Assembly: GCA_977017645.1 (NCBI GenBank)
Contig: OZ360230.1
Coordinates: 38,626,001 to 38,690,000, forward strand
Reading direction: 5' to 3'
DNA length: 64,000 nucleotides
Source of the DNA: Torpedo marmorata
Taxonomy: Eukaryota
Part shown: piece after piece, positions 1 through 64,000 of the stretch
Numbering within the stretch: the first letter of the stretch is position 1
Layout: each line of letters starts with the position of its first letter
Translations under genes and position numbers: made by a program
Notes under the pieces: model-generated
Database searches by the model: none
Told to the model about the DNA's origin: nothing
What the model saw: only the letters and a program-made list of their open reading frames with translations

Positions 1-280
1 GGCAGCCAATTTGCATTCAGCAAGCTCCCACAAGCAATAATGTGACAATGACAAGATGACTGTTATAAAGATGCTGACTGAAGGATCTACCATCAATAGC
101 TCACACAATCTGCTGGAGGAATTCAGCGGGTGAAGTAGCATCAGTGGGAGAAAAAGAATGGTCAACATTTGGAGCCAAAACTCTTCAGCGGGACTCACCA
201 ACAACTATCTTGATTTTCTTTGAAATAACACCTGGAAGAGCAGATAGCACCTTGGGGTAATGTCTCAACCAAAAGATACC

Positions 281-534
281 GAAATGCTGGAGGAACTCAG
301 CTGGTCTTTTCAGCATCTATAGGAGACAAAGATATATTGCCGACATTTCAGGCCTGAGCCCTTCTTCAAGGAAAAATCAGAAACCTTTTCTGATTTTTAC
401 TTGAAGAAGGGCTCAGGCCTGAAACGTCAGCAATATATCTTTGTCTCCTATAGATGCTGAAAAGACCAGCTGAGTTCCTCCAGCATTTCGGTGTGTTTAC
501 TACAATCACAGCGTTTGCAGCCTATCCTGTTTCA
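281..534. mobile_element. Short fold-back (inverted) Penelope-like element 3'-end insertion with hammerhead motif in both arms
   Basis: About 105-bp near-perfect inverted arms centred near 384; right arm about 42 nt longer; flanked by 17-bp direct repeat ctcaa(c/t)caaaagatacc (264-280, 535-551); arms are homologous to the 3' end of the PLE at 62700-62873. Confidence 0.85.
401..428 (+). ncRNA. Minimal hammerhead ribozyme-like motif (PLE type)
   Basis: TTGAAGA-A-GGGC TCAG GCCT-GAAAC-GTC: core variant of CUGANGA, stem II, GAAA, palindromic ACGT and GUC triplet. Confidence 0.6.
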
Positions 535-2112
535 CTCAATCAAAAGATACCACCTTCAAAAGTTCAGCATTGTCTCTGCTCTTCACTAAAGCATTAGCTG
601 TTTGGAATGTTTTTTTTAAAACAAGCCCTTGGTGATCTTAATTACTCATTCTTTGAATCAGTTTTCTTTTCATCTTCCATCTCTGAATCAACTCAGAACA
701 TTTATTTACAACTTCAGAACATGTGCATTATATACTTCATGGTTGGTGGTGATGAAGAAGATGACGATTAACAACAATGCCTGGAGGGGAATAGTTCCAC
801 AGGGAATATCACATGAGGATAAAGATGTCGGAAGGCATCCGAGTGGAGAGAGGAAAGGGAATTGCAAAGACTTAGGCATTATTCAAATTTGGCAGCACTC
901 CCCTGAAAGGTGACATGTTATACAAACACTCAATGAAATCTTCATTATATCAACAAATGATCCAATCAGCCCTTCTGACTTCTGGCCAGATTAACTACAA
1001 TTTCATTCGGAATCCACAACCAGTTTTGACATTCTGCCCATGGCTGCTGTCCATGTTGTGAGTTGGGATTGTGTAAAGTTGCAATTACACAAATGCATGT
1101 CAATATATTTATTTTTTCCCTTTAGGTGGGGGTGGGGTTGGGGGGAAGGGTTTGCACAGAAAGTACATATTGTACCTCCTGAAATATGTTGACAATTCTG
1201 AATGATCTGTTATTATTATGTATTATTAAAATAAATCCTGCCAGAATAAATGCTTCAACAGCTGAAACTCAGATTATTTATATTGGCAATCAGAGTAATA
1301 ACTCACCATTTCTATATTATTAAAGTAGAGAAATTTATCAAGACATTATTGAAAAGTTGTTAACACTGGTTTCCCTTGTGGCCGGCAGCACAGTATCACC
1401 ATGTACCCCCAACACTTCAATCATCTATCACCCAGTTCTCCAGATGGCCTATCATCTTTATCACTCCCAGGTTGGTGACATCACCTGTTTTCCCATCTGA
1501 AATTGATGATGAAAGCAAACAGATCTATCTTGCTTACATTTACCAAATCAATTTAATTTTACAGGCCCAGAGTTGGTGGCATATTGACAGTTTGTGTTAA
1601 TGGAACCTACTGTGTTTAGTGCCTGGAAGAGACCTCTTTAAATATCAACCTTGCATAATGTGGCATTTCATAATAAATTTTTTTACAACATATTTACTTA
1701 ATGGAAGGAATTATGGCTCCCTGTCAGAGCAGCAATTAAACATATCGAGGACTTTTCAAGTTCTTATCTTTCTTCCTCCTCCTTTAGTCAAAAATATATT
1801 TATCTCTCTTCTTCCTCCCGCGGGGCCAGTGTCTCATAACTGCTCTAAGTGCATCGAAGTAAAGTTACCATAAATTAAAGCCTCTATAAAAAAATTGAAA
1901 AAGTTATTTTCATTCCTGGGACAGTCAGTTATAAACAAAGTAATGAGATGACAGTTGTCTACTAAACATGTTGAGATAACTAGAAATGCAAGGGCAGAGT
2001 CAACATATTGAAATGACCATATTGATACTTTTGAATTTAAAATTATACTAGGGCAAGAATTATCTTTGGAAAATAATTATTTCATTAAAACCCCAAAGGA
2101 TTCCTTACTGTT

Positions 2113-2380
2113 GGGTGGCACGGTTAGCGTAGCAGTTAGCGCAATGCTGTTACAGCGCCAGCGATCGGGACAGGGGTTCGAATCCCACGCTGTCTACAAG
2201 GAGTTTGTACATTCTCCCCGTGTCTGCGTGGGTTTTCCCCGGGGGCTGCAGTTTCTTCCCACCCTTCAAAACGTACCAGGGGTTGTAGGTCAATTGGGTG
2301 TAATTTGGCAGCACGGGCTTATGGGCGAAAGGGACTGTTACCGTGCTGTAAGTCCAAATTTTAAATTTTAAATTTTAAAA
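2113..2380 (+). mobile_element. tRNA-derived V-SINE (HE1-like)
   Basis: A/B-box-like head (ggcacggttagcgtagc...ggttcgaatccc), V-domain ggagtttgtacattctccccgtgtctgcgtgggtttt, LINE-like tail ending in (tttaaa)n. Confidence 0.85.
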
Positions 2381-2484
2381 TGTTAAATTGTACTTACATG
2401 AGAAAATAAAAAAGTATGCAATTTCACAATTACAGATGAATTAAAGTATGAAACTTGTATCTCAATATGCAAAAACATCCTTCC

Positions 2485-3140
2485 TTTTCTTTTAAAATAT
2501 TTTTATTGAGTTTAACATATACACATGTATACAAAATAATTTTGAGAACACATAAAAAGTCATCTCATATTGATACAAATAAAAGAAAAAAAACCAAATG
2601 GATCTGCATTGACCAGTCCCTGAATTCACATAAGAGACAAGTTATGAATATACTGTAAATTCATGTTAAAGCTCATATTACATATTATTCAACTAAAAAG
2701 AGTAATATAAAAAGAAAAAAAAATACAAACAAAAAAAAACCTAAAAACGAAATCTAATCTAACCCCTCCCTCTATTCAAGGTTACCTTTGTAAGAAAAAA
2801 GGAAAGAAAAAATGGATCAGATAGCGACCTCCAGACATCGGACAGAGAATCTTCTGAACATTAAAGGTTCTTAATTCTTCCGATCATGTTAGCATTCTAT
2901 GAATGGCCCCCACATCTTTAGAAATTGAAATTTTCTATCTTTAATATTGTATCTAATTTTCTCCAAGCTCAAATAAGACATTATATCCTGCAACCACAGT
3001 ATATGGGTAGGTGAGGAATCATCTTTCCATTTCAATAAAATTGCTTGTCTGGCTATCGACGTGGAAAAGGCTAAAACTTTCTCCTAAGATGCAGATAGAA
3101 GTATATTTGGTTCACGTGAAAAACCAAACGGAGCAATCCT
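2485..3140 (-). mobile_element. L1-clade LINE 3' end (ORF2 C-terminus, 3'UTR, polyA signal)
   Basis: Minus-strand translation IAPFG...LAFSTSIARQAILLKWK...WLQDIMSYLSLEKIRY...KMWGPF; AATAAA and A-rich tail near 2490-2507. Confidence 0.8.
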
Positions 3141-3184
3141 CGATTCACTTTTTAACTTAGGTTTTTTTTTCATCGTGGATTAAC

Positions 3185-3553
3185 ATCATGCATTTATAAT
3201 GGTTTATTGGATATAAGATCAGCCTCTATGGCTGGGATTAAGAATGATTGGGAACGTGATTTGAAAACAACATTTTCAGATGAAGATTGATATCTTACTC
3301 TTAGCTTGATTAACGCTTCTTTATTTTGTGCAAGACATTGTTTATTACAATTTAAGGTGGTACATAGAATCCATATGCCCAAACTTAAATTATCTCATTT
3401 TTATGCAGATATTGATCCACTATGTGAGAAGTGTAACATTTTTGAAGCCTCACTGATTTCTATGTTTTGGGAATGCCCAAATTTAGAGAGATTTTGGAAA
3501 GATATTTTCCAAACTTTATCAATGATTTTCAAGATTAAAATAGAACCATGTCC
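3185..3553 (+). mobile_element. Inverted 5' segment of the same L1 (ORF2 zinc-knuckle region)
   Basis: LLQFKVVHR...PLCEKC...MFWECPNLERFW...KIEPCP, which directly precedes the IA(L/P)FG motif that opens the minus-strand segment. Confidence 0.8.
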
Positions 3554-3715
3554 AAAACCAATCTTCCAAGTGAAGCAACATTTCACTTGTGAATCTGCAG
3601 GAGTCATATACTGCATTCGGTGCTCTCGTTGTGGCCTTCTCTACATCGGAGAGACTGGACGCAGACTGGGAGGTTGCTTTGCTGAGCATCTTTGCTCTGT
3701 CCGCATCAATGACAT
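3554..3715 (+). mobile_element. Penelope-like GIY-YIG endonuclease fragment
   Basis: FQVKQHFTCESAGVIYCIRCSRCGLLYIGETGRRLGGCFAEHL, homologous to 62200-62350. Confidence 0.85.
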
Positions 3716-4815
3716 CAACCATGGAAAATTAATTTAAATTTGAAAGTATGCTGTGACTTTAACAATCAGGCTTCAGGATAATTAGTTGCATACTTCACCA
3801 GCACTCCTCTCCGCACCTACCCCATCTCTTTGTTTTACACTCTCCACCCTTTTGGAGTTTTGGAGACCTTCTGAATGCTTGGTAAAACATTATTCATCTC
3901 AACAAGTCCTTGCTTCCATCAAAGCCCCACTGAAGCTTTCCTCCTACCTTCCCATTCTAACTCTTATCAGCATAACTGGTTTCTTCTCCCACATTTGGTT
4001 ATTCCACCATTTCCCTTGAACAATCACAGAAATTGCAGATTTCTACCACTCTTGGTAAAGAAAATATGTACCAAAATTTTGCAACTGAACCACGTTTTCA
4101 ATAACCATACACAAGTTTCACATGTGCAGTCTTAATATATGGGCCAAGACATGATGGAATTCTTAACACACTGATGTAAGATTTAGAACCCTTAAAACTG
4201 GTTAGTGTTGGAATCAGTTAACACAAGTTGAGATAAAACTAGGAAATGCTCATGGCTGGGGCAGAGAGAGGGAGAGAGAATAAAATTATTATGAATAGCA
4301 TGAACCGATTGGAAGGCTTCACTATCATTGGCAGATCTATGACCAAATTTATTAAAAGTCCTTTTCTTCCCTCTTGTTGGTTGTTGCAGTCAATTTCTTT
4401 CTTCCCAATCACTGGGCCACACAGTGTATCAGCACTCAGACTTCACTCTATCCACAGTAACTCCCCACCTCCATGACAAACTGCAAAAAGGTTTGACCTA
4501 TACCCTAGTCCTGTGACCCCGCCCAGACCTTCTTGTTCAATGTGTTCTTCAACTAACAATACCTGATTAGATAATGCTTCGTGCTGGCCTTAAAAATGAG
4601 ATGAAAGCTTAAATTTATGACTACAAATCCAGAATAAGGCAAGTGCACTCTAATCACACTCAATTGATTCCCTGTTGGGCTAAACGTGCCATTTTCATTT
4701 TCAAACTTCATTCTGCTTTCAGTTCATCTTATTTACTATTTGTCATTCCCACTGCTCATCACAGGCAACTCTTTGGTCAGGCGTTTAATTTTTGACCCAA
4801 TCGGTTAACAGATAA

Positions 4816-5015
4816 GAGTGAAACACGAAAGTCTGCAGACGCTGTGATTGTAGTAAAAACACAAAAATGCTGGAGGAACTCAGCAGGTCTTGAAGCAGCC
4901 AAAGGAGGTAAATATATATAACCAACATTTCGAGCCTGAGCTCTTCTTCAAGGTATGTAGGTCTATGGACACTGCGGGGCCTGCTGAATTCCTCCTGCAT
5001 TTTAGTGTTTTTACT
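4816..5015. mobile_element. Short fold-back PLE 3'-end insertion
   Basis: Long minus-strand arm (gagtgaaacacgaaagtctgcagac...cttcttcaagg) plus shorter inverted arm lacking the terminal ~35 nt; TSD degenerate (gtt..agataa). Confidence 0.8.
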
Positions 5016-5070
5016 AAAGTTGTTAGATAACATTAATTGTGAAATCAGATATTGTAACAAAGTGACTTAA

Positions 5071-5302
5071 CCCTTTGGACTCCGTGTCCCTGTATTCAGG
5101 GACTACCAACAAGCACATATACTCTGTGTCCCGGTTTTCAGGGACTACCAACAAGCGCATATACTCCGTGTCCCCGTTTTCCGGGACTGGTTTAATACCC
5201 AACCACCAGCTGGTTCGTACTGGTGTTCATACTGTAGTTTATCCATGGACCCAGTCTGGAGTATATATTATAAAAGGTGAAAAATGGCTGGAGTCCAAAG
5301 GG
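5071..5302. mobile_element. Non-autonomous piggyBac-type MITE
   Basis: 13-bp TIRs CCCTTTGGACTCC / GGAGTCCAAAGGG; TTAA on both sides (5067-5070, 5303-5306); internal 42-bp tandem repeat x2.6 (5079-5188). Confidence 0.88.
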
Positions 5303-5507
5303 TTAAAATATATATTCCACCTTCTGGCTGGGTCCACAGAAGTCTGCTTTGGGTTCAGGTGATGATGTACTGAAGTTATGCAACAATAATAGAAAAAGGT
5401 TCTGCACCTTGAGATTGCAGCAAAGAAATCCCCTCGCTCAGCACGTAAGCAGTTTTGTGCATTTGCATTTCTATTCCTGATGTGAAGTGATATTTCTCTC
5501 TGGATAG

Positions 5508-5750
5508 AATTTAATTTAGACATACAGCACGGTAACAGGCCCTTTCGGCCTACGAGCACGTGCTGACCAATTACATCCAATTGACCTACAACCCCAGTAT
5601 GGTTTGAACGGTGGGAGGAAACCGGAGCACTCGGAGGAAACCCATGCAGACACGGGGGAACGTACAATCTCCTTACAGACAGCGTCTGATTCGAACCCCG
5701 GTCGCTGGCGCTGTAACAGTGTTGCACTAAACTGCTACGCTAACCGTGCC
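5508..5750 (-). mobile_element. V-SINE (HE1-like)
   Basis: Reverse-complement homolog of 2113-2380. Confidence 0.85.
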
Positions 5751-6361
5751 AGAATTGATGAAAATAAGACAGATTCCTTGCGGAAAACCCCTATGTCAGA
5801 AATTGATCTATATTTTAAATTTTATCCAGGTCATTTTATTTCAGACTGGAGTATGACTTCCATTTCTGACTATTTTTACCCAAATGAATCACAAAGAATT
5901 AAATGATCCAAAACCCCACTGTGATTTCTGAAGCAATTTCATCCTCATGGTAATCATTTAAAGAGCAGCAACAGTGAAGGTTATTGATGCCCCCTACTTT
6001 GCCAATATCTTTGTCAATATACCATGCAATGACCTGCATCACACTATCATCATGTAATCAGAGAACATCACAATGGGAAATGCTTTGTAAATTATGATGT
6101 CCTTTCAATGAGAAATATTACATGCCTTTTCTGTCCTGTTTGTTATCTTTGGGAATGTCAAATTGACCCTCGAAGGATTGAATTATTTAATTACAGTGTA
6201 ATTAATGAAGCTTTTTCATTTTGTTTTTCATGATGTAATGATGTAGAGCATGATGAGATGTCTGCACAAACAGCACATAGCATCGTTGTGACAGAACATT
6301 GTTTTGACTTCTTTCCTTCAAAGAAAATCACTTTAAAATTAAATGCCTACTGAAATAGAAC

Positions 6362-6685
6362 CTCTTCTCACTACTCCCTTCAGGCAGGAAGACCAGCACC
6401 TCTAGGTTCTGTTTCTTTTCAACAGCTATCAAGCTCTTGAACCTCCCCTTGTTACACTAATCAGGGACCAACATCACAAAAGGACTGTCTGTACTATTGC
6501 TCAGTCACTTTTTTATACAAGGATAATTGTGAATATTATTATCTATCTATTTTTGTATTTATTATCTTTTTTTAATTCAATTAAGCATTGTAGTTGCTTT
6601 TTTAGTTGTTTTTGCAGTTTTTTTATAATACCTATTCAGCTGCAGAAAGACAAATTTTGGTGCAGAAGTCATTATCATTGTTATG
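6362..6685 (+). mobile_element. Degenerate Rex1/Babar-like LINE 3' remnant
   Basis: ctactcccttcaggcaggaag...ttcttttcaacagctatcaagctcttgaac resembles the LLPSGRR...SFFPxAIRLLN end of the other copies. Confidence 0.55.
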
Positions 6686-9456
6686 TTTGTCTTTGTGTTT
6701 CTTCAATTACTGATGGTTCGCTTGTCTGCTGTGTTCCTCTGTGTTCAGTTCACAAGTGCTGAATACAATTGTTGAATTGCATTGAAATGTGACTTTTTCC
6801 ATATTGTGATGTTTCCTTTTGCAGCTGAGCACTCATTGAGATTACATGATGATGAACTGGTGTATACTCAGCCTTAACTGCCATCCACACGTGAAATAAA
6901 ATCTCTTTTTGTTTCCTAGTTTATCTTCAGAAACAAGTAAACTTTCATCTTGAACCTTCACTTTTACCTGGTTATACAACATCAATCTCACTGAAATGCT
7001 GCATTAAAATGATGATTGTTCAAAAGGAATGGTGCAACACCTTCCAGTTCTGGCAGTGCATTCTCTGATACATATCATTGTATATCCATGTCCCTGCTTG
7101 GCATTTAAATACAAGAAATATTAATTTCTCAGATCATTTAACAGTTTGGAATCTTCTGTGCAATTTCGTTGGCCAGATGGATTTATGCAATATAATCCTG
7201 TGAAGGATATTCAGGTGGTTTGTAAGTCTTCAATTAATGTACGTCCCACTGTATCCTTGTAAACTCTACGGTCCCATGACCATCCAAAATACTTATGCCT
7301 CTCTAATTCCTGCATCTTGATCTTCCTCCAACTTAATTGCTCCCTCAGAGGCGGCTGTCTCTTCAGTTATTGGTGCATTAAACACTCGAATTTCCCTCTT
7401 AAACATTTTGGCCTCTCGATCCCTCTTTCTGCCATTAAGATGTTTCTGAAAACTTACATCTTTGAGCAAACTTTCCTTTTCATTTCATAATATATTGCTG
7501 AAGTATTTTAGAACATTTTTCATTGATTAAAGTTGCTGTATAAATATAAATTGTTATTGTTCCTGCTTTTTAGAATATTTAAGAGCACATATTTAGCATA
7601 ATCTTCTTAGTAGTTAATAGCTGAAATATAAAGATTACCAGGTGTCATTGCTGCATGATATATAACATTTATTTTCTGCATAATAGGAGAATGATACGCT
7701 TATTCAATGTCTTGCATTTGTAAGTACTTTGTAACAATACATGCATCGTAGGTTGTCACTGCAGTGTATAAAGCCAGCAAGTAAACAGTGATCAGTTGGA
7801 TTCAAACAGAAAGTAGATTTATGTTGTGTTGTAAAGGTACCTCAATGAAAGACACCTTCTAATCTGCATTCTATATGTTATTCTTTTTACATATCTTTGG
7901 AAATTGATTTCTAATATTTCAAAAAATAATCGCTGTTTTGTGTTGGACCAATCTACACCTTGTGTCCACCTTCCTCTATACAAATGTCATGGTTGAACTA
8001 ATCTTTTTCAATTAATTAATGCTGGTTGCCATTAACAAAGGACATTATCATTTTAAAATACATAACTGATGTAAAATAATTAAAGTCATTAGTATTAATT
8101 AAAATAAATAAAAACTTCACTTACCTGCACTTACCTTTCTAATCCAGTTGGGTGACCTCATTGAGGCAAATGGGGCTAAGAAATATATGTCTGCCAAAGG
8201 TGGCATAAGGCTGGGGGCCAGATATAAACTGCATCCAATCCCTCACTCAGCAGGTTTAAGTGCTGTCCTTGGAATTAGTGCTGAGCTCTGCAATGTCCCC
8301 ACAGTGAATTGTTGCCTTCCTTGCTACAAAGCTGAGGTATGCAAGAAGCAATAGCCTGACCCATTAGCCTGTGGTCCTCTCCAGAACCATTGGCTGAAAA
8401 GGAGTAAAATCTGGGGCAATAAAGTTGACAAATCAGTGTGCTATGCCGTATGTTGGCAACATATGACAATCAGGAAAAATTGCAAAGAGGCTGGATTCCA
8501 TATTTGAAAAATTAATAAGGATATAAACATAAAGATGCTTGCTTTCCATATGCAGAATGCTATTTTTACCTGGTGGCTTTATTATGATTATATCAAATAA
8601 TTAAACCAGCCATTACGACATGCTGTATTAACAGGTCCACTGCCACATTATTATCAATTGTTAGTTATTACACTATTATATATCTGGAATCAGAAATTGA
8701 TCTTCATACAATGAAGATCTTCAATGATCTTCATACAATCTGCACCAACCATCTAATAATTTTTAGGTTTCTGATCAGTTAATAGGCATTGCTGATGGTA
8801 CATTTAATAAAAACACTGGATATGAAGTGAAATCAGAAAAGAATTGTAGACACAAATTTAGTTTTGGCTTAAGTTATTATGTAATCATTATTGAGGCACA
8901 TCCTCAGCATCGTTTCCAATCGGGTTTTAAGGGTAAACTTTTTCAAATGGGCTCATTTCCAGAAGTATTTGTAGTACTTTAAAGGACCTAAAATACCAGA
9001 TTATTGGTATTAATATTAACCCAATATTAATGGGTTAAATTTTCATCTTGCCATATAAATGACTGCATAAATCAGCTAACTATGATCTCTGGCATCTCTT
9101 TTGTATGGTTGAGCAAGCTGATATATAGATGCAAAGCTTTTTTTATTTCTCTTATAAAAATGATTTGACTGGATAGATGTTAGGATAGCCAATTTTCAAC
9201 ATTAGTTCTACATTCTATACCAAACAAATATGCTTTCCATCAAAGTACCAAATTCAAGTTTTATGCTTCAGTTATAATGAGATATAGAAGACTGTTTAGT
9301 ACACCAACAGAATGACAACATTTGAAACCTAACTACTCTTGGATATTTGTGTTACACATTTGAAAAATACGTTCCAAACCAGAAATTTCTCCAAATAACA
9401 CATACCACTTGGCTGAAACAATGGATATTTGAAACTGATAGAAATTATGTGCTTAC

Positions 9457-9794
9457 TTCCCAGCCTTGAGAAGGATCCTTCAGGCTCGACAATTCTTCTC
9501 CAACATAAGGGCCAAGCTTTTCACCCACTTCAATCTTTCTCTTTGTCCATATTCCTAATCCAGCACCTGGAATGCTTGACTCACGGAGTTCGAATTCTGG
9601 TGGAATGGGAATATCATCAGGAATGTAGATGGGGGCTTTGTAAGGGGAGCCCCCCTTTGGTGTAAAGTCTTCATTAGAAGTGGCAGGTGAGGAAAGGTCA
9701 TGGGCACTGAGGGACAGATGTCCTGTCTCATCATCAGCATTTGGCTCCTCTTCCCCTGCAGCAGCTGGGTATCCATCATACAGGTTGCCATCAC
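9457..9794 (-). CDS. MECOM: MECOM (MDS1-EVI1/PRDM3) coding exon 2: N-terminus and start of PR/SET domain
   Basis: Acceptor tttttctgtttag|GTGATG and donor TGGGAA|gtaagc; 338 nt, phase 1 to 0, open: [112 protein letters not shown]. Residues [32 protein letters not shown] favour MECOM over PRDM16. This frame is absent from the ORF track. Confidence 0.93.
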
Positions 9795-10066
9795 CTAAAC
9801 AGAAAAAGGAATTTGAAATAAAAGAGTTAGTGATTGCAATCCAAAGATCATAGTCAAAATGATGATTTGATATTGCATTGAATCATGAGTGGTTGCTCTA
9901 AAAATAATGAGAATCTCAATCAAAGTTATAGATTATCAATCTGAATATCAACAAATATCTGGGCCTGAAGTGAACAATTGGCAGAGGAAACGTGAGATAA
10001 AGAATGAGACTCAAAATTCTTTTGAGTAGATGGGCATCAACAGTTAATCATCTACTTCATATTCAA

Positions 10067-10283
10067 CAGAAAAACAAAGACTGCAGATGCTGGGATCTTG
10101 AGCTAACAATGAGCTGCTGGAGGAACACAACTGGTCAGGCAGCATCCGTGAGTAGAAATGGTCAGTCAATGTTTCAGGTCGGGGGTTCTGATAAACGGTG
10201 CTGACCCAAAACATTGACTGACCGCTTTTGTGCATAGAATCTGCCTGATTTGCTGAGTTCCTCCAGCAGCTCATTGTTTGCTT
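10067..10283. mobile_element. Short fold-back PLE-related insertion (diverged subfamily)
   Basis: Inverted arms (gagctgctggaggaac...tcagtcaatgtttc / aaacattgactgacc...gttcctccagcagctc); left arm ~34 nt longer; 12-bp TSD cttcatattcaa (10055-10066, 10284-10295). Confidence 0.8.
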
Positions 10284-13070
10284 CTTCATATTCAAGTTTC
10301 TATCTTCATATTCCCCACTCTAGTGACTGAGTCGCTCCCTGGATCTAAACTGGGGGAGTCTGAAGATAGAAACTTGATGTGAAATTGACGATAGGGCTAT
10401 AAACAGTAAAAAGAAATAGGGAAGAAAATATCTGGTTTGTCATCTTTTAGATTAATCATTCATAAAGTATTAATGAACTCTACACTATTGTATTCTAAGC
10501 TTCGCCATATATGTTATAAAATCATGCATTATTTATTGGCAAAATAAGTGAGTTTCACAGTGGCAGTGCCAAAACTGTGTTGACAACATCTCCTAATAAT
10601 TGACTGAACAAAGGGTTCAAATATTTCCTCCTTAATTGAAGTATTTTGTAAAGTATAACAGATTTAATCTTGGAAAGACCTTATTAAACTACACAAAATG
10701 ACAACTTGAGTAAATGCATCAGGAGTAATTAACATTCGGATTTGATTGTTGCATTCCTGCTATCCTTTCACAGCAAAAGCTCAACAGCTCCGAAAGAACC
10801 TTAAAATATGAGAATACTTACACACCAAAGATTCAAAATAGCACAGGCTTAAAATAACTACTTCATATTATCCTACTATTTAATATTATCAGTGTCTATT
10901 AGATTCTATACAAATTAGAGGATGCATTGCCAGCATTATGATTTTCCCTGTAAAAATGAACTTTGAATCTGATCCAATACCATAATAGGTTTTGCTTTGG
11001 TGAAGGGACATCTTCTCTGCCAGTTGAATTCCTGAAAATATGCTGTTTTCATATTCCTGCCAATTTCAGCTCCGAGTACCAAAGATATAAATCTTTTCTA
11101 TTAGGCACCCTATTGGTCCATTTTCTCTCAGTGAAGTCATAGAAATCAGTGTAAGTCATCATGGCTGGTATCATCAATGACCTCCCTAACCCACAAGTGC
11201 TATCAGCTGCTGCTTCCAATGTATAATTTAAAAGTCTAAATTCACAATTCTATTCCCTGGATGAAAGTCATCCATACTACTTTCTCCTTTATGTGACAAT
11301 GAAGCTAAGTTTCAATTACTCTAAAGATCCCTGGAACTCTTTTATTACATGCCATTTGAAACCTGTTTTTTTTCTATTAAAAGATTCTCAGTTGAAAAGA
11401 TTTTCACTGAGCACTTGCCTCAGGTTTGAAGCTCAGTGAATGTACAAAGAACTCTTTCACTCTTTGTCTTGCTTTAAGGTGGTCCTCACAACAATACATA
11501 AAGTTCCATTTAACTACCGTATTTTTATACCATTTCAGTGGTTATAAAGTAGAGGGGAAATGGACTTTCTGGATAGCTCTATAATTGGTGGGAATTTCTA
11601 GATGGTCTATGACAATTTTACCACCGTGCTTGCTACAAACCAACACATTTTTGTAAGTTTCATGTTTATAGTTCATTCCTTGGATACTTTGCTTCAGGCT
11701 AAGGTGACATGCCTAAACCAACTAGGATGGTGACATGATCATCGTCACACTTTCACCATCTGCAGGCATTCTGTAGCGTGGGACTGCTTTCCTTCACTAC
11801 TTTTCCTCTTCACTGTAATCACAGCGTCAACTTCAAGAGTTGTCCAGCTGTTTGTTGAAGATCCATTCAGTTCAGACAGATGTAGACTACAAACTGGATC
11901 ATTGCCTAATTTCTTGTGCTGAACCAACTATCAACCAAGCAGCCAGCTGTGCAGCCTTGATCATTAGATCCAAGCAACTTGGCATATTCACTGTGATAAA
12001 CTGATAGGAGACCAGCTTACATGGCAGATTGTTCCAGGAGTGTTTAAATAACATTGATTTAGTCTCAGCAATATTAGGAAATATTACAGCAAAGTTTCCA
12101 CAGAATGTCTCTTTTTTTTTGAATGTTCATATGACATAAAGGAAACATTCTTTTATGTCGGTGACCGTCAGGAGATACTGACTTGAGTAAAAAGAAATTG
12201 GCAAGCTCCTGTTGTTTTGACGGAAAGATGGTGTCACAAAAATTGATGGGGTGAAGTACCTTGACAGAACTCACACTGTCAGATCATGCGTTTTAAATAA
12301 GCGAGCTAAAAGGTCTCAAGTGCTTTTACATGAGTTTGTTCCAGTTACACTGATGTGACAGTGCAAATGTAAGACAGAACCTCAGACCAGGAGGCTGCAT
12401 CTCAAGATCAAATGCTGGGGCCCGATTACTCAAATTCATGCTTCCATCCAGGAATTTTGGTTGAAAATTCAGTGAGAGCGATGAGTGTGATTATTCAATA
12501 GTTTACATTAATTTGGAATGTTCTGCCCAGCCACCCCAAGCTTTCCAATGTGCAGACTTGTCAGGTAAAGTGACCTGACATGTGAAAGTGGAAAATTCTC
12601 ACTGTGACCTGCATGATTAAAATGCACTACTAAGCACTATCAAAGTGATTTATAATTAATATTTTCTAATGCACTGTTATTAACTTTGGTTTCTGAGTAG
12701 TTTATTTTTGCTTTTATTTCTCTCCTCCATATGGAGCCTGTATTGATCAGTAGAAATTCATAACAATTCACAGTTGACATTGATTCAAATCTTTACAGAT
12801 TTATAGTTAAGTTTCTCCAAGTGGTGCAAAATTTGTACAATCATTTCTCCAGGTTTCCTGCTCCTACAGATTCTCCCGGGCATCTCATTCTGCTTGAAAT
12901 GAGAGATGAGAATGATGTTATCAAGCAGAGAACTGAGGACTGTAAGAGTGCAATCACTTCATCGCTCTTCGGTGAGCTACTTTATATGAAGGGCATCACA
13001 AGCGAGCCCCATCCTGCCTTCACCTGCTTCTGCAGCAGGGAGTTCTGAGTTGAATTACTGTGAATCATTT

Positions 13071-13485
13071 GAGTGAAACACGAAAGTCTGCAGATGCTGA
13101 GATTGTAGTAAAAACACACAGAAATGCTGGAGGAATTCAGCCGGTCTCGCAGACTCCATAGGAGGTAAAGATATATTACCAAGGTTTCGGGCCTAGCCCT
13201 TTGTTCAAGGTATAAGCAAAAGGCAGGCAACCATCTTAAATCAAGACAAGAGATTAAGGCGGTAGAATGCAAGGGGGAGGAGTCCAGACTTAACTGCCAA
13301 AAGGTGTTAATTGGATATGATAAGAGGAGGGGTGAGAATTGATTTTGGCTCTGTGAAAGGAGACAGAGGAAAAAGGGAGAAGAGAGAGAGAGAGAGACAG
13401 AGCCAGGGGAAAGGCGGCAGGGGAAGAAGATGGGGGGGGGGGGGCGGGGGGTGGGTGTTTTAATGGAAACCGGAAAAGTCGATGA
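13071..13485 (-). mobile_element. PLE 3' UTR fragment (pyrimidine-rich UTR, hammerhead region, 3' terminus)
   Basis: Same terminus gagtgaaacacgaaagtctgcag; ends at ccggaaaagtcgatg (IDFSGF, the end of the PLE ORF). Confidence 0.8.
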
Positions 13486-13726
13486 AGTCGAAGGGAATCT
13501 TTCCCCTTTCTTGGCAGGGGAAAGATGCCAATCCACCCTGGAACCTTTGGCTCAGCAACTTGTTTATCCATCTACCTCCTGAATCCTTTAACAACTAAGA
13601 TGGTATAATTTAGTTATGCTGATACATATTGCTCTGTTCAGAGTCTGATGTAATACATATCACACCCAAGCTTTCCCTTCTTACAAGGAATTGCAGTAGT
13701 TGCTGCAAAAGATTTATTTTGAAAAT

Positions 13727-13727
<1 letters not shown>

Positions 13728-13773
<46 letters not shown>

Positions 13774-13804
13774 GTGCGCGCGCGCACTCGCGAGCGTGTG
13801 TGTG
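13728..13804. repeat. (TG)n/(CG)n microsatellite
   Basis: About 20 TG units followed by cgcgcgcg alternating purine-pyrimidine tract. Confidence 0.95.
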
Positions 13805-15325
13805 AAATGGTGTTTCCTATTTCACAATTAGGATCAGTCCTATATTAACATGTGTGAATGGTTTACATGGATAAATTTAGTTTCTGAATATAGAATAACA
13901 TTATCTTTTGCCAATATAATATGGAAATAGATGTATCAGGAAGAAATGTTTCTAAGTGTACCTTCAACTCACTGTGGCAGTATTGAGCTTCCTCCAACTA
14001 GCTGAGCTTCAACCTATTCAATAAAATGTTTACCTGATTTACTTTTAATAGTATTATTACTGACAATTCTTGAACAACACAGATGTGAAGAGAAAGCAGA
14101 AAATAGCTTTTATAACTATCATTAACATAGTGCCTAGAGATCAGGGACATTTCAGCATTAAGAATTTTCTGCTGACGAGTGATTAGCAGGCCCAACATGT
14201 CCCTAACCCCACTTGCCATGTCACAACAACAATTCCTTAGTACACAGCTTTCCCAGTGAAGTTTAAAACTTCTCAGTGGGAATTTCCTCCAAATGGCAAG
14301 AGGCACACAGGTTTAAGATACAGCATTAATATGTGAATATGGGCAGAGTCTGCCTCTCAAGGGGTAATTAGTCCAGCAGAGGATGGGTGCTGGTGGTGGA
14401 TCTGAGCAACTCATCCTCAGCAGGTGATGTCTGGCAACATCCGCTTCAGTCGCCACCACTGCGGGAGCCCAAAAGCTTCCAACAGACCAGAATGATGTTA
14501 TCAAGCTGCAGAACTCAAACCGTAGATCAGAGAATACAAATCATTAATCCTTCCTGACACTGGCATCCTGGACAAGCCCTTGGAGAGGTTTATGACTTGG
14601 AGTTCTGGCTGATTTCCATAGAACAACTGTACCAATGCTACATTTGAAACAAAGGGATTTCTCCGATACAATATGTTACACATGGTGTTTAATGCTGTGC
14701 CATTTTTTTTCTGGAGCCACAGATAAAAACTCAGCCTCATTTGAGTGTTGTAAATAAATTACACTTGGAAAGGTATGCCTGAGAAAATGGTTGTGAAGAA
14801 ATTAAAATGATGAAGATACTCAAGGTAATTGGCAAGGGTAGTGACCAGAGGAAATGATCAAATAAATCAGTAGCAGGAAAATAGGAAAAAGGAATAACAA
14901 ATGTAAAAATAACAGCGATGGAAAATATAAATAAAAAGATATATTTAACTGTTGGAAATTATATTTATTGAACGCTTAATATACCTGGCTTCAATGACAG
15001 TGAAAGATCTGATGATCCTAATTTTTTCTGTGTTTAGTACAGGCCTTATTTCGGATAAATGCAGCAATATGAGTCACTGCACTATGGATTTTGGAATGTG
15101 GGCAATGTCCTCCTGTATCAAATTAGTGCAAACTGACAAAAGCAATTGGCATGTGTCATACTTTCTGTTGGTTCAGGATGATTAGCTCTGGACACATGCA
15201 AAACATTATTTGCTTTCACCATGAGTGTATTGTTGCTATAGTGTGTACTAACTTGATAAATAAAGCACTGCAACTACTCACCAAGGCTGTCCCATCTCCA
15301 TCAACTCCAACACAGGAACAGGTTT

Positions 15326-16325
15326 ATAGAACATAGAACATAATAGCACAGTACAGGCCCTTTGGCCCACGATGTTGTCCTGACCTATATAAACTTACTC
15401 AGCAATCTGTACCTTCCCTACCTCACACCCATAGCCCTCTAATTTTCTTGCATCCATGTGCCTCTCCGAGAGTCTTTTAAATGTCCCTATTGTACCAGCC
15501 TCCACCACCATTCCTGGCAATGGATTTCTGGCACCCAATACTCTCTGTGTAAAACACTTACCCTAAACTTTCCTCCCCTCTGCTTATACAGATGTTCTAT
15601 GGTATTTGCTACTCTCGCCCCGGGTAAAAATGTGCTGGCTGCCCATCCTATCTATGCCTCATAATCTTGAGGACCTCTATTAAGTTACCTCTCATCCTTC
15701 TTTGTTCCAAAGCGAATAGCCTTAGATCTGTTAACCTTGCCTCATAAGACATGTTCTCCAATCCAGATACCATCCTGGTAAATCTCCACTGCACCCTCTC
15801 CAAAGCTTCAACATCCTTCCCACAATGTCCACCGCCATAATGAGGCAACCAGAATTGAATGCAATATTCCAAGTATTGTCTAACCAGAGTTTTATAGAGC
15901 TGCAACATTATCTCATGACTTGAAAATCCCCCAACTAATGAAGGCCAGCATATCATAAGCCTTCTTAACTACCCTATCATCCTGCGTGGCAAACCTGAGG
16001 GATCTTTGTATTTAGTCCCCAAGGTACCTCTGTTCTTAGACACTTAAGAATCCTGCCATTAACCATGCACTCCACTTTCAAGTTTGACCTTCTAAACTGC
16101 ATCACTTCACACTTATCCAGATCGAACTCCATCTGCCACGTTTCTGACCAACTGCATCCTGTCTATATGCTGTTGCAAGCCACGACAAATTTCTGCATTA
16201 TCCAAACTTTGTGTCATCTGCAAACTTACTGACCCATCCTTCTGCTTCTTCATCGAGGTCATTTTTAAAAAATAAAAAGTGAATGGGTCCCAGAACAGAT
16301 CCCTGCGGAATTCCACTCATCACTG
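15326..16325 (-). mobile_element. CR1-clade LINE, 5'-truncated
   Basis: LQLYKTLVRQYLEYCIQFW...LERVQWRFTRM...RGNLIEV; FADD motif region; (tagaaca)n tail. Confidence 0.88.
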
Positions 16326-16468
16326 AAACTTTCCTATCGTGATATTAACAACATATTTAAAGGCAAAGCAGAATTTTAACTATAATTCTTTTCACAAATG
16401 CAGAAATTAATTGTATGTAAAAACATCCCACTTTGTAACATGTAAAATATTAAGAATATCAGGAATAG

Positions 16469-16925
16469 TCAACATGACCTGTCCCTCACAAAGCCATGCT
16501 GACTATTCCTGAGAAGACTATACTTCTCTAAATGCACGCAAATCCTGTTCCTAAGAATCCTCTCCAATAGTTTCCCCACCACTGACACAAGACTCACTGG
16601 TCCATAATTAACCTTTGTTAAATAAGGGACTACACTTGGCATTCTCCAACCCTCCGGTACTTCCTCTGTTGCCAGGTTGGATGCAAAGATCATTGCCAAT
16701 GCCCCAGCAATCTCTTCCCTAACTTCCTGTGGGTATATCTCATCCAGTCCTGGGGACCTACCAATCGTAATGTTTTTAAGAAGATCCAGCACTTCCTCTT
16801 TTTCAACCTCAACATGATCTAGCACATAAGCTTGTTCTACACTGACCTCACATTGATCAATTCCCTCTCTCTGGTGAACACCGAAGCAAGTATTCATTTA
16901 GGACCTCCCCAACCACCCCTGCCTT
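16469..16925 (-). mobile_element. CR1 ORF2 fragment
   Basis: SPGLDEIYP...EVPEGWR...NYGPVSLVSVVGKLLE...SQHGFV. Confidence 0.85.
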
Positions 16926-16959
16926 CAGGCACTTGTTGCCTCCTTTATCATTGTGCAAC

Positions 16960-18253
16960 ACTATCACCTGTGATGAAATGCTTTGAGAGGCTGGTCATGA
17001 CCAGAATTAACACGTACCTAAAGAAAAGATCTGGACCCACTGCAATTCGCCTATTGTCACAATCGCTCTACAGCAGATGCAATATTGCTGGCTCTCCACT
17101 CAGCTCTGGATCACCTCGAAAACAGCAATTCATACATATGGCTGCTCTTCATCGACTACAGCTTGGCCTTCAATACCATTATTCCCTCAGTGCTGGTCAA
17201 GAAGCTACAAACTCTAGGCCTCTGTACCCCACTCTGCAACTGGATCCTTGACTTTCTCATCGGAAGACCACAGTCAGTACGAATTGGAAACAACGTCTCC
17301 TCCTCACTGATTATCAACACAAGCGTACCCCAAGGATGCGTGCTTAGCCCACTGCTCTACTCATTATACACCCATGGCTGTGTGGCCAGGCACAATTCAA
17401 ATGTCATCTACAAGTTTGCCGATTACACCACAGTTGTCGGCAGAATCACAAACGGCAATGAGGAAGTGTACAGGAGGGAGATAGATCAGCTCGTTGAATG
17501 GTGTAACGACAACAACCTTGCGCTCAACGTCAGCAAAACCAAGGAGATGATTGTGGACTTCAGGAGGATGTCAGGGGAACATGACCCAGTCCTCATCGAG
17601 GGCTCAGTAGTGGAGAGGGTCAAGAACTTCAAATTCCTGGGTGTCAACATCTCCGAGGATCTGACCTGGAGCCTCCACATTGATGCAATCACAAAGAAGG
17701 CTCGCCAGTGGCTACACTTTGTGAGGTGTCTGAGGAGATTCGGTATGTCACCGAAGACTCTTGTAAACTTCTACAGGTGTACCGTGGAGAGCATTCTGCA
17801 TGTTGCATCACTGCCTGGTTTGGAGGCGCCAAATCTCAGGACAAGAATAAACTCCAGAGGGTTGTTAACTCGGCCTGTGACATCACAGGCAACAAACTTC
17901 ACTCCATCGAGGGCATCTACATGAGGCGGTGTCTTAAAAAAGCAGCCTCTTTCCTCAAAGACCCCCACCAACCAGGCCATGCCCTCTTCACTCTGCTACC
18001 ATCGGGAAAAAGGTACAGGAGCCTAAAGACGAGCACTCAACAGCACAAGGACAGCTTCTTCCCCGTTGCCATCAGATTCCTGAATAATCAATGAACCATA
18101 GACATTGCCTTACTTTTCGTGCACTATTATTTATATATATATTTTTAGTAATGTCGTAAGATGGTTATAATATGAATGTTTGCACTGTGATGCTGCCGCA
18201 AAAAACTGAATTTCATGACTTGTTCATGACAATAAATTCTGATTCTGATTCTG
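16960..18253 (+). mobile_element. Rex1/Babar-clade LINE, 5'-truncated RT pseudogene
   Basis: MKCFERLV...[12 protein letters not shown]...[15 protein letters not shown]...KFAD...LLPSGKRYRS...FFPVAIRFLN; tail caataaa(ttctga)n. Confidence 0.9.
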
Positions 18254-19451
18254 TAGGAGGGTTCTCTAAGTGATACTGATTTGTACAGTTCCTTCATCAT
18301 GGTGGCATTTAAATTCTCAAACTCACTTCCCAACACCAGAAGGATTGCATAGCTTTAAGAAGGCAGCTCACCCCTACTTCCCCAAGTGAAATTATAGATG
18401 GGCCATAAATGCTGGCCTAAGCAGCAATATCCAAATCCCCAAAAAATAAATGATAAAAAAACCGATGCCTTGGAGATAACTCTTAAAGTCTACATAACAA
18501 TGCTGATTTGTGTAAAATTCTTATCTCATATTAATCCCTTTAATAATAGTCAATGTGACACTGCACATAAAATGTTACTTTGTTTTATTCCCTGATCAAA
18601 TATTAATACATTTAATATTTGACACAAGTGGTTAGACCGTTTAATTCTGGTTCTCCGGTTTACTTTCTGGGGAAGATAAAATGTGGTGCAGCATTGTTCC
18701 AGCATTCCAATGTCATGTATCTATCGAGTAGTATGTTATGATTCTATTATTTAGTTCATATCAGTGGCACCCATACTCCATTAAATATTTATTGACTGAA
18801 TAATCACTACCTAATAGCTTGTGCTCTCCTGCTGCCAGTTTCTTCTCCGGAGAATGTGCTTGTGCTTAACTCTCCAGGGATCAGGTCAAAGTAAGGGTAG
18901 TGGAGTTTAGTGACAGAAAGAATTCTAAAATAAGGGCCTTATTAGCAACATGGCCAGGGCACACCTCTATTTATTTATCTATTTTCTAGGATTGGGATAT
19001 TTCTGCTTAGGCACTGGGTTTCAATCTTCCAATAAACATTCTTTCTGCAAAAATACATTCTAGCCCAATCTTATATTTGTAAGATTCATGAGATTAAGGC
19101 CTAAAAATAATTTTGTTTTTGATAGTGATGCTTGACGAACTGGTATGGATTTATATTGTGGGATTGGTGGCATTAAATGTACATATGGCCGCAGCTCGCG
19201 AAGAGTCGAGAACAGGACTGAATTCCAATCAGTGGCTGCCTGCAAGGAGCACTTCAGAGACCTCCTCAACTGTAACTCTGTCCTCAAATTCTTTATGTCA
19301 TTAAAGTTCACTACCCTTACTTTGAGTATAGTTTACAATTACCGATAAGTAGAAATTTTGCCTGGCCTGCAGGAAAAGGAATCTTAGGGTTGTATGTGGT
19401 CATTTATGTACTCTGACAATAAACCTGAACTTTGAACTTTTGAGTATCCTG

Positions 19452-20205
19452 GAATCAGATTCCAGATTCAGATTTCAGATTTATTGTCACAGAACATACA
19501 TGGCGTCAAACACAACCCTGAGATTCTTTTTTCTATGGGCAAGGTAGAATTACCACTTATAGGCAGTGCAAAAAAAACGAACTCAATGTACACATGTAAA
19601 CAAATAAAGAATTGTAAACAAACTGACTGTGCAATACATGGAAAGAGAAAAAATCAATAAAGTGCAAAAGTAAGAATCCTTAAATAAGTTCCTGATTGAG
19701 TTTGTTGTTGAGGAGTCTGATGGTGGAGGGGTATCAGCTGTTCCTGAACCTGGTGGTGCTTGTGGCACCTACACCTCCTTTCTGATGGTAGCAGTGAGAA
19801 CAGAGTGTGCTGGGTCGTGTGGATCCTTGATGATTGCTGCTGCTCTCCCACGACAGCGTTCCCTGTAGATGTTCTTGATGGTGGGGAGGGTTTTACCCGT
19901 GATGTCCTGGGCTGTGTCCACTACCTTTTTCAGGGTTTTATGCTCAGGGGCATTGGTGTCCCCATACCAGATAGTGATGCAGCCGGTCAGCACACTTTCC
20001 ACCACACATCTGTCAAAATTTCCCAGGGTTTCCAATGTAATGCCAAACCTCCACAAACTCCTGAGGAAGTAGAGGTGCTGACGTACTTTCTTCATGATTC
20101 CATTTGTGTGTTGGGTTCAGGAAAGATCCTCCGAGATAGTGACTCAAAAGAACTTAAATTTGCTCACCCTCTCCACCTCTGATCCCCAATGATTACTGGA
20201 TCATT
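19452..20205 (-). mobile_element. Rex1/Babar-clade LINE 3' portion
   Basis: RQHLYFLRSLWRFG...ESVLTGCITIWYG...KDPHDPAH; tandem-repeat tail. Confidence 0.85.
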
Positions 20206-20489
20206 GATCAATCAATTCCACAGTGACCTGTTTCAGTTTGCAACCATTCCTGACTGATAAGAAGTAAAAAAATAATATCATAATTTTCAAAAGCAGTGCA
20301 GGCAACAGTCTCATTGAAATAAGTTCAAAGTTCAAATTTGAAATGCTTAAACTCCATGGTGAAGATCTTCAGTCACAATTCCACACCAGGTAAGATGTGC
20401 CATAATTGTGACCATCTTTAAGAAAGGATTCAAGTCTGATTGCATTAACTACAGAGGGTTCTCCCTGCTGTCTGACACAGGGAAGGTTG

Positions 20490-20830
20490 GAACACAGAAC
20501 ATAGAAGAGTGCAGCTCAAGAACAGCCCACTCTATCTGCGCCAAGCATAATGTCAATTCAATCCTATCTGCCTGAATATGGTCCATACCCTTACCTCCCT
20601 GCCTCTTCATGTGCCTGTCTAAATGCCTCTTCAATGTTGCTACTGTATCCACCTCCTCTGGCAATATGTTCCAAGCCCCTACAACTCTCTGCATGAAGAG
20701 CTTGCCTTGAAAATTTCCTTTAAATGTTCCACCTCTCACCTTTAACCTATGCCCTCCAGTATTTAACAAATCCACCTGCGTAAAAGACTGTGACAATCTA
20801 CCTTATCTACGCCTCTCATAATTTTATGTA
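20490..20830 (-). mobile_element. CR1 3' end nested in RTE
   Basis: GHRLKVRGGTFKGNFQGKLFMQRVVGAWNILP...LKRHLDRHM. Confidence 0.8.
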
Positions 20831-21149
20831 CCAAAGTCCTCTTGAATTGCCTCTTCAGCAGCTGAGAAGCTGCTCCCTGAACCACAGTGTGGATTCCATC
20901 TATCGAGAGCATCGGTGGACATGATCCTCAGCACGTGATGCCTTTTTCAATCACAATAAAGGTATTGACTCTGTCAAATGGGAGGAACTTTGGAACAGCA
21001 CAGCCTGTCCACAGAAATTTGCCTTCATTTTATGTTTGCTCCATGACAACAGACCCTCAACAGCACCAATCTCAGTGAAGACTGGTGATAAACAGAACTG
21101 CAACATTCCCCATTGACTCAATCGTTCTCACCACAAGTCCCACATGGAA

Positions 21150-22320
21150 GGCTAGAATACGTGGGATTCACAGTGAGCGAGTCAATTGAATGCAAAACTG
21201 GCTTGGAGATAGGAGGCGGAGAGTGTTAGTAGAGCGCTGCAGGGATTAGTGCTGAGAACATTGTTATTAATCATTTATTTGTATATACGAATACTTGTCC
21301 TGCATATGTATTGTTTGTCTGTATGTCTGTTATGTCAGGCTATGTGTCTGCGTATTTTGCACTGAGGACCGGAGAACGCTGTTTCATCGGGTTGTACTTG
21401 TGCGATCAAATGACAATAAACTTGACTGGACTTGACTTGACATGTTAATCATTTGGATGAGAATGACTCGTAAGCTTGCAGATGACACCAAAATAGTTGG
21501 TATAGTGGACACTGAGGAAGGTTATCTAAAATTACAAGAGGATATTGATCAACTTGGAAAGCAAGGAAAGGAATAGCAGATGGAGTTTAACTCAGACAAA
21601 TGTGAAGTGATATATTTGGGAACTTAGACCAGGGAAAGACTTGCACAGTGAATGATAGGGCTTTGGAGAATGTTATACAGAGAGACCTCAGGGTACAAAC
21701 ACATAGTTCTCTGAAAGTGGCAACTCAGATATAGTGGTGAAGAAGACATACGGCAGGCTTGCCTTCATTGGCTGAAGCATTGAGTACAATAGATGAGCTA
21801 TGTGGTGTGGGGACCATCCACATACAGGATCTTTGACCCACTACCATCAGGCAGGAGGTACAAGAGTATCAAAATCAGGACTGCAAGGCTTGGAAATAGC
21901 TTCTTCCCACAGGCTGGGAGATTGATGAAAGTTATCCTATAACCTTGGGATTCTTATAAATGAAACAAGTAAATTATTCCAATATATTTATGCATATTTG
22001 TTTTATGTTATATTTTATGTATGTATGTCATTATCATGTGCTGTGTGAGAAATGTATTGTGTGTATGTGTGTGCACCATGGTCTGAGAAATGCTGTTTCA
22101 TCTGGTTTATATGTACAGTCAAGTGATAATGAACTTGAACTTGAACTTGAAGCTGGAGATGGTGCAGAAAAAATTCACTGGAATACAGCTGCTTTGGAGG
22201 GCAGCTGGGACTATTTTCCCTGAAGCAAAAGACACTGAGAGGAGACGTGATAGAGGTATTTAATATTATGAGAGGCAGAGATATGGAAGATAGTCAGCGT
22301 CTGTTTGCAGGAGGAATAGA
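21150..22320 (+). mobile_element. Degenerate CR1 with nested Rex1-type 3' tails (21280-21440, 21800-22150)
   Basis: LADDTKIVG...LQEDIDQL...MEFNSDKCEV; inserted tails ending (cttga)n and (gaactt)n. Confidence 0.7.
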
Positions 22321-22610
22321 ATGTGTTGTTCCACAAATTTACATTTGACCTCAACCTGGCAATGGATGAGGACAGATATATCTACATGGGAATTTTGAAG
22401 GGAATTGAAATAATTGGCTACTGGGAGTTCAAGCTTAGACCTACAGAGTGCAGATGTTCGGCAAAGCAGTCATGCAATCTACGTTCAGTCTACACCGATG
22501 TAGAAGAAGCAACACTAAACAGAGTAAATTAGGTTGGACGATAACGCATTTTAGACCGTCTCACCTAGAAGGCCTGTGTATGGCCCTGGATGGAGGTGAG
22601 GGAGGGAGAG
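22320..22610 (-). mobile_element. Degenerate PLE GIY-YIG fragment
   Basis: Aligns by eye to 60500-60810 (gcaaagcagtc..caatctacg..agtct..ccgatgtaga). Confidence 0.65.
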
Positions 22611-23346
22611 GTACTTGTGAACTTCAGGAGGACCAGAGACAACCACCCTCCACTGCACATTAATAGCTCGGTAATGGAAAGCACTAAGTTCTTCGGAGTC
22701 CACTTAAGAAGTGACCTATCCTGGACACATAACATCTCCTCACTTGTCAGGAAGGTGCAACAGTGACTGCACTTCCTTAGAAGGCTGACCATCCTGTCAA
22801 CTTTCTACAGAAGCTCTATCGAGACCGTCTCGGCCGGCTGCATCACAATGTGGTCCAGTTCCTGTAAAGCATCGGATCGGAGGTCAATCCACAGAACCAT
22901 AAAAGCAGCAGAGAGACTCACTGGGATCACCCTCCCTACCCCCCCCCCCCACCCCCCACCCCCCTCATCAATGTGATTTCCCGGGATCATTGTTTAAAAA
23001 GAGTTCGCAAAATCTGTAAGGGCCTCTACCATCCCGCACACAGCATCTTCCAGCTACTCCCGTCGGGAAAGAGATACAGAAGTATTAGAGCCAGATCCAC
23101 TCGGCTGAAGAACGGCTTCTTCCCTCAGGCAATGAGACTGCTGAATGATTGCTGAACTGCTAAAACAGTTTCCCGTGACTCTACTGTTTATTAAAAATAT
23201 TTATTTTTAATATATGTATATAAGCCATGTATATAGGTTCTGTGTATCTGTGTATATGTATAGTTTGTCTGTATGTGTGTTTGCACTGTGTTTGCAACGT
23301 GGACTGGAGAACGCTGTTTCATCGGGTTGTACTGTTACAATCGGAT
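22611..23346 (+). mobile_element. Rex1/Babar-type LINE 3' portion
   Basis: HPAHSIFQLLPSGKRYRSIRARSTRLKNGFFPQAMRLLN; tail aataaacttgaactt. Confidence 0.8.
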
Positions 23347-23591
23347 GCTAAATAAACTTGAACTTGTATGAAGAAAGCACAGAGGGATAAATAATTAATG
23401 CAGGCAAGTGGGATTCATGTAGATATGCACAAGTGTCAGTACAGATGTAAAATGCTGTTCAACTCTCTGACAAGGTGCAACTCACCTCCAATTAATATCC
23501 CAGGAGAGTATATCTAAACTTAAGAACTAATAAGAAACTGTTCAAACTACAATGAATTCCATTTAGAAGCAAGTTTAGCTGAACCTCAGTA

Positions 23592-23890
23592 GAACATAAG
23601 AACATAAGAAATAGGAGCAAGAGTAGGCCATCCAGCCCATCGAGCCTCCTCTGCCATTCAATGACCATGGCTGATCTGATGATAGGCTCATCTCCACCTA
23701 CCTGTCTTAAGTCCCCTACTTTGTAAAACTGTATCTAACCTTGTCTTAAATATATTCATTGAGGTAACCTCCACTGCTTCAATGGGAAGCGAATTCCATA
23801 CATTCACCATCCTTTGTGAAAAGCAGTTCCTCCTCATCTCCATCCTAAATCCACTACCCCGAATCCTGAGGGCTATGTCTCCTAGTTCTC
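23592..23890 (-). mobile_element. CR1 3' end
   Basis: (aacataag)n tail and CR1 3' consensus. Confidence 0.7.
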
Positions 23891-25258
23891 ATGGTTATGT
23901 CCACTAGTTCTAGTAGTGTGCAGATGACACTTGCATTTGCACATGCTCAGAGGCTGAGCTCCAAGTCCCTGAAGCATACTCACTATCTGCAAGACAACAT
24001 CCTTGACTAACCTGCTCGCATGCACCATCATCTCCTCCAACAATGAAAGTCTGAAGCAAGACCCTAGAAGATATGAACCACTTCCTACATTTCAGGAGCC
24101 ATCTCTTTGGGAAGGACGACATAGATGATGAATTTCTTCACCAACTTCAAAGCACCATTACAACTTTTGTTTGACTGAGGAAAAGGATTTTTTGAAAAAC
24201 AAGCATAAAACTCGGTCCACTGGGCAGTGGTGATCTCTGCCCTTCCATATGCTCTGAAACCTGGACTACTTAGAGCAGGGAGCTTGGAGCACTGTGAAAA
24301 TATCTTCCGTGCTGTGTCTCAAAATCCTCCAGCTTCATGGGAAGGTTGAATGAACCATCTTCCGTGTCCTATCTCAGGTCGACAATCCCAAAGCCTGATT
24401 GACTCTCAGTTGACTTGCCACATCTTCCACAAAATCCTAGACTGCCAAAACAGATAGTCTATTCTGAGACTGTTTTGGGAAGGGATTACCAAATTGGCAG
24501 AGAAAAAGACTCTACGATGTGTTCAGAGCCTGTTATAAGAATTGCAACATCCCACTGACTCTTGGGAATCTCTGAGCCATGATGGCTCAAAGCAGAGAAG
24601 GGGGTTTTAGGATATTACGAATCCACAGTCCATGAATTGGGAGTGCACAGAAGCTCCGTGTAGGCGGCAGAAGGACCACACCCCTCGGAAACCACACATC
24701 TACTCACCCCTTGTAGAGGTATATAAAATCATGAGGGGCATATATAAGGCAAGTAGTATCATAGGCTTTTTTATTCCCAGGGTAGGAAGTCTAAAACTAG
24801 AGAGCAGAGATTTAAGGCGGGAGGGGTAAGATTTAAGAGACCTGAGGGGCAGTAGGTACGTATATATAACGAGCTGCCAGAGAAGTGGTAGAGATGGGTA
24901 CAATTGCAATGTTTGAGAGACATTTACACAGGTATGTGGATAAGAAAGGTATAAAGCAGAAAAAAAGTTTCCAAAATCCCAGGGACAGCATCTGAAGAAG
25001 ATGACCTCAAAAGGGTTGGATCACAAGAGTTAAAAAGTGATGCACCAGATTATTGTATCGCCTTGGTCTGATCTTGTTTGGTTCACAGATTTGTCTGTGG
25101 TTCTGAAAGAGAAACACTGGAGTTTCATCAGAATAGTACAATCTCTTTAAAGGGCTAAAGGGTGCTCTGTTCATCTTCATAAAGTAATGAAGGAATTCAA
25201 CAAGACATGGAGAAAATATTTCCTATGTTAGGGAATAAAGTGGACTGAATCCTAAATT

Positions 25259-25458
25259 TACAAATACACTAAATTGCTGGAGAAACTCATCAGGTCCCGC
25301 AGCGTCCATTGGACATTATACCTTGACAAAAGGCTCAGGTTCAAAACGTTGGTCACATATCTTTGCCTCCTATGGACGCTGCGGGACCTGCTGAGTTTCT
25401 CTGGCAATTTTGTGTACTTACTACAATCACAGCGTCTGAAGACTTTTGTGTTTCGCAT
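25259..25458. mobile_element. Short fold-back PLE 3'-end insertion inside a decayed CR1
   Basis: Short left arm and long right arm (~39 nt extra); 11-bp TSD aatcctaaatt (25248-25258, 25459-25469). Confidence 0.85.
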
Positions 25459-27213
25459 AATCCTAAATTAGGGTTATTTCTATGAAGAATAGCATAGAAC
25501 TCAGATTCATGCCCCCAAAAGGCTAAGAATGTTGGGTTCAATAACATTTTTGAGGTTGAGATTCACACGTATTTGTTGCTTGACAAGGTTATCAAAGAAT
25601 TATGCCACATCGGTTATATCACTATAGTTCACCATGCATTAGTTATACTGTAGACTGTTTTGGAGAATGGTTTGTAATTAGAGTTCCTTTCACCATGGCC
25701 GTAGTTTGTTGTAATGTTAGATTTGCAAACACAATTCATAAAAACAGCCTGAAGTGGTAGCACTTCCACCACTAAAGTTCTCCAATCAGCCACTGTTTAA
25801 AATTAGAGCTGCCCATTTAACTCATCACTGTTTGTAGACCTTGCCCTTCACCTTTTTTGCTGCTTTGTTTATCACAATCCAAAAGGGACACTCACTTCAA
25901 AAGTTCTTAATTAGCTGCGAAACATATTGGGATAACCTAATGTCGTGAAAATCATTCTGCAGGTGCAAACATTCTCTTAACAATACTTGGATATGTCTTG
26001 AGAGGTTTCAAAATGCTGTGTGAATTTGCAAGGGTTCAGAATAAACAGAGATTACAAGATTTAGTGAATTAAGTGTGGAAAATGTTGGTTTTTAGGTCTT
26101 TCTTAGTCAATAAACAGCACAGATTTCAAAGGAAGTAATACGATTCCTAAAAGTTGGAGCAGGGCTACTTAACATTTATATGTATGATTTTGTAACTTCA
26201 GGATTCTTAAGATTAACACCAGTTGCCATCTCTTGTGCTTTAATCGTTTCTGTGGTTGTAAATCTATGCTGAGGCTACTTGGTTCGAAAGGCTGCATACT
26301 GCCACATGTTTATAGAATGGAGTATACTTATCTGGCTTGACAGCTCTAGATTATCAGTCAATACCAATATTAAATTCTAGGCAATTTAGCAAAGAGATTG
26401 GATGATTGCATTTTGATATGCCAAACACAAAGAGGGGTACAGAAGGTTTTGCAATGAGATAAGTAAAATGCAGTCAGTAGTTTGCTAATGCCATTATTTT
26501 CTAGTGAAAGAGGAGCCACATCATCAAAGCTTGAGATATCAACATAAACTCTGATTGCCCTTATGTACTGCCAAGGATTAATACTGTTGTTCTTCTCTAG
26601 CCATTAAATCTCCATGAACATTATATTATTGTACTACTATTTGATTGCAATATATTGGCGTGTTATTTCTTTATTTTCCTCAGCTGACTAAAATTAGAAT
26701 GCTTTTCCTGCATTGTTTACAATCATTGACGATTATTTCTTTTATCTGTCTGAGGTGTGTGTGTTATTATAAAGGTTATTTGGATTCATGTTATAACTAA
26801 GCTCACTCTAAAGATGTATGCTTCCTTACAATTGCTGATTCTTGAGTTCGCCCTAATTAATGGTCTTGTCACTGCATGCAAAAGGTCAGCTAAAGTGTGA
26901 AAACTTCTGTTCCTTAGCAACACAATCCTTGCCAGAATGCCAGGATGCCAAAGCAAAGTTGCAACAATGCCAAGACAGTGATTAGCTAAGGTTGCCCCAA
27001 TGCTCAGTTCTGCAGCATTTTGCCACAGAACTGCGCTGCAGTAAAGTATATAATTTTCACTGAGGGTTTTCCTATTTCCAAAAAATATGTGGCAAAGGCG
27101 AGATCCGCTGAGATTGCAATGAGATAGGAAAGTTATGCAACATGATTTTGCAATTAACATTACCAATAAATTTTATGTAACATAAAGCTTACTTTTAACA
27201 TACAAAGAACATT

Positions 27214-28085
27214 TCCTTAATCGGAAAAGCAGCGGAAATGGCGGCGCTGCCGGAGCCGCTGAAGCGACAGCGCTGCCACTGGTGCGGACCCGCGGGGAGC
27301 AAGGGAGCAGAGATGGAGCACTCCCGCGGGGTCCAGCCGCCCAGTCGACTGCCGTTGGCTCCGCACGGGCTTTGAACGGCCCGTTGAGGGAGCTGACGGT
27401 GGTTTTGTTTGAGATCCCACGACCACGGGGTCAGCGCCCAAGATGGCAGTGCCTATTAATCGGCAGCAGCCACGAGGGGCTGCAGACTCCGGGGAAGCGG
27501 AGGACTGGAGCAGGGCACCAGAGGACGGGAAGATCATCCCCGTCTGAGAAGGAGAAGCGGAGGAGATGACCCGCGGGGCGGTGACCACGGCGATGGACCA
27601 GTGAGGGGCTCTGAGGCTGAAGGACCAGTGCATGCGGCAGGCTGCTGGCGACTCGAGGCGAGGAACCCGCGGAGGCTGTGGGCTGCTTGAGACTGCTGTC
27701 GGGAGACTCGCGCCAGGCTGCAGACTGCTGGAGACTGGCTCGAACTGGCTGGAGGAGTACCAGGTACCGGAACCGGGATGCGAGGGGGTGCCGAGGGCGC
27801 CGAAGGGTTCTTGACCGTGTCGGAGATTCGGATCTGGAGCTCGGGTTGCCGATGGTTTGGACTGGACTCTGTGTGGCTGCGGAAGTGCTGGAAGCGAATC
27901 TACGGACACTCGGTGACTCTGGGGGACTCTCTTTTGCTTCTCTTTCTCTGACTGTAAGGAATGTTAGAGGCGCTTAGGCAATTTCTGCCGGTGGCGAATC
28001 TGTCTGCCTTGCAGCAGGCAAAAAGAAATTTCATGTAATATGACACTGTCTTATTACTATGACAATAAATTGAATCTTGAATTTT
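27214..28085 (+). mobile_element. GC/CpG-rich non-autonomous retroelement with LINE-type tail
   Basis: Very GC-rich body with many intact CpGs; 3' end ...tgacaataaattgaatcttgaattttgaa; 7-bp TSD gaacatt (27207-27213, 28086-28092) within a CR1 tail. Confidence 0.7.
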
Positions 28086-29090
28086 GAACATTACAGCACA
28101 GTGCAGGCCCTTCGGTCCACTGTGTTGTGCCATCCTATATAAACCTACTCAATAAACTAATCCTTCCCTATCTCACACCAATAACCCTCTATTTTTCTTG
28201 CATCCATGTGACTGTCTAAGAGTCTTTTAAATGTCCCCATTGTACCAGCCACCACCACCACCCCTGACAATGCATTCCAGGCACTCACTACTCCCTGTTT
28301 AAAAAAACTTACCCGTGACGTCTCTCCTAAACTTACCTCCCTTCACCTTATACAGATATACTCTGGTGTTTGTTACTCTTGACCTGGGAGAAAGGTTCTG
28401 ACTGTCCACTCTCTCTCTGCCTCTCATAATCTTGTAGACCTCTATTAAGTCACTTCTCATCCTTCTTCGCTCCAGAGAAAAGCCTTAGCTCTGTTAACCT
28501 TGACACCTTCTGCAATCAAGGCAACATACTGGTAAATGTCCTCTGCACCCACTCCTTAGCTTCCACATCCTTCCTTTAATCAGGTGACTAGAATTGAACA
28601 CAATATTCCAAGTGTTGTCTAACCAGAATTTTATAGAGCTGCAACATTATCTCATGACTCTTGAACTCAATCCCCCAACTAATGAAGGCTAGCATACCAC
28701 AAGCCTTCTTAACTACCCTATCAACTTGTGTGGCAACCTTGAGAGATTTTTAGATTTAGAACCCAAGGTACCTCTGTTCTTCCACACTGTTAAGAATCCT
28801 GCCATTAACCGTGTACTCTGCCTTCAAGTTTGACCTTCCCAAATGCATCACTTCACATTTATCCGGATCAAACTCCATCTGCCATTTTTCTGCCCAACTC
28901 TGCATCCTGTCTATATCCTATTGTAACCTACGATAACCTTCTACACTATCCACAACATCTCCAGCCTTCGTGTCATCTGTAAACTTACTGACCCATCCCT
29001 CTACTTCTTCGTCCAGGTCATTTATGAAAATCACAAAGAGCAGGGTTCCCAAAACAGATCCTTGCGGATGGAACTCCACTCATCACTGAA
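28086..29090 (-). mobile_element. CR1-clade LINE, 5'-truncated
   Basis: Colinear with 15326-16325 along its length. Confidence 0.88.
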
Positions 29091-29268
29091 ATTTTCCTTT
29101 GGTGATATTAACAACATATTGTTACAGTATTTAAAGGCAAAGCAGAATTTCATCTCTAATTCTTTTTGCAAATGCAGAAATTAATTGTATGCAAAAACAT
29201 CCCACTTCATAACATGTAAAATATCTCAGGATGTTTCAATGGGAAGTTATTAAAAGAAGTTTGACAGA

Positions 29269-29269
<1 letters not shown>

Positions 29270-29311
<42 letters not shown>
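29270..29311. repeat. (TG)n microsatellite
   Basis: About 21 TG units. Confidence 0.95.
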
Positions 29312-29314
<3 letters not shown>

Positions 29315-29339
29315 GTGTAAACTCGGGTACATTCCTAGA

Positions 29340-29600
29340 TCCCACATGGTAGCATGGCGGTTAGCGTAACGCTATTACTGCACCAACAACGAGTGTTTGA
29401 ATGTGGTGCTGTCTGTAAGGAGGTGGAATGTTCTCCCTGTGACCTGCATGGGTTTTCTCCAGGTTCTCTGCATTCCTCCCTCCCTCCATAAACTTAAGTT
29501 AATTGGTGTAATTGGGTACGTTAATTGGTGTAATAGGGCGGCATTGGTATCAATGGTCGGAATTGGCTTCTACCGTGTTGCAAATAAATTTAAATTTAAA
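29340..29600 (+). mobile_element. Degenerate V-SINE
   Basis: ggcggttagcgtaacgctatta...gttctccctgtgacctgcatgggttttctcc...(tttaaa) tail. Confidence 0.7.
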
Positions 29601-29669
29601 CCTATAATTATTTTGCAAGGTTGGAGATTTCTCTATAATATATTTGTAGCATTATAAAAGTGTTATACA

Positions 29670-30815
29670 GACCATTGAATAATACAGCACAGGTAAAGGT
29701 CATTTGGCGAACTCTGTCTGATCTGACCATGGTGCCAAGTTAAACTGCATATTTGCCTGTGTTTGGTCTATATCCCTTCATTCACTGACTGTCCAAATAC
29801 CCCTTAAACATTTTTACTTCTACTACTGCCCCTGAAAATCACCTTCAGGCAACTTCTGCTCTCTGTTTAAAAGAGTTGCCTCATAAATCTCCTTTCAACT
29901 TTTTCCCTTTCTCCTTAAATATATATCCTCTGGTATTTAATATTTTCACCCTGGGGTATAAGACACTGACTATCTCCTTAGCAATGCCTCTCATAATTTT
30001 ATTTATCTATCAGGATGCTCCTCAGTCTCCAATGATCCAGAGAGAACAATCTAAGTTTGTCCAACTTTTCCTTACTGCCAAATATCTTTATTTCCTGGTG
30101 AACCTCTTCTCCCCTCTCTCCACAGCCTTCCTGTAAATTGGCAACCAGAACTGAACATAATACTCCAATTGTGGCCTGACTAAAGTTTTAAACAGCTGCA
30201 ACACAACTTCCTTACTTTTATATTCAGTGCCCTAACTGATGAAGGCAAGCATGCCATACACCTTCTTTACCACCCTATCTAATTGTGTTGTCATTTATAC
30301 TCTTACATTTGACCTCCCAAAGTGTCACCTCACACTTGTCTAGATTAAACTCAATCTGCCATTTCTCTGCTCATATTCACAACTGGTCTATATCCTGCTA
30401 TGTCATTTGACAACCTTCCTCCCTATCAACAACTCTGCCAATTTTTATCATGTTTGCAAACATACATATAGGCCCACCAACATTTTCGACCAAATCATTT
30501 AATGATAATCCAAACAACAGAGACCCCAGCGTCAATCCCTATGGAACATCACTGGTCACAGGCATCTATTCAAGATGACACCCCTCCACAATTACCATCG
30601 GCCTGCTATGGCCAATTCAATTTTGAATCCAAACTGCCAAGTCACCATGGATCCCATGTGCCTTCATTTTTTGAATCAACCTACCATAAGGGACCTCGTT
30701 GAATGCTTTACTATCGACCACGTTTATAACATCCACTATCCTACCCTCATCAAGCATCTTCATCACCTCCTCAATCAAGGTTGTAAGACTCAGCCTCCTC
30801 TGCATAAAGCCAAAC
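29670..30815 (-). mobile_element. Degenerate CR1 LINE
   Basis: SKAFNEVPYGRLIQKMKAHGIHGDLAVWIQN. Confidence 0.8.
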
Positions 30816-31785
30816 TGTAGAAGGACTGAGTCCAATCTGATTCAAATCACTCAAAATATTCCAGTCAGTTTGTTGATCATGTTTTTGATTGAAAACTGAC
30901 ATCTCCTTTCACTTAATTGTGCTGTGATTTTCATCTGATCCTCAGGAGACTCACTTAATGTTTTTGGATATATTGGAATCAGTGCAATCACACAGTTAAG
31001 AGGAGAACTGTTGGATAACTATACACTTATCACTTCTTTATGTTTTATTCAGACAAGTTTCTAAGTTTACAGTTTTCTTAAAATTCATCCTTACAAAACT
31101 TCCTGACATATAGAAACATTAAATCCATTTATTCTGTACAGACTTTTTACCAGCATGCAGAACTAACTAAAGAACACCAGTAGAACACTGTTTTATTTTT
31201 ATTTCAAGATTATTTGGATTTTTATCTTGCTCCTCCCTCTATAACTTTTCCACTATACCCTCTTTTAGAATAAATACCTTTTCTTTACCAAGAGTCTCAA
31301 TGAATGGCTTGATGCAAGAAAATACCATTGGTGCTTTTGAAGGATCCCACTAGAGGATGATAGAAGATAGACAGCAGCAACTGCAGCAGTGCTCACAGTG
31401 TAGCTGTTTTCTGAACCCCAGACTTCAAAAGGGAGTGGAAGCCAGCTGCACTTCATGCTCCGTATTGTAATCCAACAATTTCTACTGACTGTTTAGGATA
31501 AGGAAGCTAGCAAAGACCTTAGGGTAAAATATTAAGTCATATGTCCAGTAAAACGAGCATTTGGATAGGTTTCAGGGAACTATAAAGCCCATCCAATTAC
31601 ACCCTGTCATTAGACAAAGCTTTCACAGCAAATGAATAAATTAAACTGCAGCTACTGCTCCGTATCAGTTCAATCATGGCTGGAGAAATGCAAAGCTGCA
31701 TTCTGATTTTGTACTAAAGTGAATAATCTTAATCTCTGTGCAAGGTGTTGCTTCACTTTGCTTCAGATTGCATCATATAGAATTA

Positions 31786-31905
31786 GAAAATCAAAAATCT
31801 GCAGACGCTAAAGGTGTTTAACCTGAAACGTTAACTCCGTTTCTCTTTTCACGGAGGCTGTCTGGCCTGATGAGTGTTTCCAGCAATTTCTGTTCATTCT
31901 GGTTG
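31786..31905 (+). mobile_element. Degenerate PLE-type 3' terminus
   Basis: cctgaaacgttaactc...ctggcctgatgagtgtttccagcaatt with a short inverted piece aaatctgcagacgct. Confidence 0.5.
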
Positions 31906-33299
31906 CAAATTTATAGCATATTATTGTCCTCCACATCAGGTAGCAGTATATAAACTGTCATCCTTACATGTGTTCTCATAGAATGGAGATCTTCAAGCTT
32001 GCAAATAATTAAGTGCGATATTCAGGAATACACAAGAACACAAGAAATAGCAGCAGGAATAAACTACCTGGACCCTCAAGCCTCCTCTGCCATTCTATTT
32101 AATCATGACTGATCAATCCCAGCTCTGAGTTCATATGTATGCATATTTTTGACAAATTTAGTTTGACAATGCTCCAGTGTAACATTTTGGGACTTTTAAC
32201 TCTGTTGGAAGGTGTGATATTAATGCATTTTGATGTACATTATTTTGCTTTCAAACAGAGATTGATTGCTGCAGTATAGCTAGAGATTGAGAAAATCAGA
32301 GCAATAAGAACAGCTAGTTTGAATAGATTGTTTAATTGCGCATTTTTTATTATTTCAAATTAAATCTTGGGGCACTTATGATATTATTAGGGGAAATCTG
32401 TCTTTGAGGAGTTACCTTGAGCAATGTGGGATGTTAATTCAAACTCATTGGAAATGCAAGAGCTAACTCACGAGTTTCCTTTCAATTACATATTAATCAC
32501 TTCCATTGCACAACAAGTTTCTATCATCCTTCACATTTGATTTTTACAAACTGCTTGTCTGATCATGCACTCTTGAATAATGACGACTTCTGCAGAGTCT
32601 CAAAGTGGAGAGACAGTGACCACCATGGTCTCAAGTGAATCATCATACACTGCACTTTTGGCATCCTCAGTTCAGTGAACAATTGGATAAGAAAAACACA
32701 GGAGGCCATGAGAATGGTGGTGAAAATAAGCTCTTGGTGGGCACAAACATGAACAGTAAAATCTTGTGGTGACTTGGCATCCAATCTTTTTAAGCCCTCA
32801 GTTCTGTTGCATCCAGGTAACACCCATTTCATTCTGTAACGTACTTCACTGCATTTACAAATCAGTGATGAAAGTAGAGTGTGCTCTCATCAGAGGCTTT
32901 TTCAGTTTTCAATATAGTTATTCCCTTCTTTCTGAATTAAGATGATGTTTGGAAATTATTTTGCAGTTGGATGGGAAGGTTTGGCAGGTAGGGGAGGTGA
33001 AACATTTCTGCTCTCTCCTCAATGAACTATTTCTTCCATAACATCCACAAGTGATTTGCATGGACTGTGGACTATAAAGGAAGATACCTGCATGCTGGTC
33101 TTCTCCTTGAATGCAACCTTAGCCCAGGTGCCAACTTCTTTCCCACTTTCCCCAGCTCCAATTTCTCCTCTGTTGCAGGAGAACAATCTGCAGAATACGG
33201 ATTATGTAAAGGCTGGAAAGCAAAACCTCTCCCAGCCTGACACTCTTATTGGGACTTTACTGAACTGTTTACCAATTACACGTTTGGGATATTAGAGTT

Positions 33300-34125
33300 A
33301 CAGATTCATAGAGTTATACAGCAGGGAAACAGACCCTCATGCCCAGATCCTCCAGCCGACTAAGGTGTCTACTTAAGCTCATCCCATTTGCCTGCATTTA
33401 GCCCATATCCCTCTAAACCAGCCATTCTCAATCTTTTATTTTGGCTATGCCCCCCCCCCCCCCCACCTTAGGACTCTGCTCAAAATTTATGGGCTCCCTT
33501 TCCAGAGAAGCAGTCAAGTTTAGTTGGTTTCTTCTATACTTCTCTCCTGCTGACTACATAAAAAACAAAAAATGTTGTGTGATTTCAGTCCGTGCCCCCC
33601 TCCTTAAATGTGCTGTGGCCACCATGGTGGGGGGGGGGGGCATCTGGCCTCCGTTGAGAATGGCTGCTCTAAACCCTTTGTATCCACGTACCTGTCCAAA
33701 GGTATTTTATGCCTTGTAATTGTATATGCCTCTACCATATTTTCTGGCAGCTCATTCCATATGCCCACCACCCTATATGTGAAAAAGTTGCCTCTCAGAT
33801 CCCCTTTCAGTTTTTCCCCTCACTCCTTAAACCTGTGCCTTTAGTTTCAGACACTGCAACCTAGGGAAAAAGACTGTGACCATCCCCTATATCAATCCCC
33901 CAGATGATTTTATACATCTCTATAAGGTCATCCCTCAGCCTCCTTCACTTCATGGAAAACAGTCCCAGCCTATCGAGGCTCTTATGATAACTCAAGCCCT
34001 CCAGTGCCGGCAACATCCTATGAATCTTTTCTGTTCCCTCTTTGGCTTAATCGCATCCTCCCTGCAGCGTGGGAGCCAGAACTGCACACAATACCAAGTG
34101 CAGTCTCACCAATGCCTTGTGCAAC
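33300..34125 (-). mobile_element. CR1 3' portion (host of hAT MITE)
   Basis: CR1 3' consensus on both sides of the MITE. Confidence 0.75.
33419..33666. mobile_element. hAT (Charlie-like) MITE
   Basis: 13-bp TIRs CAGCCATTCTCAA / TTGAGAATGGCTG; perfect 8-bp TSD ctctaaac (33411-33418, 33667-33674); internal poly-C and poly-G runs. Confidence 0.9.
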
Positions 34126-35829
34126 TGCTTCATTTAATGATCATATCTCAACATTGTGGACATTCAGATATGAGGAAAGGAACTACTTCCTGCTTTTATA
34201 ATTTATGCTTGCAATTTAAACCTCTTTTATGCACTGGTCAAATGATGGGTCTTAATGTACATGTCAGCATTTCTGGGACTACTAGCAAAGAATCCTCACT
34301 TTAGGCAGGCACCTTTTCTGCTAATGGGCTCTTCTACTGGTGTTTAGCAGGTATTTTAGAATGTGTGCTACTTTGGTCTATCCAATTTACTCCCCAAATT
34401 TCAATTGGCCATGCTGGATTGGCAAGAACTCGGAATTTTGGACATCCTCCCTTTATGAGGTGAATTGATGAATTGTTATCTGTCCCTCGATAATCTTTAG
34501 TCCCGAACAGATGGATGGAATTTATCATCAACATTGGCTGCATCCCCTTTAGTTTACAAAAATATATAAGGACAAATACTTTGCTGTAAAATTTTTATGA
34601 TCCTGATCAGAATGCATGTACGTCTTAATTTATATATATTGAATTTATGAATATTTTGTTGCAATTTATTGATATTTTTGGGTGGACACGTCTTCAATTT
34701 ACAAATCTAGACTTCTCTTTAATGAATAGTGCAATGCTCTCTACCCTTAGGAATTAATCGTATCAGAACATCCATGATGCATTCAGTCTATTATTAGGAA
34801 TTTATGAAATGTTGTTTAACAAATCGTGTTCCAATAACTCACTCCATTCGTGAGTCAAGCAATGGCTGTACTGAATTACATATTTCTCTTTCTATTTCTG
34901 TCTCAAATTATTCCATTATTCTTCGTCTTTTTTTTCTGTGCACTCTTTCACTTTCTGCATCTGAACGTTCCAACCATAATTCACTCTCTTTCGCCTTTAT
35001 CCTGAATGATCGGCATTTCAGGTATGGCATTGTTCCACCAATTCCAGTGTTACTCTCATACAAGAGATAATTCTCCAGTGTGTGCACATACAGTGTAAAT
35101 ACATGATCCATGGGAGCAAATCTGCTGGTGAAGAGAGGCAATACAGATTTCTCCTTATTTAATGCTGGTACCCAGCATTTCTGTCCCTGATCATTGGTGC
35201 CCGAGGTTGCAATTCTCCATGCTTTAGTCTCCATATGTAGAGTTCAAAAATAATAGCCTATTGCCCCAGCATGGATATTGAACTTCCTATAATCCGTATG
35301 AATTAGACACTTATGGGATATACTCCTCTTGCCATTGGCACATTTTCCTTTTACTCCCCGTCTTCAATCTTCTCTGTGTTGTCTCTCACTCTTTCATTTA
35401 CATGAGTTCTTCTGCACAACCCAACCCTCCCTAACATAATCGCTAACTCAATTCCACCTATTATAGTCAGCAGCTCAGGTTCCCCTCACCACCTTCTGTC
35501 AAACCTTATCAGCAATCAATTGTCATCTACTGAAAAATCACCTGCAATGATTAGAAACCCCAGCCACACCTGTTGTGACCAACACTGAAAATAATGACCA
35601 TCCCATCTTGAATTATGAAGGATTATTCAGGTTTCTTAATGCATGGTGTGAAAGTAAACTAAAATTGAGTCTCCCCCCCATCCCCCCACATTTGTTTGAT
35701 ATATTGTTCCCTTATTTCCTCCCTCTAATTTTGCTTTGGTGCTTGGTTTATGCTTCTGGGGTACTATTAGGTTGACTTAACAAACATGAGGTTGAATGTT
35801 TCAAGAGATTGTTCCTTCTTCCAAGAAGA

Positions 35830-37010
35830 CAATAAAATAGGCACAGGAGAGGACCACCAAGTTTCTTAAGCCTGCCCCACCACTCAACATAATCATAGCT
35901 GATCTATGGTCACCTCTTCTGTGCTTGTTCCCCATAATCCTCAATTCCACAGTCATTCAAATCTTTATCTATCTCCACCTTAAATATATTTAACGATCTG
36001 ACCATAGGAAAAAGAATCTCAGGGTTGTATATGATGTCATGTATGTACTCTGACAATAAATCTGAACTTTGAACTTTTCACCACCCTAAAAGGGCAGAGA
36101 ATTCTAGAGATTCAGCACTCTCTCTTAAAAGAAATTTCAACGCACTTCGCTTTTAAATGACCGGTTCCTTATTTGTAGTTATGTCCCCTTGTTCATGACT
36201 CTCCCACTAGTGAAAACATCTCAGAATATATCCTATGAAACCACCTTCAGATTTTTGATGCTTGAATAAGTTCACCCCTCATTCTTAGAAATTCTAAGGA
36301 ATACAGACGCAAATTGTCCAGCTACCCTTGAAAGGACAACCCAGGACTCGGACTCTCCTTTGGACTGTTACTAATGCTACTACTGTACAATTTTTTAGAT
36401 AAGAGGATCAAAATAGTATTCCAGGTGTGGCCTCACCAACACCCTATACATCTGTTAGGAAACATCCCTATTCCTAAACTCCAATGCGGTTGCAATAAAG
36501 GCCAACATGCCATTTGGCTTCTTAACTACTTGTTGGAACTGTGTGCTTTCTTTTTGTGATTCATGCACTAGAGTACCTAAACCAATTTGAACCACTCATT
36601 TCCAGCCCCTCTCCATTTAGATAATTATCCAGCTTATGCTTCCTCTTACTGAAGTGCATGATCTCATACATTAAACACGATTTGCCAGGATTTTTCCCAG
36701 TCGATCATTCTTTGTATATCCTGTTGCAGAATCACAATGTCCTCATGACAATGTGCCCTTCCACCTATGTTCATTTCATCAGCAAACTTGCATTTTATTG
36801 CCTCCTCCAGGTCAATAATGTAAATATTAAACAACTGAGGACCAATAACGAATCATTGGGGAACTCCATTTGTTACAGCCCTTCAGCCAAAAAAGGGCCC
36901 ATTTATTTCAACTTTTTGTTTTTTAAGTTACAGCTTTTTTCCAATCCATGTTAACACACTTCCACTAATATTTGGGGCTCTTAATTTATGCACCAGCCTC
37001 TTATGTGGCA
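35830..37010 (-). mobile_element. Old CR1-like LINE with small Rex1-type tail insert (~36000-36077)
   Basis: Degenerate CR1 3' consensus; insert tail tgacaataaatctgaactttgaac also at 19360-19440. Confidence 0.6.
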
Positions 37011-38879
37011 ACTTGTCCACATTTGAAGTTTTCCCCTCTTTCATTCGGTGTTTCTTCTTGCTCGCCTGAATGACCTATACTGAAAAGAGTGACATTGCTC
37101 AGTGTTAATGAGAGGCAACTGTGGCTTGGATTGAACTTGTACATGTCCTTGATGAAAGCCTGATGTTTTGGGTCTAACGGGAGCAATTGCTTGCAAAGTA
37201 ATTCATTACCACAAAACTCATTACTGAGTGATATAACGCAGAATAAAGAAACTACGTGGAAATATCAGTACTATGATGTAAGACGACTCGGGTAAACAGA
37301 ACAGGTTAATTAAGTTGAATTAATTGCATCTTATTTTCATTGGAGTGATTGAACTTTACCAATGATGGTAGGAAGGGGTTAATTCCATTTTCTTTCCTGA
37401 TTAATTATTTTCATAACTCTAAAGTTAAATATGTAAAAATTGCAAACAGTTCAGAATAATCTTCGATGGTCACCTATTTCCAGAAAATATGTGCTAGTGT
37501 AAAAACAATGAGGAATCAAATAATTCGCAGCCTCTCACTTCACTGCAACTGAAGTACTTCATTACAACAGAAGTGAGCCATATGTTTTGTGCCAAATGTG
37601 ATAACTATGTCAAACAGCTTGCCAGGCTTGGCTTGTAAAGGAGTTATTGCTGGAATGAATATCAAAATAATGAAAAAAAAATCCTCTCACACAAACTAAA
37701 TTCACCAAAGTATGTCCCCAAAATGAAAAAAGCCTCAGGTCCAAAATGAGCAGAATCAATCTCTGGTTAATCAATTTGCTAGTTGGTTACCAGTTGCCAA
37801 TACATCACTCTGAACCTGAGATTCTATTTTATTTCCAGAGGAAAAAAAACTCAGGAGTCAAATTACCCCCTCTCTTCCTCCCCCTTCTATCTCTTTTGTA
37901 TGTCTTCAACAATTCACAGGGCTCCATTTGCAGTTCCAAGAGTTTGCAACTCGATTTGTTTCATATGGCACGTTTGTCCAAGATTGACCATTTGTTTCCA
38001 ACTACTCTCGATCGATTTTCTTTTCTCTTCGGTTCTTTTGTTGCAGAGTGTACAGAGCAGACTGAAAGATTTATAACAAATGTCGAATACCAATCATGTG
38101 ATAACAGGTTCTTTTACTGAAAGTGATTGAAGGAGGCCAATTCTCAGTGGCTGGTTTGAGGAATGTAAATAACTCAAATGCAAATAACATTATTTTTTCC
38201 TGAAATATGTCTTTTTGTAGATAAGGACTGATGGAAGGTGACTTTACAAAAGAAAAAAGTAAATTAAAAAAAATCTATGGATAAAGATGAGAGATTAAAG
38301 TGTTCAACAGCATAGCTGAAATGTAGAAAATCTTTAGAACTAACTTCAAACGTGTTTTGAGCTTAATCTTTTTGAAGTAACTTTTTACTGATGTCATTGT
38401 TGTTTATATTTAAGTGGTTGGAGATTGTGTACACTCTAAACCATGAAAATGGTTTTGTTCTGTTTTGTTTCTGGTCTTATATTTGGAGGAGGGGGTTTTT
38501 CTTTGGAGGACAGAGGAATCTAAACATTTGGAACAAGGAATCCAAGGAAGAATTTTCAAGTGCCTGTAAGTATATCCCATACTTTCCTGTGGAATTTCTC
38601 TGGATGTAATAATGTCCTTTTGTTGTTCTTCAATTTGGTGACAATAGGCTACCATTAAGATGGTTAGCATGGAAATCTCCTCAATTAGAAATATGGATTA
38701 CCTATATTAACACTACCTTTACAAATCTGCAATATTAATGTGAATTATGAGGGTATTGGTAGCAACACACCTTTAAATAGCTCTCTGCATTGGCATTATT
38801 ATGCTTTTATTATGCCAGAACTCCAGCCATGTCTTGTGAGATGAGGTTAGAATAATTAACCATTACTGATAGGTTCTGT

Positions 38880-39236
38880 CTCCAACCAGATGGCATCAAT
38901 ATCAACTTCTCCAATTTCTGTTAACCCCCTCCTCTGGTCTCTTTCTTTCCCTCATCCCTCTGTCTCCCTTCAGCTCTTCACACCCTTCCCAAGCAGAGAG
39001 CTATCTTTCAGCCTTCTGCCGTCTCCCCTTTTCACTTCACAGATTCTTTCTCTTCTACCCTCTCACCTACATTTAGCTATTACCTCTTACCAGTTAGCCT
39101 GAGTTCCTCCCCCTCCTTTTTATTCAGGCATCAGTCTGATTTTTGGCATACCTGATGAAGGGCTCAGGCCCAAAATATTAACTACCTTTTCCTTTCTATG
39201 CATGCTGCGTGACCTGCTGAGTTTCTCCAGCACTTT
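38880..39236 (+). mobile_element. PLE ORF end plus 3' UTR with hammerhead core
   Basis: QPDGININFSNF; CTGATGA-A-GGGC TCAG GCCC-AAAA (39152-39175; canonical CUGAUGA, GAAA box mutated). Confidence 0.8.
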
Positions 39237-39481
39237 TAAATTTAAATTTAAACATGCAGCACGGTAACAGGCCCCTTCAGCCCATGGACCCGTGTCGCCC
39301 AATTACATCCAATTGACCTCCAACCCCCCCCCCCCGTATGTTTTGAAGGGTGGGAGGAAACCAGAGCCCCCAGGGAAAACCTATACAGACATGTGGAGAA
39401 TGTACAAATTCCTTACAGAGAGCACGGGATTCGAACCCGGGTCCCGATCGCTGGCGCTGTACTAATTGCTACGCTAACCGT
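39237..39481 (-). mobile_element. V-SINE (HE1-like)
   Basis: Homolog of 2113-2380 and 5508-5750. Confidence 0.85.
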
Positions 39482-40547
39482 AACTCCTATCTGTGCACTG
39501 CACCTCATCATTATTGTATGCAATTTACTTTATCTGTCTGCTTTTGATTCAGATGTTTCCACATTATCTCCCATTTCCATGGCTGTTTATTTTTGTGGTA
39601 CAGTAGAAAACATGAAAAGAATTGTGGCCTTTTTAATCTAGAACCTGTTGCCCCATTCACCGAGCTAATGGCTGATCTGGTGACCTAACTCTATTTACTT
39701 ACCTTTGGTACAAACAAAAATCTACCAATCTCAGATTTAAAATTAATAACCTGGTATCAAATGTTATTGCAGGAAAGAGTTTCAAACTTTTACCAGTCTT
39801 TGAAATTTGAAAAGACTCCCAAGTATTTGTGAAGAGTCTGGATCTAATTATTAGATATCTAACAATATATTCTTTTTATCTTTCCTTTCCTTTTTGTCTT
39901 ATGAACTATGAACTTAACATTTTAAATCCCATCTTGTGTAACCTCTCCCATAAATTTATTCCTTGGAGTCCAGGTATTATTCTGGCTAACCGATGTTGCC
40001 TTCACCCCAAACCCTATGGTGTTTGGCACAGAATAGAACACAGTATCTTGTTGCAGTCTAACTAGATCTGTGTTTATATGTAGTATCATTCCTACCCTCT
40101 TGCTTCAAAGTGCCATGATATTTTAATGACCTGTGTTCATGGGCCTCGACAATTCTTTACATCTCCAATGATTCTAATGGCTCTCCCTTTAGAATATGTT
40201 CTTTCCTATCCTTTTTAGTTCTGAAGTGAAGACCTCACATTTAACTGTATTGAAATCTATTTACTACTGCCTTGACTAATTGCTTTATCTATTAATATCT
40301 CTTTACAGTTCAGTGCTTCATGTAATGCTGCTTACAATGTTGCCAATTTTTATGTCACTGGCAAAGTTGGATATGAGTCTTGATATTCCATCATTTCAGA
40401 TGGATATAAATACGGTAGAATGTTGTGGTACAAACACAATTCCTTGCAGAACCACGAGTTACATCCTACCAATTTGAGTACCTAATAATTTTTGCCAACT
40501 CTGTGGCTTAGCTTGTTTCCTTGTCAGGTCAATCATTTGTCTTATTT

Positions 40548-42200
40548 TCAGAATCAGAATTTATTGTCCTGAACATGTCACAAAATTCATTGTTTTACAG
40601 CAGCATTACAGTGCAAATATTGCTATAAAATTACATTTAAAAATAAATAAATAAATTAGTTAAAAAATAAGAGAAAGTGAGGTAGTGTCTGTGGTTCTTT
40701 GTCCATTCAGAAATCTGATGGCAGAGGGGAAGAATCTGTCCTTGTGTCGCTGGGTATTCGTCCTCAGGCTCCTGTACCTCCTTCCCAATGGTAGCAGTGT
40801 GAAGAGGGCATGGCCTGGGTGGTGAGGGTCCTTGAGGATAGAGGCTACTTTCTCAAGAATCCACCTCTTGTAGAAGTCCTCGACAGAGTGAAGACTAATG
40901 GTTGTGATGGCGCAAGCCGAGTTCACAACTCTCTGTAGTTTCTTCTTGTCCTGTGCATTGGTACGTCCATACCAGACAGTGATGCAACCAGTCAAAATAC
41001 TCTCCATGGTACGCCTGTAGAAATTTGCAAGAGTTTTGGTGACATACCGAATCTCCTCAAACTCCTCATGAAGTATAGTTGCTGGCGAGCCTTCTTCATG
41101 ATTGCATCGACATGGAGGCTCCAGGACTGATCCTCAGAGATGTTGACACCCAGGAACTTGAAGCCCTTAACCCTTTCCACTGCTGACCCCTCCATGAGGA
41201 CTGTTTCGTGATTTCCTGATTTACCCCTCCTGAAGTCCATAATCAGCTCCTTGGTTTTGATAATTTTGAGTGCAAGGTTGTTGTTGTGACACCACTCAAC
41301 TAACTGATCTATCTCCCTCTTGTACGCTACCTCATTGCTATCTGTGATTCTGCCAATGACCTTGGTGTCATCAGCAAATTTGTAGATGCCATTTGAATTG
41401 TTCCTAGCAACACAGTCATGGGTGTATAGTGAGTAGAGCAGTGGGATAAGCACACATCCTTGAGGTGCAACTGTGTTGACCATCAGTGAGGAGGAGTCGT
41501 TTTTTCCCGATTCGTACTGACTGGCTTCCGATGAGGAAGTCAAGGATCAAGTTGCAGAGGGGGGTGCAGAGGCCCATCAGCACTAAGGGTATGATGGTGT
41601 TGAAAGCTAAGCATAGTTGATGAAGAGTAGCCTGGTGTATGTGTTGCTGTTGTCTAGGTGGTCCAGAGCTGAGTGGAGAGCCAGTGAGATTGCATCTACT
41701 GTGGAGCGATTGTGACAGTAGAATTGCAGTGGGTCCAGATCTATACTTAGGTACAAGTTAATTCTGGCCATGACCAACCTCTCAAAGCAATTCATCACAG
41801 TAGATGTGAGTGCTGCTGGACGATAGTCATTGAGGTAGCTCAATCTGCTCTTCTTGGCCACCGGTATAATTTATGCCCTTTTGAAGCAGGTGGGAACCTC
41901 TGACTGCAGCAATGAGAGATTGAAATGTCCGTGAACACTCCGGCTAGTTGGTTGCACAGATTTTCAGTACCCTGCAAGATACACCGTCAGGGCCTGACGC
42001 CTTGCGAGGGTTCATCCTCTTGAAGGATGTTCTGATGTTGGCCTCAGATACCGATATCACAGGGTCGTCAGCTTCTGTGGGGATTCTCATAGGTATCATT
42101 GAGTTATCCTTCTCAAAGCAAGCATAAAAGGTGTTCAGCTCATCGGACAGTGAAGCATCACAGCCATTTATGGTGTTTCCATGAGCTTCAACATCTGCTC
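40548..42200 (-). mobile_element. Rex1/Babar-clade LINE, frameshifted RT
   Basis: RKASGPDG...[21 protein letters not shown]...PQGCVL...KFADDT...FFPSAIRFLN; nested in an older CR1-like relic (~39600-42380). Confidence 0.9.
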
Positions 42201-43049
42201 TTAGGAAGGATATCATCAAATATAATAGGGTTCATCAGGCATGATCTATCTATTTCAAATCAAAGCTTATTTCCCTGGATCAGGTGAAAGTTTTCAATCT
42301 CACTCTGTACTCCAGTAACTTGCCAACAAAAACTGTTGTTTTAATTGGCCCATAATTCATCAGTATTCCTTCTCTTGCCTTGTGGAAGGACCATGACAGG
42401 GTTGCCAGTATTACTTTGGGAACTGTGCAGCACAAAAGATTGGGGTGTTGGGGAGGGATGTGGCAGAAACATAAGGCATAGGCCGAGTTCAGGGCAATCC
42501 TGCCTGTTGTAGTAACTTCAACATCTCACGCAAGATTCCTTCCATGTGGTTCTTACAGTTTTGTCACCTTCTTCTGATAAGTGAACCTCAGCCTATCACT
42601 GCAAATGAGGTTGGATATCATCTGAGAGGTCAATTTTTCTTTAGGCTTTACGTTGAGCCTTTAACACTTCAGTTGCCAAGTCTTCAGTGACTGAGCACTC
42701 AACCTCTTCTGGATTATCAGGCTGTTTACACTGGATCACCAGAGACAGCCTTTATCTCATTCACATTCATTGTCCATAAGAAATTATGGCAGATTATTTA
42801 TGGCAGATTTTACAGCCCTGATTACACCCCTTCTTTAATTCAGCATCGCAAAAGGCCAACCGATGCATGCAAATCCATGTTTTGTACTCTGCAGTCTATA
42901 GTGGCATTGATGAAATATGAGGGCTGTGGAACTGCCATTATGTAGCTCTGCTTTTCCCAGTGCAATTCCCTCGAGATCAAGCAAACAGGTGCAAAAGGTA
43001 TTGGGGAATCCCAAGGCAAATCCTAAAAGATACAAACTCTTTCCCAATT

Positions 43050-43155
43050 CTGACAAAGAATCTTGAACCTGAAACTTTAACTGTTTCTCTTTCTATAGTT
43101 GCTGCCTGACCTGTTGATTATATCCAGAATTTTCTATATTTATTTCAGATTCCAT
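43050..43155 (+). mobile_element. Degenerate PLE-type 3' terminus
   Basis: tctgacaaag...cctgaaactttaactgtttctc...gctgcctgacctgttga. Confidence 0.45.
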
Positions 43156-43262
43156 ATCTATATTTTTTTCTTATTTTTTTTGATTTCCATACCCAAATTT
43201 TGTCTGGCACAACCTGAGTTTCACAAAGTTCTGTACCAGGCTAAAACACATTGAACCAATAA

Positions 43263-43640
43263 CACTGGACAACGAAGATTTTACTTCCTGAACACTTGGA
43301 CTTCTTCCCTGCTGATCTTGGTGCAGTCAGTGATGAACATGCTGAAAGGTTTCACCAGGACATTGCGACCATGGAAAAGCAGTATCAGGGAAATTGGAAT
43401 CCATCAATGCTGGCTGACTATCATTGCACACTGACATAAGAGGCATCAGATGCTGAGTACAAACGAATATCAGCAGCAAAACATTTTTAGGTCAGTTGAA
43501 CTAACGCAATGTGTCAGCATCATTATGCGATTAAACATGCTAAATTTCATAAAAGTTAATTTAATGTTTCTCCAACTTCCTATGTGATACAGCAAATCTG
43601 AAAATATCTGTGTTCATCTTGAAATTGTCTATCATAATTC
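43263..43640 (+). mobile_element. Chapaev3-like DNA transposon deletion derivative (one end missing)
   Basis: taa|CACTGGACAAC terminus; LDFFPADLGAVSDEHAERFHQDIATMEKQYQGNWNPSMLADY; homologous to 54068-54685. Confidence 0.7.
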
Positions 43641-44429
43641 ACAAACCATGCCAAGATTTCAGTTATTGCACCACTTTCTTTGCACTTTTTGAGATATGCA
43701 AATTTTGCTTGAATTTATTAATGGATTTCAGGTTTGGATAGCAAAGCCAGCATTTACTACAGTACACTTTTTTAAAATGCCCTCGAGATGTATTGGAGAG
43801 ACACCTTCCTGAATCGCTGCAGTCCTTCTGATGAAAGTGTCCACAAAATGCAACATATAGATACAGCGACAACGAAGGAAAAATTTATACATTTCCAAGT
43901 AAGGATGGTGTACAACTTGTCGTGCCAACATGAATGTAGCATTGTTCCTATGTATGAAATGCTTTGAAATGTAACTTTAAAAAGTACCCTGGAGATGGAT
44001 TGCTGTAAGTAATATTATTTTTTAAATAGCTTTTTATTTAAATACAGTTTGCTCACAAGTGGTGAATAACTGACTGTGAATAAAGGTACTTGTTTTGTGG
44101 CAGTTTTATCAAACTATTGTAATTTAGCACATTACATCAGAAGTTTTTTTCTAAAAATGTTGTAAAATTCTGTCCGATTGCATTGGCCAATGGCTGATTT
44201 TACATCTGATGCTGATTTTAATTTGAGGGAAAGAGATCTTCCAGATACTAGGATGATTTTGGGAGCTATTTGCACTAAGTTCACTGATTGCATCTAAGGC
44301 TGAAACTCCAAACATCATTATGTTTACATCATTACTTTTTCAGAGACACTGAAATCTAGCCTTTTCCCCATGCAATCTGCAACAATAAACTTCCAGGGAG
44401 GCAAACTAATCAGTCATTTACTTCATGTC

Positions 44430-45060
44430 TTCTAAGGTGGCCCCTTGTGATCATGGTTGGCTTATTTTCCTAATGGTTTTGAGGGCTGCAAAGTGCCTTA
44501 TAAGACCAACATGGAATCCACAGACTCTGTCACAGGTGGGTTAGATCAGGGTCAGGAGGTGTATGACTGCCGGGCAGGTGGGTAGTTTGGAAGCCCCTGT
44601 GTTCCTTTTTTCCTGGGCTTCTTTGTGCACCCAACTATGAGACACGAGTTGTCAATGCCATTCTGGATGGACGTCTCTTTTCCATTTTGACCCAAGAAAT
44701 CCATGGGTCAGAGGGGATATTATTTTCTCTTCAAGGAAGTTTTGAGAGCACTCTTGAATCATTTCCTGTGTCCCTGCTAATCTCTTACCAGAGTAGAATG
44801 CCTGTTTGGAAGTGTGATGCCAGGCATACAAACAAATTGACCTACCCAATGGAGCCGTATGGCGTGGTGAGGATCCCGATATTGGTTCACATTTCCTTAC
44901 AGTTTACTTGGAGCATGTTGCAGAGACAGTCGTGGTGATAACACTTCAATGATTTAATGAACCTGCTCTAGGCAGTCCATGCCTCTGAAGCATACAGGAG
45001 GTAAGGGATCACTCCTGTTCTCCGTGCAATTTAACAAGGGGCTGTCATCAAACCTCTCTT
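44430..45060 (-). mobile_element. Degenerate RTE-like LINE 3' portion
   Basis: Minus strand LLYASEAWT-like and ...HTSKQAFYS motifs. Confidence 0.55.
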
Positions 45061-48000
45061 CGATATTGCATCCATCCAACAGTTAAACCACAATGGAGCA
45101 TTGAATGAAGGCTGCAGAAGTCTTCGAAGCGATTCCAGAAAAGGCTTTGCATTCCAAAATATACTCCCGTGGTACTCAGTCACTTTCTGCAAGTATGGCT
45201 TCTGTGTATCTTGACCATATGTACTGCCCTCTCAATGGCTGTTGATGTCATATTCACCCTTAACTTCCATTCCATAAGTTTTTCTTTTCCTGTGACAATC
45301 CAATGGTGTTTAGGAGGCACCCTTCCATGTGGATGCTATGGTGATGGTTGAGGTGCTAGTGGTAGTGGGAATCCATTGCAGGATAATTAACCGCAGCATC
45401 TGCACAAAATAGGTACATTAAGCTGAATGGCCTTTTCCTTTTATGTACTCTTGAGTTGCTTATGCATGAGAGGGCTCTGCAAATTCAATTTATTTAGAAG
45501 GATTTTATAAAGAAATATAGGAAACATCGTGTTCTTAGGAATTTACTGAAAACACTCCATATCCCATCAATTATTCAAATCAATTTGCTTGTAGATGAGA
45601 GAATTGATGCCATATCACCCCATTTTATACACCATTTAACGGCATGAATTCAGATGCTTTGCTGCTTCAAAGCAGATCACCAATGACTTGAAAGCATTTT
45701 GATGAGGTAAAACTGATTTAAAACACATACTAATTTTTGGTGGGGGTATTTTTTAAATCAATTTGTCTGTTAAGCAAGGTGACAAACAAGTCCAAAGTCT
45801 TTATCAAAGCCAAGATAACAATTCCCATTTCAGGTTTCTATTGTTTTAACAAAGTGCCACAGTGAATGAAGTAAGTTCTTCTGTCTCTTATCATTGCCAA
45901 TTTCAACAAAGCACATTTCTAAGGACCCAGCAATATGAGCCTGAAGCACGAGCATAGAAGGTGAGCCTGTAAATGCCACCAGGCACCACAGGACTGGTCT
46001 CTGCTCTATTGTTGGTTACTGCCTCACTCACTCGCCTCCTGAGAAATATTCATTAATTTTTATTAACAGCGAAAACATTTGTTCCCGTGACAATATTTGC
46101 ATCGTTGAAATGATTTTCACCTCTGCCATAAGGTGTACTATCAACTCATACATCACCCGATTACTTGGAGAGCAGAAAGACCCTCAGTCATTAGTGAGTG
46201 AATTAGGGATGATCTAAAGCACTATTAATCACAGTGACAAAAGCCTTAATGTTTCTGTGACCCCAGCATAGTCTGGGGACCTGAGTCGAAGCGGAGGGAG
46301 AAAATGGAAACATATGTTTTTTACTGAAATAGTCCACCTCAGGAATAGTGCTGGGAGAATTTCCTTAAATATATTATCCAGTATTTCAATGCAGTTCTGA
46401 CAATGTCTGTGGAAATTGCCCTTCAAGCAATTAATGTCACTGTTTGCTTCTCTGTTCTAAAATATCTGTTTGTTTTAGATCTACAATGTACATGCACACT
46501 GTATAAAATTTATTTTTACTCAGCAATAAATATTGATTTTTTTTAACTAAGAGACTGCTTTTATGAGAAAGGAGCAATTGTGTTCAATTAGTGACCCTTT
46601 TGAGTCCAGATTTAATTATTATAATTTAAAAAAATTTTCAATGGAGTTTCTTATGCCTTTCCATCTATTTATTTCAGAAATGGCACACATTTTGATTCAC
46701 TGATCTGACATAAGATTAAATGCATGGAATTAAATATGTTCCTTCAAAGGAGCAATGTTTCACCAACTTCTTATGTAACATATTGGATTGGAATAGTTTG
46801 CCAATATATTTTTTTTATCATTTGTAATCTGCTTCATATCTTAGAGTTCTTGCTTATTTTGTATTATTAAACTTCCATGCAAGATATTGCTTTCACCTGT
46901 TTTATGAAGGCCTTGTTTATTGATTGAAGCTGGTTGCTTGCTAAACATTAATCACACTTGCTCAGAGTTCTACCTTAGAGTCATAAGCCTTAAGGTCCTG
47001 AATGAACCAGACATTTTGTATGATAAATCTCTCCAAAATATCTCAACCATAACACAGGTCCTCATTAACTGCTCATTTACCCAGGATGCACTCTGGCTCG
47101 CAAACGTTGACAAATGTGCGGGAAAGCCGGGGTTATTTTTTACACTGACTCCTCAGCCTCTCACCTCAGATTATTCATTTATTAAAGCAATCACAAAGGT
47201 CTAGATGCTTAATATTGCTCTCACCAAATATGAAAATGATCTACTTGCCTATTCCATGGTTCCTCTTAGGGCAAGTAATTCATCATCAACTGAGGATAAA
47301 TGGGCCACTTCATTAGAGCCATAATTTATGAGATGTAAGTAAACTCCACACAGCAGCCACGCCTTGATGCGAACACTAATCCTGAAACCACTGAAATCCT
47401 TTACAACCATTGGCATTTAGAGAGTAAACATAAAGCCACTACGCCCCCCCCCCCCCGTTACCAAAACAAAAATCTGAGTGCAGCCTAAGATCCATGTGAG
47501 CTTTATACTAATTAAACTAATTAACCAGCATGCTGATTCCAAAGCCGTGTTTATACTGCCGTTTCTTGCCCCTTACCATTCATCTTCTTGTTGAATGGGA
47601 TCTGTCATGATTTGGTATGGTGATCCTGTTTTCAACAAACCTAGCCAGAAATTTGCACCTGGAGTGTACACTCAATAGACTCACACTAATCTCCCGTGTT
47701 ATCGCCTGTGTGCATATTAATCGAGAAGGGCTGTGAATATCCACAGAGGCGAGAGTTAAGGGTCTGAAGTCAGTTTCTTGTCATTATAAGTGATTCATTG
47801 CACCCTGCCCTTTGGAATTTTTTTTCCTCTGTTGCATGTCACTCAGCTCATTATTAGTTTAGTGAGGAAGAATTAAAGTCAGGGCACCTAGGTAAATTTG
47901 ACACAATGAGATTCAAACATTTATCTGGGCACCTACTAGTTGCTCTTAAAATGGATCAATTAATGGGTGGTCACGATTCACATCTGGTAGTCTCACACAT

Positions 48001-48864
48001 TCCAGAGAAATCCATCTAGTGCTCACGATCACTAACAATTGAGGCACTCTGATAGCTCAGTTACAAATCTGCTGATCGGTATTATTACATGTATTATATT
48101 TGTTCTTTTCATGGATTTTTTGTGGTTATTAATCAGGTGAGGAAAGGTTAGCCTCTCTCTCCTCTTTTTGGCAACCTGTATCAGTCAAGAACATTCCCGG
48201 ATAAGGAGATACATTGTCTGACAATGTACATACACACAGTCAGCATTCAATTTTATCCTTCTTCTCCCTCTCGAGCCATCATCATTGCAGCATTGCGGAT
48301 GATTTTGTTTCCTTTACAAGACACCCTGATAGATTGTCCAATGAAGATTGCACACAGAATCCCAACATCTACCAAACCATGACAACATATCTGCATTCAT
48401 TCATTGTCTTTCAGGTTATTACTACTATATATCAATTTGGATCCCTGAAGTGCAAGGGCAATGTACTAATCTGCAAAAGTCTATCAGTCCAAGTGCATGT
48501 GCACTTCTCAAACAAGGAGTTGGCTTCCTGCAATTCAATTTGAAATCATGCATTGACTCTGAGCTGTAGACTGGTTGGGCCAAATGGTCTGTTCTTCTGC
48601 TTTAAATTCTACTTCATTGTGTGTGACATTTCATTATCACAACCATGAAGACGGTGTTACAATGAAGAATGGTGCATTGTTCATGTACACGTTTAGACAA
48701 ACCATGAGAGCAGAGGTAATGAAACCTGTTTCCAGGGCAAGTATTGTAATGAGGATAAGTGTATTAATCTTCTCTGCTATGTAAGATCCAATGATAATAA
48801 TATTTTAATAACCTTATTGCATTGGTGAACATTTATAAATGCTGTATATTTATCAATGAAAGTA

Positions 48865-50652
48865 CCGTATATTTCGGCGTATAAGTCGAGTCTTGAAACC
48901 CTCAAAAATCTCTCAAAAAACGGGGGTCGACTTCTACGCTGGATATACTTTTGAGACCTTAAAATCAGCTCAAAAACCACTCCACGGCGATTCGGCGTAT
49001 AAGTTGACCCTTGAAAACCCGATTCAGCGTATAAGTCGACCCGTGAAACCCGATTCGGCGTATAAGCTGACCCGTGAAAAACCAAAAAAAAACCCGACTG
49101 CAACAAATTTTCATTGACATTTTTATTGAAAACAACAAGACATTTAGAACCCTTCAAAATAATTTTCGCTATCATCGTCTGAGGCAAAGATCTCGGCAAG
49201 CACATCCGGAATCTCACTGTTTAAACAGTCATCATACGGGTCCCAGTCTGTATCTGATGAGGCGGCTTCACCTTCGACCCACAATAAATCATCTTCTGTA
49301 CTGTCAATTGCACAAGAGATACCGCACTTTTTAAACGATTTTATTACAGTCTCTACTTTCACTTTGTCCCATGCCTTGAGCACCAAGTCACACAGCACAT
49401 CAAGCGATGCAGCACGCATTGCCCCGCCTTTTGTAAATGATTTTTCTGCACTCGACATCCATGTATTCCACTCTTCACGCACATGGTCTTTGAATGGCTT
49501 GTTCAAACAGACATCGAGAGGTTGCAATATAGACGTCAAACCACCTAGGATAACCACCATGTAAGTATTATGGTGATAATCTACTTTTAGTCTTCTCAGT
49601 TAAGTGGCTACGAAACATATCCCAGACCAGCAAACTCCGTTCCTTGCATAAACCGCCTGTTCCACACATTGTCTATCCATAGTTTACACCATTTTCATCC
49701 ATCCATCCTTTTTCATGGAAATGTACAAAAATACCTGCAGGGAATTTTATTTTAGGTTTAAATTTACGTTTGAAGATTATCATGGGTCTTAACTTTGTCC
49801 TGTCGGCCATGCACGATAACACCACAGTAAACCTGGTCCTTTCATGGCCTGTACTCCTGGTTTGCACAGTTTTCACACCTTTCCATTCCACTGTTCTATT
49901 GCCTATCATGTCAAAATTCATGGGGGTTTCGTCCATGTTTCCAATATTTGCCAATGCAAACTTGTGTTTCTGCTGGTTACGTAAAATAAACTGGTGAAAA
50001 CTTACAACTTTATGATCAAGATCTTTTGGTAGTTTCTGAGCAATTTTTGTTTTTTGTCGTAATACCAGATTTTTCCTGTTCATGAAACGGTTGCACCAGC
50101 CTACTGTAGCTTCAAAATCATTACTGAGTTCTGGGTGCGACTTTGCCCACTTCAGTGCAAATGTTCTTATTTTATTTCGGGTGACTATGTAGCAATCTTG
50201 CCTCTGTTCACGTACCCATGCTGCGACATGATTTTCCAACTCTGGCCAATGAGTGATTCCTCTTCTCATCGAACATTGCCTTTTTGGTATTTTTCTTAAA
50301 GTATCTTCTTTCTTCCTCCAATCTCTTACCAACTTCTCATATACATTAAATTTTCTTGCAGCAGCACAGTTGTTGGTTTTCTTGGCCATTTCTATCACTT
50401 TTAATTTAAAACTCGCCTCATACTTTCGTCGTTTCAATTGAGCCGCAATGATAACAATCACCTCCAGCCAATGCCCAGCAGCTCAATCAGCGTGATCGTT
50501 GTGGGTCGACCTATACGCCGGTCAACGCCCAGCAGCTCAATCATCGCAATTTTTGGGGGTCGACTTATACGCCGGATATACAATAAAACCATTAAAATGA
50601 AGCTGAAAAAGGGGGATTATCTGCGAGTCAACTTATACGCCAAAATATATGG
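48865..50652 (-). mobile_element. pogo-family (Passer/POGK-like) DNA transposon, both ends present
   Basis: TIRs CCGTATATTTCGGCGTATAAGTCGA / TCAACTTATACGCCAAAATATATGG; TA TSD (48863-48864, 50653-50654); subterminal CGGCGTATAAGTCGAC repeats at both ends. Confidence 0.92.
49144..50461 (-). pseudogene. Frameshifted pogo transposase (Brinker-type DBD, CENP-B HTH, DDE_1)
   Basis: RRKYEASFKLKVIEMA...AAARKF...VRDWRK; WCNRFMNR; catalytic motifs NMDETP, LLVWDMFRSH (between the two ORFs) and LQPLDVCLNKPFK; acidic tail. Confidence 0.9.
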
Positions 50653-52412
50653 TAAATACATTTTCATTAGTTAGCTAGCAGACAAAGCTCTATCTGGAGT
50701 ATAATTTGCAATTTAAACTAAAGGTCAGCAATGGATTTAAGGGAACACACAGCACATATACTCTGCTGTTTTAGAGCTCAATAAAATATGGATATGATTT
50801 ACATGTTTAACTATATATTCATTTACTTGGAAACTACTCTGACTTACCCTACCTCCCCCATTTCCATTCTTCTTTCAAATACATCAGTGAAATTATATTG
50901 CTCTATAAGTAGCAATGGATATAAAATTAATTGGATTTACAATTGAGCTAAACTATTAAAATGACATTGGAGCTATTACAACTTTCTTTGACAATCTCTG
51001 GATTCAGAGTGAAGGTTATGATGCATTTTTAATGTTCAAGGTTTTGACCCTCAAAGTAAATGAAAAGAACACACGAGGAAAAGAGATGTCAAGAGTCACA
51101 GGTGCAGTTTTAGGATTCCTAAAGCCCGTGGCCCTATTGCTGGAACCATATAGCCTGCAGGTGAGATAAATGGTCCCCTGCTGCTGTTAGGCATGCCATG
51201 AATGATACCTCCAGCAAGGCCCTGTGACTAGAAACTAGTCAGCCTTGAAATTAACATCCTGAGGAAAACCTCTTTCTCCCCTCCAGACAACAGCAGCTTA
51301 AGAGAAAAACAACAGATGACAAAGAAGGTTCAGGCAAACAGTGGGGAAGTTACATTCTGTGTTGGAGGAAATGTTTGTTTTTCTATCTCAGTTATGGCAC
51401 TGTGCTTCTAGAGGTAGATAATGCCTTTGGCCAATGGGGGTGATCCCATTGCTTCCTGTAACACACGCACAGCTGAAAGTACAATAAAGGATGGAGACCT
51501 TTGACACTTTAAAGAGCCTTCAATTCAGAGCACTGGGTGTAATTAAATATGCTGATTATTCACCTTTATGCAACAAAGTCTATTGGTAAATCTGATAAAG
51601 GAAGACTGAAGACTCACTCTGCACAGAAAAGGGAAAATCACAATGACATTCATGGAATATTTTTTGATGCTAGAAATATGTCCTAAAACACCTTCTATAT
51701 TCTCCAACCAAAATATTCATAATGGGCTTCAGTCCAAAACAGTAGCTGATGCAAACATTATTCAGGCTAGAATGATTTTAGTAGGGAGGCATGGTTTATT
51801 ACACTCAAGTTTTCCATGCCAGATAAGACTTAGATATTAAATTGATTGGCCACATTTGCAGAAACTTAAGTTATGCAGGTTTACTCTTCAATGGTCTGTA
51901 GACAATGCATACAGGCCTGGCCTTAATGTCATTGCATTCAGGCTCAGCAGATTTTATTGCCTAATTTAAAGAATCATTTTACTTCAATCTTAATACATAT
52001 ACTCAAATAATTTACAAATGCTTCTTATTCTTGGATTGACCTTGTATTTTTCTGCAACCAAAACAGAACACTGCTCTAACCTCCAAAGATCAGCCACTTT
52101 GTAAGAAACAATTGTATTATTGATAAAGGCACTTATATGTCAGAACAACCTTTCTTACTATAATATTAACAATTAAAACAAATGTCAAATATCTGTACAA
52201 TTAAGAAAATGAAGCTGCAGGAAATTAAATTGAAAATACACGTTAATTGTTCTGTATAGAGAAAAGACTGGCTGTGACATTTCAGGTGTATGTTCTATTG
52301 TTATGGGTACTAACTAATATGCTTTTTGTATTAATCTAGGAGGAGTCATTGCCAGGTTGTAACAAAAACTGCTCATCAAATTTGCCTTTTACCGAGGAGT
52401 CACCAAACTTTC

Positions 52413-52557
52413 GGAGTGAAACACGAAAGTCTGCAGACACTGTGATTGTAGTAAAAACAGAGAAATGCTGGAGGAACTCAGCAGGTCTCACAGCATCCAT
52501 AGGAGGTAAAGATACAGTATATAACTGACGTTTCAGGCCTGAGCCCTTCTTCAAGGT
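52413..52557 (-). mobile_element. Solo ~145-bp PLE 3' module (hammerhead plus terminus)
   Basis: Minus strand ccttgaagaagggctcaggcctgaaacgtcag...gactttcgtgtttcactc; 8-bp TSD aaactttc (52405-52412, 52558-52565). Confidence 0.85.
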
Positions 52558-54067
52558 AAACTTTCAGCAAGTTTAATCATTATTAAAGAGGAAGAAAATT
52601 GTATTTATCACCACTCGTTTCAGGTTGCTCCGGAACATTTCAAGGTCAACAAAATACTATTGCCACCAAAATGTGTTCTGCAAGCTCCCACAAATGGTGA
52701 TAAAAGAACCAGCCATGTAGTCTGCATTTTTAAATTGGCGTTTTTTGGCATTGCCTTTGTTCAAAGTAATGTTGTGAGACCTTTTAGGTCCACTTGAAAG
52801 GCAATGACATTTGGTTCAACTTCTTAACCAAAATCTGACATCTCTGACAGTGGAGGATTTCTGCAATAGGGTTTATGTGGTCAATTCTCCATTGGGGCTT
52901 TAACTCATAATCTTCCAACACAGAATCAAATCTGAATGCAATGAACGATGCTTAATGCAATGGAAGTCTTTCTTTACATTTTCACGTTATCCTTACCATC
53001 AATATTCTGTCTTACTAGTACATCCTGACAAACATTCATACAGGTGCATCCACACATTCAGATAATGGAGCATTTCCAATTTAAAATCTTGGACCAATCC
53101 CAAAATTGTGAATAACTGAAACTTTTGTTGGATTACATTTTAGCCTTTATATTACTTGGCTTCCCATATAACAGTAAATTTGAATATTTCCCTGACCTTT
53201 CTCTGCTGTAGTCTGCTCCATAGTGCAGTCCCTCTTGGTGGTGAGGTGTTTATCAAATAAAGAAGTGGTCTCTTGATGATGAAAAGTGATAGCCTGGAGT
53301 GCAAGGCTCACGTGGTTATCCCATAAGCAGAACCACGATCAATTTTGCTGTGCTCTGGTGAAATACCAGGAAATCTGGTATGTTGGCAATCTGATTGTGC
53401 CTTGTAAAGTTTGTTTCTTGTCTGTGATGCCCCGATGATTAAGGCATTGAAGTTTAGTTCCTGCCTGTCAGCATCACAGCCACGGCTTGGTACAGACCCA
53501 GTTGGAGACCAGCATCCAACTGACTTCTGGAAGTACCCTGGATTTTCAGATGAGATTTCCACCATGAAATTTATGTTATTCTATGATGTGTGCCTCATTA
53601 ATGCATTTAGTAATAGGACAGGGTTGGAGGGACACCATTGTTGCCAATTGAATTCATAGTAAAATCTGGAACTTACTCTGGCAAACTAGCACCAACCAAA
53701 AAAAAGTTGTAGCCTTGGAATGATATTGCTAGTTGTTTATTTTGCTGTTATTGATTTTTTACTGCTTCTATTATTGGCCAATTTTTGTATTGAATCTTTA
53801 TTTATCTCATTTGTTTTAGTTTCAGCTTCAGTGACTGTCAAGGCTTCTCTAAGTCATTACTTTTGAAATGTAATCATTTGTAGCTAAATGGAGCAACTAG
53901 CTTTCACACAGCAAGGTCCCATCAAGAACAACATTGTCATTACATGTTCATCTATTTTCAGTGGAGTTCAATGTGAGGAAAACATTGAAAAGACCACGAG
54001 GATAGGTCTCCTTGAGGAGTGCTGTGGCAACTTATACATAAATGAGTTGCCACTGTAGCCTAGATTA

Positions 54068-54685
54068 CACTGGACAACAATTTTTTTTCAAAAGGTTTGC
54101 TTCCTGAAAAGAAATTGGGGATTATGATAGACAACTTCAAGCTGAACTCAAAGATAATTTCAGATTTGCTATATCATGTAGGAAGTTGGAGAAACATTAA
54201 ATTAACTTTTATTGAATTTGGCATGTTTAATCGCATAATGATGCTGACACATTGCGTTAGTTCAACTGACCTAAAAATGTTTTGCCGCTGATTTTCATTT
54301 GTACTCAGCATCTGATGCCTCTTGTGTCAGTATCCAACAATAGTCTGCCAGCATTGATTGATCCCAATTGCCCTGATACCGCTTTTCCATCGTCACAATG
54401 TCCTGATGAAACCTTTCACCATGTCCATCACCGACTGCACCAAGATCAGCAGGGAAGAAGTCCAAGTGCGAATGCGGAAGATGAATTTTCAATGACATGT
54501 TGCACTGTATGGTTTTGTAAGCTTGAAGTAGACTTAAAATATGACAGGAAATCACAAAAATAGGTTATATCTAAAAACAACGGTACATAATAGGAAAATT
54601 TTAAGGTAATTTTCATGCTCAGCAGCCCAAAATCCATAAAATACACCCAAAAGTGTTCAGGAAGCAAAGTCTTCGCTGTCCAGTG
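54068..54685 (-). mobile_element. Chapaev3-like non-autonomous DNA transposon
   Basis: TIRs CACTGGACAAC / GCTGTCCAGTG; 3-bp TSD tta (54065-54067, 54686-54688); transposase C-terminus CNMSLKIHLPHSHLDFFPADLGAVGDGHGERFHQDIVTMEKRYQG...MLADYCW. Confidence 0.75.
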
Positions 54686-55244
54686 TTATGGCTCCTGGGT
54701 GGGGTTGGACATGAAACTCAAAAGGATAAAGAAATGGGAATGTTAATGCCATGCTAAGAGTAATGCCCCTTAATAGGGCCCCTTCCTCAACTTAGTAAAA
54801 ATTAAATGTCAATCTCTGCTGCTTGAAGGAAGTTCAAGTTGTTGTTAGGAGATATTACCAATGCAGTTATGCTCCTGCCCAGGAAACTGTGACCATTTCC
54901 ATAATCTGTGCTCCCCATGATTCAGATTACACTTTATCAGCTAAACTTAAAGAAGAAGATAATGAAAAGTCTGTTGAGTTCATTGGGAATACCAAAAATA
55001 GATATACTTCTTTGATGTCTCCACAGCCTTCTTGATCCTGCAGTATAAAACAACATCATACACAGGATTTCAAAAATAAGAAACTATTTGTATTCCCATT
55101 TTTATTTTCAGTTGACCAACATTGTTTTCAATGAGTTACAATTCTAAAAGTTGCTGTGGAGGGAAATATCTGTCAGATTCCAAGCAGCACGTGATCTGGC
55201 AGAGATTTTTGTAAATTTGTTAGCCACAAGGATAAGCCAGGAAA

Positions 55245-56725
55245 CTACAGGCTGTGGGCCTTACATCAGTGGTGGGAAAGTTATTGGAAGGGATTCTGAG
55301 AGAAAGGATTTATTTGCATTTAGAAAGGCAATAACTGATTAGAGACAGGTTGCATGGCTTTGTGTGTGGGAAATCATGTCTTTTTGAACAGGTGATCAAG
55401 ATGATTGACGAGGGAAAGGCAGTTAACAATGCCTAAATGGACTTTAGCAAGGCCCTTGACAAGGTCGCACATGGTAAAGGGTAAAAAAAGGGTAAAGGTT
55501 CCATTATTGTCACGTAATACTACACTTAGAATGTAACATACATGAAATTCTTTAATTTTTGTCTACCGTAAGGCAGACAGAGGGTCGCTACTTTGTCCAG
55601 CACCCCTCACAGAAACCTACAGCACCTGGTGTCCCTAGGCGGTCTCCCCTCCAAATACTGACCAGTCCTGTGCCTGCTTAGCTTCCAAGATCAGACAATC
55701 CCAGTCGTATTCAGGCAATGGCAGACTAGTTCAGATGGTATGAATACATGAAACCAGAGTGAACTGGCCAATAGGGTAAAAAAAATGGCTTTGAGGTGGG
55801 AGGATTTACGATAGTGGAGGGTTGTTTATTGTGAGTGGAGGCCTGTGACCTCTGGTGCGCTCCAGGGATTGGTGCTGGGTTCCCGTTATATGTCATCAAT
55901 ATTAACGATTTGGATGAAAATGTTGATGGCATGTTCATTTACTGTATAGATGTTTTGTTTATCTTTCTCTCTCACTGTAAGGGGCACCGGACAATGCTAA
56001 TGGTGGCTCTTTGTCTGCCTTACAGCAGCAGGCAGGGCAATTTCGTGTAATATCACATGTTCTGTACTATTACATGACAATCTTGAAAATTATCCAAAAT
56101 TGGTGGTATACTGTATTGGGCAATGATTGTCCAAGATTACAAAAGGATCTAGATCAACTGGGAAAGTGGGCAAACAAATGGCATATGAAATTTAACTCAA
56201 ACAAATCTCAAGTGATGCATTTTGGGAAGTTCAACCAGGCCATGCCATGGACAGTGAGTGACAGAGCTCTGTGGAGAGTTGTTGAATGGAGAGACTTTTG
56301 AGGTACAAGTATAGTTTCTTAAATTGGCAGCACGGGTAGGCAGGATCATAAGGAAGGCATGACGGAGGTATATAGTTATGAGGAGCATAGATAGGGTAGA
56401 TAGCCAGAGTCTGTTTCCCATGGTAAGGCATCTAAAACTAGAGGACATAGGTTTAATGTGAGAGGGAGGACCTTTAGAAGGGATCTGAAGGGTAAATTGT
56501 TTACACAGAGTAGTTTGTATCTGGAAAGAGCTGCCAGAGGTGGTGATGGAGGAGGGAGTAGGACCAACATTGAAAAGACAATTGGACAGTTACTTTAATG
56601 AGCAAGGTATGGAGGCATATGGAATGTGTACAGGCAAGTTGGTTTAGTATAGATAGGCACAATGGTTGGCATTAATACAGTGGGCTAAATGAACTGTTTC
56701 TATGCTATACAACACTACATCTCTA
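55245..56725 (+). mobile_element. Degenerate CR1 LINE with nested inserts
   Basis: PGNYRL...DFSKALDKV...INDLDE...LQKDLDQLGKWANKWHMKFN. Confidence 0.8.
55477..55716 (-). mobile_element. 5S rRNA-derived SINE (SINE3-type)
   Basis: 55613-55716 minus strand: cctgaatacg...gtctgatcttggaagctaagcagg...ctggtcagtatttggaggggagaccgcctagggacaccaggtgctgtaggttt (5S internal promoter region), then LINE-type tail and (ccttta)n repeats. Confidence 0.85.
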
Positions 56726-58675
56726 TGACATGAAATTTCTCCTTCAGATTTGAAGATGCTCCAAGCAGTGCCCAATTAAAAGTGTTTTCGATCTATAAGT
56801 GAGGCTCCATGGATGTGTGCTTGCTCAAAATACGAGTTGAGAAGCTTTCTGCAGTTTGAATGGAATCTCCTCATCCTCAGCACCGGATGCGATGTTGGAA
56901 AATAGATCTTCATGTATTTGTAAAACTGACTCCCATTGGGTGAGTATATACAAACATAGGAAATGGTGCTGTGGAACTGGTCACCATTACATTAAATTTT
57001 GTGCATCACAATTAATTTACTGTAGGATTCTAAGGAAGATAGACTGAAAAGAAAGCGATCAGTCTTATTTATGGTGTTGTCGACATCAGGACAACCCATG
57101 CGTGAGCTGAAATGGATTTTTGCTTGATAGACATGTTGAAATCTCCCCTGGCTGAATCCTGGAGGACCATAATACTAATGCGCTTCTAAAATGCTCAGCT
57201 ATTGGAGTTTATAGATTGAAATAAACCTTTGCTAAAGTAATTTATGGAATTTGGTATTCATTAGTATGTAGGATCCAAAGGGATTCTTATCAATAATAAA
57301 CAAATTTTACTGAAATATCCAAACTCCTCCAAGGTATCCAATATAGCCTTCAGACATTAGTGAATGCAAATCTCACAGCAATTCAATTGTATTTTTTCAG
57401 GTGAGGCATATGTCCATTTTGACAAAATAATTGTAATGTCGTTTGGTAGATTGAGAGGAAATACATTATTGAGATCTGTAAAATACTGAATAGAGAAGGT
57501 AATCAGGATATAAGCTAATAATTTAATTTAAAATGTAATTACAGAGCAAGAGGGCACAAGTACAAATTGCTCAGTCTCAAATGACCTTAGAAATTAAAAG
57601 AGATTTTTCCCCCATATTTTACCATCGGAAGCAGCTAATACCTGCTAATTAACTCAATTAAAAAGATGTGATTATTTATCTTATCCAAATTGGGGGTAGC
57701 TTTAAACTTAAATATGGACATAAATTATCAGTTAATCATTAAAAACTTAAAGCCCCTGAAATTCGTTTTACTAGTGAAATCCTAATGAACAAGGTTGGTC
57801 AGCAATGATTCTTTGGTATAATTGTAGAGTCTACTGAAGTTCATTATGGAGGCTTACATATAATAAATAGTCAGGCAAGCTGTTACAGAGCAAATAATAT
57901 CAAATGTTATTTATATCTCAACAGGAAGACAACAAGATAAAATTCAACTTTTGACATCATTGGACAAATGATGCTCATTTCTATTTATTGACCAGATCTC
58001 ATTGCTCCTTATGTGTCAAAGTACAAATCACGAATGTAATGTAATACTCTCCACTGGCTGGATGGGTAAAGCAGTAATGAACATACGAGTTAGGAGCAGG
58101 AGTGGGTCCCCAACCTCTTCAGCCTGCTCCAGATCAAGGCTGATCTGACTGAAACCTTGACGTTGTATTCCTGTCTACCTGCAGTATCTGTTAACCCTCT
58201 TGCTTATCAAGAATCTTCCTACTTCTGTCTTAAAAATATTTTAATTCTGCCTCTTTGAAGAACATACATGATTTTCTGAAAGAAAATACATTTATCTCAG
58301 CTCTGTTGTAACCGAGTTTCCTCTTAATTTTAACCTGTGACCTTCAGTTAAAGATTCTTCACAACAGGAAATATCCTCATCACATCTATCCTGTCATGTC
58401 CCCTTTGGCTCTTATATTCTTCAATCGTCCCATCTCATTTTTCTGAATTCCATCACATACAAGTCTAATCAATCTGATCTGTTCTTTAAGAGAACTTGCC
58501 CATTTCAGGTCTAATAAGCTTTTTCTAAACTGCTGTCAACATATTTACCACCTTAAATAAGGTCACACGGTACTCCAGATGTGGTGCCATTAATGCTCTG
58601 GTGCAAAACCAGCTCTTATGTACTCTGTTCCCCTAGCAAGAAACAATAACATTCTGTTACATTTCCTAATTTCCT

Positions 58676-59325
58676 CTCCTGGGGATAGCACATCGAGGCA
58701 ACTGTTAAAAAGGCACACCATGCCTTTTACTTTCTAAGGAGTTTGAGGAGGTTCTGTATGTTGTCAAATACTCTGTTCAACTTCTACAGGTGTACATTGG
58801 AATGTATACTGATTGACTGCATCACAGCCTGGTTTAGAAACTTGAATGCCCAGGATCACAGAAAGGCTGCAGACAGTGGCAGACTTAGCCAAGTCCATCA
58901 GAGGCACAGACCTGCTGGCCACAGAAGATACCCATGTGTGGCGTTGCCTCAAGAAAGCTGGCATAACCATGAAAGACCCCTGTTACCTTGCTCTCTTCTT
59001 GCTGTTACCTTCAGGCAAAAGGCACAGAAGTCTGAAGTCCAGTACCACGAGGTTCAAGAATAATTTTTTTTAAACAGGTATCAGGTGCTTGAACCCCCGT
59101 GCATGACCCTTATCACAACACTACTCCAAGACCACCACTAATCTGTCTGCACTACTGACTCAGACCTATTTTTACACTTTGACCAACTGTGAATATTTTT
59201 ATCCTCTTCGTTTTATATTATGATCTTTTTTCTCTTCTTCTGTGCTGGTGATTTATGCTCCTGGGAAGCTACAAGAAAGCGTTACATCTGCACATTGCTC
59301 TTGTGTATACGGCAATAAATTTAAA
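58676..59325 (+). mobile_element. Rex1/Babar-type LINE 3' portion
   Basis: FNFYRCTLECILIDCITAWF...LLPSGKRHRSLKSSTTRFKNNFF. Confidence 0.8.
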
Positions 59326-60141
59326 CCTGCATTTTTTGAATTTTATGGAAAAACAAATACAGTTTTTCTTCACTACTAATGCTTCTCCAACTATTTCTAA
59401 TCTGATTGTATGGGACACTATGAAAGCATATCTGAGAGGGCAAATTATTTCTTATACAGCTAACATAAAGAAGAGGACTAATAAGGAAAGATTGGAATTA
59501 ATTAATCAGATTAAACAAATTGATTTACAATACGCTCAAGATAAAAATCCTGATTTATATAAAAGGAGACTTGAACTTAAAACTAAATTTGATCTTCTTT
59601 CTACTTATCCTATTGAACAGCAACTTTTGAGGAGTAAGAGTCAGTTCTACATTCATGGTGAAAAGTCTGGTAATATTTTGGCTAGCCAACTGAAAGGAAT
59701 GGCTGCTAAAAGACAAATTAATAAGATTCGGATGGGAGATGGTACGGAGACTACTGACCATTCTAAAATAAATGATACCTTTAGAGGATTCTATTCCAGA
59801 TTGTATACTTCTGAATCTAATAAAGATTGTACTTCAATGTGGGATTTTCTGGACTACCTTAATCTGCCTACGCTTTCTCAGAATAATTGTACAAGTCTGG
59901 AGGCACCTATTTCTCAAGAAGAAATATTATTGCCAATTTCCTCTTTACAATCTGATAAATCTCCAGGACCTGATGGATACCCCGTTGAATTTTATAAATC
60001 CTTTTCCAAATGGCTTGTGCCTCATTTAAGTTCAGTGTTTAATGATTCATTTAAACATAGGAATCTTCCATTATCTTTTAATGAAGCTTGTATTTTTCTT
60101 ATTTTGAAAAAAGGGAAGGACCCTTCTGAATGTGCTTCTTA

Positions 60142-61640
60142 AAAAAACACAAATTCTGGAGAAACTCAGCAGGTCAAACAGTGTCTTTTATGTAGCAAAG
60201 GTAGAAATACATAACCAACATTTCGGGCTTGAGCCCTTCATCAAAGTATGAGAAAATGCCGGCAGGCGTCCGAACAAAGGAGTGAGGGGGGAAGGGGGAT
60301 GGCAAAGGCAGGAGATGATAGGTGGAGAAAGGAGGGAGGGGACTACAGCAAAGAGAGGGAGGAGGGATGGTTTGGTAGCTGGAGAAAAACAGGAAGGACA
60401 GGTGAGGGGGGAGGGGAAGGGAACGACAAGCAGGTTTAGTGGAAAGCAGAAAAGTCAATGTTAATGCCATCTAGCTGGAGAGTGCTGAGACGGAATATGA
60501 GATGTTGTTCCTCCAATTTGCGGGTAGTCTGGGTGGGATAGTACATGAGGCCATGGACAGACATGTGAGTGTGGGAGTGTGACCCGGAATTGAAAAAGTT
60601 GGTTACTGGGAGGTCGCTGTTGTTGCGGACGGAGAGGAGGTGCTCAGCAAAGCAGTCTCCCAATCTACGACCGGTCTCTCCAATGTAGAGAAAGCCACAA
60701 AGGGAGCACCGGATGCAGTAAATAAGTTCTCTGGATGTACAAGTGAAGTGTAGTTTCACTTGGAAGGCCTGTTTGGGGCCCTGGACTGTGGTGAGGGGGG
60801 AGGTGTGGGAGCAGGTGTTGCACTTCCTGCGGGCACAGGGGAAGGTTCCGGGGGTGCGATGGGTGGGGAGGGATGAGTGCACGAGTGAATCGCGGAGGGA
60901 GCGGTCCCTACGGAAGGCCGAGAGGGGAGGAGAAGGAAAAATGTGTCTGGTGGTGGGATCCTGTAGTAAGTGCCGGAAATTCCGGCGGATAATGTGTTAG
61001 ATGCGGAGGCTGGTGGGGTGGTAGGTGAGGATAAGGGGGATTCTATGTTTGTTGCGTCTGGGGGCAGAGGGGGCCAGGGCAGATGAGCGGGAAATGGAGG
61101 AGATGCGGGTGAGGGCTGAGTTGATGGTGGTGGAGGGGAAGCCACATTTGTGGAAAAAGGAAGACATTTCAGAAGATCTGGGGTGGAACACCTCATCTAG
61201 GGAACAGATGCGGCGGAGGCGGAGAAATTGAGAGAAGGGGATGGAGTCCTTGCAGGGGACAGGGTGTGAGGATGTGTAGCCCAGATAGTTGTGGGAGTTG
61301 GAGGGTTTGTAGTAAATGTCGGTGGAAAGCTTGTCTCCCGAGATGGAGACAGAGAGATCCAGGAAAGGGAGAGTGTTATCGGAGATGGACCAGGTGAGTT
61401 TGAGATCGTGGTGAAAGTTGGATGCGAAGTGGATGAAGTTGACAAGCTCATCGCGGGTGTATGAGGCAGCCCCGATGTAGTCGTCAATATACCAGAGGAA
61501 GAGATGAGGGGTCTTGCCTGTGTAGGCTTGCAGCATGGATTGCTCCACAAAGCCCACAAATAGGCAGGCGTAGCTGGGACCCATGCGGGTACCCATGGCT
61601 ACTCCTTTGATTTGGAGGAAGTGGGATGAGTTGAAGGAGA
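60142..61640 (-). mobile_element. Penelope-like retroelement, left arm (RT C-half, GIY-YIG, 3'UTR)
   Basis: QIKGVAMGTRMGPSYACLF...WYIDD...FLDL; IYCIRCSLCGFLYIGETGRRL; one internal stop near 60997. Confidence 0.93.
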
Positions 61641-62873
61641 ACTCCCACAACTATCTGGACTACACATCCTCACCAACTCCCACAACTATCTGGACTACAC
61701 ATCCTCACACCCTGTCCCCTGCAAGGACTCCATCCCCTTCTCTCAATTTCTCCGCCTCCGCCGCGTCTGTTCCCAAGATGAGGTGTTCCACTCCAGATCT
61801 TCTGAAATGTCTGCCTTTTTCCACAAACGTGGCTTCCCCTCCACCACCATCAACTCAGCCCTCACCCGCATCTCCTCCATTTCCCGCTCATCTGCCCTGG
61901 CCCCCTCTGCCCCCAGACGCAACAAACATAGAATCCCCCTCATCCTCACCTACCACCCCACCAGCCTCCGCATCCAACACATTATCCGCCGGAATTTCCG
62001 GCACTTACTACAGGATCCCACCACCAGACATATTTTTCCTTCTCCTCCCCTCTCGGCCTTCCGTAGGGACTGCTCCCTCCGCGATTCACTCGTGCACTCA
62101 TCCCTCCCCACCCATCGCACCCCCGGAACCTTCCCCTGTGCCCGCAGGAGGTGCAACACCTGCGCCCACACCTCCCCCCTCACCACGGTCCAGGGCCCCA
62201 AACAGGCCTTCCAAGTGAAACTACACTTCACTTGTACATCAAGAGAACTTATTTACTGCATCCGGTGCTCCCTTTGTGGCTTTCTATACATTGGAGAGAC
62301 CGGTCGTAGATTGGGAGACCGCTTTGCTGAGCACCTCCTCTCCGTCCGCAACAACAGCGACCTCCCAGTAGCCAACCATTTCAATTCCGGGTCACACTCC
62401 CACACTCACATGTCTGTCCATGGCCTCATGTACTATCCCACGCAGACTACCCGCAAATTGGAGGAACAACATCTCATATTCCGTCTTGGCACTCTCCAGC
62501 CAGATGGCATTAACATTGACTTTTCTGCTTTCCACTAAACCTGCTTGTCATTCCCTTCCCCTCCCCCCTCACCTGTCCTTCCTGTTTTTCTCCAGCTACC
62601 TAGCCATCCCTCCTCCCCCTCTTTGCTGCTGTCCCCTCCCTCCTTTCTCCACCTATCATCTCCTGCCTTTGCCATCCCCCTTCCCCCCTCACTCCTTTGT
62701 TCGGACGCCTGCTGGCATTTTCTCATTCATTGATGAAGGGCTCAAGCCCGAAACGTCGGTTATGTATTTCTACCTTTGCTACATAAAAGACACTGTTTGA
62801 CCTGCTGAGTTTCTCCAGCATTTGTGTTTTTTACTTCAACCACGGTGTCTACAGATTTTCGTGTTTTACTTCT
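61640..62873 (+). mobile_element. Penelope-like retroelement, right arm (thumb/linker, GIY-YIG, 3'UTR, full terminus)
   Basis: Open frame to ...LYIGETGRRLGDRFAEH...RKLEEQHLIFRLGTLQPDGINIDFSAFH* (stop at 62538); near-identical inverted copy of left arm; 15-bp TSD tgaatgtgcttctta (60127-60141, 62874-62888). Confidence 0.93.
62730..62757 (+). ncRNA. Minimal hammerhead ribozyme-like motif in PLE 3'UTR
   Basis: TTGATGA-A-GGGC TCAA GCCC-GAAAC-GTC; mirror copy on minus strand at ~60217-60244. Confidence 0.65.
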
Positions 62874-64000
62874 TGAATGTGCTTCTTATAGGCCTATCTC
62901 GTTACTTAATGCAGATATGAAGATTTTGTCCAAAATATTGGCCCATAGACTAGAGAATATTTTACCATTAATTATTTCTGAGGATCAAACTGGTTTTATT
63001 AAGAATCGTTATTCTTATTTTAATATACACCGCTTATTGAATATTTTATATTTACCTTCTACTCCTGCCCACGAAGTGTTCTTTCTTTAGATGCAGAGAA
63101 GGTTTTTGACCGGGTGGAATGGGGTTATTTATTCGTCACTTCGGAAAAATTTAATTTTGGACCATGTTTTATTAAATGGATTAAATTATTATATTTATGT
63201 CCTACTGCCTCAATTCTTACTAATTCACAGCAATCAAAACCTTTTAATCTTCAGCGGGGTACTCGTCAAGGTTGTCCTTTAAGTCCTTTGCTTTTTGACT
63301 TGGTATTAGAACCTTTAGCAATTGCTCCGTGAAAGTAGAGATTTCATAGGGATACATAGGAATGGTATCGAACATAAGGTTTCCTTATATGCAGATGATC
63401 TTCTTCTTTTTATATCCAATCCAGACGTTTCTTTACCAAACATATTAGCATTATTTTCTCATATTAGTCAGTTCTCTGGGTATAAATTGAATCTGCATAC
63501 AAGTGAACTATTACCTTTAAATGGTTCTATATCAAGATATTCTAATTTCCCTTTTAAGATTGTGAAAGATCAATTTACGTATCTTGGTATTACAATTACT
63601 AGGAGTTATAAACACCTTTGTAAGGAAACATTTTCTGTATTATTTAGTCAGGTTAAATTATTGTTATTGAGTTGGTCACCTTTATCTATTTCCATGATCG
63701 GACGTATTAATTCTATTAAAATGAACATTTTACCTAAATTTTTGTATCTCTTCCAATCAATACCAATTTTTATCCCCAAATCCTTTTTTGATTTACTTGA
63801 TTCGCTTATATCTTCTTATATATGGCAAGGAAAACACCCTCGCTTAAATAAAGCTCATCTTCTAAAAACTAAAAGGAACGGTGGATTGGTATTTCCTAAT
63901 TTTAGATTTTATTATTGGGCGGTCAATATACGTAATTTGCTTCTTTTATTGCATTTCAATAAATTAGTTGACTGCCCTTCATGGGTAGAAATGGAACTGA

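Follow-up and report, generated by a model that had tools for sequence, protein, structure and literature searches.

One-sided tails in head-to-head PLE insertions suggest an origin by twin target-primed reverse transcription

Five inverted structures (E1 to E5) are present where the initial annotation placed them in the window, the whole 64-kb stretch of DNA that we analysed, and they are real, old insertions of a Penelope-like element (PLE, a retrotransposon) of Neptune/Nematis type, in a host that is probably a shark or ray. As had been described, one arm in all five carries the full 3′ end while its partner stops early; we refer to these as the tailed (long-ended) and short-ended arms, and to the difference between their ends as the shortfall. 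A probable sixth fold-back at 31.8 kb, absent from that annotation, agrees. These features, together with the solitary PLE copies of the window, are listed by position.

99..187, minus strand: solitary old copy, short-type end at about +12; TSD not significant (p = 0.08)
264..280 and 535..551: left and right E1 TSD, 17 bp, one mismatch between copies
281..383, minus strand: E1 short-ended arm, matching its partner at 100 of 103 positions
387..537, plus strand: E1 tailed arm, hammerhead-like motif at 401-427
4816..4957, minus strand: E2 tailed arm, hammerhead-like motif at 4951-4925
4963..5016, plus strand: E2 short-ended arm, shortfall 35 nt; central junction in common with E4
10055..10066 and 10284-10295: left and right E3 TSD, 12 bp
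10067..10184, minus strand: E3 tailed arm, from a divergent subfamily; position of the inner boundary approximate
10187..10283, plus strand: E3 short-ended arm, shortfall 33 nt
13071..13484, minus strand: solitary long-ended copy for which no TSD was found; placed approximately at its inner boundary
25248..25258 and 25459-25469: left and right E4 TSD, 11 bp
25259..25313, minus strand: E4 short-ended arm, shortfall 35 nt
25316..25458, plus strand: E4 tailed arm
31762..31919: probable sixth fold-back
38877..39237, plus strand: solitary copy, stopping at +5 against a SINE-like repeat; end type not scorable
43058..43158, plus strand: decayed solitary copy, fading within the tail; end type not scorable
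52414..52557, minus strand: solitary copy, long end, 8-bp TSD (52405-52412 / 52558-52565, p = 0.014)
60127..60141 and 62874-62888: left and right E5 TSD, 15 bp, inside a LINE ORF
60142..61639, minus strand: E5 short-ended arm, shortfall 40-41 nt, RT motifs within
61630..62538, plus strand: open frame covering the 3′ portion of the PLE ORF: RT thumb, CX4CxxC linker, GIY-YIG endonuclease at the C-terminus
61640..62873, plus strand: E5 tailed arm, identical to its partner at 1123 of 1158 positions
62730..62756, plus strand: candidate minimal hammerhead-like motif of E5, upstream of both ends, by 75 nt (short) and 115 nt (long)

The arms overlap in all five named fold-backs; those of E1 form a near-perfect hairpin whose loop measures 3 nt. 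In E2 and E4 the tailed arm exceeds its partner in length, and in several other insertions it is the short-ended arm that has extra sequence, so neither arm can always have been the template. In E5, a 305-nt segment of the short-ended arm (61335-61639) is without counterpart in the tailed arm, which opens with a 35-nt tandem duplication (61640-61708), and in E3 the short-ended arm apparently begins about 15 nt upstream of its partner's start, judging alignments by eye. The left arm of the 31.8-kb fold-back (about 31783-31809, minus strand) is tail only, with a 12-nt exact match to the tail that was equalled in 0 of 3000 random windows, and its right arm (31811 to about 31897) is short-ended. 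Direct partial tandem PLE copies were not found within the window. The fold-backs had been presented as five independent insertions from at least two subfamilies over a 10-fold size range. There are at least three sequence types, with core identities between copies of 60–88%, and sizes do run from about 200 to 2730 bp, although E5 alone is large. Independence has to be scaled back: E2 aligns gaplessly with the reverse complement of E4 through the centre (the two stay colinear for about 193 nt, centre included, and are 80% identical there), suggesting that these two may not be independent and leaving four junction types demonstrably distinct. The E2/E4 centre itself has mismatches at 6 of 8 positions, compared with about 80% identity elsewhere.

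The identity of the element is clearest in E5, whose ORF is the 3′ half only, the N-terminal half being absent from the window. RT motifs lie in the left arm, and both arms contain the GIY-YIG core. Scanning the three E5 frames directly against Pfam returned no families, and 72 longer homologues (E ≤ 1e-20) carry RVT_1, PF26215 and in part PF01541. As in EN+ PLEs, RT is followed by a GIY-YIG endonuclease at the C-terminus, in one ORF; the CCHH residues are represented by a CxxCxxC inside the core and conserved H235, H250 and H256; pseudo-LTRs are inverted in 5/5 insertions, with a significant TSD in 4/5; and where EN+ PLEs have a 30-40 bp tail at one end, the one-ended tail here measures 33-48 nt in the window and 32, 42 or 58 nt outside it. 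The linker, at residue 170 of the 61630-62538 frame, fits the CX2-5CxxC of Neptune and Nematis and sets the element apart from Penelope/Poseidon, in which this zinc finger is absent; linker and core cysteines recur in 146 of 192 retrieved homologues. The closest proteins are from rays and sharks (Mobula 70%, Rhincodon 65%, Hypanus 65%). Although the linker motif fits either clade, we infer that Neptune is favoured over Nematis because Neptune and Poseidon are the PLE clades reported in vertebrates in the available text of a preprint (bioRxiv 10.64898/2026.07.22.740005).

Counted from a conserved CCAGCA anchor, long ends coincide with the family end at +52/+53 nt, or at +48 in the E3 subfamily; that of E1 reads as +49 or +52 because three terminal bases are common to element and TSD, the first three bases of the left TSD copy also matching the last three of the element. 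Short ends lie at +4 (E1), +17 (E2), +15 (E3), +16 (E4) and +12 (E5). The long end is thus sharp and the short end loose, yet the five short ends still fall within 13 nt (p = 0.0004 against a uniform spread over 140 nt; 0.003 for four). The shortfall, once described as a constant 34-42 nt, is really 33-48 nt when ends are defined by TSDs: 45-48 nt in E1 (39 only with a 7/9 match assigned to the element), 35 in E2, 33 in E3 (36 with a longer TSD), 35 in E4 (39 without the last bases) and 40-41 in E5. Among 16 3′-end matches in the window there are no long/long and no short/short pairs, and long+short pairing holds in 9/9 scorable fold-backs, window and outside loci combined; counting E2 and E4 once leaves 8 junctions, giving p = 0.004 under an assumed null in which arms choose 50:50. 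Solitary copies show both end types (long at 13071 and 52414, short at about 99). Poly(A) after the long end is absent from every tailed copy in the window. Reading the two ends as copies of one motif 35 nt apart was not significant in 6/7 tailed arms, E5 being the exception (11/13, p = 0.008); lag 35 is the highest in the summed profile (46 against a mean of 26, sd 7), a result weakened by the relatedness of the copies, and we retain this reading as no more than a lead. By eye, such spaced copies are not evident in the outside families.

TSDs of 11-17 bp had been called clear in four of the five fold-backs, which our comparison with about 3000 random flank pairs bears out for E1, E3, E4 and E5 (each p ≤ 0.0007). 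When E5 and one TSD copy are removed, the host LINE frame stays open across the site. For E2, neither 6 exact bp (p = 0.17) nor a 9/12 match (4804-4815 versus 5019-5030, p = 0.14) was significant, nor were the TSDs of the copies at 99, 13071 and 43058 or of outside locus L008, and the TSD of the 31.8-kb fold-back is decayed, gapped and weak (31762-31783 / 31897-31919, p = 0.012).

A hammerhead pattern with stem II has six putative matches, all in fold-back arms, against 0.07 in 100 shuffles. These hammerhead-like motifs have U at core position 3, and many arms begin 0-14 nt upstream of the motif. An Rfam search gave no hammerhead match; its microRNA matches were set aside as far below gathering scores and reflecting the E1 palindrome. 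Conserved RNA structure at the two sites was unsupported (z 0.37 to −1.55, covariation term 0.05), and single-sequence folds were no better than shuffles in 7/7 arms. In the consensus fold the short site falls in the loop of a small hairpin, which is itself unsupported.

Outside the window, all three scorable fold-backs are long+short pairs, in a small sample of eight loci of which one record supplies seven. Offsets there are family-specific (32, 42 and 58 nt), so the offset is not a general constant. In L003:2818-4210, a tail-only arm of 29 nt (L003:2818-2846) faces one of 1.36 kb with no overlap between them and a 13-bp TSD, and the arms of L008 measure 79 nt and 1.06 kb. The open frame of L003:193-2248 shows no linker. 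Left out of the count were L001, which ends about 15 nt past the hammerhead at neither site; L002 and L004, with long ends whose other side is cut by the contig end; L005, with a long-ended inverted arm and a partner without 3′ end; L006, with a long end and the other arm cut; and L007, a single copy. Other inverted repeats in L002, L003, L006 and L008 have no hammerhead or PLE match and were not scored.

We consider it probable, at roughly 0.6, that these head-to-head insertions of an endonuclease-bearing PLE arise by twin target-primed reverse transcription. The target would carry two staggered nicks, and from each a cDNA of its own would be primed, one starting at the sharp downstream site and the other at the looser site about 35 nt upstream, both sites likely being internal to the RNA. 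Both events may take place in one complex with one start per site, after which the two cDNAs would stop independently and repair would join their 3′ ends, the nick stagger setting the TSD length of 11-17 bp; primer-template pairing could occur occasionally, as in E1, without being needed. The short-ended arm has upstream sequence missing from the tailed arm in E5, E3, the 31.8-kb fold-back, L008 and L003:2818-4210, and two insertions have non-overlapping arms, which together exclude simple fold-back copying of the tailed arm and favour twin priming. The one PLE studied in vitro is PAc, a Poseidon element of Anolis carolinensis, for which the available text of the 2024 report (PMC11167929) describes how both strands of the target are nicked and extended, with two RT starts, each of them internal, the tail being the stretch between them. 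The initial annotation had placed one priming event at a fixed internal position and the other at the true RNA end; two events at two RNA positions is still the best reading, and the true-end part is probably wrong by analogy with PAc, both of whose start sites are internal in vitro.

A related reading, in which the real 3′ end of the RNA is where one cDNA begins and microhomology with the target end selects an internal site for the other, would explain a sharp long end beside a loose short end, and E1 speaks for it, its TSD end matching the skipped template at 7/9 positions (p = 0.002 before correction for four junctions). The best-register total is also raised (8 versus 2.4, p = 0.006; 0.066 without E1), and outside the window the L003:4210 junction has 2 nt of microhomology and L003:2248, allowing for a 4-nt deletion, a match of 5 nt. 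E1 alone is convincing, however. Microhomology had been said to be frequent, but strict exact matches number 3, 0, 0 and 0 at the four TSD-bounded window junctions (3 versus 1.4 expected, p = 0.18; 5 versus 2.2 with two outside junctions, p = 0.11, with none at 4/6), which is not above chance, and we rejected it as a general rule. Given also that long ends are never followed by poly(A), and that the PAc priming sites are reported, in the text available, as both internal and without homology to the cut DNA (PMC11167929), we regard this reading as improbable. Slightly better placed, though still unlikely, is a self-primed inverted intermediate, possibly on an antisense template, which the endonuclease resolves into the target, trimming one of its ends at a set distance as it does so. 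The near-perfect E1 hairpin with its 3-nt loop suits such an origin, tails at one end only follow directly, and trimming either end of a preformed hairpin would suit the observed anatomy equally well, all arm-length classes included. Against it, genomic tail boundaries map onto RT start sites as far as the PAc report describes them (PMC11167929), for tail-only arms a cDNA end lying up to 1.4 kb off would have to return to a point within 30 nt of where that cDNA began, and solitary short-ended copies exist.

The colinearity of E2 and E4 through the centre, and the many arms that start just upstream of the hammerhead motif, are what one would expect if the short fold-backs were copies of a few preformed, non-autonomous palindromic masters with inherited asymmetry. 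Yet centres all differ in E1, E3, E5, the 31.8-kb fold-back and three outside cases, the mismatches at the E2/E4 centre suit separate formation at one hot spot, and the origin of the masters is left unexplained; we give this little credence. That the tailed cDNA folds back, copies itself and stalls about 35 nt before its own start is very improbable: it suits the symmetric E1 and the longer tailed arms of E2 and E4, but is unlikely for E3 and impossible for E5, the 31.8-kb fold-back, L003:2818-4210 and L008 because their short-ended arm has sequence that the tailed arm lacks, E5 refuting it as a general mechanism. Inverted duplications are also a known class of assembly or library artefact, arising from chimeric fold-back reads. 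Here the arms diverge by 3-26% with transitions in excess (23 transitions and 12 transversions in E5), TSDs flank the fold-backs and a LINE frame is cleanly split by E5; arm divergence and TSDs refute the artefact reading, whose probability we put close to nil.

Twin priming might further be obligate. A PLE dimer could clamp the RNA 3′ domain and couple the start sites, with one RT per site and one endonuclease per strand, so that every inverted insertion is a long+short pair and the tail is a family-specific ruler (32-58 nt). This proposal is tentative and falls somewhat short of even odds; if true, a single step would produce inverted pLTRs together with their one-sided tail and TSD, in Neptune- and Poseidon-type elements alike. 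The PAc protein is predicted to be a dimer, with dimerisation predicted for the N-terminal region, and the available text addresses neither inverted insertions nor coupling of the two sites (PMC11167929). For PAc, start sites are reported not to differ between top and bottom strands, which by itself does not predict strict pairing (PMC11167929, available text).

The asymmetry is a known PLE signature, unsurprising to specialists as first described, and its link to two internal RT starts is published. The inverted pLTR tail is known in Penelope/Poseidon, Neptune and Naiad (PMC8557442, PMC3846280, PMC2377424), and the extension of about 30-40 nt that had been cited as a PLE trait is indeed on record as a tail of 30-40 bp, often at one end only (PMC8557442, PMC3846280); that of D. 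virilis measures 34-37 bp. The insertions studied here share with published PLE pLTRs an inverted 5′-truncated copy placed head to head, a TSD and a one-end extension. They differ in that the published tail is optional or frequent, whereas here it is one-sided in all nine scorable cases (eight distinct junctions), in an offset of 58 nt in one outside family and in two insertions with non-overlapping arms. PAc and the window element both have RT with C-terminal GIY-YIG and AT-rich targets, as far as the PAc text available describes them, and the hammerhead upstream of both PAc ends has a putative, hammerhead-like counterpart in the window element; PAc belongs to the Penelope/Poseidon clade, which is without the CX2-5CxxC linker that the window element has, and its starts were placed at both tail boundaries, with which the genomic ends of the window element are compatible. 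No twin-priming proposal for PLEs turned up in searches of the open-access literature, although subscription articles (Arkhipova 2006, Evgen'ev and Arkhipova 2005, Pyatkov 2004) may state the rule, and how PLEs build inverted structures is still called undefined (PMC8557442). The mechanistic refinement is therefore modest; new here are strict long+short pairing, family-specific offsets and non-overlapping arms. Strict pairing and non-overlapping arms provide a cheap test of twin priming, genome-wide and in PAc, and twin priming, if true, would settle one stage of the cycle in those retroelements that are closest to telomerase, and make PLE end positions clearer for annotators.

In L1 twin priming, two target nicks prime cDNAs to give a 5′ inverted segment within one TSD, the first cDNA beginning on the poly(A) while the internal start of the second varies, with the result that the arms do not repeat; such insertions involve the APE endonuclease, a poly(A) tail and a non-overlapping inverted segment. 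Unlike L1, the window PLE has starts fixed near the 3′ end, arms that usually overlap, no poly(A) and a GIY-YIG endonuclease. The window fold-backs probably work like L1 twin priming, but are not members of that class.

Self-comparison and an inverted-repeat scan of the window recovered all five inverted structures that the initial annotation had described as fold-back PLE insertions (E1 to E5). Arm ends were measured from a conserved CCAGCA anchor, and each insertion pairs a tailed arm, which carries the long end (the 3′ end including the tail), with an arm that stops earlier at a short end, as had been described.

Fold-back PLE insertions in the window
281-534: E1, short end +4, shortfall 45-48 nt, TSD 17 bp
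4816-5015: E2, short end +17, shortfall 35 nt, no significant TSD in the flanks
10067-10283: E3, short end +15, shortfall 33 nt, TSD 12 bp
25259-25458: E4, short end +16, shortfall 35 nt, TSD 11 bp
60142-62873: E5, short end +12, shortfall 40-41 nt, TSD 15 bp

Tailed arms end at +52/+53, with +48 in the E3 subfamily and +49 or +52 in E1, and solitary copies at 13071 and 52414 also have the long end (+52/+53). The long end is thus sharp and the short end confined to a 13-nt span (p=0.0004 against uniform ends across 140 nt, E1-E5). The asymmetry had been called a constant 34-42 nt, which overstates its regularity, as measured shortfalls span 33-48 nt; the clear 11-17 bp TSDs noted for four of the five were confirmed. 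A 3′-end profile matched 16 arms at E<1e-5, 10 within E1-E5 and 6 elsewhere. Arm-to-arm identity is 100/103 in E1, 1123/1158 in E5 and 74-90% in the cores of the three older fold-backs, a divergence that marks genuine insertions of differing ages. E5 lies in a LINE ORF, and excising it together with one TSD copy restores a continuous frame. A probable sixth case, missed initially, lies near 31.8 kb (31762-31919), where a tail-only left arm directly meets a right arm of the short-ended type, and the TSD is decayed. Immediately right of E3 is a 25-bp inverted repeat (92%, 10292-10377) whose left arm repeats part of the E3 TSD.

The PLE ORF is represented in E5 by its 3′ half, where RT motifs occur with a CX4CxxC linker and a GIY-YIG core that has cysteines inside it. 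Pfam gave no score on the E5 frames themselves; longer homologues carry RVT_1, PF26215 and GIY-YIG domains, and rays and sharks supply the nearest named proteins (59-70% identity), which makes an elasmobranch host probable. Because PMC8557442 treats the linker as a marker of Neptune or Nematis that excludes Penelope/Poseidon, the element is assigned to one of the former two. A minimal hammerhead-like motif, a putative ribozyme like that described in PLE pLTRs (PMC4209133), precedes the short end by 75 nt and the long end by 115 nt, with six matches in the window against 0.07 in shuffles. Seven arms start 0-14 nt upstream of its core (near 387, 4957, 10187, 25316, 52557, 187 and 43058), so that 5′ stops cluster too; since these arms contain the whole core, their template was uncleaved RNA. 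Either RT stopping at the ribozyme or a non-autonomous unit of small size could explain the clustered starts.

The independence claimed for all five insertions is less secure for E2 and E4, which align without gaps through the centre and share both inner breakpoints (E2 4958-4966, E4 25311-25318). Either both descend from a single fold-back, or two events used the same pair of stop points; six mismatches among the eight central positions lean towards separate events without settling the matter. Both short arms begin at the start of a predicted long helix with the tail. The E5 centre (61640-61708) holds a perfect 35-nt tandem duplication, probably from slippage during joining, and its equality in length to the tail offset may be chance.

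Scanning a prokaryotic genome collection yielded eight outside loci (L001-L008) from two metagenome-assembled records. The records are labelled ‘bacterial’; from their low GC, microsatellites and young PLEs we infer animal DNA carried along, and P0156 and P0184, PLE-like proteins filed under bacterial names, may have a similar origin. Scorable fold-backs numbered three, in two of the loci, the other six loci being unscorable.

Scorable outside fold-backs
L003:2818-4210: linker type, 13-bp TSD, 29-nt distal-tail arm and 1.36-kb short-ended arm, offset 58 nt
L003:193-2248: no linker seen, 12-bp TSD, offset 42 nt
L008:2096-3232: no TSD found, 79-nt tailed arm and 1.06-kb short-ended arm, offset 32 nt

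In each of the three a long end is matched with a short one, so the rule spans families and apparently clades, while the offset is family-specific. The arms of L003:2818-4210 have no sequence in common. Extra direct and inverted duplications of 60-105 nt at the centre of the no-linker fold-back (L003:1096-1338) suggest repeated template switching at the join, and a further hammerhead-like motif between (TA)n runs (L001:4739) may be what is left of another PLE family.

Long and short ends thus co-occur in nine of nine scorable cases (eight distinct junctions; p=0.004 on the assumption of a 50:50 choice), which points to coupling of the two starts. Were the short arm copied from the tailed arm by fold-back, it could contain nothing absent from the latter, yet the short-ended arm of E5 has 305 nt without counterpart there, and the 31.8-kb case, L003:2818-4210, L008 and, by ~15 nt, E3 likewise carry extra sequence, so this account does not hold generally. 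In E2 and E4 the tailed arm is the longer one. Two separately primed, independently stopped cDNAs would account for every arm-length class. For the anole Poseidon element PAc, PMC11167929 (Frangieh et al.) reports nicking and extension of both target strands, with RT starting at two internal sites that lack homology to the cut DNA and that bound the tail; a dimeric protein is predicted. Together these points favour twin target-primed reverse transcription (TPRT) with one start at each of two sites, to which we assign a probability of roughly 0.6. The main rival, in which the endonuclease trims a hairpin formed beforehand (PMC8557442, PMC3846280), is compatible with the anatomy of the insertions, and we regard it as unlikely. 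Placing one priming event at the ‘true end’ of the RNA, as the initial annotation did, was overstated, and the analogy with PAc would point against it.

Microhomology, said to be frequent at short-arm junctions, is notable at E1 alone (7/9 match to skipped template, p=0.002). Exact matches at the TSD-set junctions E1, E3, E4 and E5 number 3, 0, 0 and 0 (sum 3 against 1.4 expected, p=0.18); adding two outside junctions gives 5 against 2.2 (p=0.11), and taking the best register per junction gives p=0.006, or 0.066 once E1 is removed. The four bases before the right TSD of E5 (62869-62873) match, with a one-base shift, the four before the left (60123-60126), and three bases are common to the element end and TSD of E1, a hint of pairing at the long end as well in these two youngest insertions. 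In E5 the short site is nearly repeated at the long end, at a spacing of 35 nt (11/13, p=0.008); six of seven tailed arms gave no significance for such a two-copy repeat. By eye, GAAAG occurs twice in the PAc template given in the Methods of PMC11167929, at +66 and +100, as does ACAAC (+75 and +111), and the main start site is +111-118. RNA folding of the arms found no covariation support.

The window also holds the following features.

Other features of the window
3550-3713: internal GIY-YIG fragment of a PLE, no 3′ end, within a LINE-like frame; 7-bp flanking repeat (p=0.16); possibly captured in break repair
22153-22607, minus: decayed PLE endonuclease fragment
48855-50662: Tc5/pogo-type transposase frames (BrkDBD, HTH_Tnp_Tc5) between 38-bp inverted ends
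16968-18248, 40548-41800, 19705-20204, 58728-58838: LINE family copies (RVT_1, ALKBH8_N)
2116-2372, 5505-5751, 29361-29600, 39234-39481: SINE-like family, ~250 bp, labelled by appearance; the last adjoins a PLE end at 39237
43293-43644 and 54115-54468: inverted pair, 354 bp, 91% identity, 10.5 kb apart
9445-9882, minus: frame that we take to resemble the PR-domain exon of a MECOM/PRDM16-type gene, which would place most of the window in introns of that gene

The asymmetry is real and well observed, and it is a known PLE signature whose mechanistic basis is published. In the open-access literature we found no paper that puts forward twin priming of PLEs or an obligate pairing of their ends. What merits attention is that long and short ends are strictly paired, with non-overlapping arms. 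Inverted PLE insertions carry a 30-40 bp tail, often at one end only (PMC8557442, PMC3846280), and a 34-37 bp repeat is described in D. virilis (PMC2377424); in the window the tail is 33-48 nt and one-sided throughout E1-E5.

Follow-up and report, generated by a model that had tools for sequence, protein, structure and literature searches.

Within the 64-kb stretch of DNA analysed here (the window), which probably comes from a shark or ray, an L1-type ORF2 is cleanly interrupted by an insert of 2,732 nt that lies between exact 15-nt direct repeats. Both pieces of the target are on the forward strand. The left piece (59252-60126) is part of an open frame at 59252-60142, with L1 similarity from about 59470, and corresponds to residues 307-525 of human LINE-1 ORF2p (phmmer, E = 1.4e-28). 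The right piece (62889-64000) covers the reverse transcriptase (RT) domain, runs through three frames with RVT_1 matches, and corresponds to human ORF2p residues 529-583 (E = 3.6e-10). This collinear ORF2p similarity on either side of the insertion point identifies the target as a LINE-1 ORF2. The left frame ends in ...KGKDPSECAS and a stop, and the right piece resumes at ...ECASYRPISLLNAD; since the left piece stops at residue 525 of human ORF2p and residue 529 is matched by the Ser of ECAS, no L1 residues were lost or gained beyond one copy of the repeat. A preliminary description of the locus had proposed that deletion of the insert restores the L1 frame. That continuity holds locally, but the L1 frame is broken further downstream (separate frames at 62809-63090, 63024-63332 and 63319-63999), and the host L1 copy is itself dead. 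As the target is recognisable coding sequence, the target-site duplication (TSD) is fixed, which makes this copy a useful specimen.

The two copies of the TSD (60127-60141 and 62874-62888, forward strand) are identical over 15 nt, as first described, and are the only occurrences of this 15-mer in the whole window; the chance of such a repeat, with a slack of +-20 nt allowed at both ends, is about 1e-5. Because CTTC stands upstream of both copies, the TSD may be 15 to 19 nt long; there is one extra T on the right. The target is A+T-rich, with flanks of 31-32% G+C.

The insert itself consists of two 5'-truncated copies of one element with RT and GIY-YIG sequence, in opposite orientation and with their 3' ends at the flanks; the structure originally proposed, a 2.7-kb tail-out Penelope pair splitting an L1 ORF2, is thus real. 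The left arm (60142-61641, reverse strand, 1,500 nt) is tailless and has an endonuclease-bearing architecture, running from the C-terminal half of the RT (GVAMG, YIDD) through the thumb and a CX4CXXC linker to the GIY-YIG endonuclease in one frame with a single internal stop (60997-60999), followed by the 3' repeat. The right arm (61640-62873, forward strand, 1,234 nt) has a body collinear with the left arm (61673-62832), whose frame encodes thumb, linker and GIY-YIG domain and is open to a stop at 62536-62538. A 41-nt tail (62833-62873, forward strand) is found on the right arm and not on the left; a homologous tail is present on five short copies within the window. The common part of the arms measures 1,160 nt and has 35 differences (97.0% identity). 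The arms had been said to span the same ~1.2 kb, but they are unequal, the left arm extending 340 nt further 5'; the extension (61302-61641, reverse strand) is the spacer between the inverted parts. The arms meet in a 2-nt overlap (AA, 61640-61641), which is within chance expectation, and their truncation points are not in exact register, the two arms ending 340 nt apart. The right arm has, at its 5' end, a tandem duplication with a 35-nt period (61640-61708, forward strand), made of two identical 34-mers (61640-61673 and 61675-61708); where the two arms disagree, both 34-mers have the letter of the right arm. The idea that the duplication is the TSD of another insertion was discarded, as nothing lies between its copies. 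Neither the 41-nt tail nor this duplication had been noticed previously. With half of the RT absent, the product was dead on arrival, and it shows no sign of being functional.

Homologues of the right arm numbered 78 among 1,643 candidates (best identity 63%). Full-length homologues P0006 and P0012 match both RVT_1 and GIY-YIG, and the left arm is 50% identical to residues 505-713 of P0006, a protein of 904 aa. The GIY-YIG Pfam match (E = 0.0027, 18.4 bits) is under the curated threshold of 22.6. A CCHH motif whose two Cys fall between GIY and YIG defines the endonuclease-bearing Penelope-like elements (PMC8557442), and the right arm has this motif (LIYCIRCSLCGFLYIG, then EH and NH); the left arm has lost the second His. 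A CX2-5CXXC finger in the RT-endonuclease linker defines Neptune and is absent in Penelope and Poseidon (PMC8557442); the right arm has CARRRCNTC at this place, and the motif occurs in 67 of the 78 homologues. The element shares with Neptune the CxxC inside GIY/YIG, the two later His and the CX4CXXC linker, the last of which Nematis has too. We favour Neptune over Nematis because, in the vertebrates sampled, only Neptune and Poseidon have been reported, Neptune being known from vertebrate classes (bioRxiv 10.64898/2026.07.22.740005). Protein motifs and this clade report together suggest that the element likely belongs to the Neptune clade. In RT phylogenies Penelope-like elements are placed as sister to telomerase RT; the RT piece of the left arm had no PDB sequence match at E up to 1. 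A literature search for shark Neptune elements returned no relevant paper, and no match to the family's 3' motif turned up when viral, metagenome and prokaryote genome collections were scanned by pattern.

The differences between the arms look neutral. Of the 23 coding differences 7 are synonymous, where neutrality predicts about 6 (P 0.36-0.42), and the 23 include one stop and losses of conserved residues. Polarised amino-acid changes fall 11 to the left arm (plus 1 further from family contigs) and 3 to the right. An excess of differences in the UTR is not significant (P 0.24) and their clustering is borderline (5 close pairs against 2.0 expected, P 0.04); neither is used as evidence here. 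Contigs of the element family, which is very abundant, place these differences in context. At sites variable within the family (run X1), the arms agree at 13 of the 15 among those listed; neutral differences and shared subfamily letters both fit one event. Among the contig rows listed (40 of 523 in the first comparison, one in a second), seven of the 35 arm differences have family data, and for five of these the letter hardly occurs in the family. One site that divides the family 53:47 (run X1), 62286, differs between the arms, which hints weakly at two RNA templates.

Could the arms have arrived separately, the second copy landing at the 5' end of a pre-existing one or recombining with it there? 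Their 3.0% divergence, the skew of amino-acid changes towards the left arm, the split site and the abundance of the family are all points in favour of such a history. Nevertheless we regard it as very unlikely. The five letters nearly absent from the family are what private decay would give, the subfamily sites mostly agree, and there are three further cases of the same layout in 64 kb. A single TSD encloses both arms, the centre is without a second TSD or a target remnant, and one TSD around both arms combined with exact L1 continuity supports one event, as the preliminary description had concluded. An assembly or sequencing artefact (a fold-back chimera) is less credible still and can practically be set aside: inverted structures are problematic for assemblies (PMC8557442), and among the family contig pieces listed none crosses either flank junction or the insert as a whole, which is uninformative either way, but a chimera would give identical arms without a TSD, rather than 35 scattered differences, stretches peculiar to each arm, an exact TSD and an L1 that continues without gain or loss.

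The common published form of such insertions is a head-to-head, inverted 5'-truncated copy with a one-sided tail of 30-40 nt and a TSD (PMC8557442, PMC3846280). In Adineta vaga Pen2a_Av and Pen2_Av the TSD around the whole unit is 8-10 nt (PMC3846280), and Penelope of D. virilis has large inverted repeats of variable size (PMC2377424). Here we find a 41-nt tail on one arm, an inverted truncated copy, a 15-nt TSD and family-typical ends, and the insertion is a clean specimen of this already known layout. Compared with the published Penelope-like layout, it has no full-length ORF, no direct pseudo-LTR and no partial tandem; both arms are long bodies truncated within the ORF, short of the 5' region in which the class has an intron, the TSD is 15 nt, and in place of a palindrome the centre has a spacer and a 35-nt duplication. 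That inverted structures are known in Penelope-like elements had been stated from the outset and agrees with the literature, but the layout is commoner than that statement implied, with three further small head-to-head pairs in the window. All four pairs have the tail on exactly one arm (chance 0.06 under free choice), three of the four have an exact TSD, and centres and arm lengths all differ among them. In one small pair (pair a) the centre is a near-perfect hairpin and 97 of 100 arm letters are identical; in another (pair b, 4817-5014) the arms are 79% alike and there is no exact TSD.

This variety bears on the possibility that the inverted unit already existed as a template, through antisense self-priming or an inverted source locus, and was inserted whole. 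Such a route has been proposed for head-to-head copies from palindromes at inverted junctions (PMC3846280), and it would allow the arms to differ at birth. It seems improbable here, where the centre is a 340-nt spacer plus duplication with no palindrome, where each of the window's four pairs has a centre and arm lengths of its own, and where the outer ends both fall at family-typical ends. Moreover, run X1 contigs depart from the reference at the centre (70 behind 61641, 52 before 61673), so that this centre junction is not family-wide. Apparent 'opposite strand' joints of 61320-61325 to 61671-61675 were considered as shared inversions and rejected, given family continuity there; they are an effect of stretch cutting.

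We instead favour, with a probability of roughly 0.7, a single Penelope-like insertion in which both nicked strands would have primed reverse transcription, one at each known start site. The orientation of the arms is that expected of two antisense cDNAs from two 3' overhangs, and both arm-end positions coincide with abundant family contig ends. Among the matches listed (24 of 7,136 loose-end rows), 219 (X10) and 249 (X2) contigs end behind 62832, and 344 (X1), 251 and 255 (X10) and 258 (X2) behind 62869-62871; the sequence beyond these ends is mixed (agreement 0.36-0.38). A biochemical parallel exists in PAc (Poseidon of Anolis carolinensis), the purified protein of which cleaves and extends both strands, with reverse transcription starting at two adjacent internal sites that bound the tail (PMC11167929). 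The element studied here resembles PAc in its two adjacent, probably internal start sites bounding the tail and its A+T-rich target; PAc differs in belonging to the Poseidon clade and in being without the linker finger. The preliminary description had both nicked strands priming close to the RNA's 3' end: the use of both strands is supported, but the sites were likely internal, at the boundaries of the tail. In PAc the top and bottom strands show no difference in start site (PMC11167929), and thus a one-sided tail does not follow from the in vitro work itself; inverted insertions are outside the scope of that paper's main text.

On this double-priming model, the endonuclease would have nicked the two L1 strands in a staggered manner, about 15 nt apart, leaving the TSD that we observe. 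The top strand would then have primed at the inner start site to give the tailless left arm, and the bottom strand at the outer one, which lies 41 nt further 3', to give the tailed right arm; the ends are visible in the product, and the priming is modelled on PAc (PMC11167929). The cDNAs would have halted after ~1,500 and ~1,200 nt. The shorter one presumably slipped back 35 nt once, the duplication being present and RT slippage or repair fill-in its possible cause, and the truncated cDNA ends may have been joined over the 2-nt overlap and filled in. The arms would have been near-identical at birth and then have undergone neutral decay, in keeping with the test of neutrality above. The mechanism is read from the end product alone, and its in vitro parallel comes from a Poseidon-clade protein. 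Pair b, with its dissimilar arms and lack of an exact TSD, and the split site at 62286 also speak against it.

L1 twin priming, too, yields inverted, truncated insertions with a TSD, attributed to priming from both nicked strands. There the second primer anneals at a more internal point of the RNA, so that the two pieces barely overlap and one has a poly(A). The insertion described here works like twin priming in its inverted, truncated, TSD-flanked form and its probable use of both nicked strands as primers, yet differs in product: the starts are within 41 nt of each other, the arms have 1,160 nt in common, and there is no poly(A) at the end of either. We therefore rejected an L1-type twin-primed inversion. 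A search of titles and abstract openings found no literature on Penelope integration via twin priming.

The arms also constrain any copying of one from the other. Neither can be a copy of its partner, because each has sequence of its own (340 nt on the left, the 41-nt tail on the right), and as the longer arm is the one without the tail, plain fold-back copying is excluded, which adds to the value of the specimen; the 'fold-back' in the preliminary description is hence descriptive only. A hybrid route would have both ends primed and the bottom-strand cDNA short, comprising the tail and little more, with the long left cDNA snapping back, copying the right-arm body and annealing to this short cDNA. 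It would produce the same layout, with the spacer supplied by the longer arm as in any snap-back; the near-perfect hairpin of pair a speaks for it, and the neutral arm differences are compatible with identity at birth. We consider it unlikely, since it requires one extra step and makes the split site 62286 a later mutation. As priming at both ends would still be required, its one point of departure from the double-priming model is the way in which the right arm was made.

Should double priming prove general across the genome, tail, inverted copy and TSD would be united in one testable model. A more specific version, which we put forward tentatively, is concerted: a dimer may nick the strands about 11-15 nt apart, the subunit at the outer site giving a tailed and that at the inner site a tailless cDNA, possibly from two RNAs. 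The present insertion, in which the arms rule out fold-back and disagree at one site split in the family, would then be a two-template product. If true, a single rule would account for the inverted copy, the tail on one side and the TSD.

A further feature near the start sites is a minimal hammerhead-like motif found by pattern search (62731-62765, forward strand), mirrored in the left arm at about 60209-60243. No hammerhead match was found in Rfam at E up to 5 (two chance matches only), and folding z-scores are not significant for the hammerhead region (-1.5, -0.5) or the tail region (-1.9). By the published descriptor (PMC4209133), the candidate has the core, an extra base, a helix II hairpin with a G-C closing pair, GAAA, a palindromic CG and UC; it deviates in having U, not C, at position 3 and a weak helix I. 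Helix II is present in the predicted fold. PAc has a hammerhead motif ~75-115 nt upstream of its start sites, and the position of the candidate motif would correspond to it.

The insert is 2,732 nt long (60142–62873), has a G+C content of 53% vs 31–32% in its flanks, and is bounded by identical 15-mers (60127–60141 and 62874–62888) that make up the only two occurrences of this sequence in the whole window. The chance of finding any exact 15-mer within 20 nt of both insert ends is about 1e-5, and the 15-bp target-site duplication (TSD) given in the preliminary description is upheld; it could be up to 19 nt long, since each copy is preceded by CTTC, the right one with an additional T. By alignment the flanks are L1-type ORF2, the left matching human ORF2p 307–525 (E 1.4e-28) and the right 529–583 (E 3.6e-10). 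Removal of the insert had been said to restore the L1 frame, and with one TSD copy discounted the target is indeed continuous, because the repeat codes for ECAS and both flanks align with ORF2p; this continuity is only local, however, as the L1 is broken elsewhere, with three frames to the right of the insert.

Two 5'-truncated copies of a Penelope-like element meet head to head within the insert, a left arm on the minus strand (60142–61641; 1,500 nt) and a right arm on the plus strand (61640–62873; 1,234 nt). The left arm starts inside the reverse transcriptase, at the equivalent of residue 505 of a 904-aa homologue (50% identity), and the right arm, in element terms, 340 nt downstream of it. 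The arms had been described as covering the same ~1.2 kb, which holds for the 1,160 nt they share (35 differing sites, 3.0%) but overlooks three features: 340 nt that the right arm lacks, a 41-nt 3' extension (the tail) that the left arm lacks, and, at the insert centre, a tandem duplication with a 35-nt period. The copies of this duplication are identical to each other and differ by one letter from the left arm. When contigs of the family from coded sequencing runs were compared with the insert as reference, they departed from it after 61641 and ahead of 61673; the inversion junction accordingly falls on the 2 nt by which the arms overlap.

This layout is already published, and the element adds one more copy to a known class. 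Published accounts describe units with an inverted pseudo-LTR, an optional tail and a TSD of 8–10 nt, head-to-head being the most frequent arrangement (PMC3846280), as well as inverted repeats in D. virilis that are large and vary in size (PMC2377424); a curation guide counts inverted pLTRs and 3' extensions among the peculiarities seen in single copies (PMC8969392). The right-arm peptide has 78 homologues among 1,643 candidates, and the best named ones, from Stegostoma tigrinum (63%) and Chiloscyllium punctatum (62% over half of the query), point to a cartilaginous fish as the likely host. The GIY-YIG Pfam match of the peptide lies under the curated cut-off. The peptide carries a CCHH motif as well as a CX4CXXC linker, which 67 of the 78 homologues share. 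By the clade definitions in PMC8557442, Penelope and Poseidon are excluded, leaving Neptune or Nematis as the putative assignment; for sampled vertebrates, a preprint reports only Neptune and Poseidon (10.64898/2026.07.22.740005). Four coded runs contain the family in great abundance, X1 alone contributing 300,798 contigs at 88% likeness. Pattern scans for its 3' motif gave no match in viral, metagenome and prokaryote genome collections. The window also contains older internal pieces of GIY-YIG coding sequence from related Penelope-like elements, at 3552–3713 and 22302–22514 (74% and 36% amino-acid identity), the former inside L1-like-looking sequence.

How did the two arms come to face each other? 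Plain fold-back copying can be ruled out on sequence alone: a folded cDNA can template only sequence it already includes, which would make the second arm a part of the first, whereas here the longer arm is tailless and the tailed one is missing the 340 nt. PMC11167929 shows that the Poseidon-clade protein of Anolis carolinensis (PAc), when purified, cuts both strands and extends each of them; synthesis starts at two neighbouring internal sites, which delimit the tail, and the protein is predicted to be dimeric. Among 24 of 7,136 rows listed, both arm ends coincide with points where family contigs stop and the sequence beyond is mixed: 62832 (219 contig ends in run X10, 249 in X2) and 62869–62871 (344 in X1, 251 and 255 in X10, 258 in X2). 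The X10 pile at 62832 partly looks like T-run variants running on into the tail.

The simplest reading, to which we give a probability of roughly 0.7, is that a staggered double nick of the target would have let each 3' end prime one cDNA, the two using different start sites, and that the truncated cDNA ends would have been joined after a 35-nt slip. Priming from both strands in one event, as earlier proposed, is supported in this sense by the exclusion of plain fold-back and by the coincidence of the arm ends with family contig ends. Against it, PMC11167929 saw no strand difference in start site, the 2-nt junction overlap is within chance, and a hybrid route, snap-back combined with a short second cDNA, yields an identical product; we regard that route as unlikely. 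A preformed inverted template fits less well than double priming and is slightly less probable again. None of the contigs listed from the runs spans the insert; an artefact also fits less well, and we consider it very improbable. Within the literature searched, we found no report applying double priming to Penelope head-to-head copies. L1 twin priming is the subject of PMC2837659. The value of the insert lies in offering one clean case with the tail on the shorter arm.

Differences between the arms bear on whether they arose together. Seven of 23 coding differences are synonymous vs 5.8–6.2 expected (three neutral models, P 0.36–0.42); among the 23 are a stop and changes that remove conserved residues. 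This fits post-insertion decay better than an origin from two active sources that had long been separate. Family letters at variable sites (40 of 523 rows listed, 19 in the shared part) cover seven of the 35 arm differences, with counting saturated in X1. Among these rows, the arms carry the same letter at 13 sites where the family varies in X1 (other letter 10–56%), and at four sites the right arm alone departs from at least 97% of depth, the left having the family letter; a second family-contig comparison added one site at which the roles of the arms are swapped. At 62487 neither arm has the older letter, which CpG decay would explain. At 62286, 53% of the X1 depth carries the left-arm letter, from which the right arm departs. 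This hints weakly at two templates and counts against the arms having been identical at birth. Two separate events fit less well than double priming, and we give them little credence. Amino-acid changes polarise unevenly, 11 to the left arm and three to the right, with one unassigned.

Shorter head-to-head pairs of a related family also occur in the window. The pair at 281–540 has an exact 11-nt TSD (270–280/541–551), arms alike at 97 of 100 positions, a near-zero-spacer hairpin centre and a tail on the right; that at 25259–25458 has an exact 11-nt TSD (25248–25258/25459–25469) and arms alike at 46 of 52, the left short and tailless, the right longer and tailed. In each of these two, the arms are closer to each other than to any other copy. 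The pair at 4817–5014 (tailed left, short tailless right) possibly reflects two templates, two events or an old copy, because its arms are only 79% alike (41 of 52) and it has no exact TSD. Three solo 3' ends of the short family are present (52405–52565, 13072–13226 and 39141–39235), two with a tail and one without; the first tailed end has an 8-nt direct repeat at 52405 and 52558, and the tailless one a hammerhead core with the canonical C at position 3.

In the insert, a minimal hammerhead-like motif stands ~75 nt and ~115 nt upstream of the two 3' ends. In common with the motifs described in PMC4209133 it shows the extra base, G-C closing pair and palindromic CG, but position 3 is a U, and it went undetected by Rfam. 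Many X10 contigs jump from 62803–62827 back to 62737–62741 (~65–90 nt) within the terminal repeat, which suggests short tandem units of the hammerhead-to-tail region in the organism of that run. Sequence directly after the tail (62872–62879; tailed ends at 541, 25459 and 13072) often starts with or soon contains AAT, in small numbers, as do the plurality letters beyond 62871 in X1 and X10. On the bottom strand this reads ATT, the motif PAc prefers to cut (PMC11167929), and it may reflect target preference or primer-template pairing.

Other repeats in the window include the dispersed pairs 16968–18248/40548–41800 and 15336–16450/28086–29224 (1.1–1.3 kb, ~80% identity), which probably belong to other retroelement families. 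A decayed repeat with a 124-aa open frame lies upstream of the L1 piece (58689–59100); it matches 17716–17824 and 40971–41075 and is probably the 3' part of another LINE.
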